In this document: piece after piece, positions 1 through 32,000 of the stretch
How positions within the stretch are numbered: position 1 is the first letter of the stretch
How the letters are laid out: every line of letters begins with the position of its first letter
Source: an uncultured archaeon
Lineage (GTDB): Archaea > Iainarchaeota > Iainarchaeia > Iainarchaeales > DATDZZ01
Direction of reading: 5' to 3'
NCBI GenBank assembly: GCA_964373795.1
Contig: CAYJVY010000005.1
Coordinates: forward strand, 23,846 to 55,845
DNA: 32,000 nucleotides
Program-made: the position numbers and the translations under genes
Notes under the pieces: generated by a model
Databases searched by the model: none
Told to the model about the DNA's origin: nothing
The model's input: the letters and a program-made list of their open reading frames with translations, nothing else

Positions 1-14
1 TGCAATTCACTGTA

Positions 15-3000
15 ATGCCTAAAGGATTAATTGAAGGCTTGTCAACTCAAGGACAAAAAGTTTACTTAGAGGCTTTAAAGAAATTAAAAAGAGGCGAGTC
101 AATAGATGCAGTTCTAGCTTACGTTGATTCTCAAGAAATAGATAAAGATCCAGATAAGGATAAAGAACAAAAAGACTTAATTAAGCAAAGATTGAAAGAA
201 CTTGTTTCAAAGATTGCAGAAGCAACATTTTGTTCAGCTGAAAAAGGAGAAGTTCAACCAACATTGTTTGACAAGGTTTACTTTAACTGGGATTATGGCA
301 AAATTTATTCCGAAAAAGAAAAAAATTGTTCTTCAGGAGAAATTTACTGCGACGGAGTTCAATTCTCAATTGAATTAACTAAAAGACAAAAACTAGTAAA
401 AGACGTAATGGAGACAACTGGTAAAAATTATTTAAGCAGTGCAGGAAATCTAGATGTAAACAAAGTAGCAGAAAGATGCCTTGTACACGACATTGGAAAA
501 ACAGGAAATGCAATAGATGATTTAAGTAAAAGCGATTGCACTCCTTACTTGAAATCCAACGAGTTTTGGAGATTTGGAAAACTAAGTTATAGTCCTTTCA
601 AAGGAAAAGCTTACTTCTTAAAAGATGATTTAAGATTACTTGAATGGAGTAAAAAAGAAGACTTAGACAGAGTTAAGAAAAGATTAAGTGAAGCAATTAC
701 TTTAATTAAAAGCGCTCCAGATTTAAATGCTTCAACAGACAAAGATCAACTTCTAAACATTCAATCAAGGTTTAATAAATTAAAAGAATCATTACTTGGA
801 GGAGGAACAAGTGGAGAAAAAGATCCTTTAAGTGAAAATGTTTTCATTGAATTCGATCAAGCACCAAACAGTCCTCAAGGATACAATATTGGAGACGACA
901 AAGTATTAGATAGTTTAAATATTCTTTCAGCAGATAAAAGTGGTTTAACTGCTCCATACAAGCAAAACCTTAGATTAATGAAACTAGATTTATTTATGCA
1001 GTTCTTAGAAGACATTTTAGAAAACTGTTTAGTTAATGTAAGCCAATGTAAAACTCCTTCATACAAGTTTTCAAGAACAAATCAGGCATACACTAAAACA
1101 ACTGGACAAAAAGCAATTCTAACAGGATCTGGAAGAGCAGTAGATGTAAATACTGATTTATTAAACCAAGTTTTAAGTGACTTGGAAGTAAAAATCGGAA
1201 TTCCAATTAATGTTCAAGACAAAGAAGTTCAAGACTTTGTATTAGGAAATGCAATGGATGCAATTAAATTACAAGACTCTCAAAGCAATTCATTCACTTA
1301 CAGGCAATTAAGAGATTTAAGTCAATTTAATTCATACTTAATAGCTGATAACTTAAATGAAGATCTAAGAGCAGACTTTAAAGCAAAGTATGGATTAGAT
1401 TCAAGCAATGATTTCGAAAACTGGAATATTTCAGGAGACACTAATACTCCAGGAAAATATGAAAGCGAAATAAATTATAGATTAACACTAAAAGAACCTT
1501 TTAGTGATAATAATGGTGAAATAAAATATTTTAGGATTTTAAAATCCAATAGCTTTGAAGAATTAAGAAAAGCTATTGTTTCATCCCAAGAAATAGAGTA
1601 TAATTCAATCACATTCAAACCAAAACCAAAACTTAAAGCAATAAATCCAACCACATTCCAAGATATTACATTCAACGAGTCAAATTTTAGTGCTTTTAAA
1701 ACATCTTTTAACAGTCAATTGAATGAAGAATTTAAGGAAGACAAAAACAACTTAACTGTTAAAGTAAGCTATAAGTTTTCGCCAACAATTAATTCAATTG
1801 AATACCTTGATGTTAATCGTAAACAGTATTTTTACAGAGTTGCACAACCAGATGCAAATATATTAAATATGGGAATAAACTCAGATCCATATTCCGGTAA
1901 AATTAAATTTAGAACAGATACAGTCTATTTTTCAGGGAATTTAGACAATAGTATGTTTGATCAAATAATTTTGCGTATGAAGGATGAGACTAATTCCTTT
2001 TTTGATAAAAAGGTGGATGACGATTTTAAACCATTCATTGGAGGAAATGCAGTAGATGTAAATGAAATTGGTAAAATAAAACGAAAAATTAAATCACAAG
2101 TTAATGACTTTAATGGAGCATTCATAATTACAGTTGAAGCAGACTTTAATGGACATGTAAGTGGAACTAAAAAGATTGTATGGACTAAAGAAGTTGCAAC
2201 TTATAATAATTTTATATCCTTATTAGACGGTCTCGACTATGAATCAGCTCAGTTAAGCTTTAGATCAAGAATACTTCCAACTGCTTCAAAGACTTCAGTG
2301 AATTTAACTCGCTTGGAAACAGATACTGCTTCAAGTGAAGTGCAAGACAAGTTATTATATTACTTGCCTTTAGATGGAAGTCTTGGAATTGAAAACGAGA
2401 AAAGCAAAAGAAATGGATATGGAGTTACATTTAGTTCTATAGAAGGATTTACTAAAATTCCAATTCAAAAAGAATTACAAGCAGTAACTGGAACTGCTAC
2501 AGTGAAAAAGGATTACTTAGTTTCAAAAGACGGAAATGCAGGGTTTACTGACTTTTTCATGAATTTTGAAACAAAAATTAATCAAACAACTGATGGACAA
2601 TTGTTAAGATTTGTTGGAGGAATAGGAACTGGAACTCCTACTACAGCAATTTATAGTCCTTCATTCCCAGTGCCTTTAACAATGAGAGTAAATGCTCCTA
2701 CTAGTGGAAGCCTTGCAAGCGTGTTTTATAATTTAAGCAAAGCAGCAAATGAAGTTGATTCAAGCGCAAATCCAAGTCCAGCTGCATTAGTTTCTTGGAA
2801 GGTTCATGAAAGAAGCCAAGTTGCTAGAACTCAACAAGAATTAGGAGTAACTGCAATGAGTTTTACTGGAGAAGACAAAGAAGTTAATCCAGATAAATTT
2901 TATTCAAGAGCAAGAAAAGAAGAAGGAGTTTTCAGTAAAACAGTGACTGAAGGATTTGAAGCACTTGGATTGCAATGGCAAGGAACTCTTCGCCCTGGAT

Positions 3001-3407
3001 TTATTGTATTCAATGGAATTGCATTTGTTCCTCAAGGAAAAGGAGAGCTTCAATTAATTCCAAATAAAAACTCTGTAAGTGATGCAAGCATTGAAACAGT
3101 TGCATTAGGAAGCAAGCCAGCTACTGTTAAAGCATCTCAAGGAGGAAAAGTTGAAGGAGTTGTTTCATTAGATCCAACTATTGTAAGCGGAGGATTTAGT
3201 AGAGATGCAGAACCATTAAAAGAAATAGCTGCAAAAATAAAGAACGGAGAAAACATTTCCTTAGAAGAAATAATCGGATTAAATAAAGCTGGGTTTTTGT
3301 GTGCAAAAGTTGCAAGAAATGAATTAACCTTAACATGGAATGAAAACAAAGTAATAGAAACAAGTGGATTAAAACAAAAAGCAGATGCATTACTTGCAAA
3401 AAGATAA
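15..3407 (+). CDS. Giant-protein family paralog 1: only the C-terminal-type module is visible and it may be 5'-truncated by the window edge
   Basis: Uninterrupted 1130-codon ORF with no in-frame stop between nt 3 and the ATG at 15, so the true N-terminus may lie upstream. It shares ordered motifs with the three downstream giants: FC..KG...NWDYGKI, YCDGVQFSI (nt 345-371), FNSYLIADNLNEDLRADF, PGKYESEI, LLYYLPLDGSLG...GYGVTF (from nt ~2352), SPSFPVPLTMRV. A T5 tract follows the stop. Confidence 0.85.
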   Translation: MPKGLIEGLSTQGQKVYLEALKKLKRGESIDAVLAYVDSQEIDKDPDKDKEQKDLIKQRLKELVSKIAEATFCSAEKGEVQPTLFDKVYFNWDYGKIYSEKEKNCSSGEIYCDGVQFSIELTKRQKLVKDVMETTGKNYLSSAGNLDVNKVAERCLVHDIGKTGNAIDDLSKSDCTPYLKSNEFWRFGKLSYSPFKGKAYFLKDDLRLLEWSKKEDLDRVKKRLSEAITLIKSAPDLNASTDKDQLLNIQSRFNKLKESLLGGGTSGEKDPLSENVFIEFDQAPNSPQGYNIGDDKVLDSLNILSADKSGLTAPYKQNLRLMKLDLFMQFLEDILENCLVNVSQCKTPSYKFSRTNQAYTKTTGQKAILTGSGRAVDVNTDLLNQVLSDLEVKIGIPINVQDKEVQDFVLGNAMDAIKLQDSQSNSFTYRQLRDLSQFNSYLIADNLNEDLRADFKAKYGLDSSNDFENWNISGDTNTPGKYESEINYRLTLKEPFSDNNGEIKYFRILKSNSFEELRKAIVSSQEIEYNSITFKPKPKLKAINPTTFQDITFNESNFSAFKTSFNSQLNEEFKEDKNNLTVKVSYKFSPTINSIEYLDVNRKQYFYRVAQPDANILNMGINSDPYSGKIKFRTDTVYFSGNLDNSMFDQIILRMKDETNSFFDKKVDDDFKPFIGGNAVDVNEIGKIKRKIKSQVNDFNGAFIITVEADFNGHVSGTKKIVWTKEVATYNNFISLLDGLDYESAQLSFRSRILPTASKTSVNLTRLETDTASSEVQDKLLYYLPLDGSLGIENEKSKRNGYGVTFSSIEGFTKIPIQKELQAVTGTATVKKDYLVSKDGNAGFTDFFMNFETKINQTTDGQLLRFVGGIGTGTPTTAIYSPSFPVPLTMRVNAPTSGSLASVFYNLSKAANEVDSSANPSPAALVSWKVHERSQVARTQQELGVTAMSFTGEDKEVNPDKFYSRARKEEGVFSKTVTEGFEALGLQWQGTLRPGFIVFNGIAFVPQGKGELQLIPNKNSVSDASIETVALGSKPATVKASQGGKVEGVVSLDPTIVSGGFSRDAEPLKEIAAKIKNGENISLEEIIGLNKAGFLCAKVARNELTLTWNENKVIETSGLKQKADALLAKR

Positions 3408-3658
3408 ATTTTTCCACCTCACTAAAAGCTATAGACAAAACTATTACATGACCTTGCTTTTTCACTCTTTCAAAAATCTGCTTTAATCTAAATAAATTCT
3501 TTTCATTTAAAAAATTCTATAAAGTACGTTAATTTAATTCTTCACAAGAATTCGACAAATGCTACAAGAAAAACAAATTCAAGAAAGCATTATTTTAGAT
3601 AAGACAACAAATACAATTAATAAAAACAATTAAATTCTATTCTAAATACTATAGTTAC

Positions 3659-4057
3659 ATGCATTCAGAAAAAGAAATTAATGAAGCAGTTAAAAAATTA
3701 AAAAAAAATGATTTTATTCATTCAATCATTTTATTTGGTTCAAAGATTTCGGGAAAACCAATCAGAAGAGATGACATAGATTTATGCATAATTTTTGACT
3801 CTCAGAAAATGCCTTCAAACAAAGAGTTAGTAAAAATTTTGGGCTTGCTTGGAGAAAAATTTGATTTAAGTTTTTTCCATTTGCTTCCAATAAATGTTAG
3901 AAAAAAAGTTTTAGAAGAAGGAAAAATTCTTTTCACTAGAAACAAGCTTTATGTATTTGAATTAATTAAAGAAACTGATTTTGAATACCCCAAATATAAA
4001 AATTTTTTAGAGGAATTTAATAAGATTAGATTAAATAAAGTTATTTTAAAATCTTAA
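3659..4057 (+). CDS. mntA: Minimal nucleotidyltransferase (MNT/Pol-beta superfamily), antitoxin of a HEPN-MNT module
   Basis: ILFGSKISGKPIRRDDIDLCIIF matches the G-S-x(9-13)-D-x-D nucleotidyltransferase signature. The protein is 132 aa and its gene lies 11 nt upstream of a HEPN/DUF86 gene in the canonical MNT-then-HEPN order. Confidence 0.85.
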   Translation: MHSEKEINEAVKKLKKNDFIHSIILFGSKISGKPIRRDDIDLCIIFDSQKMPSNKELVKILGLLGEKFDLSFFHLLPINVRKKVLEEGKILFTRNKLYVFELIKETDFEYPKYKNFLEEFNKIRLNKVILKS

Positions 4058-4068
4058 AAGGCAAAAAA

Positions 4069-4485
4069 ATGGATAACAGAATAGAAGAAAAATTAACTAA
4101 AATCCAAGGCTATGTTGAACAACTAGAATTGATTTTACCTGAAACATTTGAAGAATATGAAAAAGATGAAAAAACAAAGTTTGCAAGCGAAAGGCTATTT
4201 GAACTATCTTGTGAAAATTTACTTGATGTTTGTTTTATGATTGTCTCAGAAAAGGGGAAAGAAAAACCTTTAGATAACAAAGATGCAATTCAAAAAATTG
4301 TTGGCCTAAAAGTTATTAGCAAAGAATTAGGAGAAAAATTAAAATCACTAATTGGCTTAAGAAACTTGCTTGTACACCAGTATGGAAAAATAGATGAAGA
4401 AATTGTTTTTGAACATTTTAAAACAGAATTACCAGACTTAACTGAATTCATTGAATCAGTTTTAAAGTACTTAAAAAATAAATAA
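4069..4485 (+). CDS. hepT: HEPN-domain (DUF86-type) toxin of a HEPN-MNT module
   Basis: GLRNLLVHQYGKID contains the R-x4-H (RNxxxHxY) HEPN RNase motif near the C-terminus. The protein is 138 aa and helical, and its gene is adjacent to the MNT gene. Confidence 0.85.
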   Translation: MDNRIEEKLTKIQGYVEQLELILPETFEEYEKDEKTKFASERLFELSCENLLDVCFMIVSEKGKEKPLDNKDAIQKIVGLKVISKELGEKLKSLIGLRNLLVHQYGKIDEEIVFEHFKTELPDLTEFIESVLKYLKNK

Positions 4486-4496
4486 CACTAACTCCC

Positions 4497-4518
4497 TCCA
4501 CGCCATAAAAGGCGTGGA
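4497..4518 (+). terminator. GC-rich hairpin following the hepT stop (terminator-like)
   Basis: TCCACGCC (4497-4504) / loop ATAAAA / GGCGTGGA (4511-4518) forms a perfect 8-bp stem followed by TTT. It sits 12 nt after the TAA at 4483-4485 in otherwise AT-rich DNA. Confidence 0.5.
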
Positions 4519-4594
4519 TTTCTGATTACAACAACTCAAGGTTTACCACGTGCCAACTAAAAAATAAACTAATTATAAAAAATAAGGAAAGCCT

Positions 4595-4602
4595 TTTATA
4601 TA
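4595..4602 (+). promoter_or_regulatory. TATA-like box upstream of the AbrB-PIN operon
   Basis: TTTATATA lies about 36 nt upstream of the ATG at 4635. A second AT-rich box lies at 4611-4627. Confidence 0.3.
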
Positions 4603-4634
4603 ACTTCAAGTATAATTTTATTATAGGAATTGTT

Positions 4635-4832
4635 ATGAAGGCTGTTACAAAAACTAGGGGTGTTGGCGGATCATTAATTGCAACTATTCCAAAAGAAATA
4701 GTTGAAGCAATTGGATTGAAGGAAAATGAAATAGTTGAAATTGATGTTAAAAAAATTAAAAAACACTTTTTTGGAACTTCTAAAGGAATTGGTTCTTTCA
4801 CTAAAAAAGACAGGCTTGAGACAAGATGGTAA
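4635..4832 (+). CDS. vapB: AbrB/SpoVT-fold antitoxin (VapB-type)
   Basis: GGSLIATIPKEIVEAIGLKENEIVEIDV is a typical swapped-hairpin AbrB/MazE/SpoVT motif. The protein is 65 aa. Its stop overlaps the start of the downstream PIN gene (ATGGTAA, 4826-4832). Confidence 0.8.
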   Translation: MKAVTKTRGVGGSLIATIPKEIVEAIGLKENEIVEIDVKKIKKHFFGTSKGIGSFTKKDRLETRW

Positions 4833-5227
4833 AAAGATACTTAATTGATACTTCTGCTTGGATTGATTATTTAAACGGCATTGAAAGAGCTAAACTAATT
4901 GATGAAATAATAGATGACAGGGAAAGTGAAATTTATTGTTCTGTAATTTCAATTGCAGAAATTGCCAGCAAATGCTTAAGACAATTGAAAAGCAAAGAAG
5001 AAGTTCTGCAAAACATTGAAAATATTTCCTCTATTTCAATTGTTCTTTCAATTGATAAAGAAATAAGTTTAATTGCTGGCTTGAAACAAGCTGAAGTTCG
5101 AGCAACTAATAAAGATTTTAGTTTGGCTAATGCGTTTATTTGGATTCAAGCAGAGCAAAAAAAATGCAAACTAATTACATGCGATTCTGATTTCAAAAAG
5201 TTTCCAGAAGTAGTAATATTAAAATAG
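4826..5227 (+). CDS. vapC: PIN-domain toxin (VapC-type)
   Basis: N-terminal YLIDTSAWIDYL (first acidic residue), SIAEIASK, and C-terminal LITCDSDFKKF match the PIN acidic quartet pattern. The protein is 133 aa and the gene is translationally coupled to the upstream antitoxin. Confidence 0.85.
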   Translation: MVKRYLIDTSAWIDYLNGIERAKLIDEIIDDRESEIYCSVISIAEIASKCLRQLKSKEEVLQNIENISSISIVLSIDKEISLIAGLKQAEVRATNKDFSLANAFIWIQAEQKKCKLITCDSDFKKFPEVVILK

Positions 5228-5305
5228 GCTAGTTTTTCCATTTTATAACTTTTCCATTTAAAGAGCGCTTTATTTTGGATAAGAAATAAAAAGTTAAACA
5301 TAGTA

Positions 5306-5325
5306 ATGTTTAAATATTTAAACAT
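5306..5325. promoter_or_regulatory. Perfect 20-bp palindrome, candidate operator/TATA region of the VapB-VapC operon
   Basis: ATGTTTAAATATTTAAACAT equals its own reverse complement. It is flanked by direct repeats AAACATAGTAATG (5296-5308) and AAACATAGTAGTG (5330-5342) and ends 22 nt before the likely vapB start at 5348. Confidence 0.5.
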
Positions 5326-5347
5326 ACACAAACATAGTAGTGATTAT

Positions 5348-5596
5348 ATGGCTACGAAAACTATTACTGTGAAAACAGCTGCTTATGAGGCTTTGAAGGA
5401 TTTGAAAGAAGCCAAGGAAAGCTTTAGCGATGTTATATTAAGGGTAGCCAAAAAAAAGTCATTGGATGAATTTTATGGCGTTCTTAGTAAAGAAAGTAGT
5501 GAAAAACTTGAAAAAACAATTAAGGGACTGAGGAAAAGACAGGATGCAGAAAACAAGAAAAGATTGCAAAAAATAGTCGGGGAGCTGAGTTATTAA
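5348..5596 (+). CDS. vapB: Archaeal VapB-type antitoxin (PF02697/DUF217-like)
   Basis: MATKTITVKTAAYEALKDLKEAKESFSDVILRV resembles the archaeal putative-antitoxin family paired with PIN genes. GTGAT (Shine-Dalgarno-like) lies 3 nt upstream of the ATG at 5348. The ORF-track start at 5306 lies inside the palindrome and adds 14 implausible residues. The stop TAA directly abuts the PIN ATG (5594-5599). Confidence 0.75.
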   Translation: MATKTITVKTAAYEALKDLKEAKESFSDVILRVAKKKSLDEFYGVLSKESSEKLEKTIKGLRKRQDAENKKRLQKIVGELSY

Positions 5597-5989
5597 ATGG
5601 CTTGCCTTGACACTACTTTTTTAATAGATCTATTAAGGGGTAGAAAAGACATCAAAGAACTAAAAGATGAATTGAATAAGCACGAATCTAATTTGTATGT
5701 TGCTGCTCCTTCCGTAATGGAAATTTGGACTGGCGCAAATTTGAATGATTATCCAGAAAAAGAAAAATTTAAGATTAAATATCTTTTAGAGTCTTTCAAG
5801 GTTTTGAATTTTGATGAAAAGAGTGCAAAAGAGGCAGGAGAAATACAAGCAGAACTCATAAAAAAAGGTAAAATAATCCAAGTTCAAGACATAATGATTG
5901 CAGCTATTTCCATAACTAATGGGGAAAAAATTGTTACAAGAGACGAGGATTACATAAGAGTCAATGGATTAAAAGTTTTAAAGTACTAG
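5597..5989 (+). CDS. vapC: PIN-domain toxin (VapC-type)
   Basis: MACLDTTFLIDLL, SVMEIWTG, QDIMIAA and IVTRDEDY give the PIN acidic-residue pattern. The protein is 130 aa and the gene abuts the antitoxin gene. Confidence 0.85.
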   Translation: MACLDTTFLIDLLRGRKDIKELKDELNKHESNLYVAAPSVMEIWTGANLNDYPEKEKFKIKYLLESFKVLNFDEKSAKEAGEIQAELIKKGKIIQVQDIMIAAISITNGEKIVTRDEDYIRVNGLKVLKY

Positions 5990-6009
5990 GCATCAAATAG
6001 CATCAAATA
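5990..6009 (+). repeat. Perfect tandem 10-mer (GCATCAAATA x2) immediately after the vapC stop
   Basis: GCATCAAATA at 5990-5999 and again at 6000-6009. Confidence 0.9.
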
Positions 6010-6020
6010 ATTTCTTTTTA

Positions 6021-6047
6021 TAAGATTAAAAAATATATATAATCTTA
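6021..6047. repeat. 8-bp inverted repeat around a TATA-rich loop (terminator or operator candidate)
   Basis: TAAGATTA (6021-6028) / loop AAAAATATATA / TAATCTTA (6040-6047). It is preceded by a T-rich tract (6011-6019). Confidence 0.4.
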
Positions 6048-6175
6048 AATCTGTTTTAATAAAAAAGCTTTTAAAGAATGAAACACTTAGTTTTAGCAAT
6101 CAAAACAATTATATAATTAATACTAAATTAAATAATATATAATGCATTAAATAAGGAAAGCGTGCAAGTGAAAAA

Positions 6176-6179
6176 GGTG
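6176..6179 (+). promoter_or_regulatory. Shine-Dalgarno-like GGTG for giant gene 2
   Basis: GGTG lies 6 nt upstream of the GTG start at 6186. An in-frame TAA at 6180-6182 excludes a longer N-terminus. Confidence 0.55.
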
Positions 6180-6185
6180 TAAAAA

Positions 6186-9100
6186 GTGGGAATAGCTGAA
6201 GGAATTTCAAAGTTTTATTATTCTCTTGAAGCAAAATACTACGGAGTATTGGATAAAATTAATGAAAAAATTCCAATCTATGCATTAATTGATCCAATTG
6301 ATAGATTTGCTCCAAGTTTTGCATTACTAATACTAATTTTATTGGCCTTGCTTTTGTTTGCAGGAGTAACTTTATTGAATACTATCCCAATTCAAGTAAC
6401 TGAAAATGATTTAACTGTAATTGTTTTAGATGAAAAAGGAAGTGTATTAGAAGAAGCAGATGTAAAAGTAGTGTTTCAATCAAAGGATTTCCCTAAAAAA
6501 ACAAATAAAAAAGGAGAAGCAATTTTCAGTGTTCCAAGCAATGCACAATTAAGTATTGAAATATCTAAAGATAAATTTGAAGCAATTAAAAAAGAAATTA
6601 AATTTCAAGGAAAAAATCAAATCGAGCAAGTAAACTTAATTGCAGTAAAAGAAGAAGAACAACAAAAAATTTTCTTTGTAAAAGATGAAAGAGGAAAAGC
6701 ATTAAAGGATGCAAGAGTAACTTTTACTTGCAGTGATAAAAGTGCTAGGCAACCAGATGCTCAAACAACTGATTTTAGTGGAAAATTAAAAATAGCAGTT
6801 CCAAGTAATTGCGGAGAACTAACTTTTTCAGCTAGATTGGAAAAATTCAAAAACTTGGATGGAGTAAAGGCAGATAAAACAACAATTGTTTTACAGCCAG
6901 ATGAAGCAAGGGTTGGAAAAATAACTGTTGGAATAACTTCTAATGGAAAAAATTTGGATGGAGTAGAAGTTCATGTTTACAGATTTAATGAAGAAGAATT
7001 AGGCCCGGAAAAAACTGTTCACTCAGCAAATGGATTAGCAGTATTTGATAACTTGTTTGCAGGAGAATATATTGTAAGAGTTAATGCTGAGTCAGGGTTT
7101 GGTCCATTCAAGTCGGAAAAAATTTCTTTAACTTCAGGGCAAGAAAAAAATACTCAAGTAAAACTGGATAAAAAACCTATTGGAAAAATATTAGTGAAAG
7201 TTCTTCAAGAAAAAAATAAATTGCCTTTAGAAAAAGCTAAAGTGAAATTAAGGAAAGGAAGTGAAGAACTTGGGGCAACTGATTCAAATTCAGATGGGAT
7301 TGCAGTTTTTGATATAACTGAGGATTCGGAATACGAAGTAGTAGTTGATCATTCAGATTATTTAGTGAGAGCTGTTTCAGGAGTAAAAAAAGATTTGCTT
7401 AGAGAAATTTCTTTAGAGAAATTCACTGGAGAAAACGGTGGAACATTAAAAGTTAAAGTAGTGGATTCAAAAGGAAATTCAGTGCATGGAGCAATAGTTG
7501 CATTATATGACATGGACGCAAAACAAGTAAGCATTTACGAAGAACAATCAACTGATTTAAACGGAGTGGCAAGTTTTACTAGAGTGCAAAGCGGAAACTA
7601 TAAAGCTTTGGCTTTTAAGGAAAGCGCTAAAGGCTCTAGTGATGCCCAACGCTTTGATAGAAGGTTGTCTGCTCAAATTACTTTAAGAGCAACTTTGATA
7701 ATTGAAGACAGTCAAGTAGAAGTAATAGTTAAAGATGAAGAAGGAGTAGCTGTTTCTCAGGCAAGAGTTACATTGTTTGATGAATTTAATGACAAAGTAG
7801 TGGGATCGGATTTCACTAGTGCTGAAGGAAAAATTGTGTTTGAAAATATTCCTGCAGATAAAGCTGTTTACGTTAAAGTAACAAAAGAGAAAACTTCTTT
7901 TTATTCTGCTTCAAAAAAAGTTTTACCAAAAGAAACTGTTTCATTTAATGCATTCATTGAAAAAAGGCCTCCACTAGGAGAAGTGAAAGTAAAATTTTTA
8001 GGATTATATAAAGCAGGAGAAAAAGTTGAATCATTAAAAGAAGGAGTTGTAACAAATGTTGCAACAGGAGAAAGATATGCAGCTAGGTTTAGAGTAATTA
8101 TTCCTGAAGAAAATGATTACAGTGAAGTAGGCTTGCATGTTAGAACTGGAACAAAGGAAATTCTGGAAAAAGATTCTTTATTCATTAAAGCAATTAATGG
8201 GCCTTTAGCTGAAGTAAAAAAAGGATTATCTTTTAACCCTAGTTCAGGTTATCAAGAGGATTCAAAAAATGTTGCATTCAATGATGCGAAATGGGTTGAA
8301 TTTGTTTGGAACAAGCCAACTCCAGGAATATATGAATTTGAAACATTAATTGAAGTAAAACAAAACGCTAAACTAGATGAAAAGCTAAGCATTTTTTACA
8401 GAACATGGGCAATTGAAAAAGGAGATAGAAAAAGAGATCCTGAAATGCCTCCATCAAAAAATCATCCTTTTTACGATGACACTGAAGAAGTATTATATCA
8501 AGTAGGAATTACAACTTTATGTGATGACGCGTTTTGCTTTGATGCACAAATTCTAAATGTAGGAGAAAAAATAGTGAAATCCTTAGCAGAAGAATTAACT
8601 TACTCTGCAGATGTTTTTTCAAACTATAACTTGAAATTCAATTTATTGAATAACACGGAGTTTGGTGAAAACCCTCACACTAATGCGTTTTTGAGAATTA
8701 GAAACCCTGAAGAAAACCTTGTGTTTGAAAGATTTGAATTAAATTTAGGAGACAAGGGAAAGAAAAGCGGTACACTAAATGCTTCTGCTTTTGAAGATCA
8801 ACAAGTAGAAGTATTTGAAGCAAAAGAAAGATTGATTGCAGACATTGATTTTAAAACTCAAAAATCTGGAAACGGAGCAATAGTAATTGAATTAGTTTCC
8901 GATAACCAAGTAGTATTCAGTAAACAAATAATTGTAAACGTTTCTTCAACTAAAGACTTGGATGTAAAATTCGATCCAAGAGAACTTGCATCTGGAGTGC
9001 AAAACAAGTTAAGCATTGAAGTAAGAGACAAATTAACTGGAGTTGAAGTAGAGAAAGCATTAGTAAGCGTTTTAGACAGACATAAAATAGAGTTAACTAA

Positions 9101-12100
9101 GGGAAGAACTTCAAGGCAAGGAAAAGTTGAATTAAATTTACCTCCTCAAAACCCTGGAGACAAATTAATTTTGAAAACTCAAAAAGAATTATTTAATTCA
9201 GTTGAACAAGAAATTTTAGTGAAAAAAGAAATTGTTTCATTCAATCCTGCAACTGTAGGAGTAAGCGTTAACATTAAAACAGTTCAACAAAAAGATGAAA
9301 TAATTAATGCAAGAAATTTAACTAATTTTCCTGTAAAAATTAATTCAATTCAAGTAACTGGAAACTTTAAAGGAGTATTAAATGAAGAAGAAATGAATAA
9401 ATTCTTGAAACAATTTGAGGGAACTGTTTTAGAGCCAAGCGAATCAAAAGAATTAATTTTAAGAACAGTTATTTCAGAGGAAGGAAAATTATTGAATGAA
9501 AGAACTGATTTTAAGTCAACTTTAAGAATTGGAGTGGAAAACTTTGGACAAATTTGGAGCTTTGAATTACCTGTAACAATTGCTGTAGGCATTGGAGCAG
9601 AAGTAGAAAAACCTGATTGCTTGAAGTTAAGCAAAACTGAGTGGAAGATTTCAAGTGAAGGCCAACCAGTTTCAACTGAATTTGAAATAAAAAATGACTG
9701 CGTTGTTTCAGGGAAACCAATTCCTTTAAGAAACTTGCAAGTAAAATTTAATCCTCAAGGAAACATTTTAGGAGAATATTTATTAGAAATAAAAGAAGAC
9801 ACTATAACTAAAGCAAAAGTAAATGTTCGAAGCGCGTTCTTTAAAAACATTGTAGCAATCTTAGATCCAAATAAAAGATATTCAGCTGTTTTAAGTTTCA
9901 CTCCAAACGGAGGAGTAAATGGAACAGCTAAAGGAACACTTCTTTTAAGTGCAGAAAATAAATTGGATTCAGGAGATCAAGTAATTGAATCAAATCTTGA
10001 AACAGAGGTTCCAATAGTGAATTTAAGGGAATGCATTTCATTCTCAAATGATTTAGTTATAATAGATATTTCTAAACCAGAAGGAGAAAGAAAAGGATCT
10101 TTTAAAATTGATACTGATGGCTGTGGAGGAAAAACTGAATTCAAGTTTGATTCAAAGCTAGAAATTTTAACTGGAAAAAATGTTTCATTAAAAGAAAAAG
10201 ATTCAAAAGAAATTGAAGTATTTGCTGGAACAAATTTTGCAGGACAATATCCTTTAAGAATTGAAGTAAAGCCTTCTCATACAACTACTTTTAGGAATGC
10301 TAAAATGATTAGGGTTCGCTTGATTGATCCAAATAGTTGTGTAACATTAGATAAATTTGAATTCGAAGTATTCAAAGAACCTGGAAATGATTTCTCTGGA
10401 TATGATACAGCTGAGTTAACAAATAATTGTTTAGAGAAAAGAGTTCAAGTAAAATTAAACATGAAAAGCTGGAGAGATGCAATTGAAACAGGGGCTATTT
10501 GGGGAATAGCTGCATTTGCAGTTGGAACAGTTTCCAGAGCAGCAGCTGGAGATGAAGAAGAAAAAACAGACGGAGAAAAACCAAAAGATAAACAACCTGC
10601 AGCAGATCCTACAAAAACTCAAGTAACAGATCAGAATCAAACAGATCAAAATCAACAAAAAAAAGGAGGAGGAATTTTTGCGTGGATAACTAATGTATTG
10701 GGCCTTGGCGGAAGAGACAAAAATGCAGGCCCTGAACCAGCAACTCCTGGTAAGCCAGCAGGAGATAGTGATAATCAAACATCCGCAAGCATTCCACAAA
10801 CTGTTTTAAATAATCTTCCTTCAGGAGCCACAAATATAAATATAATTAACGAAACTATCAATGAATATAACGTAGAATATACATTGAACGGAGTAAAAAA
10901 AACACAAGTAATTGATCTTCAGGCTATAAGAACTGGAGTGACTTCAGGAGACGAACATCAAGCAGTGGCTGGAACTGCTTTGGTTTCAGGGATTACTGCT
11001 TTGGCTGGAGCTGAAGATACTGGAGCTCAATTAGGTGGAGCAGCAGGAGATGCTTTAATTGGAGGAGTCTCGAAAGGAATTGGAAACATGTTTAGTGGAA
11101 TGCTTGGAGGAACTGCTCCATGGGTTTCAGGTTTGGCTACTTTTGCTTTAATGACTGGATTAACTTATTTAAATCAAGGAACTACAACAGTTGAAACAAC
11201 TGTTAATGATATTGGGTTAACTCCTGATAAATTTAAAATGTTGAAGGAAACTGGAAAAGATGGAGACTTTGATGAAAGAGTTAGCGTTAAACCAGAAAAA
11301 GAATCTTTTAGACCAAATCCAAAAGATAATAGATTGAAAGTAAAGGAATTGGGTTTGACTTTTAAAAACGAGCAACCAGGAAAATGGACTGGAGATATTT
11401 TTAGCGTATTAGATTTGAAAGGAGATCAATGGCAGTATAACACTGATAAAGAATATAAAGCTTCTTCAGGGTTTTGGGATAGAGCAAAGAAAAGAATTTC
11501 AGAAAACAAAATAGATAAACAGCTTTTCCCATTCAATCAAAAATTCCATTTACAGTTAACTTCAGTGAATCCAAGAGATGTGAACTTTGAATTACCTCCT
11601 ACAGGGCCTGCATGTGAATTACTTGGAGGAGGAACAGGAGATACAGGACCAAACGCTGTTGGCTTGCCAAGAATTGGTTTAGCTCATGCAAAAGAAATTG
11701 GATGGAATTGGGACGACTTTCCAGCTCCTACAAGCACTAATCCAAAAGGCTTGCCAATTAATGGAAAGATTTGTGATGTAAGCGATTCAAATGACTTTAT
11801 TTACTGTGATGCAACTCAATTCAGTATAGCTGTTTTAAGAAAAGTTGAAACTCTAAGAAAATTTTTAGAGCAATCAAATAATTCATTTATTTGTCCTGCA
11901 GCAGAAAAAGCTGCTTCAACTAAAACAAATACAGTAAAAGAAGACAATGTAGGAATTAGCTTGCTTGAACCAGTAAAACAAGGAAACGATGTAAACATTG
12001 AAGTAGAAGTATTCAATAACAATCAACAACAAATGGAAGTAGAATTAATTGTAAAAGTTTCCGGGCCAAATTATTCAAAGGAAGAAAAAAAGCAATTAGG

Positions 12101-13682
12101 AAAAATCACTAAAGAAAAAATTGGGTTTGCATTCACTGGATTAGGAGCAGGAGATTACACTGTTGAAGCAAGAATTAATCCAAACACTCAGTCTTGCACT
12201 GTTTGCTTTGATAAAGAGCCAAACGATAACATTGTTTTAAGTTCTTTCACTATTGGAGCAAGCGGTGGATTAACTAAATGTAAACCAGGAGATTATGAAG
12301 TTTATAATACTAAAAATTTAATTGAGTTCGTGGAAGCAACTGAAGAAGCAAAAAGAAATGTGACCTATACAGGCATTAGTAATAATGTAAAAGAGCAAAA
12401 AAAAGAATACTTGGCTTCTTTAATTAATTTCCAGTCTTATTTAATGTTTGATAGATTCTCTAAAGACTTTCAAGAAGACTTTGATGAATATTATAAAGCA
12501 AGGGCTTTTGCTCAAGCTCCTTCAGATTACAGGGATAGCAAGACAGGTTTAGGAGTCTTATTTAGAGATCCAAGTAAATTCAAGTTTGAGAGTAGATTAG
12601 GACAAACTCCTCCAACTGGTTTAGAGGTTTCACCTGGATTATATCAAGTGAATTTAGAAATTGAATTTGAAAACGATTCATGGCAATTGTTTAAGAATGA
12701 CAGGCCTTCAGCAGTAGTGCATGTAAAAATGCAGAAAATTAAGGCTCCATCTCCTGATTCGCCTTTTTATTACATGCCTTTTGATGGATTACTAGGAGAA
12801 GGAAATGAAAGAATTAATTACGGAGTAAACTTTGAAGGCGATCCAGATGTTAAATTAAATAATGACGATAAAATGATTGTTAAAACACTTGACAGGCCTG
12901 GATCAAATGCAGTGAAAGACGTTAAAGTGAATTTCTCTGACGCGTTCACTACTTTAAATGTATTTAATAGGGGAAGCATTTTAAGTGTAGCTCAAGGAGA
13001 AAAAATTGATTTAACTTTTAGTCCAAGTTATGCAACTCCAGTAATAATGAAGGTAGAGAATAATCAACAAGATGCTTGGGCGTTTTACTCTGTTGCAATA
13101 AATAATTCCACTGTTCAATCAAATACAGGGCCTCAAAACCTTTTATGGAATGGAATTGGATTGCAATGCTTAGACTTTGAAGGAAGAGCAATAAACGATA
13201 TTTACAGAGAATTTGCAGATGAACATGCAGTTGCAGGGCCTCCAACAATTCAATGTGCAAAAGTTGGAGATAATAAAGATGTAATTTATGGATTAGAATG
13301 GTGTGGCCCTGATCTACCTAAATCTGGAAACATGTTTTTGAAAACAGTTATTTTTACTCCTCAAGGACAAACATCAATACTGCAAAGAGAATCAGGAAAC
13401 GATAAAGTAGAATTTTATAGTCCTGTTGAAGCAAGTTATGGAGAAAAGATTTCATTAGGAGGAACTCCAACAAGCAATATTCCTACAGGAGCAAAAAAGA
13501 TTGAAAAAAATAATAATTTAGACAGGCTTCAATCAATTCAAGACATTTTCAAACTAGTAAGAGAAGGACATGTATGTATTAGTGGAACAGGAGCAAAATC
13601 AGAATTTGTATGGAATACAAAACCATTATATGATTTCCTAGTAGAACAAGAAAAACAAGCAATCAATCAATGTATTAGATAA
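6186..13682 (+). CDS. Giant membrane-anchored surface-type protein, paralog 2 (2498 aa)
   Basis: Uninterrupted 7.5-kb ORF with a GTG start and GGTG Shine-Dalgarno motif. A hydrophobic anchor FALLILILLALLLFAGVTLL (nt 6318-6377) follows a 44-aa N-terminal tail. About 6 CarboxypepD_reg-like repeats follow, then the conserved central and C-terminal modules shared with paralogs 3 and 4. Confidence 0.95.
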   Translation: MGIAEGISKFYYSLEAKYYGVLDKINEKIPIYALIDPIDRFAPSFALLILILLALLLFAGVTLLNTIPIQVTENDLTVIVLDEKGSVLEEADVKVVFQSKDFPKKTNKKGEAIFSVPSNAQLSIEISKDKFEAIKKEIKFQGKNQIEQVNLIAVKEEEQQKIFFVKDERGKALKDARVTFTCSDKSARQPDAQTTDFSGKLKIAVPSNCGELTFSARLEKFKNLDGVKADKTTIVLQPDEARVGKITVGITSNGKNLDGVEVHVYRFNEEELGPEKTVHSANGLAVFDNLFAGEYIVRVNAESGFGPFKSEKISLTSGQEKNTQVKLDKKPIGKILVKVLQEKNKLPLEKAKVKLRKGSEELGATDSNSDGIAVFDITEDSEYEVVVDHSDYLVRAVSGVKKDLLREISLEKFTGENGGTLKVKVVDSKGNSVHGAIVALYDMDAKQVSIYEEQSTDLNGVASFTRVQSGNYKALAFKESAKGSSDAQRFDRRLSAQITLRATLIIEDSQVEVIVKDEEGVAVSQARVTLFDEFNDKVVGSDFTSAEGKIVFENIPADKAVYVKVTKEKTSFYSASKKVLPKETVSFNAFIEKRPPLGEVKVKFLGLYKAGEKVESLKEGVVTNVATGERYAARFRVIIPEENDYSEVGLHVRTGTKEILEKDSLFIKAINGPLAEVKKGLSFNPSSGYQEDSKNVAFNDAKWVEFVWNKPTPGIYEFETLIEVKQNAKLDEKLSIFYRTWAIEKGDRKRDPEMPPSKNHPFYDDTEEVLYQVGITTLCDDAFCFDAQILNVGEKIVKSLAEELTYSADVFSNYNLKFNLLNNTEFGENPHTNAFLRIRNPEENLVFERFELNLGDKGKKSGTLNASAFEDQQVEVFEAKERLIADIDFKTQKSGNGAIVIELVSDNQVVFSKQIIVNVSSTKDLDVKFDPRELASGVQNKLSIEVRDKLTGVEVEKALVSVLDRHKIELTKGRTSRQGKVELNLPPQNPGDKLILKTQKELFNSVEQEILVKKEIVSFNPATVGVSVNIKTVQQKDEIINARNLTNFPVKINSIQVTGNFKGVLNEEEMNKFLKQFEGTVLEPSESKELILRTVISEEGKLLNERTDFKSTLRIGVENFGQIWSFELPVTIAVGIGAEVEKPDCLKLSKTEWKISSEGQPVSTEFEIKNDCVVSGKPIPLRNLQVKFNPQGNILGEYLLEIKEDTITKAKVNVRSAFFKNIVAILDPNKRYSAVLSFTPNGGVNGTAKGTLLLSAENKLDSGDQVIESNLETEVPIVNLRECISFSNDLVIIDISKPEGERKGSFKIDTDGCGGKTEFKFDSKLEILTGKNVSLKEKDSKEIEVFAGTNFAGQYPLRIEVKPSHTTTFRNAKMIRVRLIDPNSCVTLDKFEFEVFKEPGNDFSGYDTAELTNNCLEKRVQVKLNMKSWRDAIETGAIWGIAAFAVGTVSRAAAGDEEEKTDGEKPKDKQPAADPTKTQVTDQNQTDQNQQKKGGGIFAWITNVLGLGGRDKNAGPEPATPGKPAGDSDNQTSASIPQTVLNNLPSGATNINIINETINEYNVEYTLNGVKKTQVIDLQAIRTGVTSGDEHQAVAGTALVSGITALAGAEDTGAQLGGAAGDALIGGVSKGIGNMFSGMLGGTAPWVSGLATFALMTGLTYLNQGTTTVETTVNDIGLTPDKFKMLKETGKDGDFDERVSVKPEKESFRPNPKDNRLKVKELGLTFKNEQPGKWTGDIFSVLDLKGDQWQYNTDKEYKASSGFWDRAKKRISENKIDKQLFPFNQKFHLQLTSVNPRDVNFELPPTGPACELLGGGTGDTGPNAVGLPRIGLAHAKEIGWNWDDFPAPTSTNPKGLPINGKICDVSDSNDFIYCDATQFSIAVLRKVETLRKFLEQSNNSFICPAAEKAASTKTNTVKEDNVGISLLEPVKQGNDVNIEVEVFNNNQQQMEVELIVKVSGPNYSKEEKKQLGKITKEKIGFAFTGLGAGDYTVEARINPNTQSCTVCFDKEPNDNIVLSSFTIGASGGLTKCKPGDYEVYNTKNLIEFVEATEEAKRNVTYTGISNNVKEQKKEYLASLINFQSYLMFDRFSKDFQEDFDEYYKARAFAQAPSDYRDSKTGLGVLFRDPSKFKFESRLGQTPPTGLEVSPGLYQVNLEIEFENDSWQLFKNDRPSAVVHVKMQKIKAPSPDSPFYYMPFDGLLGEGNERINYGVNFEGDPDVKLNNDDKMIVKTLDRPGSNAVKDVKVNFSDAFTTLNVFNRGSILSVAQGEKIDLTFSPSYATPVIMKVENNQQDAWAFYSVAINNSTVQSNTGPQNLLWNGIGLQCLDFEGRAINDIYREFADEHAVAGPPTIQCAKVGDNKDVIYGLEWCGPDLPKSGNMFLKTVIFTPQGQTSILQRESGNDKVEFYSPVEASYGEKISLGGTPTSNIPTGAKKIEKNNNLDRLQSIQDIFKLVREGHVCISGTGAKSEFVWNTKPLYDFLVEQEKQAINQCIR
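6411..7955 (+). other. Array of about 6 carboxypeptidase-regulatory-like (prealbumin-fold) beta-sandwich repeats in giant 2
   Basis: Recurrent units of about 80 aa fit the pattern G-K-I-x-V-x-V...G-x-x-L-x-G-A/V-x-V...(D/N)-x-x-G-x-A/V-x-F..L..G-x-Y-x-V-x-V. Examples are GKITVGITSNGKNLDGVEVHVY...ANGLAVFDNLFAGEYIVRVNA and GTLKVKVVDSKGNSVHGAIVALY...NGVASFTRVQSGNYKALA. Confidence 0.65.
10491..11171 (+). other. Mid-protein hydrophobic helices of giant 2, separated by a low-complexity insert of about 190 aa
   Basis: GAIWGIAAFAVGTVS (10491-10550) and APWVSGLATFALMTGLTYL (11115-11171) flank an acidic, Q-rich and Gly/Ala-rich sequence (EEEKTDGEKPKDKQ...TDQNQTDQNQ...GGAAGDALIGGVSKGIGNMFSGMLGG). Confidence 0.55.
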
Positions 13683-13726
13683 TTGAGTTAACTAAAAGTG
13701 AAACTGTAATTTTTTAGGGTATGTGA

Positions 13727-16700
13727 ATGGGGTTAACTGATGTATTTCAGGGAAAAAAAGTAATTGCATTAGCACTGATTTTAATAGTTGTTATAATAGC
13801 TGGTTATTTCTTTTTCAGTGGAGGCCTTGGAGGAGGAGAAAAGGGAAGTATTACTTTAAAGTTTTTAGAAGACGAAAAACCTTTAAAAGGAGTTAAAGTA
13901 AGTGTTACTTTTGAAGGTGAAAAAAAAAGCTTTACTTCAAATGAAAAAGGAGAAGTAATAATTACAGATATTTTGCTTGGAACACGAATTAAAGCTGAAG
14001 CAGAATTAGAAGGGTTTCAAAAAATTTTAAGAGAACTTGAAGTAAAACAAGCTGATTTAAAGTTAGAAGTTCAAATGCCTTCAACTGAAATTAAGAGAAC
14101 TCAAATAATTAAATTAGTTCAAGGAGAAGATGAAAGTCTTTTAACTAAAAAAGCAACTTATAGTTTGAGTTGCACTAATTCTGAAGGAAAAGTAGAGCCT
14201 TCAACTGGAAGTGTTTCAGATGGAGTAATTAAAGCTGTTTCAACAGAGAAATGTGGAAGCATTTTATTACAGGCTTCAGCAGATGGATTTATTTCAGTGC
14301 AATCATTTGAAGTGAAAAATGCTTCAGAAAAAGTTTTATTAAAAGAAGTAGAGGTTTCAACTGGAAAAATTAAAGTAACAGTTAAAGACGATGAACAAAA
14401 ATCTTTAGACGGAATTAGAATTCAAGTATTCAATGAAAGCGGAGTAGAAAAATTCACTGAATCAAGTGTGCAAGGATTAAAAGTTATTCCTGAAGTGCAA
14501 ACAGGAGAATACTATGTAAGTGTTTCAGATTCAAAAGATGTATTCGGTACACAGAAAAGCGTTGTAAAAAGAGTGAACAAAAATCAAGAAACTCTTTTTG
14601 AATTTGTTTTAAGTAAAAGCATTAAAGGAAAAATTAATGTAAAAGCAATAGATGATTCAACTAAAGCAGAATTAAGTAATGTAAAAATTCAGTTATTCAA
14701 GAAAGGAGAAAACACTCCAATTTCAGATGATTCAACTAAAGCAGGGGAAAAAGTTAGTTTTAGTATTACTGAAAAAGGGTTATACATTGTTAGAGGTTTA
14801 TTGGAAGGATTTTTGTATGGAGAAGAAGAAGTTGATTTAAGTGAAGGAGAAAAAGATATTACTTTAAAGCTAGTGAAAGCAACTCCAGAGAATAGTGGAA
14901 AAATAGTTGTAAGCATTAAAGATGAAGATAACAAGCCAATTGAATCAGCAGAAGTATTTGTATTTGACGGAGTAACTGATTTCTTGTATCCATTTGAATC
15001 AAAGTTAAGTGATGCAAACGGAGAAACTAGATTTAGTGGATTAAAAGAAGGAACTTATTTCATGAAAGCAGTGAAAGGAAATTTGGAAGCAATTTCTTCA
15101 AAGAAAAAAATTGATATTAGAAAAGAATTTCCTTTTGAAATTAAAATGCAAAGAGGAAATGGAACTCTTTCAATTGAAGTAGTTGACTTGGATAACAAAT
15201 CAATTCCTAATGCAAGAATTCAATTACATTTGGTTGGAGAAACAGATATAAAAGAAGCTTTAGGAAACCCTGAAGGAAAATCAGAGATTTCTTTGAAAGG
15301 AGATTCAAGAGTTTATGTAAGGGTTTCAGCTGAAGGCTTTGCAGCATTTTTTTCTCAAGCAGTTCCAATTGAAGCAGGAGAAGAAGCAAAAATTAAAGCA
15401 GTGTTAGAGAAAACAATTCCTGGAAGAGATCCAAAAATTAAGTTGCTTGGAATTTTTGTAGATGAATCTTCCCAAATAGAGATAACTGAATTAAAGCCTG
15501 GAACAAATTATATTGCTAGACTGCAAGTAAAAATTCCTGAAAACGCTGATTACAGAAAAGTAGGAATTCATTTTAGAACAGGAAAACTTCCTTTAATGGA
15601 GCAAGACAATATTTTAATTAAAGAAGTAATTGCTCCAAACGCAGATGTAAGAAAGGGAACAACATTTAATCCTCCATTAGGACAAGCAATTGATTTAAAG
15701 AATATTTCTTTTGCTGAAGCAAAATGGGCAAACGTTGTATTAAGAGATGTAGAAAAAGGAGTCTACAATATTGCTGTAAGTTTAAGAGTTAAAACTCAAG
15801 TAGTGCAAGGAGATGACTTGCCTTTTTATTACAGGGTTTGGGCGGAAACTCCTTCAAAAGAATTTTTAAGAGATCCAATTGATTCAGAACTAGGAAATGC
15901 TAGAAGCACTTCAACTAAAGAAGAATTATATGCAGAAGCGTATAGTAAAAGACAGTCAGCTGGCTTGCCATCTGTTTGTGATGAAACATTTTGTTATTCA
16001 GGGGAAAGAATTCTAGATTTAGAGGATAAGAAATTCAAACTAGTTCCATATGATGTAAGCGTTTTTGGAGTGCATAAATTCTTTTTCGAAATAACAAATA
16101 ATAGTGAAACAGTTCACGATCGCGCGGAGATTAGAATAAAGAATTTTGTTGAAGGAAAACTAGTGGATGATGCATTAGAATTAATTGATTACAAAATAGT
16201 GAATGCAGATGCAAAAGAATTCAAGTCTTCAGGAATTTCATTAAACAAGTTGCCTGAAATAGAGTTAGGAAGTTATACTAGAAATAAAACAGTTAAAGGA
16301 GAAATAACTTTTATTCCAAAAAAAGTTGGAAGAACTAATTTACAGTTAGAAATTGTTAGCGGAATAAGAGTTGGATCAGATGTAGGAGGATCAAAGGTTT
16401 TTGAAAAAATTATTCCAATAAATGTTTTAGCAAATAAGAAATTAAAGCTTGAATTAAAGCCAAGCATTTTACCTTCATTTATTGATAACAAGGTTGAAGT
16501 AAAAGTAACAGATGAAGAAAGCATTACTTTAAAGAATGTAAAATTAAGGGTTTCTAAAATCACTCCAGCAAATGTGAGAATAAAAATTGGAGAATTTTAT
16601 TCCAATGCAAACGGAAATGCTTTTTTCACTTTGCCTTCTTCAAGTCCTGGATCGAAATTCATTGTTGAATCAGAGTTAACTGGATTTGAGTCACAGAAAA

Positions 16701-19700
16701 CTGAGGTAAAAATTGCTTCAGAAATCGTTGCATTTGATCCATTGCCCCCAAATCCATTAAAATTAGAGTTGCAAACAATTGGAATAGATGAAGACACTGC
16801 AACAATTAAAGCAACTAATTTAATTGATGCTCCATTGAAATTAAAGAAAGCATTTGTTTCAGGGTATTTTAAAAGCTATTTAGATGAAGCTGCAATGAAT
16901 AGATTCTTGCAAGGATTTGTTGAAACAACTGAGTTAAAAAAAGACGAAGAACAAAATTTGAGTTTATTGAAAGCAAAACTAGTTAATGCATTACAATTAT
17001 TTGAACCAGATAAAGTTAAAGGAGAAATAAATTTAGTGTTTGAATCAGTGAAACTTGGAAAGACTTGGGCTTTCAGCATTCCATTTGAAGTAAGCGTTGA
17101 AATAGGAAAAGGTCCTTCAGCAGATAATTGCTTGGTTTTAGAACCAGTTCCATTGTCAAGCATTCCTAAATGGAATTCAGTTACTCAAGGGGAAAGAATT
17201 GCAAATGAATTCATTTTATATAATTCTTGTAAAATTAATGGCAAACCAGTTGAAGTAAGAAACTTGAAAGCAGGAATTGAATGGAAGGGAAACAAGATTG
17301 GAGATGTGCAGTTAACTTTAACTGATCAAGAAGAACATACAGCTGTTCCGCCTGAAACTTTAAGAGAAGGAGAATTCACTAATCCTTTTATTGAAATAGT
17401 TAAAGCACTTCAAAAAGGAAGTTCAGGCCCGCAATACACTGGAATTTTGTATTTCACTCCAAAAGCAGGACATGAAGGAGAGGATACTTCTTTCACTGTA
17501 AAAATTAGAGCAGAAATTGGAACAAATCAAGGCCCTAAAGAAATTTCCACTACTCAAGACATTACTGGAAACATTAAAGTAATTAATTTAAAGGACTGTT
17601 TAGAGTTAACCCCTACCCCAGAAGAAGGATTAAAGATTCCAGCTACTTCTTTAGAAGGAGAAGGATTTTTTGAAATTGATTCAACTAAATGCGGCCCTGC
17701 AACAATTCAAATAAGTATTTGCAGAGGAGACGATGGTTGTAGAGGAAACCCTCAAATAAAAGAAGGCGGATTAAGAGTTGAACCAAAAACATTTAATTTA
17801 AGTAAATCAAAGCAAAAGCAAAAAATTAAGTTAAAAAAAGAAGAAGGAATTCCAGGAATTTACGGAGTAACAATCTTTGCTTCTCCAGGTGGAAGTAATT
17901 TTGTTCCAGTGAAAACACTAGATGTATTAATAGAACCAAATTTAGATGAACATTATTTTTGGTTAGACAAATATGAATTCAGCGTGATTGGAAGAGAAGG
18001 AAAAGATTCAACTGCGTTGTTTAACACTCAATACAAGGAAAATGTTTCAGTTGAAGCAAAAAGAAAATATCATGGCCAAGCAGCAGGAAATAATGCAACA
18101 AAAGCTTTTTGGACTGGAGCAATTGCAGGAGTTGGAACAGGAGCTGCAACAGTTGGAGCATTAATTGCAGCAGAAGCAACTGTTCCAGTAATTGGATGGA
18201 CAGCAGCAATTGTAACAATAGTTGTATGGGCAGCTGTTTCATTTTTAACTTATCAAAAAAATAAAGATAAAGCAAACGAATTAATTACTAAAAACTTTGA
18301 AGACTATGTAATTGAATTAACTTCAGATAGAAGAGATGTATTAATTGAAGGATTAGATAATAAAATTAAAGCTGAATGGAATACAAAATACAATAATGTT
18401 TTCTCTGATTCAAGAACTGGAAAAGTAACCCAAATAAATGCATTAAAATTTTTAAACGATGGAAATCTTTCCAAGCCTCAACTAAGTTATGGAATACTAA
18501 ACGTTAAAGCAATTGAACATATTCATGGAGATCCAACTCATAAAGCTGCAAGAGTTTTATGTGGAAACAGCGATTTTTGGCATTTCAATATTCCAAGTTC
18601 TTGTAGCGGTGCAAGAGATGAATTAGTTTCAAAGAAATTCCATGTAAGATTTAAAACTCAAGAAGAACCAGAGCCATTGCCTGAATTAAATTTTGAAACA
18701 TTTGAATGCAAAGCAGGAGCTTTAAGAGGGGTTACAGGAAAAGGAGCTAATCCAAAAATTAAATTGGATTGGGATTGGGATAAAATTAAAGTTGATTCAT
18801 GTGATGCAAACAATCCTGAAACATTTTACTGTGATTCAACTCAGTTTTCAATTTCTTTAGTGAAAAGATTAAATAAATTAAAAGAATTTTTCGAGAGAAA
18901 CCAAGGAGTATTTGAATGCCCTCCTTCAATAAGCGATGCATACGATAAAGCTAACAATCAAGAATCAAGTAATGTAGTTAAAAAAGACTTTATTGGAATT
19001 TCAAAACTTGAAACAAAATTCTATTCAATTGAAAACGATGCAAACGCAATTGTATTCTTAGACAATAAAACAACTTCAGATCAATCAATTGATTTAACAG
19101 TAAATTTGAAAACACTAGACAATGAAGTAATTAAAGATGTTTGCGAGAAAAAAGCAATTGCATTAAAGCCTGGAACAAATAAAGTTGGATGTGAATTTAA
19201 AGCAATTCAAAAAGGAAATTACTTTATTGAAGCATTAATTACTAATAGTTCAACTCAAAACTTGGATCCATTTGAACCAACTATTTCAATAATAGTTCAA
19301 GATGAGCCTTTAACTTCAACTGTAAATTCGACTTGTAAAGTAATTAAAACAACTGAAGACTTGCAAGGATCTCCAATAATAATGGCTTTCATTGAAGCAC
19401 AAGAAAAAGCAGGAAAAAAAGTAGAATATTCAACTGATACTCCAACAGAGGATTGGATTAATAATAAAGAAGAATTATTGAATACAATTAAATTTGATGC
19501 ATTTTTAATGAAGGACGGATATTCAAGTGATTTCAGAAAAGACTTCATTAGATTTTATACTACTCAAGCACTCCCTAAAGCTCCAGACTACTTTGATAAC
19601 ACTACTGCAGGAAAAGGAAGATTTAAAGATTTCTTTGAAGACAATGAAAAACTTGTTTTCACTCAAAAGTTTTTTGAAAGAAATTCAACTCTTGATTCGC

Positions 19701-20761
19701 CTGGAAGATATAGAGTTGAATTAATGGGTTACTTTAAAGATAAATGGGAATTCTTTGATTCTCAAGGAAAACCAAATGCATTAATGATTGTATCATTTTA
19801 CAGGTTAAACGATCCACAACCAAACTCTCCATTCTATTCCATGCCAATAGATGGATTAGTGGGATTAGATGGAACAAGTCTTGAAAGACAAGGATATGGA
19901 ACTCAATTCTTAAACAAAAGCGATCAAATAGCTTTCAATAAAACTCTTGCAACTCAAGCAGCTAAAACTTATGCAGATGCTGGAAGCAATGCAATTGCAA
20001 GGGTTTCAACTCAGGTTGGCGCGGATTACAGAAAACTAAACTCTGATTTAGGTTTTAGAGGAAATTTATTAAACATTATTAGAAGTCCAAGCGGAGAAAT
20101 GGAATTAGATTATTCTCCAAATTATGCTACTCCAGTAATATTGAAAATGAGTCATGCAATTGATCCAAATAAATTCGGAGCATACTATGTATTAGAGGAT
20201 TCAAGAAAAGGAGGAGTAGAAGTAGGAGGAACACTAAATTACTGGCAAGGATTAGGAGCATGCATTGACTTTTCAGGCAAACCAGTATTTGAAGCATTTG
20301 ATTTTGCTCCTGATAGATCTGCAAAAGCTGAAGACAGAATTCCAAACTGGGAACAATCTTATACAACTCAATGGAATGAATCAATTAAGGAAGGAGATGT
20401 TTATTTAAGAACAGAGTTTTACACTCCTATTGGCTCTACTGCAACTCTAAGATTAATTCATCCAACAACTAATGCAAAATTCATTTCCTCTAACACAAAC
20501 GATAAAGGCGAAAGCACTGTAACACTTAACGGAATTAATGGAATGGAATTCAATAACCCAACTGCTGCAAACAGGATTTCCTCAATTCAAGACATTTTAA
20601 GTTTAGTTGAATCAGGAAATGTATGTGTAACAAATAATGGCTTGCAATCAAGGTATTGGTGGAATCCAAAAAAATTATTCAACCAAGGACAAACAAAACT
20701 AGAAGTAATTGCTACAGGACTTGGAAGAGATTCAAATGCTCAATATAGATGCATTGGGTAA
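13727..20761 (+). CDS. Giant membrane-anchored surface-type protein, paralog 3 (2344 aa)
   Basis: Uninterrupted 7.0-kb ORF starting 44 nt after giant 2. N-terminal anchor VIALALILIVVIIAGYFFF (nt 13760-13816), CarboxypepD_reg-like repeats, and collinear conserved blocks shared with paralogs 2 and 4. Confidence 0.95.
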   Translation: MGLTDVFQGKKVIALALILIVVIIAGYFFFSGGLGGGEKGSITLKFLEDEKPLKGVKVSVTFEGEKKSFTSNEKGEVIITDILLGTRIKAEAELEGFQKILRELEVKQADLKLEVQMPSTEIKRTQIIKLVQGEDESLLTKKATYSLSCTNSEGKVEPSTGSVSDGVIKAVSTEKCGSILLQASADGFISVQSFEVKNASEKVLLKEVEVSTGKIKVTVKDDEQKSLDGIRIQVFNESGVEKFTESSVQGLKVIPEVQTGEYYVSVSDSKDVFGTQKSVVKRVNKNQETLFEFVLSKSIKGKINVKAIDDSTKAELSNVKIQLFKKGENTPISDDSTKAGEKVSFSITEKGLYIVRGLLEGFLYGEEEVDLSEGEKDITLKLVKATPENSGKIVVSIKDEDNKPIESAEVFVFDGVTDFLYPFESKLSDANGETRFSGLKEGTYFMKAVKGNLEAISSKKKIDIRKEFPFEIKMQRGNGTLSIEVVDLDNKSIPNARIQLHLVGETDIKEALGNPEGKSEISLKGDSRVYVRVSAEGFAAFFSQAVPIEAGEEAKIKAVLEKTIPGRDPKIKLLGIFVDESSQIEITELKPGTNYIARLQVKIPENADYRKVGIHFRTGKLPLMEQDNILIKEVIAPNADVRKGTTFNPPLGQAIDLKNISFAEAKWANVVLRDVEKGVYNIAVSLRVKTQVVQGDDLPFYYRVWAETPSKEFLRDPIDSELGNARSTSTKEELYAEAYSKRQSAGLPSVCDETFCYSGERILDLEDKKFKLVPYDVSVFGVHKFFFEITNNSETVHDRAEIRIKNFVEGKLVDDALELIDYKIVNADAKEFKSSGISLNKLPEIELGSYTRNKTVKGEITFIPKKVGRTNLQLEIVSGIRVGSDVGGSKVFEKIIPINVLANKKLKLELKPSILPSFIDNKVEVKVTDEESITLKNVKLRVSKITPANVRIKIGEFYSNANGNAFFTLPSSSPGSKFIVESELTGFESQKTEVKIASEIVAFDPLPPNPLKLELQTIGIDEDTATIKATNLIDAPLKLKKAFVSGYFKSYLDEAAMNRFLQGFVETTELKKDEEQNLSLLKAKLVNALQLFEPDKVKGEINLVFESVKLGKTWAFSIPFEVSVEIGKGPSADNCLVLEPVPLSSIPKWNSVTQGERIANEFILYNSCKINGKPVEVRNLKAGIEWKGNKIGDVQLTLTDQEEHTAVPPETLREGEFTNPFIEIVKALQKGSSGPQYTGILYFTPKAGHEGEDTSFTVKIRAEIGTNQGPKEISTTQDITGNIKVINLKDCLELTPTPEEGLKIPATSLEGEGFFEIDSTKCGPATIQISICRGDDGCRGNPQIKEGGLRVEPKTFNLSKSKQKQKIKLKKEEGIPGIYGVTIFASPGGSNFVPVKTLDVLIEPNLDEHYFWLDKYEFSVIGREGKDSTALFNTQYKENVSVEAKRKYHGQAAGNNATKAFWTGAIAGVGTGAATVGALIAAEATVPVIGWTAAIVTIVVWAAVSFLTYQKNKDKANELITKNFEDYVIELTSDRRDVLIEGLDNKIKAEWNTKYNNVFSDSRTGKVTQINALKFLNDGNLSKPQLSYGILNVKAIEHIHGDPTHKAARVLCGNSDFWHFNIPSSCSGARDELVSKKFHVRFKTQEEPEPLPELNFETFECKAGALRGVTGKGANPKIKLDWDWDKIKVDSCDANNPETFYCDSTQFSISLVKRLNKLKEFFERNQGVFECPPSISDAYDKANNQESSNVVKKDFIGISKLETKFYSIENDANAIVFLDNKTTSDQSIDLTVNLKTLDNEVIKDVCEKKAIALKPGTNKVGCEFKAIQKGNYFIEALITNSSTQNLDPFEPTISIIVQDEPLTSTVNSTCKVIKTTEDLQGSPIIMAFIEAQEKAGKKVEYSTDTPTEDWINNKEELLNTIKFDAFLMKDGYSSDFRKDFIRFYTTQALPKAPDYFDNTTAGKGRFKDFFEDNEKLVFTQKFFERNSTLDSPGRYRVELMGYFKDKWEFFDSQGKPNALMIVSFYRLNDPQPNSPFYSMPIDGLVGLDGTSLERQGYGTQFLNKSDQIAFNKTLATQAAKTYADAGSNAIARVSTQVGADYRKLNSDLGFRGNLLNIIRSPSGEMELDYSPNYATPVILKMSHAIDPNKFGAYYVLEDSRKGGVEVGGTLNYWQGLGACIDFSGKPVFEAFDFAPDRSAKAEDRIPNWEQSYTTQWNESIKEGDVYLRTEFYTPIGSTATLRLIHPTTNAKFISSNTNDKGESTVTLNGINGMEFNNPTAANRISSIQDILSLVESGNVCVTNNGLQSRYWWNPKKLFNQGQTKLEVIATGLGRDSNAQYRCIG
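13844..15405 (+). other. CarboxypepD_reg-like repeat array in giant 3
   Basis: Example repeat units: GKIKVTVKDDEQKSLDGIRIQVF...QTGEYYVSVSD; GKIVVSIKDEDNKPIESAEVFVFD...ANGETRFSGLKEGTYFMKAV; GTLSIEVVDLDNKSIPNARIQLH. Confidence 0.65.
18104..18253 (+). other. Mid-protein transmembrane hairpin of giant 3
   Basis: AFWTGAIAGVGTGAATVGALIAAEATVPVIGWTAAIVTIVVWAAVSFLTY is two adjacent hydrophobic helices with a short turn, followed by a basic QKNKDK. Confidence 0.6.
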
Positions 20762-20783
20762 GAAATTAATGAGTGAAAACTAA

Positions 20784-23700
20784 ATGCCTTTAAACGAAGA
20801 ATCTTTCATGGCTCCAGCTCCGGAAAATAAGTTACTTGAATTATTGAAAGAAAAAAAAATACTGATTGCAGGAGTAATAGCTGTAATTGTTTTAATTGCA
20901 GTAGCTTATTTTTTTGTCTTGCCTTTGCTTTCACAAAAAAATTCAAATGTAATTCTTTCATTAAAAGATCAAGAAGGAACAATTCTTCCTTCAACAACTG
21001 TTTCAATTAAAGTTAATGAAACTGTAAAAAATTTTTCAAGCGATTTAAAAGGATTAATTCCTTTAACTGTTCCATTGAATGCAAAAATAAGTGTTTCAGC
21101 TGAATTAGATGGATTTGAAAAAGTTAATCAAAGTTTGACTGCAAGCAATGCAGAAATGAGTAAAACAATTACTTTTTACAAGATTTCAAAGCTTTTAAGT
21201 AAAACAATTGTTTTACAAAACCTTGCAGGAGAAATGATTAACAAGGAAGGGAAAATAAATTTTTCTTGCTCTAATTCAAAAATCACTGCACCTCAACCAA
21301 TTGACACAACAACAAGTGGAGCAATTAGGGTTACGCCTCCAGAAGGATGTGGGGATTTAATTGCAGAAGTAATAGTGAAAGGATTTGCTTCAAAGGATTC
21401 AGTGAAAATAGTTAATGCAACTGAAGTAATAGAGTTAAGCGCTGAAAAACCTAAAACAGGAACTATAAAAATTTCAGTTAAAAACAAGGCTTCAGAAGCA
21501 TTAAATGGAATTACTGTAAAACTTTTTGCAGACAGCGGAGTAATTAATTCAGTTATTTCAAACACAGGAATAGCAGAATTTAATGAAGTAGAAGTAGGAG
21601 AATACTTTGTTTTAACTGAATCAAATCCAGATTATGTTAGCGGGCGAACAGAAAAATTTCAAGTAAAAGAAAACGAAGTAACTGAAAAAAACTTAGTGTT
21701 AGAAAAAGAAAGAACTGCAACACTAGAATTTGAAGTAACAGATAAAAACAGTCAAGCAAAAATTTCAAACGCAAAAGTCAGAATTGAATTGCAAGAAAAA
21801 AAGTTTTTGGAAGAAAAAAATTCTGACAAAGACGGAAAAGTTGTATTCACTTTATTTGATGTAGGAAAATTTAAAGTAACTGTATTACATGAAGAATTTT
21901 TATTTGATGAAAAAGAAATTCAAGTCAACAAAGGCGAGAATAAGGAAAAAATTTCTTTAGAAAAGCTTTCCCCTGAAAACAGTGGAAGAGTCTTAGTTAC
22001 AGTTAAAGATGAAGACAATGAAGTAGTGGAAAACGCTAGAGTAAATATTCTTGATGCGAAAACAAAGTTTTTGTATCCCTTGCCTAAGGTGTATTTCACT
22101 AATGCAGAAGGAAAAGTAGAGTTTTCAGGAGTAAAAGAAGGAAAATATTTTGTAAGAGTTTCAAAAGCAAGAACTGAAGCTGACTCAAAAGCATTAAATG
22201 TAAGCAAAAGAGGAATAACAGAATATGAAATAAAAATGGTTATAGGAGAAGGAGTTGTAAGCATTAAAGCAGTTGATGCAGATAAAGCTCCAGTGCCAAA
22301 TGCTTCAGCTGAATTCTTTGATGAAAAAGGAAAATCTTTAGGAAAAATTGATTTAGGCCCAGAAGCTGAAAGAGATTTCACTACTAAAGCGGATAAAAAA
22401 GTTTTCATTCGAGTTTCTGCTTCAGGATATAGTAGTTATGTAACTTTATTACATGAAGTAATTCAAAACAGAAAAATAAATGTTTTAGCTCAGTTAGAGA
22501 AAACAATTCAAGGAACAAAACCTTCAATTGATTTTATAGGATTATTTAATTCAACTGATTCAGATAAAAGAATTGAAAAACTTGAAGCAGGAAATGCTTA
22601 TATTGCAAAATTCCAGTTAAAGATTCCAAAAGGATTAAAGCTAAAAAATGCAGGAGTCTTTGTTAAAACAGGCGAGGATTCATTAGTTCAAAACGATAAT
22701 ATTTTCATTAAAGCAATTAATGCTCCAAACTCTTCAAAGATTAGGGGAACAACTTTTAACGAGCCAAAAGGATATGCAATTGATTCACAAAACTTAACTT
22801 CAGAAAACGCTAAATGGGTTCAAATAATTTTGCAAGACCCTGAAGAAGGAATTTACAATATTGCAGTAGAATTAAGTGTAAAAATTAGAACTGTTCCAGG
22901 GGAAAGACTTTCAATTAATTACAGAGCATTTGCTGAAAACGATGCAAGAGAAACTTTAAGAGATCCTGAAGACAAAGAATTAGGTTTAGCGGAAAACTCT
23001 GCAAACAAAGAAGGCTTGTATGCTAATGCAACTATTTTAACTTATTTAGAAGGACAAAAAGAGGAATGCACTGAAGAATTTTGTTACGGAGGAGTAACAT
23101 TAGAGGAATCAGTTTCAAGGCTTACTTTAAGACAACAGCCATTTGAAGTATTTGTTTTTTCAGAAAACAAATTATTTTTCTATTTAATAAATAATTCTGC
23201 AAAAGATTATTTAGATCCAGAAATCAGGTTTAAAAGTTTGGATAAAGCAATTAAAATTACTTCATATAAAATAACTGATGCTTCTGCAAAACAAGTAAGC
23301 AAAAACAATCAAGAATTATTTGAATTCAATGAAAAACTTGGAAACTTTTCCAAAAACAGAGCAATTAAAGGAGAAATTGATTTACAAGCACTTGACCCCG
23401 AAGAAAAAGAATTAAAGCTTCAAATAGTGAACAAAGGAAACATTGTTTTTGAAAGAGAAATAAAATTTAATGCAAAAGTTTCAAACAAATTAACTATTAA
23501 ATCATCTCCAACATTTTTGCCTGCATTCAAGAAAAATGTTTTAAACGTTGAATTAATTGATGAACAAGAATTAGGTTTAAGTAATACTAAAGTGAAATTC
23601 AAATTAATTTCTCCTGAAAGAATTGAAAGATTCATTGGAAGTGAGTTAACAGACGGATTAGGAAAAGCTGTATTCAAAATAGGAAATTTAAGTCCTCAAT

Positions 23701-26700
23701 CAAAACTCAAAATCGAAGTAGAAAAAGCAGGATATCAATTCACTCCAGTACTAGTTCCAGTGGAATTAGATTTAGTTGACATTACTCCTTCAGAGGTAAG
23801 CTTGGCTTTAGAGTCTTTAGGAATGAGAAGAAAAGAAAAAACAGTTGAAGCATTAAACAAAATTGATTTACCTTTACAAATAACTGATGCAAGACTAATA
23901 GGAGTGTTTAGGCAAGTAGATGTAACTGCAATGGAAGGACATTTGAAAAACAATGTAGTAGGAAAAATTCTCTCTCCAGGAATTCCAGAAAAAATCAAGC
24001 CATTAATTGAAGTAAGCATTTCAGAAGGATTACAAGAAGACTTAGAATCAGCTTCCTATGTTGGAGAAATTTTGTTAGTGTTTTCAAATAAAACAATTGG
24101 AAAGCAATGGCTGAAAAGAATTCCATTCAAATTAGATTTAGGTTTAGGAGGAGAAATAAATAATGCTCCATGTATTTTCTTTGATACTTCAGAAAAAATT
24201 GAAAAAACTATTTTACAGTCAAGCTTTGAAGAAAAATTCACTATAGTTAATAGATGTAAAAACACTGCAGGAAACAGTAAACTGCAAAACTTGAAAGCAA
24301 AAATTAATTGGACTGGAAAAGACGGGCCAATAGGAATAGTTTCATTAGAAGTAACTGAAACTGCAACTCAAAACAAGGTATTCAATCCATTAATTGAAGG
24401 AGAAGAAATAATTTTTGCAGCTCCGTTTAGAAATGAAAGTGGATTAGATAGTTCAAGTTATTCAGCTATTTTAAGTTTCACTCCAAATGAAGACACAATA
24501 AATAAAAAAGCAGAATTTCAAGTAGAGTTTTTCGGAGAAGCTTTAACAGATCAAGGAAAAGAAATTATTAGATCAAAGCCAACTCCTTTAACAGTAAAGT
24601 TATTGAATACTAATTTACAGAACTGCATTAAATTTGATACAGAAGAACAAAGAGGAAGAGTTTTATTAAAACCAGATGCAAATGAAGCAATCTTTAAAGT
24701 CGATTCAAGTGAATGTAAAAACGTGGAATTAGAGTTAAAGATTTGTGGAGGAGACTCAGATAAATGCAGAGGAAACGCAGTAGATGGAGGAATAAAAGTT
24801 GCTCCATGGAGTTATGGAAAAATTTTAGAAAAAGAAGTTTCATTCAAGGTTTCCAGGCCAACAGTAGAATTTGTTCCAGGAATTTATGGAATTGAAGTAT
24901 TTGCAAGACCTGTGCAAAAATCTGGCGGCACTCCTCCATGGCAATTAATAGGAGTAATTGATGCAATTCTTGATGTAAAAAAAGAAGATACAGATAAATA
25001 CCTGAATTTAGAAAAATATGAATTCACTTTAGTTAATCCAACGAAAAAAGATGAAACAGCTTTATTCAATGAAAGATTAATGGAAAATGTTGATGTAACA
25101 GCTGATTACTGTGCATGGGATAAAGCAAAAAGATATGCAAACACTTTTGTAAAAATAGGAGAATGGTTTGATGAATTAAACGAATCTCCTACTGGATGGA
25201 TAATGTTTATTGCAGAAATAGGAATCGCAGCAATAGTAATCGATGTAGTTCTAGATTTATTAGATCAAATATTTGGAACTGATTGGGCTGACGGGTTTTC
25301 AAAAATCTTAGGAAAACTAGAAATATTAGATGACTGTGAAGACAGAGATCACACTGGAACACTTCAAGACTATGTATTAAATTTAGTGGAAAATGGAGGA
25401 AGTACAAAACTTGTTTCATTAGAGGGAAGAGTTAAATCAAAACCAGTTATAGGTCCAGCAGGAGAAGCAAGAATTTCAAGGCCAAATGATTTTCCATTAG
25501 AAAAACTTGGAATTGAATTGGAAAATAAATCTCTTGAAGAAGGATTAATTCATTACGATATTTTGGAAATAAGTGGAACAGAGCATGTAAGAGGAGCAAG
25601 GCCTTACAGTGGCGGTGCACATTTAAAGTGCAGAGATGGATTTGGTCCATTCAATGTTAGAGGAGCTTGTGGAGGTTATTCTACTCGCACTAAAACAGAA
25701 AAATTTCATGTAAGAATTAACACTATTTCTCCTACTCCAAAATTAAGAGAAATTAGATTAAATGAAATTTCTTGTATTGGAGATGGAAAACAAGGAAAAA
25801 CAGGAAAAGATGCTCTTCCAAAAGTAAAGTTAAACTGGAGCTGGGATGAAAAAACTCAAAACGGAATTTCAATTAATGAATGCGATGCAAACAATGAAAA
25901 AGCAGTTTACTGTGATGCAACTCAGTTTTCAATAATGTTTGCAAAAAGATTGAATGCAATAAGTGATTTTTTAGAGAAAAACAAAAATAATTTAACTTGC
26001 CCTACAGACAGTACTTCAAAAACTGAGGAAAAAAATAATTCAAAAAAAGAGTCAAAACCAGTATTTTTAACTAAAGAAAAATTCGGGGCAACAGAATTTG
26101 AAACAATCTTTAAAGGAGTGGAAAACAATTTAATTGTAAGAGTAAAATATGAAAACGATTTAAAACAAAAAATTGATTTAAATGCAGTTATAACTTTAAA
26201 CAAATTAATTATTGAAGCAGGAGAAGAAAGAGAAGTAAGCAAGTGTAAAAAAGATTTAAGCGTTAACTCAAAAGACTTTGGAGTAATTGAATGCCAATTC
26301 AATGACTTAGCAAAAGATGAATACTTTGTATCTCTTTCAACTGAATCGCAAAACAAAGCTGATTTAGATGATTGGAATCCAAAAGAAAACATAATTGTAA
26401 TAAGCGAGCCAACTAGATTGCAGGGATGCTGGCTTCCAAAAACAACTGCTCCTTTAGGAGGCGAACCAACTTTAATAAAATTCTTGGAAAACTCTTCAAA
26501 CATTACTTATACTGCAGACATTAATTCAAAAGAACAATTAACTAACATGCTTCACTTTAATGCATTGCTAATGAGGGATGGCTTTTCAAGTGATTTCAGA
26601 CAAGATTTTGTAAATTATTATAAAAACCAGTCTTTCATGAATGCCTATCCATGGTTTTTCAATAATACTGGTGGAAGAAATATTGAAAAATATTTTTCAG

Positions 26701-27806
26701 ATCAAGATAGAATGAGGTTTTCAAGAAAATACACTCCTTCAAATAAATTAGACAAGCCAGGAATTTATGAAATTCAAATAAGCATATTATTTGACAATGA
26801 ATGGAGTTTATTTACTAATTCAGGTAATCCAAATGCAAGAATTGGGGTTACATTTAATCACTTACAGTTACCAAAACCTAATTCAGTGCTTTACTCAATG
26901 CCTTTAAATGGATTTGTTGGAAAAGAAGGCCAAACATTGAATAGACAAGGATATGGAACTCAATTTGATGTAGTGCAAGATGAAGTAAAATTATCTGAAG
27001 GATTTGAAATAGTGAAAACCTTGAAAGATTCTTCTAGTAGTGCGTTAACAAAAGTTAAAGTGGAAAGGAAAAACGATTTACAGTCTTTAAACACTAATCC
27101 AAAGTTTAGAGGAAACTTGTTAACAATAAATAAAGTAAATGAAAACGTGAATGAATTGCTTTTCTCTCCAAATTATGCTACTCCTGTTTTAATGAAGTTT
27201 AATCAAGACAAAACTGAAAAGCCTTTCACAATGCATTACGGAGTAACAGAAGGAACTCAATTAGTTAACACTGGAGCAAATTTAACTTACTGGAATGCAG
27301 CAGTTAACTGCTTTGACTTTGGAGGAGAACCTTTAGTGAAAAGATTCAAAGTTGCTCCTGACAGAGCTTCAAAACCAGAAGATGGATTGCCAAACCATGA
27401 AAACATTTATGCATTGCAATGGTTGAAAGCAGTTAAAGGAGGAAATATTTTCTTGCAAACAATTTACTTTGTTCCAACAATAGGAAATTATAATTTAAAA
27501 GCAGTTTCACCTCTTTCAAATATTTTATTTTACTCTCCAGAAAAACCTACTGGCTCGCAAACAATTGAGTTAAGCGGAATTAGTGGAATGAATTTAAACA
27601 GTAAAGGCAGAACAGAAGTAGTTGATTCCTTGCAAGACATTTTTTCATTAGTTGAATCAGGAGATGTATGCGTTGGAAACAATGGTGAAAGCTTTTACTG
27701 GAATTCTCAAAAGCTTTACACTTTTAAAAACCCTCAAGCAAACATTATAGATATTAATTCAATTGCATTCGAAAAAGAACAAAGAAAAGAATGCATTCTA
27801 AATTAA
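20784..27806 (+). CDS. Giant membrane-anchored surface-type protein, paralog 4 (2340 aa)
   Basis: Uninterrupted 7.0-kb ORF starting 22 nt after giant 3, with GAGTGA (Shine-Dalgarno-like) 7 nt upstream. N-terminal anchor ILIAGVIAVIVLIAVAYFFVLPLL (nt 20859-20930). It is collinear with paralog 3: about 46% identity in one 68-residue block I aligned by eye (PENSG..V.VKDEDN...FLYP...FSG.KEG.YF). Confidence 0.95.
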   Translation: MPLNEESFMAPAPENKLLELLKEKKILIAGVIAVIVLIAVAYFFVLPLLSQKNSNVILSLKDQEGTILPSTTVSIKVNETVKNFSSDLKGLIPLTVPLNAKISVSAELDGFEKVNQSLTASNAEMSKTITFYKISKLLSKTIVLQNLAGEMINKEGKINFSCSNSKITAPQPIDTTTSGAIRVTPPEGCGDLIAEVIVKGFASKDSVKIVNATEVIELSAEKPKTGTIKISVKNKASEALNGITVKLFADSGVINSVISNTGIAEFNEVEVGEYFVLTESNPDYVSGRTEKFQVKENEVTEKNLVLEKERTATLEFEVTDKNSQAKISNAKVRIELQEKKFLEEKNSDKDGKVVFTLFDVGKFKVTVLHEEFLFDEKEIQVNKGENKEKISLEKLSPENSGRVLVTVKDEDNEVVENARVNILDAKTKFLYPLPKVYFTNAEGKVEFSGVKEGKYFVRVSKARTEADSKALNVSKRGITEYEIKMVIGEGVVSIKAVDADKAPVPNASAEFFDEKGKSLGKIDLGPEAERDFTTKADKKVFIRVSASGYSSYVTLLHEVIQNRKINVLAQLEKTIQGTKPSIDFIGLFNSTDSDKRIEKLEAGNAYIAKFQLKIPKGLKLKNAGVFVKTGEDSLVQNDNIFIKAINAPNSSKIRGTTFNEPKGYAIDSQNLTSENAKWVQIILQDPEEGIYNIAVELSVKIRTVPGERLSINYRAFAENDARETLRDPEDKELGLAENSANKEGLYANATILTYLEGQKEECTEEFCYGGVTLEESVSRLTLRQQPFEVFVFSENKLFFYLINNSAKDYLDPEIRFKSLDKAIKITSYKITDASAKQVSKNNQELFEFNEKLGNFSKNRAIKGEIDLQALDPEEKELKLQIVNKGNIVFEREIKFNAKVSNKLTIKSSPTFLPAFKKNVLNVELIDEQELGLSNTKVKFKLISPERIERFIGSELTDGLGKAVFKIGNLSPQSKLKIEVEKAGYQFTPVLVPVELDLVDITPSEVSLALESLGMRRKEKTVEALNKIDLPLQITDARLIGVFRQVDVTAMEGHLKNNVVGKILSPGIPEKIKPLIEVSISEGLQEDLESASYVGEILLVFSNKTIGKQWLKRIPFKLDLGLGGEINNAPCIFFDTSEKIEKTILQSSFEEKFTIVNRCKNTAGNSKLQNLKAKINWTGKDGPIGIVSLEVTETATQNKVFNPLIEGEEIIFAAPFRNESGLDSSSYSAILSFTPNEDTINKKAEFQVEFFGEALTDQGKEIIRSKPTPLTVKLLNTNLQNCIKFDTEEQRGRVLLKPDANEAIFKVDSSECKNVELELKICGGDSDKCRGNAVDGGIKVAPWSYGKILEKEVSFKVSRPTVEFVPGIYGIEVFARPVQKSGGTPPWQLIGVIDAILDVKKEDTDKYLNLEKYEFTLVNPTKKDETALFNERLMENVDVTADYCAWDKAKRYANTFVKIGEWFDELNESPTGWIMFIAEIGIAAIVIDVVLDLLDQIFGTDWADGFSKILGKLEILDDCEDRDHTGTLQDYVLNLVENGGSTKLVSLEGRVKSKPVIGPAGEARISRPNDFPLEKLGIELENKSLEEGLIHYDILEISGTEHVRGARPYSGGAHLKCRDGFGPFNVRGACGGYSTRTKTEKFHVRINTISPTPKLREIRLNEISCIGDGKQGKTGKDALPKVKLNWSWDEKTQNGISINECDANNEKAVYCDATQFSIMFAKRLNAISDFLEKNKNNLTCPTDSTSKTEEKNNSKKESKPVFLTKEKFGATEFETIFKGVENNLIVRVKYENDLKQKIDLNAVITLNKLIIEAGEEREVSKCKKDLSVNSKDFGVIECQFNDLAKDEYFVSLSTESQNKADLDDWNPKENIIVISEPTRLQGCWLPKTTAPLGGEPTLIKFLENSSNITYTADINSKEQLTNMLHFNALLMRDGFSSDFRQDFVNYYKNQSFMNAYPWFFNNTGGRNIEKYFSDQDRMRFSRKYTPSNKLDKPGIYEIQISILFDNEWSLFTNSGNPNARIGVTFNHLQLPKPNSVLYSMPLNGFVGKEGQTLNRQGYGTQFDVVQDEVKLSEGFEIVKTLKDSSSSALTKVKVERKNDLQSLNTNPKFRGNLLTINKVNENVNELLFSPNYATPVLMKFNQDKTEKPFTMHYGVTEGTQLVNTGANLTYWNAAVNCFDFGGEPLVKRFKVAPDRASKPEDGLPNHENIYALQWLKAVKGGNIFLQTIYFVPTIGNYNLKAVSPLSNILFYSPEKPTGSQTIELSGISGMNLNSKGRTEVVDSLQDIFSLVESGDVCVGNNGESFYWNSQKLYTFKNPQANIIDINSIAFEKEQRKECILN
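20946..22493 (+). other. CarboxypepD_reg-like repeat array in giant 4
   Basis: Example repeat units: GTIKISVKNKASEALNGITVKLF...EVGEYFVLTES; GRVLVTVKDEDNEVVENARVNILD...AEGKVEFSGVKEGKYFVRVS; GVVSIKAVDADKAPVPNASAEFFD. Confidence 0.65.
25191..25277 (+). other. Mid-protein hydrophobic segment of giant 4
   Basis: TGWIMFIAEIGIAAIVIDVVLDLLDQIFG occupies the same relative position as the hairpins of giants 2 and 3. It contains charged residues, so the number of membrane passes is unclear. Confidence 0.45.
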
Positions 27807-27813
27807 ACTTTAC

Positions 27814-28209
27814 TCAAAACTTTATTCTTTTTATTTCAGAAACCCTATCAAAATCAGAGTCATCTGAAGCAATTTCTTTAATTTCACGTTCCTTCATTAT
27901 TGCTACATGAAATGCATCTCTGGGTTTTAAGTTATATTTTTCAATAAAATCTAAAGCTGAAAAAGGAATCATTGAATTTACTTCAATAATATCTGTATTA
28001 GGCAAAGAATAAATGTCTTGAATTGTTTCACGCAATAGAGAGTGTTTCTTGTTTTTAATGAGAACCCAAATTACTTCATCTAATACTAAAGCAGATGTTA
28101 CTGCTTTTCTTCCTTGTATAATAGATTCTTGAAGTTTTCTTGCATTTCCACCTTTTTCAGTTAAATCAAAGTTTGCTAAAATAAAAAAATTTGCGTCTAA
28201 ATAAATCAT
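27814..28209 (-). CDS. vapC: PIN-domain toxin (VapC-type)
   Basis: MIYLDANFFILA, LVLDEVIWVL, RDAFHVAIM and IASDDSDFDRV give the PIN acidic pattern. The gene overlaps its upstream antitoxin gene by 4 nt (28206-28209). Its stop lies only 7 nt from the stop of convergent giant 4. Confidence 0.85.
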   Translation of the reverse strand: MIYLDANFFILANFDLTEKGGNARKLQESIIQGRKAVTSALVLDEVIWVLIKNKKHSLLRETIQDIYSLPNTDIIEVNSMIPFSALDFIEKYNLKPRDAFHVAIMKEREIKEIASDDSDFDRVSEIKRIKF

Positions 28210-28457
28210 CTAAATTCCTCTTCATAAAGTTTGTCGCCATAAATCCATCCAAGTTTCTTAAGGTTTCCGCCATGCTTTTTTGCTCGTTCAGCCCATTTTT
28301 TAACTAAATCATCAGATACCAAAGGATGAATTTCAAGAATGTGTTCTTTAACTTCCATTAAAACATTTCCAGATTCTTTTATTCCAAGACTTTCTCTAAT
28401 AATTTTTGGAATAACTACTTGCCCTTTTGGGCCAACTCTAGTTTTAAATCTAACCAT
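28206..28457 (-). CDS. vapB: AbrB/SpoVT-fold antitoxin (VapB-type)
   Basis: GPKGQVVIPKIIRESLGIKESGNVLMEV is an AbrB/SpoVT swapped-hairpin motif. The protein is 83 aa and the gene is coupled to the PIN gene. Confidence 0.8.
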   Translation of the reverse strand: MVRFKTRVGPKGQVVIPKIIRESLGIKESGNVLMEVKEHILEIHPLVSDDLVKKWAERAKKHGGNLKKLGWIYGDKLYEEEFR

Positions 28458-28557
28458 AAGTATTACTTTGTAAAACCACTATATATACTTTTTGTGTTTA
28501 ACGTTCTTAAAAAACGTTTAGAGGAAGATTTAAATAAAATAAGTGGAATAAATTAGT
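28458..28557. promoter_or_regulatory. Divergent promoter region with two TATA-like boxes and a pair of AACGTT palindromic hexamers
   Basis: TATATATA (28480-28487) is centred about 27 nt from the minus-strand ATG at 28457. TTTAAATA (28529-28536) is centred about 25 nt from the plus-strand ATG at 28558. Both spacings fit leaderless archaeal transcripts. AACGTT occurs at 28500-28505 and 28513-28518, between the two boxes. Confidence 0.45.
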
Positions 28558-28923
28558 ATGCTTCAATTAATGCCTTTATTATTTATTGGAGAATTTTTTT
28601 CAGATTTCACTTTAGTGTTAAAAATATTTGTTTTTCTTACAATTGTAAGCTTTGTTAAAAACCATGTAGGAAATAATGTTATTGCAATTGTAATAACTAT
28701 TTTGTTTAGCTGGTATGCATTGTTTGTAGCATTTGCTTTTTTTGGAACAATTTACTTGCTTTACACGTTATTGTTGCTAGGAGTAAGCGGAATTGTAATT
28801 GATTTCTTTTTTGTTTCACAGTCAGCTGGACATCAAAACTTGCAAGATAATTCCCCTGTTTCAAGTGGATATGATATTGTTAAAAGACAAGTAGCATCTC
28901 GACAAGCAATGATGAGAAGGTAA
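28558..28923 (+). CDS. Small polytopic membrane protein A (121 aa; the start may instead be the ATG at 28570)
   Basis: About 3 hydrophobic helices (FTLVLKIFVFLTIVSF, VIAIVITILFSWYALFVAFAFFG, IYLLYTLLLLGVSGIVIDFFFV) and a basic C-tail (KRQVASRQAMMRR). First gene of a tight same-strand cluster. Confidence 0.7.
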   Translation: MLQLMPLLFIGEFFSDFTLVLKIFVFLTIVSFVKNHVGNNVIAIVITILFSWYALFVAFAFFGTIYLLYTLLLLGVSGIVIDFFFVSQSAGHQNLQDNSPVSSGYDIVKRQVASRQAMMRR

Positions 28924-28930
28924 AAAAATT

Positions 28931-29275
28931 ATGAATGAAAAAGGTTTTGTTCCTCCAATGATTTTATTAATTGTAGGCGCATTTTTAATAGTTTTAATTA
29001 TTCCACCAATTTTGTTAACCTTGTTTCCCTTTGTTAGACTGATTTTCCAAATTGCAATGATTTTCATGATTTACATTATGGTTAAAGGATATATTGGTGA
29101 TGGCCCTTTAACTCTAATTATTTCAGGAATACTAATCTATTTTTTAGTTTTCAAATACACTTTGCTTACTTCAACTTTGTGGGTTTTTCAAACACTTTTA
29201 ATGTATTCATTTTTTTCAATGGTTATATGGGGAGTTGGAACTCAAACACCTCGTTTTTTTCAAAAAAGGGCTTGA
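28931..29275 (+). CDS. Small polytopic membrane protein B (114 aa)
   Basis: 3-4 hydrophobic helices and a basic C-tail (PRFFQKRA). The gene starts 7 nt after gene A, with AGGT upstream. Confidence 0.7.
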   Translation: MNEKGFVPPMILLIVGAFLIVLIIPPILLTLFPFVRLIFQIAMIFMIYIMVKGYIGDGPLTLIISGILIYFLVFKYTLLTSTLWVFQTLLMYSFFSMVIWGVGTQTPRFFQKRA

Positions 29276-29367
29276 AAACAATTCAATTAATGCCTTTAAC
29301 CATTTAACATAAGGATTATAAATGAAAAAAATAATGAATATATTATTGAATTAAATTAGATGATTAA

Positions 29368-29628
29368 ATGGCTTCAGCTGCATACATTGCTTCGTTTTTT
29401 GACAACATATACATTGCATTACTTTTATTTATTTTAATTTGGATTTTCAGTTGGGCTAAAGGAGCTTTAGGCAGCCCAAAACTAGCTATTTTATTTGCAT
29501 TAATAATTGTGTACTTAACTGTATACCAATTCCCTGAATTAGTGTGGATTGGAGTGGGATTGTTTTTGTTTGCAACATTTGGAAAAGACTTGCTTGCAAA
29601 TGTTAACTTTCATCAAGGAAGAAGATAA
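29368..29628 (+). CDS. Small polytopic membrane protein C (86 aa)
   Basis: About 3 hydrophobic helices and a basic C-terminus (HQGRR). It shares the K-[GN]-x-[VIL]-G-x3-[IL] segment with A and B. Confidence 0.65.
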   Translation: MASAAYIASFFDNIYIALLLFILIWIFSWAKGALGSPKLAILFALIIVYLTVYQFPELVWIGVGLFLFATFGKDLLANVNFHQGRR

Positions 29629-29630
29629 TT

Positions 29631-29942
29631 ATGGATGCATTTACTTTTTTAATGGCAATTGTTTTAATTATTTTAGGAGTATCCTTTGGAGAAAAATGGA
29701 TTGTGTTTGGAATAATTTTATTACTAATTTTAACTCAAAGATCAATTATTTTAAGTGTGTTATTAATTTTTGCTGGAGCATTGATTTACATTATTCAAGC
29801 ATTTGGTTTAAGTTATTTATGGCCAGTAGTAATTTTTGGATTAATTATTTTAGGTTTAATGTTTGGAATTCAACCTCAAGAACAAGCTCCTGAAATGTGG
29901 AGTCCAGAAGGAGGAGGCGGAGGATTACTTGGCGGGATTTAA
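29631..29942 (+). CDS. Small polytopic membrane protein D (103 aa) with a Gly-rich C-tail
   Basis: About 3 hydrophobic helices and a C-terminal QPQEQAPEMWSPEGGGGGLLGGI. The gene starts 2 nt after the stop of gene C. Confidence 0.7.
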   Translation: MDAFTFLMAIVLIILGVSFGEKWIVFGIILLLILTQRSIILSVLLIFAGALIYIIQAFGLSYLWPVVIFGLIILGLMFGIQPQEQAPEMWSPEGGGGGLLGGI

Positions 29943-30272
29943 TTGAATTTAGTAGTACTTCTATTACTTTTTTTAGCATTTCTTTACTTGATTTCAGTCA
30001 ATGAAGTTTTTCTGGCAATTGTTCTTGCAATATTGGGAATTGTATTAATTCTTTTCCCAAAAGGAGTTCAAGAAGAAATAAAACTAGTAAGTGAAGCAAA
30101 AGGAAGTTATCCAGACAAAGAAATCTTTTTAGAAGCCGCGCATAACTTAAACAAGCATTTAATGAATATTGGAACTCCAAAACAAAGATATGGAGAAAAA
30201 AGCAATTTAACTGAATTAATGCCTGACAACATTAACTATTTTTTCAAGCAATTAAGAAAATTATTCAAGTAA
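29943..30272 (+). CDS. Small membrane-anchored protein E (109 aa; TTG start)
   Basis: Two N-terminal hydrophobic helices (LVVLLLLFLAFLYLI, FLAIVLAILGIVLILF) precede a soluble tail of about 65 aa. The TTG start directly abuts the TAA of gene D, and there is no in-frame ATG until well inside the soluble part. Confidence 0.55.
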   Translation: MNLVVLLLLFLAFLYLISVNEVFLAIVLAILGIVLILFPKGVQEEIKLVSEAKGSYPDKEIFLEAAHNLNKHLMNIGTPKQRYGEKSNLTELMPDNINYFFKQLRKLFK

Positions 30273-30282
30273 GCTTTTCTTC

Positions 30283-30299
30283 CGACGTTTCGCTCGTCG
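30283..30299. terminator. GC-rich hairpin between convergent genes
   Basis: CGACG (30283-30287) / loop TTTCGCT / CGTCG (30295-30299) lies within a locally GC-rich stretch (30281-30307) between the stops at 30272 (+) and 30310 (-). Confidence 0.4.
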
Positions 30300-30309
30300 A
30301 ACGCGACAT

Positions 30310-30825
30310 TTACAACTTGTTTAAAATTTGTCTTTCAGTTTCAAGCAAGTCTTTTAAAAGTTTTTCAATGGATTGATTTGTTCCCTTCATTTCAGACAAC
30401 TTTGATTCTAGCTCTAATATTCTTGACTCGAATTGCTTTAAATCAGTTGAACTACTTTTAAGCAACATGCTTCGCAATTCATTTAATTGCTCTGATAAAT
30501 GGTCAAGCATTACTTGAGTAGCTGCATGCTTTGAATCATCTACATCTGAAAACCTTGTAGGCCCTAAAGATTCTGGTTCTTCAGATTCTGTTTCTGCTTC
30601 TTCTGATTCAGTTTCAGGTTCTGATTCTAGTTCAGGTTCAGGAGTTGCCTTTATTGCAGGAGATTTAACTCTAGTTTTTCCTCCGCCTTTAATTTCGCTT
30701 AAAATAGTTCTAGCATCTTTTTCAGTTAACCCAGAATCGAGTAATTCTTTAACAATTTCTTCTTCACTTAAACCTGCATCCAATAAAATTTTTGCTTGCT
30801 TTAAAAAAATTTCTTTTCCAGGCAT
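30310..30825 (-). CDS. Hypothetical protein: duplicated N-terminal helical motif, acidic PE/SE linker, C-terminal coiled coil
   Basis: 171-aa ORF with GAGTGAG (Shine-Dalgarno-like) 4 nt upstream of the ATG. It contains LLDAGLSEEEI / LLDSGLTEKDA, then EPELESEPETESEEAETESEEPES, then heptad-like LKQFESRILELESKLSEMK...LLKDLLETERQILNKL. Confidence 0.75.
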   Translation of the reverse strand: MPGKEIFLKQAKILLDAGLSEEEIVKELLDSGLTEKDARTILSEIKGGGKTRVKSPAIKATPEPELESEPETESEEAETESEEPESLGPTRFSDVDDSKHAATQVMLDHLSEQLNELRSMLLKSSSTDLKQFESRILELESKLSEMKGTNQSIEKLLKDLLETERQILNKL

Positions 30826-30920
30826 TTAACTCACTCAAAGCATAATTTTATGCCGGTATTTGACAACGGCGAAAGCTTAATTATTTATATTATTAACACT
30901 ATATATAGTTTACTTTTGAT

Positions 30921-31040
30921 TCAGCCTCGCGGTCACGCGCCTTGAACGCGCAAGGTCTCGTGCGTCGACACGAGGGCCTGCATAGGCCTTCAGCTTCGCC
31001 GGCTGATCGCTTCAGCTTCGCCTGATGAACGGTGGTGGAA
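30921..31040. ncRNA. GC-rich structured/repeat element (structured 5' leader, small RNA or protein-binding iteron array; strand unresolved)
   Basis: G+C is 76/120 in an AT-rich background. Three copies of TTCAGCYTCGC occur (30920-30930, 30989-30999, 31011-31021). Hairpins are CTCGTG/CACGAG (30957-30974), AGGGCC/GGCCTT (30973-30990, including one G-U pair) and CGCG/CGCG (30936-30950). A possible closing helix is TCAGCC (30921-30926) with GGCTGA (31001-31006). A TATA-like ACTATATATAG lies at 30898-30908 just upstream, and a GGTGGTGG Shine-Dalgarno motif lies at 31031-31038. Confidence 0.45.
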
Positions 31041-31045
31041 AAAAA

Positions 31046-32000
31046 ATGCATTTATTTAATTTAAGAAACGGTCCTTGGGAAATTCTTTTCGAAGGAACTC
31101 TTCATAGCCTTGAAACAGGAATTTACACTAATTCAAGAAAAGATTTTTTAATAATTATTTTAGACAAAGAAGGGCATGCAATTAAAGGCGCGTTAACCCA
31201 GTTTTACACTGTTTTTTTAGTTGAAGGAGAAATAGATTCATTAATTCAGGAAAAGGAAAGCATTGCGTTAATTAGAAGTGAAGGATTTGAAAAACACAAA
31301 TTTCTTTTAATTCCAAGTTCATCTGAATACATTGCTTGGAAGGAAAAAGAATTCATTGAAAAAACAAGTCAAATGTTTAAAGAATTAGAAGAATTAAAAG
31401 AAAAAACAAAGGAAACAGCAAAAAAATTAAAATTAAATGCTGTAAGCTTGAATGAATGCAAAACAGAAGTAAAAGAAGGATTCTTAAATCAACCATTGCT
31501 TGCTCCGTTAATTTCTTCTCAATTAAAAGAAAAAGAAACATCAAATGAAATTAAAATAGAGAAATCTTTAAGTGGAGAAGTAATTCTTGGCTTGAATAGA
31601 GAAAATATTTTAATTTCAGAACCTTTTTCATTATTTAAAAAAACAATTGCTTCAGGAAATGAGGACTTGAATAGAATTCATTTACTTCATGTATTAATTG
31701 AAGGACTATTGCTTTCAAACATTGACTGCATTGCATTTGAATTTGAAGAAAAATTTAAAGGATTAGATACTCCTACAAGCAAGTTAAATGAATTAAAAGC
31801 AAGCAAAATTGAAATAGAGCCAATAGGTTTTCCAGTGAAAAAATTTCAAGCAAAACAAGAAATAAAAGTTGACTTGAATTTATTAAAAGCTGAATCTTTA
31901 ATGGATTTATTTGGAGTAACAGATAAAGAATTAATTGAATTTCTTGAAGCAAGGTTAAGAGAAAAAGAACACACAGATTTACAAGAATTCATTCAAACAC
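31046..32000 (+). CDS. 3'-truncated ORF of unknown function (possible HerA/DUF87-like fold with degenerate P-loop)
   Basis: The ATG at 31046 is preceded by GGTGGTGG 7 nt upstream. I translated 318 codons by hand to the window end and found no stop. This ORF is absent from the supplied ORF track, presumably because it has no stop in the window. Confidence 0.75.
   Translation, partial: MHLFNLRNGPWEILFEGTLHSLETGIYTNSRKDFLIIILDKEGHAIKGALTQFYTVFLVEGEIDSLIQEKESIALIRSEGFEKHKFLLIPSSSEYIAWKEKEFIEKTSQMFKELEELKEKTKETAKKLKLNAVSLNECKTEVKEGFLNQPLLAPLISSQLKEKETSNEIKIEKSLSGEVILGLNRENILISEPFSLFKKTIASGNEDLNRIHLLHVLIEGLLLSNIDCIAFEFEEKFKGLDTPTSKLNELKASKIEIEPIGFPVKKFQAKQEIKVDLNLLKAESLMDLFGVTDKELIEFLEARLREKEHTDLQEFIQT

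What the first reader, a model, noticed from the sequence alone, without database searches (positions are those of the whole stretch)
15..27806. Tandem array of four deeply diverged giant paralogs occupying ~78% of the window
Four co-oriented ORFs (>=1130, 2498, 2344 and 2340 codons) share a collinear set of sequence blocks. Shared central blocks include (V/F)(R/K)TG...(D/N)(S/N)(L/I)(F/L)IK(A/E)(I/V)(N/I)(G/A)P...(K/R)G(L/T)(S/T)FN.P.G, AKW(V/A), and C(D/T)(D/E)(A/T/E)FC(F/Y). Shared C-terminal blocks include YCD(A/S/G)(T/V)QFSI, P(F/L)Y(Y/S)MP(F/I/L)(D/N)G and NYATPV(I/L)(M/L)K. They are nevertheless strongly diverged: giants 3 and 4 are about 46% identical in the one block I aligned by eye, giant 2 is lower, and giant 1 is lowest. 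Giants 2-4 are packed with 44- and 22-nt spacers, which makes a 21.6-kb three-gene operon. I recognise only the N-terminal CarboxypepD_reg-like repeats. The remaining ~1,750 aa per protein match nothing I know. A multi-copy, membrane-anchored, Cys-containing, repeat-fronted family in an AT-rich archaeal genome is what one would expect of a cell-surface, host-contact or adhesion apparatus, for example in an episymbiotic DPANN-type archaeon. That function is inference.
Basis: partly seen in the sequence, partly recalled or inferred. Interest (0 to 1): 0.85.

Follow-up and report, generated by a model that had tools for sequence, protein, structure and literature searches.

The report
Tandem giant surface proteins of Iainarchaeota
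The window carries a real tandem array of four very large, anciently diverged, membrane-anchored proteins from a small DPANN archaeon (Iainarchaeota); the array belongs to a lineage-wide gene cluster that also encodes five small membrane proteins, and it most likely builds the cell's outer surface structure, although nothing like it has been characterised.

Summary
ORF coordinates, lengths and the 44- and 22-nt spacers are exact. G2, G3 and G4 are collinear full-length paralogs (24-32% identity, E from 1e-62 to 0). G1 runs off the window start, is only a C-terminal piece, and is only weakly related (22-25%, E 1e-8).

Each giant has an N-terminal signal-anchor helix and roughly 15 beta-sandwich domains. 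The first part gives transthyretin-like CarboxypepD_reg hits; the rest is Ig/MG-like by AlphaFold2 and Foldseek. A Gly/Ala-rich hydrophobic segment follows, then a ~770-aa beta-rich C-terminal domain. That domain matches nothing in Pfam, NCBIfam or PDB.

The family has 816 representative clusters, almost all labelled Candidatus Iainarchaeum or "archaeon".

New findings:
- The paralogs form two old classes with conserved gene order: A (G2) upstream, B (G3, G4) downstream.
- In 48 of 65 related loci the last giant is followed directly by small polytopic membrane proteins TM1-TM4 (window 28558-30272, including TM5). These are better conserved than the giants.
- Toxin-antitoxin pairs are inserted here between G1 and G2 and between G4 and TM1.

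Best reading: a conserved heteromeric cell-surface assembly. Adhesion or host contact remains plausible but untested. I rate it a new variant of a known kind.

The parts
3..3407 (+). G1: C-terminal >=1134 aa of a highly divergent giant paralog, cut by the window start
   Evidence: Frame is open to base 3. YCDGVQFSI at aa 115. 22-25% identity to the C-terminal domains of G2 and G4, E 1e-8. No close ortholog in 65 related loci.
6186..13682 (+). G2: class A giant (2498 aa), the 'upstream' type
   Evidence: Nearer to the upstream gene than to the TM1-adjacent gene in 26 of 34 loci. Best BLAST hits are upstream-position genes.
13727..20761 (+). G3: class B giant (2344 aa), the 'downstream' type
   Evidence: Nearer to the TM1-adjacent gene in 33 of 34 loci.
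20784..27806 (+). G4: class B giant (2340 aa), an old duplicate of G3
   Evidence: Nearer to the TM1-adjacent gene in 32 of 34 loci. G3-G4 distance is 0.64, against 0.59-0.60 from G3 to class B proteins of other genomes.
13766..13834 (+). G3 N-terminal hydrophobic helix (about aa 14-36), a signal anchor. Equivalent helices occur in G2 (about aa 45-70) and G4 (about aa 26-50).
   Evidence: Kyte-Doolittle mean >3.0, preceded by Lys residues. In G2 and many homologs a conserved ~40-aa tail precedes the helix.
13838..15400 (+). G3 transthyretin-like / CarboxypepD_reg repeat region (aa 38-558)
   Evidence: PF13620 E 5e-24 with three stretches. SpaA and PPC hits also fall here.
15401..18067 (+). G3 central region (aa 559-1447): a string of about 8-9 Ig/MG-like beta-sandwich domains with conserved Cys pairs
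   Evidence: AlphaFold2 pLDDT 86.8, all-beta. Foldseek matches only multi-Ig strings and macroglobulin MG domains, TMq 0.11-0.20.
18104..18256 (+). G3 mid-chain Gly/Ala-rich hydrophobic segment (aa 1460-1510), long enough for a helical hairpin
   Evidence: In 44 of 46 class B and 25 of 30 class A relatives the same region reaches hydropathy >1.2 (28 of 46 and 4 of 30 exceed 1.6); where the segment exceeds 1.6 it lies a median ~190 aa upstream of the YCD motif.
18440..20758 (+). G3 C-terminal domain (aa 1572-2344): a family-defining beta-rich module carrying the YCDxTQFSI, DGYSSDFxxDF, PFYxMPFDG, SPxYATPV and WNP motifs
   Evidence: Alignments A2 and A3. AlphaFold2 pLDDT 75, pTM 0.61. Only local beta-sandwich Foldseek hits. 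No PDB sequence hit. 816 representative clusters match the profile.
28558..28923 (+). TM1: 121-aa polytopic membrane protein, first gene of the conserved cassette
   Evidence: Found directly after the last giant in 48 of 65 loci, mostly 40-55% identity (range 28-56%). Three hydrophobic peaks. No Pfam or NCBIfam match.
28931..29275 (+). TM2: 114-aa polytopic membrane protein
29368..29628 (+). TM3: 86-aa membrane protein, the best conserved of the cassette (mostly 45-64% identity; range 34-64%)
29631..29942 (+). TM4: 103-aa polytopic membrane protein
29943..30272 (+). TM5: 109-aa protein with two N-terminal helices and a charged tail. Its position and architecture are conserved but its sequence is not.
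   Evidence: Compared by eye with L015 13582-13926. No tblastn hit at E<=1e-4.
30310..30825 (-). Syntenic 171-aa coiled-coil protein. Whether it belongs to the system is uncertain.
   Evidence: Same position and strand in L015 and 12 other loci.
31025..32000 (+). Syntenic ~500-aa protein of unknown function, running off the window end. Whether it belongs to the system is uncertain.
   Evidence: 22-35% identity (mostly 29-35%) to the same-position gene in 30 loci. No Pfam or PDB match.

Best explanation
The array is the expanded copy, in this genome, of a gene cluster conserved across Iainarchaeota. The cluster encodes a heteromeric cell-surface (envelope) assembly.

Proposed mechanism:
1. Each giant is inserted by an uncleaved N-terminal signal-anchor helix, with a short N-terminal tail in the cytoplasm.
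2. About 1400 aa are exported as a chain of roughly 15 beta-sandwich domains. Transthyretin-like CarboxypepD_reg domains come first, followed by Ig/MG-like domains braced by conserved Cys pairs.
3. A Gly/Ala-rich hydrophobic mid-chain segment brings the chain back to a membrane.
4. A ~770-aa beta-rich C-terminal domain, which defines the family, follows.
5. Two anciently separated paralog classes (A = G2; B = G3 and its old duplicate G4) keep a fixed gene order and most likely co-assemble. The divergent G1 is a further, accessory copy.
6. The co-oriented small polytopic membrane proteins TM1-TM5 provide the membrane platform or assembly factor.

Shown here: paralogy, domain make-up, hydrophobic segments, taxonomic range, positional orthology and synteny.

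Inferred: topology, co-assembly, operon status and the structural envelope role. The surface may also mediate contact with other cells.
For: - Collinear paralogy.
- N-terminal helix with Lys residues before it, and a conserved ~40-aa pre-helix tail that argues against a cleaved signal peptide.
- Pfam beta-sandwich hits.
- High-confidence all-beta model of the central region, with only multi-Ig/MG structural neighbours.
- Conserved Cys residues.
- Mid-chain hydrophobic segment recurring across the family.
- 133 confirmed matches in species-representative genomes, nearly all labelled Iainarchaeum or archaeon. These include I. andersonii and two complete chromosomes, each with an adjacent pair.
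- 816 representative clusters, typically 2300-2700 aa long.
- Class A/B split with conserved order: G3 33/34, G4 32/34, G2 26/34.
- TM1-TM4 lie directly after the last giant in 48 of 65 loci, sometimes overlapping its stop codon, and have higher identity (mostly 40-60%; TM4 lower) than the giants (~30-35%).
- The locus sits in a stable housekeeping neighbourhood (PolB, methionine aminopeptidase).
- No relatives on viral contigs.
Against: - There are no expression, proteomic or imaging data.
- No sequence similarity to any known S-layer family. At ~260 kDa and Cys-rich, the giants fall outside the usual S-layer profile of 40-200 kDa with few sulfur amino acids, as summarised in bioRxiv 10.1101/2021.04.28.441871.
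- Topology rests on hydropathy only. The mid-chain segment is weak in class A (only 4 of 30 exceed 1.6) and contains acidic residues in G4.
- Conserved gene order in a single phylum could partly reflect shared ancestry rather than function.
- The tree is neighbour-joining without bootstrap support.
Confidence: 0.5

Rival explanations
1. Dedicated adhesins or a host-contact apparatus of an episymbiotic DPANN cell. The beta-sandwich chain would be an extender stalk and the C-terminal domain the ligand-binding tip, binding glycans or proteins on a partner cell or surface.
For: - DPANN origin.
- The stalk-of-Ig-domains architecture is typical of fibrillar adhesins, and PrgB Ig-like domains are among the structural neighbours.
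- The best local structural match of the C-terminal domain is the carbohydrate-binding domain of Wzt, along with glycosidase accessory sandwiches.
- The giants evolve faster than the neighbouring membrane proteins.
- Copy number varies: arrays of three or more genes and secondary loci occur.
Against: - The cluster is at one conserved chromosomal position with positionally orthologous classes across deeply diverged genomes. Adhesin repertoires are usually patchy and variable.
- No recognised adhesive domain was found.
- The Wzt match is local (TMq 0.11, E 2.6e-5).
- The host dependence of Iainarchaeota is itself unproven (my own background knowledge).
- This reading is not exclusive of the best explanation.
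Confidence: 0.3
2. Alpha-2-macroglobulin / thioester-protein-like protease traps anchored to the membrane, defending the envelope.
For: Pfam bMG3 (E 8e-11 in G2) and weak MG4 hits. Many A2M, complement and CD109 chains are among the Foldseek neighbours of the central region.
Against: - No CxEQ thioester motif in any of the four proteins.
- No alpha-helical thioester domain: both models are essentially all-beta.
- The Foldseek matches have TMq 0.11-0.18 with rmsd above 50 A, meaning only the repeated sandwich fold is shared.
- No A2M Pfam domains other than MG-type were found.
Confidence: 0.03
3. Surface-displayed polysaccharide-binding or polysaccharide-degrading enzymes, with the C-terminal domain as a new catalytic or carbohydrate-binding module.
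For: Local structural hits to the Wzt carbohydrate-binding domain and to beta-sandwich accessory domains of GH2, GH3 and dextranase. Invariant acidic and aromatic residues in the C-terminal motifs DGYSSDFxxDF and PFYxMPFDG.
Against: The hits are to accessory sandwiches, not to catalytic barrels. No glycoside hydrolase, lyase or esterase family was detected by Pfam or NCBIfam. No PDB sequence match even with a profile.
Confidence: 0.07
4. Cargo of a mobile element or virus, or a contingency locus for surface variation generated by recent duplication and recombination.
For: Four toxin-antitoxin pairs lie inside or beside the array. Tandem paralogs are present.
Against: - The paralogs are anciently diverged, with only short 67-81% DNA patches shared.
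- Chromosomal synteny with PolB and methionine aminopeptidase is conserved.
- No relatives on viral contigs.
- No integrase, transposase or tRNA was found in the window.
- The toxin-antitoxin pairs look like secondary insertions into intergenic gaps that are short in other genomes.
Confidence: 0.03

Closest known systems
Fibrillar adhesins / giant Ig-like-repeat surface proteins of bacteria (for example the tandem Giant1-5 genes of Apilactobacillus kunkeei, PMC12863079, seen)
   Same: Very large extracellular proteins built from strings of beta-sandwich domains, encoded by consecutive co-oriented genes that take up a large share of a small genome.
   Different: - No sequence relationship.
- The anchor here is an N-terminal transmembrane helix plus a mid-chain hydrophobic segment, not a cell-wall anchor.
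- The paralogs fall into old classes with fixed order.
- The cluster includes conserved small membrane proteins.
- The C-terminal ~770-aa domain is an undescribed family.
Archaeal two-component S-layers (SlaA/SlaB of Sulfolobales) and the 101-kDa S-layer protein of Ca. Micrarchaeum harzensis (bioRxiv 10.1101/2021.04.28.441871)
   Same: Beta-rich, acidic (pI 5.3-5.8), sequon-bearing envelope proteins. In Sulfolobales they are encoded as adjacent, different partners that co-assemble, one of which anchors the other in the membrane (my own background knowledge).
   Different: - No hit to any S-layer model in Pfam or NCBIfam.
- About 260 kDa each, with 22-24 Cys residues.
- Both partners carry their own anchor.
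- Lattice formation is untested.
Alpha-2-macroglobulin / complement / CD109 family
   Same: Macroglobulin-type beta-sandwich domains in series (Pfam bMG3; Foldseek).
   Different: No thioester motif or thioester domain, no CUB or receptor-binding domain, and no global structural superposition.
Predicted archaeal secretion / membrane-remodelling complex around arCOG01314 (Makarova, Galperin and Koonin 2015, PMC5898192)
   Same: A computationally predicted cluster that combines Ig-like 'S-layer-like' membrane proteins with several small 2-5-TM membrane proteins.
   Different: Its defining components are absent from the window and from the examined relative locus L015: the DUF4350 protein, the MoxR-type AAA+ ATPase and the vWA protein. 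The Ig-like proteins of that cluster are small.
SPEARE giant protein of Ca. Nanohaloarchaeum antarcticus (PMC6642349, listed)
   Same: A giant surface protein of a DPANN archaeon, proposed to act at the cell-cell interface.
   Different: As I recall that work, SPEARE is defined by serine protease, adhesion and restriction-endonuclease domains. None of these was detected here, and it is a single gene, not a tandem paralog array.

Membership tests
CarboxypepD_reg / transthyretin-like repeat proteins (PF13620) | Pfam PF13620 match above the gathering score | tested here: met
   G2 100.7 bits, G3 85.0, G4 77.7 against a cut-off of 32.3, with 3-4 stretches each, all within about the first 600 aa. 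This describes a domain only and covers about a quarter of each protein.
Alpha-2-macroglobulin / thioester-containing proteins | Series of macroglobulin (MG) domains | tested here: inconclusive
   bMG3 scores 42.3 bits (cut-off 34.9) in G2 only; MG4 is sub-threshold. Foldseek neighbours include A2M and complement chains, but with TMq 0.11-0.18.
Alpha-2-macroglobulin / thioester-containing proteins | Thioester motif (CGEQ-type) within an alpha-helical thioester domain | tested here: not met
   No C-x-E-Q in G1-G4. Both AlphaFold2 models are essentially all-beta, with no helical toroid.
Known archaeal S-layer protein families (S-layer Pfam/TIGR models, PGF-CTERM-anchored glycoproteins) | Sequence match to an S-layer model, or a PGF-CTERM / C-terminal transmembrane anchor | tested here: not met
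   No such hit in Pfam or NCBIfam. No PGF motif at the C-terminus and no C-terminal hydrophobic helix.
S-layer (functional sense) | Forms a paracrystalline lattice and is among the most abundant cell proteins | not testable with these tools
   Needs proteomics and electron microscopy or cryo-ET.
Fibrillar adhesins | Stalk of repeated Ig-like domains plus a cell anchor | tested here: met
   About 15 beta-sandwich domains and an N-terminal transmembrane helix.
Fibrillar adhesins | A recognisable adhesive (ligand-binding) domain | tested here: inconclusive
   No adhesive-domain family was detected. The only pointer is a local structural similarity of the C-terminal domain to the Wzt carbohydrate-binding domain (E 2.6e-5, TMq 0.11).
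arCOG01314-associated predicted secretion system (PMC5898192) | DUF4350 membrane protein, MoxR/GvpN AAA+ ATPase and vWA-domain protein in the neighbourhood | tested here: not met
   None of these was found among the window's flanking genes or the genes of locus L015.
The family itself (Iainarchaeota giant proteins with the YCDxTQFSI C-terminal domain) | Full-length match to the C-terminal domain profile, with the conserved motifs in collinear order | tested here: met
   G2, G3 and G4 align end to end with 15 external homologs. G1 meets this only weakly.

The most novel reading that the evidence does not exclude
The giants are intercellular bridging or membrane-insertion proteins. The N-terminal helix would hold the protein in the archaeon's own membrane and the ~15-domain beta-sandwich chain would span the gap. 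The reach would be about 50-60 nm if fully extended, assuming ~4 nm per domain; that figure is my inference. The Gly/Ala-rich, fusion-peptide-like mid-chain hairpin is flanked by Cys residues in some relatives, and it would insert into the membrane of a partner cell. The A/B pair and the TM1-TM5 platform would then form a previously unknown apparatus for DPANN cell-cell contact or cytoplasmic bridging.
Probability: 0.1. Interest if true: 0.85.

Novelty: new variant of a known kind. Interest (0 to 1): 0.55.

Why it matters
Iainarchaeota are uncultured DPANN archaea. Their envelope and their mode of interaction with other cells are unknown. This cluster takes up about 25 kb of genomes that are only about 1-1.2 Mb in the two complete chromosomes found. 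It is conserved at one locus across deeply diverged members and consists entirely of unannotated proteins. It is therefore the obvious candidate for the main surface structure of these cells. It also gives concrete targets for metaproteomics, cryo-ET labelling and structure prediction of complexes: the A and B giants and TM1-TM5. In addition it defines a new ~770-aa domain family (816 representative clusters) and a new conserved set of small membrane proteins, neither of which appears in Pfam or NCBIfam.

Tried and rejected
- Sequence searches of G3, and of the C-terminal profile, against PDB found nothing.
- NCBIfam found nothing for the giants or for TM1-TM5.
- Pfam at E up to 5 found nothing credible for TM1-TM5 or for the syntenic ~500-aa protein. 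A PDB sequence search of that protein gave one chance-level hit.
- Foldseek of the C-terminal model gave only local beta-sandwich hits against PDB and low-probability hits against BFVD.
- Word-indexed homolog searches were insensitive, returning 5, 15 and 2 hits. The exhaustive profile search was needed to see the family.
- The first genome scan, with the 18-sequence alignment, failed for lack of a conserved stretch. It worked with the 6-sequence alignment.
- An exact look-up of G3's contig failed.
- I tested whether P0018 (1133 aa) is a full-length G1 ortholog. It is not.
- The apparent 'class C' grouping of G1 with other long branches in the tree is probably long-branch attraction, because G1 has no strong BLAST partner.
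- Rejected after testing: alpha-2-macroglobulin membership, the arCOG01314 secretion system, the Micrarchaeota S-layer protein as a relative, and viral origin.
- Five literature searches found no description of the family.
- The tool's promoter and terminator scan was not run because it models bacterial signals.
Full report
**1. Observation**

The window is AT-rich (GC 0.29-0.35) with a strong purine excess on the + strand across the array. Four co-oriented ORFs lie at 15..3407, 6186..13682, 13727..20761 and 20784..27806.

The first ORF's frame stays open to base 3, so G1 is only the C-terminal >=1134 aa of a longer protein. The spacers are 44 nt and 22 nt. The G2-G4 block spans 21.6 kb.

BLASTP results:
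- G3/G4: 32% identity over 2373 columns (E = 0).
- G2/G3 and G2/G4: 24-30% in two collinear blocks (E 1e-62 to 2e-102).
- G1 against G2/G4: 22-25% over about 300 C-terminal residues (E 1e-8).

G1 has YCDGVQFSI exactly and degenerate forms of the other C-terminal blocks. DNA-level similarity between G3 and G4 is limited to short patches of 67-81% identity, so the paralogs are old.

**2. Anatomy of a giant**

Hydropathy shows one strong N-terminal helix in G2, G3 and G4, preceded by Lys residues. In G2 and in many homologs, a conserved ~40-residue motif (MGI..L..Y..LE..YY..LD.I....P.Y..VDP.D) precedes the helix. A tail of that length fits an uncleaved signal anchor better than a signal peptide; this is my inference.

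Pfam recognises CarboxypepD_reg, SpaA, Big_1 and SdrD_B in about the first 600 residues, plus one bMG3 hit at G2 939-986. It finds nothing beyond that.

The central region (G3 559-1447) was modelled with a 34-sequence alignment. The model has pLDDT 86.8 and is an all-beta string of sandwiches. Its pTM is low (0.47), as expected for beads on a string. Foldseek returns only other multi-Ig strings at TMq 0.11-0.20:
- ciliary central-apparatus proteins,
- alpha-2-macroglobulin, complement and CD109 MG domains,
- PrgB,
- mastigoneme,
- Nup210.

A Gly/Ala-rich hydrophobic stretch follows:
- G3 1460-1510 is long enough for a helical hairpin.
- G4 1468-1499 contains acidic residues.
- G2 has several weaker stretches.

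Across relatives the same region reaches hydropathy >1.2 in 44 of 46 class B and 25 of 30 class A proteins (>1.6 in 28 of 46 and 4 of 30); where it exceeds 1.6 it lies a median ~190 residues upstream of the YCD motif. In several relatives it is flanked by Cys residues.

The C-terminal ~770 residues form the family-defining module, with invariant D/F/Y/P/G/R/W/C positions. The AlphaFold2 model has pLDDT 75 and pTM 0.61, and is mostly beta with a few helices. Foldseek finds only local sandwich matches: the Wzt carbohydrate-binding domain (E 2.6e-5) and glycosidase accessory domains, at TMq about 0.11. Nothing meaningful turned up in BFVD, and the profile has no PDB sequence match.

Each giant has 22-24 Cys, many of them conserved in pairs. 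None has a thioester motif, a real LPxTG signal (one chance LPPTG mid-chain in G2), PGF-CTERM or a C-terminal helix. pI is 5.3-5.8, with 16-27 N-glycosylation sequons in G2-G4.

**3. Who has it**

Named homologs are hypothetical proteins of 'Candidatus Diapherotrites archaeon' or 'archaeon' MAGs.

A motif-seeded scan of species-representative genomes gave 133 tblastn-confirmed matches in 65 kept loci. Nearly all are labelled Candidatus Iainarchaeum or archaeon. They include I. andersonii AAA011-E11 and the complete chromosomes CP010424.1 (AR10) and CP064981.1 (taxonomy). A few records labelled Chloroflexi, Thaumarchaeota or Micrarchaeota also appear and are probably mis-binned or mislabelled.

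An exhaustive profile search found 816 representative clusters (545 at E<=1e-30), typically 2300-2700 aa long. None of the relatives is on a viral contig.

The closest relatives are only 31-39% identical.

**4. New context: a conserved cluster**

In almost every locus the giants occur as co-oriented tandems. Directly after the last giant, sometimes overlapping its stop codon, come four small polytopic membrane proteins. These are homologous to window ORFs 28558-28923, 28931-29275, 29368-29628 and 29631-29942. This arrangement holds in 48 of 65 loci, and identities (mostly 40-60%; TM4 lower) exceed those of the giants.

A fifth small membrane protein is conserved in position but not in sequence (window 29943-30272). 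The following genes come next in many loci:
- a coiled-coil protein on the minus strand (30310-30825),
- a ~500-aa unknown protein (31025 onward, running off the window),
- family B DNA polymerase,
- methionine aminopeptidase.

None of the small proteins matches Pfam or NCBIfam. Each has 2-3 hydrophobic peaks.

In this window a PIN/MazE-like pair on the minus strand (27814-28457) has been inserted between G4 and TM1. Three further toxin-antitoxin pairs separate G1 from G2: MNT/HepT, MazE-like/PIN and VapB/PIN.

**5. Paralog classes**

I built a neighbour-joining tree of the C-terminal 750 residues of 116 giants. It separates a class containing G2 and most upstream-position genes (class A) from a class containing G3, G4 and most genes adjacent to TM1 (class B).

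Distances across 34 loci that have both positions:
- G3 is nearer the TM1-adjacent gene in 33.
- G4 is nearer the TM1-adjacent gene in 32.
- G2 is nearer the upstream gene in 26.

The G2 exceptions are lineages in which class B is itself duplicated or in which only class A is present. BLAST best hits agree.

G3 is as close to class B proteins of other genomes (0.59-0.60) as it is to G4 (0.64), so the G3/G4 duplication is old. G1 is equidistant from everything (about 0.9) and has no strong partner. Its grouping in the tree is probably long-branch attraction.

Arrays of three or more genes and secondary loci also occur elsewhere, for example L019, L053, L001 and L040.

**6. Interpretation**

These features point to a core heteromeric cell-surface assembly anchored in the membrane:
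- a fixed A-then-B order,
- tight linkage to better-conserved small membrane proteins,
- a stable housekeeping neighbourhood,
- an all-beta, Cys-braced ectodomain.

TM1-TM5 would serve as the membrane platform or assembly factor. I put this at about 0.5.

The adhesion or host-contact reading is compatible and not excluded (about 0.3). However, the conserved, positionally orthologous organisation is not what a variable adhesin repertoire usually looks like.

I consider the other readings unlikely:
- A macroglobulin-like protease trap is unlikely because the thioester motif and domain are absent.
- An enzyme reading has only accessory-domain structural hits behind it.
- A mobile or viral origin is contradicted by synteny and by the viral scan.

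The most novel reading still open is that the fusion-peptide-like mid-chain hairpin inserts into a partner cell's membrane, which would make this an intercellular bridging apparatus (about 0.1).

**7. Comparison with known systems and novelty**

The nearest known kinds are giant Ig-repeat surface proteins and fibrillar adhesins, including the tandem Giant1-5 genes of Apilactobacillus kunkeei (PMC12863079), and two-component archaeal S-layers.

The S-layer protein of the sister lineage Micrarchaeota is a different 101-kDa protein. The arCOG01314-associated predicted secretion system also combines Ig-like and small membrane proteins. It is defined by DUF4350, MoxR and vWA components, which are absent here.

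Five literature searches found no description of this family or cluster.

I rate it a new variant of a known kind:
- a new C-terminal domain family,
- a dual-anchor architecture,
- old heterotypic paralog classes,
- a new linked set of small membrane proteins.

I score interest at 0.55. The cluster is a solid, testable lead on the unknown envelope of an uncultured phylum. Giant beta-sandwich surface proteins in DPANN genomes are not surprising in themselves, though, and the function remains inferred.

Noticed in passing
window 3659-5989 (+) and 27814-28457 (-): Four toxin-antitoxin pairs: MNT (3659-4057) with HepT/HEPN (4069-4485); MazE/AbrB-like (4635-4832) with PIN (4826-5227); VapB (5306-5596) with PIN (5597-5989); and, on the minus strand, PIN (27814-28209) with MazE-like (28206-28457). 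They occupy exactly the two intergenic gaps (G1|G2 and G4|TM1) that are short in most related genomes, so they look like secondary insertions into the conserved cluster.
   Followed up: partly
window 28558-30272: A cassette of five small membrane proteins (121, 114, 86, 103 and 109 aa; 2-3 hydrophobic helices each) with no Pfam or NCBIfam match. TM1-TM4 are mostly 40-60% identical (TM4 lower) across 48 loci. TM1 and TM3 show a faint mutual similarity (27% over 41 aa, E 8e-4), which hints at internal paralogy.
   Followed up: partly
window 31025-32000 (+) and L015 14584-16089: A conserved ~500-aa protein of unknown function, always a few genes downstream of the giants and upstream of PolB. By eye, the L015 ortholog has a degenerate P-loop-like 'SGGTSEER' and a 'VFVLPDCERF' Walker-B-like stretch reminiscent of HerA/FtsK-type ATPases. 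No database support was found for this.
   Followed up: partly
window 30310-30825 (-): A 171-aa protein with an acidic Glu/Pro-rich linker and a C-terminal coiled coil (weak DUF7310 hit). It is conserved in position and strand in 13 related loci.
   Followed up: partly
G3 aa 1460-1510 (window 18104-18256); relatives L002, L009, L012, L015: The mid-chain hydrophobic segment is Gly/Ala-rich and resembles viral fusion peptides in composition. In several relatives it is bracketed by Cys residues (C.W upstream, D.C downstream, or CPPC within), which suggests a disulfide-clamped hairpin. G3 itself lacks the flanking Cys residues.
   Followed up: partly
C-termini of G2, G3 and G4 (window 13671-13679, 20750-20758, 27792-27803): A conserved Cys lies 2-4 residues from the C-terminus (…QCIR, …RCIG, …ECILN). 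It is also present in homologs and is probably paired with the conserved Cys in the 'VCV.N.G' motif about 40 residues upstream. G4's CILN happens to look like a CaaX box.
   Followed up: no
window 13683-13726: The 44-nt G2/G3 spacer contains a T6 run 13 nt before the G3 start codon. Oligo-T tracts can terminate archaeal transcription, so G2 and G3-G4 may not be strictly co-transcribed.
   Followed up: no
window 21920-22408 (-) and 25922-26503 (-): Antisense ORFs of 162 and 193 aa lie inside G4. They have no Pfam match and lie opposite a conserved coding frame, so they are almost certainly not genes.
   Followed up: yes
L024, L027, L054 and protein P0163: Contigs carrying this archaeal cluster are deposited under bacterial or unrelated labels (Chloroflexi bacterium, Thaumarchaeota archaeon, Candidatus Woesebacteria bacterium). 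This is likely mis-binning in the source MAGs.
   Followed up: no
L001 (GCA_053536055.1, JAIYIA010000020.1) and L040: Some genomes have a second array that is not followed by the TM1-TM4 cassette: a 2609-aa and a 2444-aa giant, preceded by what looks like a split giant of 1162 + 814 aa. These copies form their own sub-clades within class B.
   Followed up: partly
whole window: There is a strong purine excess on the coding strand across the array (GC skew up to +0.28, AT skew about +0.18). AT skew turns negative where the minus-strand toxin-antitoxin pair and the Phe/Leu/Ile-rich small membrane-protein genes lie (28001-30000).
   Followed up: no

Follow-up and report, generated by a model that had tools for sequence, protein, structure and literature searches.

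A variable insert in the tandem giant surface proteins of an Iainarchaeota archaeon and its candidate membrane hairpin in one paralog type

A DPANN archaeon (Iainarchaeota) encodes three tandem surface proteins of 2,300-2,500 residues each (giants g2, g3 and g4), which share a hydrophobic element in the middle of the chain. On balance, we consider it probable that this mid element is a variable insert at an insertion hot-spot, forming a membrane hairpin in paralog type B and making no membrane crossing in types A and C. The first-pass annotation had taken it for a hairpin that divides every giant into two outer halves tethered at three points, and perhaps for the seam of an ancient fusion. As its content depends on the paralog, we regard it as a variable insert rather than a universal topological divider or a fusion seam, and the three-point tether fits one paralog (g3), not the entire family.

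The window, i.e. the whole 32,000-nucleotide stretch of DNA analysed, carries all the genes described here on the + strand. Giant 2 (6186..13682, 2,498 aa) is of paralog type A, as its C-terminal module clusters with that type, and its N-terminal part has Pfam matches to CarboxypepD_reg, Big_1 and bMG3; giant 3 (13727..20761, 2,344 aa) clusters with type B; and giant 4 (20784..27806, 2,340 aa) is, according to clustering and gene order, a diverged type-B paralog (B') that occupies the usual place of type C. A further open reading frame, g1 (15..3407; 1,130 aa inside the window, the frame still open at its start), is distantly related to the C-terminal module and colinear with it, as judged from BLASTP motifs in common with g3 and from tblastn against related loci; the position equivalent to the mid element falls outside the window in g1, and the comparison covers g2, g3 and g4. 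The family is uncharacterised and large: clustering at 50% identity yields 737 clusters, of which nearly all come from Iainarchaeota. Using tblastn, we confirmed 133 relatives across 66 loci, almost all from Candidatus Iainarchaeum, and the A-B-C order of the tandem paralogs is conserved across loci. The cluster around the giants is conserved and includes a HerA-like ATPase as well as four small membrane proteins. Small polytopic membrane proteins number five here (sm1-sm5, 28558..30272), and no Pfam or NCBIfam family was found for any of them; sm1-sm4 are the conserved partners of the array, being present in 44-50 of 67 loci and, in most of these, standing just downstream of the last giant. 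The start of a HerA/DUF87-like ATPase gene lies at 31055..32000, its frame open at the window end; a relative of it comes after the giants in 33 loci, and the ortholog in locus L001 has a weak Pfam DUF87 match (E=4e-4, below the cut-off). Toxin-antitoxin pairs near giants are unrelated RNase-type modules.

Hydrophobicity was expressed as KD19 (the Kyte-Doolittle mean over 19 residues) and as dG_app, an approximate value in kcal/mol from our own re-implementation of the Hessa 2007 scale, with sanity cases as its sole check. The N-terminal anchors and mid elements of the first-pass annotation translate at the positions it gave, and their hydrophobic segments are real. The N-terminal signal-anchor helices lie at 6318..6377 in g2 (+, aa 45-64; KD19 3.07, dG_app about -5.0), 13760..13816 in g3 (+, aa 12-30; KD19 3.08, dG_app -3.6) and 20856..20930 in g4 (+, aa 25-49; dG_app -3.9), that is, KD19 is ~3.0 and dG_app between -3.6 and -5.0 kcal/mol for the three giants, with a median of -3.6 for anchors across the family set. 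A conserved cytoplasmic tail of ~45 aa precedes the g2 anchor, and its motif MG..(Y/F)Y.LE.KYY..LDKI...IP(I/V)Y..(I/V)DPID is common to the whole family. Along the ~7,200 residues of g2-g4, the anchors and the mid elements are the only segments with dG_app <3, and the mid elements of all three align at one place, between the blocks 'LDKYEF..ENVxV' and 'TGTLxDYVINL', the same alignment position as in all paralogs and >160 relatives; because of this uniqueness and this identical position, the mid segments are not due to chance.

The insert of g3 (18065..18280, +, aa 1447-1518) is cut down to a helix-turn-helix. Helix 1, TKAFWTGAIAGVGTGAATVGALIAA (18098..18172, +, aa 1458-1482; dG_app +1.4), contains GxxxGxxxG, and helix 2, VIGWTAAIVTIVVWAAVSFLTY (18188..18253, +, aa 1488-1509; dG_app -0.9, KD19 2.1), is directly followed by the basic stretch QKNKDK. 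The two-helix hairpin proposed for g3 is supported: the simplest interpretation of g3, as of most type-B orthologs, is a helical hairpin embedded in the membrane, because type-B helix 2 reaches a dG_app of -3.5, equalling in many orthologs the hydrophobicity of true anchors, and because a covarying cysteine pair pins both ends to one side. g3 itself is without both of these clamp cysteines, in contrast to 29 of 31 type-B relatives. In type-B hairpin turns 4 of 283 residues are Lys or Arg and the flanks are acidic; with Lys/Arg nearly absent, the positive-inside rule gives a cytoplasmic turn no support. Some type-B arms (L013, L015) are too short to span, being of 14-17 residues. The type-B helices are conserved in composition alone, as predicted for lipid-facing segments.

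The insert of g2 (10464..11189, +, aa 1427-1668; HMM-defined boundaries between the conserved pre- and post-blocks) is polar, rich in Gly, Gln and Pro and has zero Cys, and no Pfam family matched it. Both helices announced for g2 are present, and they are marginally hydrophobic and 188 aa apart: helix 1, of glycine-zipper type, is TGAIWGIAAFAVGTVSRAAA (10488..10547, +, aa 1435-1454; dG_app +1.7, KD19 1.36) and helix 2 is TAPWVSGLATFALMTGLTYL (11112..11171, +, aa 1643-1662; dG_app +1.0). In type A they carry the conserved motifs DEKDWxxAmKtGaxwGL and P....Gl.Gf.aGTL.aY..Qe.Gef, respectively. The loops between the helices of type A orthologs hold 2-7 tandem six-Cys modules (regex matches; up to ~76 Cys in total), with no CxxC zinc-type spacing; these modules and the even Cys counts of the loops would place the type A loop outside, where it probably lies, and so exclude a spanning hairpin, a placing which for types A and C rests on cysteine content and parity, the g2 loop itself being Cys-free.

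In g4 the insert (25110..25346, +, aa 1443-1521) lies between two clamp cysteines, C1443 at nt 25110-25112 (+) and C1518 at nt 25335-25337 (+). The single charged hydrophobic stretch described earlier is indeed one acidic helix, TGWIMFIAEIGIAAIVIDVVLDLL (25191..25262, +, aa 1470-1493; dG_app -0.7), containing E, D, D and D; the helix-2 position is now amphipathic (IFGTDWADGFSKILGKLEIL, dG_app +7.5) and nothing hydrophobic remains there. A single membrane crossing is excluded because the clamp cysteines are kept on both sides of this one helix. Hence a second hydrophobic element does stand at a homologous position in g2-g4 as claimed, but a membrane-grade hairpin is not found in all, and the three-point tether, which suits g3 and most type-B orthologs, is not supported for g2 or g4.

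Across relatives, the length of the insert varies from 0 to 804 aa in 85 genome-derived proteins, where Gly/Ala-rich helices always bracket it, and from 34 to 1,021 aa in 78 independent representatives; some orthologs are without any hydrophobic segment and one has the whole insert deleted. The cysteine clamp 'C[DA]W.EA ... DPC' marks the insert ends in types B and C, two of the three paralog types: both cysteines are present in 47 proteins, neither in 3 and one only in 1, the remaining 1 having the whole insert deleted. This covariation gives a Fisher p of ~1e-5 once two further proteins from outside types A-C are corrected by hand, with no correction for phylogeny. Inserts with an even number of Cys make up 94% in type A, 93% in type B, 81% in type C and 91% in the independent set, and the type C insert has 6 conserved internal Cys. 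Median dG_app values for helix 1 and helix 2 are +2.0 and -0.4 in type B, +2.4 and +2.4 in type A, and +2.7 and +1.3 in type C, where conservation of the helices extends to individual residues, as protein packing predicts. GxxxG motifs number 0.8-3.9 in each helix region, against 0.22 in the N anchors, and Lys/Arg are depleted in the loops, at 4.9-6.8% compared with 7.5-10.3% for the N and C parts on either side.

As had been suggested, the two large parts most likely lie outside the cell, because the N half holds Ig-like/CarboxypepD_reg arrays, the C half is mostly beta, and each giant has an even number of Cys (22, 22 and 24), with conserved pairs that do flank the insert on both sides. The C-terminal parts after the mid element measure 835-842 aa, in line with the ~840 aa first given. 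AlphaFold2 models of g3 aa 1150-2344 (pLDDT 83.6, pTM 0.79) and g4 aa 1240-2340 (pLDDT 81.8, pTM 0.77) are confident before and after the insert, which is in each the only long stretch with pLDDT <50 (model residues 305-364 and 214-277, respectively), so that structure prediction is confident for the flanks and not for the hairpin itself. Foldseek matched Ig-like arrays and no fusogen or pore-former; its hits include SbsB, an S-layer protein of bacteria, and domain arrays of the alpha-2-macroglobulin type. The idea of an ancient fusion point is not supported, because both flanks are modelled confidently within one chain and because no genuine N-half or C-half genes occur in ~100 genome-derived genes and 150 listed of the 737 representative clusters; each of the short family members examined is a fragment cut by a contig end, a frameshift piece or an N-gap.

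In our reading, the three giants are paralogs A, B and B' of an uncharacterised Iainarchaeota surface family, each with an N-terminal signal anchor, and the mid element is one homologous insertion hot-spot inside a mostly beta ectodomain. The insert starts and ends with glycine-zipper helices, and in types B and C a cysteine pair staples its two ends. In type B (g3), with almost nothing between the helices, a tight hydrophobic hairpin would result, most likely in the cell's own membrane, which it may span or into whose outer leaflet it may dip, giving this paralog a second tether while both large parts stay outside. In types A (g2) and C the marginal helices may instead be a two-helix pedestal under an extracellular module that is long, evolves fast and is either of low complexity or rich in cysteine, with no membrane crossing; in g4 the hairpin would have decayed to one acidic amphipathic helix within a still-clamped loop.

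Alternatively, in all giants two helices could span the cell's own membrane with a cytoplasmic loop, hence a three-point tether throughout. Hydrophobic segments do occur at homologous positions in every paralog type, the Cys-free g2 loop could in principle be disordered and cytoplasmic, and marginal helices (here dG_app +1 to +2.5) may insert co-operatively as hairpins in polytopic proteins; nevertheless, we find this improbable in view of the six-Cys modules of type A, the 6 internal Cys of type C (81-94% even counts), the Lys/Arg depletion of the loops, the retention of the clamp on both sides in g4 and several orthologs with one or no hydrophobic helix, and the residue-level conservation of type C helices, unlike that of lipid-facing TM helices. 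The helices could also lie outside any membrane as buried packing elements, for example in the core of an A-B-C hetero-oligomer from which the insert emerges. In its favour, tight packing between helices is what glycine zippers mediate, conservation of the helices in types A and C reaches single residues, polar ones among them (e.g. WGLQGF), the A-B-C gene order is conserved, and AlphaFold2 monomer models fail to place the helices, as would be expected if partners were missing; this reading is unlikely all the same, since type-B helix 2 such as IIVAVVIIVAAIVISLLVA or IGAVVGIIVFVIIIFMTIL is lipid-type and poorly conserved, and would be retained by the translocon, and since type B is without helices in some genomes.

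It is improbable, in our opinion, that the glycine-zipper hairpin is a shielded, deployable element that enters another cell's membrane on contact instead of anchoring its producer, in the manner of fusion peptides, colicin hairpins and secreted glycine-zipper toxins, types A and C then showing variable recognition heads at the equivalent structural site. An episymbiotic lifestyle is common among DPANN archaea, and the Gly/Ala-rich make-up and GxxxG density far from those of the N anchors, the turn without Lys/Arg between acidic flanks, the disulfide staple at the loop base and inserts as hypervariable as contact surfaces predict would all suit such a role, for which secreted glycine-zipper toxins inserting from outside are a documented precedent (PMC12744356, PMC12955049). 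However, many type-B helices 2 match N-anchor hydrophobicity, and Sec would presumably capture them as stop-transfer segments; several genomes do without the hairpin; Foldseek gave Ig-like arrays and no fusogen or pore-former; beta domains flank the hairpin, and not an amphipathic helical bundle able to shield it; and the present data show no host association. That these hydrophobic or low-complexity stretches are due to chance and have no common origin, as the weak g2 helices (KD19 1.2-1.4) inside a low-complexity insert might suggest, is scarcely credible, being contradicted by their uniqueness, their positional homology, the conserved motifs in the helices and the independent representatives.

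Among known systems, the giants resemble archaeal S-layer glycoproteins (e.g. Haloferax, PGF-CTERM; others C-terminally anchored) in their large, beta-sandwich-rich, cysteine-poor ectodomains on the cell, but their N-terminal signal anchor looks uncleaved and bears a conserved cytoplasmic tail, they have an internal hydrophobic insert and no C-terminal TM helix or sorting signal, and they come as three to four paralogs in tandem. g3 and most type-B proteins share with SecDF/RND transporter hairpins a close helix pair with both large domains external; unlike these, the giants have one hairpin and one N anchor, no transporter core, a turn without positive charges, a glycine-rich, marginal helix 1, and a hairpin that paralogs can dispense with or replace. 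Transmembrane glycine zippers (GxxxGxxxG; channel proteins, toxins) and secreted glycine-zipper toxins such as EsxX (PMC12744356) likewise have dense GxxxG and small-xxx-small motifs in short hydrophobic helices, with no sequence or profile homology found to the giants' helices, which lie inside an ectodomain of 2,300 aa, on either side of a variable module, at a locus without toxicity or immunity context. The disulfide-closed V loops of viral envelope proteins, or the fusion loops found in archaeal fusexins and in class II/III fusogens, offer a parallel in that a beta-rich domain projects a hypervariable, sometimes hydrophobic loop closed by a covarying Cys pair; in the giants this loop can consist of a hydrophobic hairpin of 2 x 20 residues or reach ~1,000 residues as a module, and no structural match to fusogens appears. 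Finally, among the giant surface proteins of other DPANN and CPR organisms, the SPEARE proteins of Nanohaloarchaeota (PMC6642349) are also very large, lineage-specific, membrane-anchored proteins of ultra-small archaea with a presumed role in surface interactions; the Iainarchaeota giants differ in having no protease, restriction-endonuclease or adhesin domains, in their phylum-specific C-terminal module (YCDATQFSI family) and in a conserved operon whose other members are a HerA-like ATPase and four small membrane proteins.

Four long ORFs follow one another on the plus strand of the window, the G+C content of which is 31%: g1 (nt 15-3407; 1,130 aa, with its frame still open where the window begins), g2 (nt 6186-13682; 2,498 aa), g3 (nt 13727-20761; 2,344 aa) and g4 (nt 20784-27806; 2,340 aa). 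Over their full length g2, g3 and g4 share 25-33% pairwise identity. The only Pfam families found in the N-terminal part are Ig-like beta-sandwich repeats (CarboxypepD_reg, Big_1, SpaA, bMG3), and the PF13620 matches (E=6e-29, 5e-24 and 9e-22) place the giants among proteins with such repeats; the last 840 residues have no Pfam match. No NCBIfam family covers the giants, PDB sequence searches returned no match and scans of the window for Rfam families and tRNAs found none.

A word-index search with aa 1101-2344 of g3 recovered a single relative, low-complexity words having probably saturated the query. By exhaustive profile search we collected 737 clusters at 50% identity, 485 of them with E<=1e-30 and the majority 2,200-3,200 aa long, and scanning a single genome for each species gave 66 loci with 133 confirmed relatives. 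Nearly all are labelled Candidatus Iainarchaeum, the DPANN lineage formerly called Diapherotrites, the complete AR10 genome and Ca. I. andersonii being among them. The sole annotation of one relative is "carboxypeptidase regulatory-like domain-containing protein"; literature searches yielded no account of the giant family or its gene cluster, and the family and its operon appear to be undescribed. Contigs of three loci (L026, L028 and L057) carry typical family members under the labels Chloroflexi bacterium or Thaumarchaeota archaeon, and are probably mis-binned Iainarchaeota contigs.

Clustering of the C-terminal module separates three paralog types, A (g2), B (g3 and g4) and C (for example P0001), usually found in the gene order A-B-C. 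All begin with a cytoplasmic tail of 10-55 aa followed by a strong transmembrane helix. The tail frequently carries the motif MGLKDLYYSLEDKYY..LDKI...IPVYKVIDPIDKVVPSF, and MGLKDLYYSLEDKYY..LDKI...IPVYKVIDPID is widely kept across the relatives; this conservation suggests a cytoplasmic binding partner. At the other end, a "C-I" motif (CIR, CIG, CILN, CIGYGN and others) is invariant in all relatives, 2-6 residues before the C terminus (plus strand, 13671-13679 in g2, 20750-20758 in g3 and the end of 20784-27806 in g4). The incomplete g1 is distantly related to the C-terminal module, sharing with it only the colinear motifs YCDxxQFSI, DF..DF and PxDGxxG...GYG; it has about 400 extra residues and no close ortholog among the fetched loci, and may be either a C-module protein in its own right or the end of a further giant.

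The first-pass annotation had proposed a hydrophobic hairpin in the middle of every complete giant, and each hydrophobic segment that it listed is present in the translations. We scored segments by the Kyte-Doolittle 19-residue mean and by the Hessa 2007 dG_app in our own re-implementation, checked on a few sanity cases only and therefore approximate, and took as a hairpin two hydrophobic segments, each no shorter than about 19 residues and with a dG_app of roughly +1.5 or lower. The N-terminal anchors of g2, g3 and g4 score -3.6 to -5.0 kcal/mol. On this approximate scale only g3 has a clean, membrane-grade pair (helix 1, aa 1458-1482, +1.4 kcal/mol; helix 2, aa 1488-1509, -0.9 kcal/mol), joined by a 5-residue turn, whereas the pair of g2 (aa 1435-1454, +1.7 kcal/mol; aa 1643-1662, +1.0 kcal/mol) is borderline and separated by a 188-aa loop, and g4 lacks a second hydrophobic helix, having one segment that contains E, D, D and D (aa 1470-1493, -0.7 kcal/mol) and a helix-2 position at +7.5 kcal/mol. 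The mid-protein elements of all three align between the conserved blocks "LDKYEF..ENVxV" and "TGTLxDYVINL", and across some 7,200 residues nothing else has a dG_app below +3, so the segments are real and not chance occurrences, although g3 alone has a clean hairpin by this measure.

Using HMMs of the two conserved blocks to set the boundaries, we then compared this insert in 85 genome-derived proteins (0-804 aa) and 78 independent representatives (34-1,021 aa). A Gly/Ala-rich hydrophobic helix is almost always present at its start and another at its end. GxxxG occurs 0.8-3.9 times per helix region vs 0.22 in the N-terminal anchors, and a zipper triplet in 48-100% of helix regions vs 7% of anchors, as is characteristic of glycine zippers. 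Type B inserts span 0-157 aa, with a single outlier of 402, and usually form a tight helix-turn-helix with median dG_app of +2.0 (marginal) for helix 1 and -0.4 for helix 2, the latter reaching -3.5 and so matching the N anchors. The helices are marginal in type A (+2.4/+2.4, around a loop of 148-804 aa) and in type C (+2.7/+1.3, around a loop of about 300-400 aa). Five type-B proteins (L006_5861, L053_5951, L005_1, L044_55 and L038_2372) lack a hydrophobic segment or the whole insert, and g4 groups with these decayed forms. Conservation is residue by residue in the type C helices, a pattern expected of helices packed against protein, and of composition only in type B, as expected of helices facing lipid.

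Neither the inserts nor the orthologous Cys-rich loops belong to a Pfam family, the best match of g3 (SLATT_1, E=0.026) being not significant. An archaeosortase-like internal sorting signal in g3 (VPVIG, helix, QKNKDK) was considered and rejected, as the helix of its orthologs ends in the acidic "EDPCE". In one insert (L006, 2-5815) helix 1 is separated from a very hydrophobic helix 2 (IIVAVVIIVAAIVISLLVA) by a completely uncharged Ala/Gly/Thr run of 80 residues, which is hard to assign to either side of a membrane. Several type-B and type-C proteins (L004 5927-12895, L011, L002 5915-13024, L029 1964-9160, L009 5933-12925, L010 5801-12985 and L062 5876-12640) have CxPC or CGPPC exactly at the start of helix 2, resembling a thioredoxin-like CxxC at a helix N-cap.

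Cysteines bound the insert in types B and C, which opens with "C[DA]W.EA" and closes with "DPC". The pair is complete in 47 proteins, absent from three (g3 among them) and reduced to one cysteine in a single protein; a further protein has lost the whole insert. The association has a Fisher p of ~1e-5 (a value that includes two non-A-C proteins corrected by eye and ignores shared ancestry), and g4 retains the pair as C1443 and C1518. This paired presence and paired loss points to a putative disulfide closing the insert, which would put both insert ends on the same, oxidising side. Total cysteine numbers are even (22 in g2, 22 in g3 and 24 in g4) with conserved pairs in both halves, in agreement with the extracellular location that had been argued from the Cys pairs. 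Within the inserts the count is even in 94% of type A, 93% of type B and 81% of type C, and in 91% of the independent set. In eight genomes (L010, ORF 2-5797; L066, 2963-12004; L009, 1-5943; L063; L067; L021; L018; L045) the type-A loop consists largely of tandem six-Cys modules, C-x7-C-x5-C-x13-CC-x3-C, of roughly 40 residues each. The Cys-rich type-A loops reach 76 Cys over some 800 aa, with no CxxC spacing of the zinc type; the module, for which Pfam has no match, is possibly a disulfide-rich mini-domain not described before. Six internal Cys are conserved in the type C loops, and Lys and Arg are depleted in the loops. The insert of g2 contains NQT and NET sequons.

AlphaFold2 models built with 42 sequences are mostly beta, both for g3 aa 1150-2344 (pLDDT 83.6, pTM 0.79) and for g4 aa 1240-2340 (pLDDT 81.8, pTM 0.77). 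The sole long stretch with pLDDT <50 is the insert (aa 1453-1516 in g4, aa 1454-1513 in g3), and the regions before and after it are confident within a single model, the high pTM hinting at flanks that pack into a single body and not into two independent halves. The insert is not a fusion seam: the suggestion that it marks an ancient joining of two proteins found no counterpart in the data, as no intact separate N and C genes occur in the 66 loci or among the six short representatives examined. Those six are contig-cut fragments without a genuine N terminus. Of the short ORFs in the loci, the two pieces of L001 (948 + 1,547 aa) are separated by a run of N, an artefact, those of L025, L058 and L040 result from frameshifts at sites away from the insert, and the others are contig-cut. 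The top 50 matches listed by Foldseek in PDB and in BFVD are all generic Ig-like arrays, with TM-scores of ~0.1 (alpha-2-macroglobulin/C3, ciliary central-apparatus proteins, the SbsB S-layer protein, pili, MG/Ig arrays). A fusogen (class I-III, fusexins) or a colicin-type pore former is not supported either, none appearing among these 50 listed matches in either database, the flanks being beta domains and not a helical bundle, and the PDB sequence searches being empty.

The covarying clamp, the even Cys numbers and the confident, mostly beta flanks in one chain together place both flanks on one side of the membrane. Judged from their sequences, the Cys-rich loops of types A and C are best read as disulfide-rich and extracellular. 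If that is so, the loop lies outside together with both flanks, membrane crossing by each of the two helices is excluded, and a hairpin cannot be universal across the giants. A turn compatible with the cytoplasm exists in g3 but not in g2, the orthologous loops of which carry six-Cys modules with even Cys counts, nor in the family at large, given the conserved Cys of the type C loops. For g3 a hairpin is still the best reading: a helix as hydrophobic as an N anchor should be held by the translocon, and since the clamp of the orthologs requires both ends on the same side, helix 1 must return the chain. It is equally possible that the type-B hairpin only dips into the outer leaflet without spanning the bilayer in the classical way: only 4 of the 283 turn residues in 19 hairpins are Lys or Arg and the net charge of the flanks is negative, leaving no positive-inside bias, and some arms have only 14-17 residues, so that both the scarcity of turn Lys/Arg and the short arms speak against a spanning hairpin. 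The first-pass observation is confirmed in part, and its interpretation is supported in part. The insert is a variable element flanked by glycine zippers and clamped by a putative disulfide; it is probably a membrane hairpin in g3 (type B), while in g2 (type A) it is probably an extracellular module carried by a pedestal of two helices and in g4 probably a decayed remnant. A hydrophobic feature common to paralogs thus need not imply a common topology.

Downstream of g4 lie five small polytopic membrane proteins, sm1-sm5 (nt 28558-30272, plus strand), a coiled-coil protein (nt 30310-30825, minus strand) and a HerA/DUF87-like ATPase (from about nt 31055 to the window end at 32000, plus strand; the L001 ortholog has a weak Pfam DUF87 match, E=4e-4). 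Genes for sm1-sm4 were found in 44-50 of the 67 related loci, in most of them just downstream of the last giant, and the ATPase comes next in 33; NCBIfam has no family for sm1-sm5 or the ATPase, and Pfam none for sm1-sm5. Four toxin-antitoxin pairs interrupt the array, three on the plus strand between g1 and g2 (MntA/HepT, 3659-4485; MazE-like + PIN, 4635-5227; VapB + PIN, 5306-5989) and one on the minus strand between g4 and sm1 (PIN + MazE-like, 27814-28457). Most other loci have a short gap and then sm1 after the last giant; L001 alone has there a NosD/beta-helix protein (14115-15392), the signal peptide of which (QAALEYLMTYGWALILI) is of the archaeal class III (type IV pilin-like) kind.

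DPANN archaea probably rely on contacts made at the cell surface, and to our knowledge the envelope of Iainarchaeota is essentially uncharacterised. The present data open three lines for testing: a family of giant surface proteins that is large and phylum-specific, a conserved operon that unites three giants with four small membrane proteins and a HerA-like ATPase, and one clamped site that alternates in evolution between a membrane hairpin, Cys-rich modules and nothing. Were the type-B hairpin a second membrane tether, the body of the ectodomain would have to lie flat against the membrane and not stand like a mast, and a flat ectodomain would change the picture of this envelope. As a long shot, which we consider very improbable, these components would form a phylum-wide cell-contact apparatus, with the type-B glycine-zipper hairpin deployable into the membrane of a partner cell and types A and C presenting, at that clamped site, recognition heads that are hypervariable and rich in disulfides.

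The layout of the downstream module loosely recalls archaeal Ced-type DNA-import or type-IV-secretion-like systems, in which a HerA/VirB4-like ATPase is accompanied by small membrane proteins. The giants, as the first-pass annotation had noted, depart from the usual archaeal plan. The canonical S-layer or surface glycoprotein has a cleaved N-terminal signal peptide and a C-terminal transmembrane anchor or a PGF-CTERM-type signal; by contrast, the giants have no hydrophobic segment at their C terminus, which ends in the conserved "C-I" motif, and their N-terminal transmembrane helix follows a conserved cytoplasmic tail.

Follow-up and report, generated by a model that had tools for sequence, protein, structure and literature searches.

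A GC-rich cluster of short palindromes and direct repeats in the presumed 5' leader of a HerA-like ATPase gene of an uncultured archaeon

Bacterial REP/BIME sequences and the pneumococcal BOX elements are intergenic, hairpin-forming, modular sequences whose inner module can be tandemly repeated, as boxB is in BOX (PMC12306157). They often sit in the 5' or 3' untranslated regions of transcripts, where they alter mRNA stability or translation, and they form families defined by many copies per genome and, in the case of REPs, by the RAYT transposase. The GC clusters of yeast and other fungal mitochondria (GC42, for example) are short GC-rich palindromic blocks in very AT-rich spacers; they occur sporadically between relatives, merge into composites, vary in copy number, and can be cotranscribed with neighboring genes (Wu and Hao, 2015; PMC4478555). 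A third described system is archaeal. The 5'-UTR-derived noncoding RNAs (ncRNAs) of the Thermococcales are GC-rich and structured and occupy a promoter-to-open reading frame (ORF) position in AT-rich spacers, and in Pyrococcus abyssi 51 of the 73 GC-rich intergenic regions are known ncRNA genes (Phok et al., 2011; PMC3124441).

Here we describe a GC-rich island in a 32-kb stretch of DNA from an uncultured archaeon (the window). Its closest analogues would appear to be the non-autonomous GC-rich palindromic insertions of AT-rich genomes, that is, sequences of the REP/BOX type and mitochondrial GC clusters. With the former it has in common an intergenic location, hairpins, a modular build with a tandemly repeated inner module, and a placement in what is probably a leader, although there is no sequence similarity. 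The GC clusters are organellar, measure 30 to 60 nt, and number in the tens to hundreds, whereas the island lies on an archaeal chromosome, is about 120 nt in length, combines four different palindromes with direct repeats, and has one visible copy. The Thermococcales RNAs resemble it in composition and position, but their expression has been demonstrated and they are conserved across related species, whereas the island is absent from the relatives available. The island is of a known general kind, that of intergenic palindromic or structured-leader elements, and it belongs to no existing family.

The island lies within a 220-nt spacer between two divergent genes (Table 1). Its G+C content is 63.9% over positions 30920 to 31038 (17 A, 38 C, 38 G, and 26 T) and 76 of 121 nt over positions 30920 to 31040, against a window mean of 31.3% (standard deviation, 4.8% in 120-nt windows) and values of 16 to 31% in the other spacers. 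It is the highest GC peak of the 32 kb at 60, 100, and 120 nt and stands more than 6 standard deviations over the mean. The 11-mer TTCAGCYTCGC occurs exactly three times in the window, with starts at 30920, 30989, and 31011, giving spacings of 69 nt between boxes 1 and 2 and 22 nt between boxes 2 and 3. The two 22-nt tandem units are 86% identical in an ungapped comparison, with a 3-nt GGC indel between the copies. None of 2,000 dinucleotide shuffles of the island gave any 11-mer in three copies at one mismatch or fewer, and the extra matches obtained across the whole window by relaxing the 13-mer box to three mismatches were all antisense of coding sequence. A first-pass annotation of this DNA had reported the GC-rich island amid A+T, the three 11-mers, and the tandem unit with its GGC difference; each was found where it had been placed, and its coordinates and sequences were correct throughout.

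Table 1. Positions of the island's features and of the flanking genes, numbered from the first nucleotide of the window
Feature	Position	Strand	Description
Coiled-coil protein gene	30310-30825	-	171 aa; divergent, conserved syntenic partner of the ATPase gene
A/T-rich promoter block	30881-30908		TATA-like TTTATATT (30884-30891) and TATATATA (30900-30907); putative promoter
Box 1	30920-30930	+	TTCAGCCTCGC; TCAGCC forms the 5' side of the long-range helix
Hairpin 1	30936-30955		Exclusive forms CGCG-CCTTGAA-CGCG (30936-30950) and CCTTG-AACGCG-CAAGG (30940-30955)
Hairpin 2	30957-30974		CTCGTG-CGTCGA-CACGAG; 6 bp, perfect; SalI palindrome inside
Hairpin 3	30973-30990		Core GGCCT-GCAT-AGGCC (30975-30988)
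Tandem unit 1	30988-31009	+	CTTCAGCTTCGCCGGCTGATCG; holds box 2 (30989-30999), hairpin 4 (30990-31006), and GGCTGA (31001-31006)
Hairpin 4	30990-31006		TCAGC-TTCGCCG-GCTGA
Tandem unit 2	31010-31031	+	CTTCAGCTTCGCC---TGATGAACG; holds box 3 (31011-31021); UUCGCC tail predicted to pair with the Shine-Dalgarno motif
Shine-Dalgarno-like motif	31031-31038	+	GGTGGTGG, 7-10 nt before the ATG
HerA-like (DUF87) ATPase gene (P0001)	31046-32000 (5' part)	+	502 aa; island in its presumed 5' leader

The first-pass annotation had counted three adjacent hairpins. All three are present, and the count falls one short, since a fourth follows at 30990 to 31006. On the plus strand hairpin 3 reaches 8 bp by way of one G-U pair; on the minus strand hairpin 1 reads GCGCG-UUCAAGG-CGCGU, with a T-loop-like loop, and G-U pairs can lengthen its stem to 8 to 9 bp. 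At least four nonoverlapping perfect hairpins of at least 5 bp each, with at least 21 bp in total, occurred in 2 of 2,000 dinucleotide shuffles. The island's composition, repeats, and hairpins are far beyond chance.

The proposed 6-bp closing helix between 30921-30926 and 31001-31006, which can be extended to 30918-30926 and 31001-31008, closes the minimum-energy fold of both strands. Folding both strands, one of the checks put forward with that proposal, recovered the local dyads, and the global folding energy was not unusual against shuffles (z = -0.58 for the plus strand and -1.25 for the minus strand). The minimum-energy fold of the minus strand is a cloverleaf-like four-way junction with the T-loop-like arm and GNA-type loops. 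Statistical support thus extends to the repeats and the local dyads, which are real, and not to the cloverleaf as a whole.

Of the two flanking genes, the one on the plus strand is named here for its HerA/DUF87 central-domain match, which is weak. Its start at ATG 31046 is supported by alignment with three homologues (P0002 to P0004); another in-frame ATG, which lies within the island at 31025, would prepend MNGGGKK to the protein, and the three-homologue alignment favors 31046. Upstream of the divergent pair, genes for five small proteins predicted to lie in the membrane are accompanied by three giant ORFs in tandem, of 2,498, 2,344, and 2,340 aa (6186 to 27806); a further ORF of 1,130 aa occupies 15 to 3407. 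The giant ORFs have only faint matches to Ig-like or CarboxypepD_reg-type domains and probably encode surface proteins typical of DPANN genomes. The possibility that the island serves these genes as a DGR template or variable repeat was rejected, as the window holds no A-tolerant match to it.

Comparison with related loci revealed how restricted the island is. Among 5.8 billion proteins, the ATPase has only three detectable relatives, with 40, 32, and 26% identity, and a genome scan added a fourth related lineage, labeled Candidatus Iainarchaeum, which marks the host of the island as an archaeon of the DPANN type. Together these give four distinct loci (L151/152/156, L153/154, L155, and L157), in all of which small proteins are followed by a divergent gene of 120 to 190 aa and then by the ATPase. 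The cluster (28558 to 32000 in the window, and at L151, L153, L155, and L157) includes four to five small predicted membrane proteins of 86 to 121 aa, and its ATPase, of about 500 aa across the related loci, has only a weak HerA/DUF87 match there as well. We take this layout of small membrane proteins plus a HerA/VirB4-like ATPase to recall Ced-type DNA-transfer systems. At L151 a CARDB/BNR surface protein follows the gene cluster.

The relatives' spacers measure 95, 76, 55, and 223 nt and contain 23 to 29% G+C, with 60-nt maxima of 0.25 to 0.35 versus 0.70 here. Neither nhmmer nor blastn detected similarity to the island in the four syntenic spacers, and no homologue was present in the 41.7 kb of the relatives' contigs. 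Conservation in related genomes, another check proposed at the outset, was therefore not borne out: all four syntenic spacers are AT-rich and without the island, so that it is lineage specific and not an ancestral regulator of the gene pair. On the same ground (absence upstream of four of four orthologous genes), a conserved riboregulator or riboswitch of the ATPase gene was rejected. The island has thus been added, in this lineage, to a divergent promoter region that is in other respects ordinary and AT-rich.

The island is not an assembly artifact, since assemblies made independently from the short reads of three runs (Logan) all join it to its left flank. The three Logan contigs (L001 to L003) come from the same strain, with 0 to 4 mismatches, and carry no conservation information. 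All three end within the 22-nt tandem module, at 31014, 31014, and 31022. Position 31022 is the exact point of divergence between the units, unit 1 going on with G and unit 2 with T, and an end there is the de Bruijn branch point expected where one unit more is present in some genomes or the module recurs in a second context; the ends at 31014 do not fit a simple branch-point model. The assembly ends thus hint at copy-number variation or additional copies.

Several features bear on the strand that is transcribed. The A/T-rich promoter block is common to the divergent pair; apart from its two boxes, no TATA-like sequence precedes the ATPase gene, and the island itself has no A/T run. On its downstream side the sequence continues as GGTGGTGG-A8-ATG. 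The usual distance from an archaeal TATA box to the transcription start is 25 nt. The ATPase gene is intact and full length and so requires a promoter; since the sole TATA boxes lie to the left of the island, its mRNA would start at about 30914 to 30930 and carry the island in a leader of 115 to 130 nt. The element does lie between a TATA-like box and the Shine-Dalgarno (SD) motif of the ORF at 31046, as first described, and from the promoter, SD, and terminator context the plus strand is most likely transcribed as a structured 5' leader of about 115 to 130 nt. G-U-supported helix extensions number 3 to 5 on the minus strand and 1 to 3 on the plus strand. The earlier warning against calling the strand by pairing asymmetries was fair: as weak evidence, G-U pairs slightly favor the minus strand, whereas the genomic context favors the plus strand. 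Of the earlier suggestion of a structured 5' leader or riboregulator, the leader survives by position, and the conserved riboregulator does not, given the four syntenic relatives without the island.

The observations tentatively support a model, to which we assign a probability of roughly 0.45, in which a GC-rich palindrome cluster was inserted in this lineage and now forms part of the plus-strand 5' leader of the HerA-like ATPase mRNA. A cluster of short palindromes of about 115 to 120 nt, together with a duplicated 22-nt module, would have been inserted between the TATA region and the SD site of this conserved gene, or would have grown there by local duplication. The plus strand would be transcribed as the ATPase mRNA leader and would form a stack of stable hairpins, and any effect on leader stability or access to the SD site would be a by-product of those hairpins. 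An old neutral insert in an AT-biased genome should have decayed; the perfect stems and the G+C content of 64% imply either a recent arrival or selection on structure.

As in REP sequences, MITEs, and GC clusters, the island is GC-rich, hairpin forming, and intergenic, and its presence is sporadic (none of four syntenic relatives, these being distant, at 26 to 40% protein identity). With respect to copy number, a single copy was found in 32 kb, while the assembly breaks at 31014 and 31022 hint at a repeated or variable module. The sole inverted repeat, GAT(T)CAGCC at 30918 to 30926 and GGCTGATC at 31001 to 31008, is 6 to 9 bp long, and there is no clear AT-rich target-site duplication at the island. 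The proposed insertion is based on presence versus absence among relatives of 26 to 40% protein identity and not on the alignment of an empty site, and mobility is unproven, with a single copy in 32 kb and none in the collections scanned.

If the island were multicopy or variable in its number of units, it would establish that small non-autonomous palindromic elements exist in DPANN archaea, organisms with tiny AT-rich genomes whose repeat biology and gene regulation are, to our knowledge, almost unexplored, and it would show how an insertion makes a short leader long and structured. Were it single copy and functional, it would add a new RNA element, confined to one lineage, that controls a conserved membrane ATPase cluster. 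A more ambitious proposal, which we regard as doubtful, is that DPANN archaea have a family of modular, GC-rich palindrome clusters, of which the island would be the first example, as archaeal equivalents of the GC clusters of mitochondria and the BOX/REP elements of bacteria; its members would have a variable-number 22-nt module and insert in promoter-proximal leaders. In another version, the island would be a lineage-specific structured RNA controlling a Ced-like membrane ATPase system.

A dedicated RNA function is a live alternative that cannot be dismissed, because GC-rich intergenic regions in AT-rich archaea are often genuine ncRNAs. Foremost among such alternatives, unlikely as we judge it, is a stand-alone small structured RNA gene, frequent in archaeal islands of this type (PMC3124441) and here most attractive on the minus strand, where the four-way junction with its T-loop-like arm, the larger number of G-U-supported extensions, and the lower z score (-1.25) coincide. 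It conflicts with the tests of RNA class: Rfam 15, with H/ACA and C/D RNAs and group II fragments among its families, gave no match at gathering score over the whole window, and searches at E values of up to 10 on 501 and 141 nt returned chance matches of 9 to 18 bits to unrelated families. The best scores for the island were 9 to 14 bits, against family thresholds of 40 to 97, and the tRNA (RF00005), 5S, SRP, RNase P, riboswitch, and intron models were absent from the lists even at these E values. The island belongs to no known RNA family.

The terminator context also bears on this alternative. Archaeal RNA polymerase terminates at oligo-T, and no run of four or more T residues lies between the island and the next ORF on either strand; the T8 run of the minus strand is upstream of the island. 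A stand-alone small RNA is therefore disfavored on either strand, and with it the independent small RNA of the first-pass annotation. A promoter for the minus strand would, moreover, have to lie among the opening codons of the ATPase ORF, neither strand has a significant folding energy, and the relatives' contigs hold no homologue. An archaeal C/D box small RNA was rejected as well. The plus strand has CUGA at 31002 to 31005 and CUGAUGA at 31021 to 31027, but the boxes are not in a workable arrangement, with no C/D box at the required positions 12 nt upstream or downstream, and the minus strand is without UGAUGA.

Less likely again is a dedicated cis-regulatory leader, riboswitch-like or protein bound, in which GGCUGA would alternate among the boxes, while the SD motif would be occluded by the UUCGCC tails of boxes 2 and 3 and translation of the ATPase thereby gated. 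The element is placed exactly between promoter and SD, and the single GGCUGA at 31001 to 31006 has a potential pairing partner in each of the three boxes. The SD motif is paired with a probability of 0.77 in the plus-strand ensemble, chiefly to the UUCGCC tail of box 3. When the upstream sequence was shuffled, however, SD pairing was 0.74 ± 0.13, and 43% of the shuffles reached the observed value. The pairing is thus a generic effect of C-rich sequence adjoining a G-rich SD motif, and a switch based on SD sequestration was rejected, occlusion being no different from that in the shuffled controls. Both predicted conformers keep the SD motif paired, so that neither provides an evident ON state. 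The missing island upstream of all four orthologous genes and the lack of a riboswitch family match tell further against such a leader.

A role at the DNA level has a still lower standing. Here the island would be an operator or a set of iterons: a transcription factor or replication protein would recognize the TTCAGCYTCGC boxes, alone or together with the palindromes, and box 1 would overlap the region where transcription starts. Three near-identical direct repeats found only at the island would suit such a role, as would the 22-nt distance between boxes 2 and 3, about two helical turns, and the location of box 1 at 12 to 20 nt downstream of the TATA box, a typical position for archaeal repressors. 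The 69 nt between boxes 1 and 2, in contrast, is out of helical phase, the orthologous loci have no boxes, and four contiguous perfect hairpins of unrelated sequence would be left unexplained. The neighbors, a coiled-coil protein and an ATPase, have no DNA-binding or Rep domains. In the iteron-type array suggested from the first, the three direct repeats hold up, while the irregular spacing and the lack of an adjacent regulator or Rep gene leave the array itself no more than a possibility. Both the stand-alone small RNA and the operator array are possible but disfavored.

The tRNA-like reading of the first-pass annotation began from the resemblance of the first hairpin's minus strand to a T-arm, and in that respect it was accurate: the stem and loop at 30951 to 30935 fit the tRNA consensus of a 5-bp stem with G53-C61 and a UUCRANN loop (the chance of such a T-like loop being about 1% by a post hoc estimate), and the arm is followed by 7 nt plus A. 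The rest of the cloverleaf does not follow. The 7-mer, GACCGCG, has no CGCGGTC acceptor partner on that strand in the 32 kb; the "anticodon" hairpin in the middle is complete and self-paired, with a loop of 6 or 8 nt instead of 7 nt; the D-like arm has a loop of 4 to 6 nt (AUGC/UAUGCA) without GG; and an 8-nt linker takes the place of the two nucleotides at tRNA positions 8 and 9. Like a tRNA, the minus strand forms a four-way junction with one arm bearing a UUCRANN T-loop-like heptaloop; unlike one, it fails both the covariance model and ARAGORN, which found no tRNA gene in the window, and has no uninterrupted acceptor stem, no D loop, and no anticodon loop of 7 nt.

On these counts a canonical or intron-containing archaeal tRNA was rejected, and so was a split tRNA half of the Nanoarchaeum type, as the anticodon-like hairpin is complete and self-paired; with one arm alone resembling a tRNA, the earlier tRNA-like or split-tRNA interpretation is not upheld. 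That the island is a decayed tRNA gene, a split-tRNA half, or the tRNA-derived attachment-site remnant of an integrated element is very improbable and already largely refuted, since only the T-like stem and loop and their 7-nt-plus-A continuation speak for it, while both search programs, the self-contained middle hairpin, the D-like loop, the linker, the missing acceptor partner, and the lack of an integrase gene nearby speak against it. The case illustrates that a cloverleaf-like GC-rich island in mesophilic AT-rich archaea can turn out to be neither a tRNA nor a conserved RNA gene.

We also examined whether the island has coding potential or relatives elsewhere. It was rejected as a coding fragment, the sole frame open across it having no homologue: this 50-aa frame had no word-sharing candidate, and an exhaustive phmmer search gave one spurious match to an immunoglobulin-like repeat. 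The downstream gene's frame is open only from 31007 onward. A blastn search of plasmid and phage records with the island found no match, and four patterns, exact and gapped, gave only chance matches among viral contigs, in giant-virus, high-GC phage, and coding repeats. A two-box pattern, too permissive as it turned out, led in metagenome contigs to coding EAE-type repeats, with no homologue among the matches listed. No second copy of the island was found in the 32 kb, in the viral, plasmid, and phage collections scanned, or among the metagenome matches listed, and the further copies of the repeat that the first reading had proposed to look for are likewise absent from the window beyond the island itself.

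Among the unrelated metagenome contigs found through the two-box pattern, three contain arrays that are not homologous to the island. Contigs L127 (about 6870 to 6950) and L072 (about 1620 to 1700, minus strand) carry arrays of repeat units of about 76 nt with TTCAGCCTCGC-like boxes, and L044, from the human gut, carries units of about 132 nt with TTCAGCCTCGC-like boxes at 10657 to 11659 (8 positions listed, the count being given as 11).

The minus strand of boxes 2 and 3 (30991 to 31000 and 31013 to 31022) reads GCGAAGC, which as DNA forms an extraordinarily stable mini-hairpin (PMC13037366); this is a single post hoc resemblance within a repeated box, and box 1, which reads GCGAGGC on that strand, does not fit the motif. 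Elsewhere in the window, toxin-antitoxin genes are dense, with an MNT/HepT pair at 3659 to 4485, PIN-domain proteins at 4826 to 5227 and 5597 to 5989, and an AbrB/MazE-like plus PIN (VapBC-type) pair at 27814 to 28457. The 37-nt spacer between convergent genes at 30273 to 30309 has 54% G+C and a perfect hairpin, CGACG-TTTCGCT-CGTCG (30284 to 30300); it has CGTCGA and GAACGCG in common with the island, at a frequency compatible with chance. Within the 171-aa gene, positions 30569 to 30642 form an imperfect tandem repeat with periods of 6 to 27 nt, which encodes an acidic low-complexity stretch of the SEPE/TESE type.
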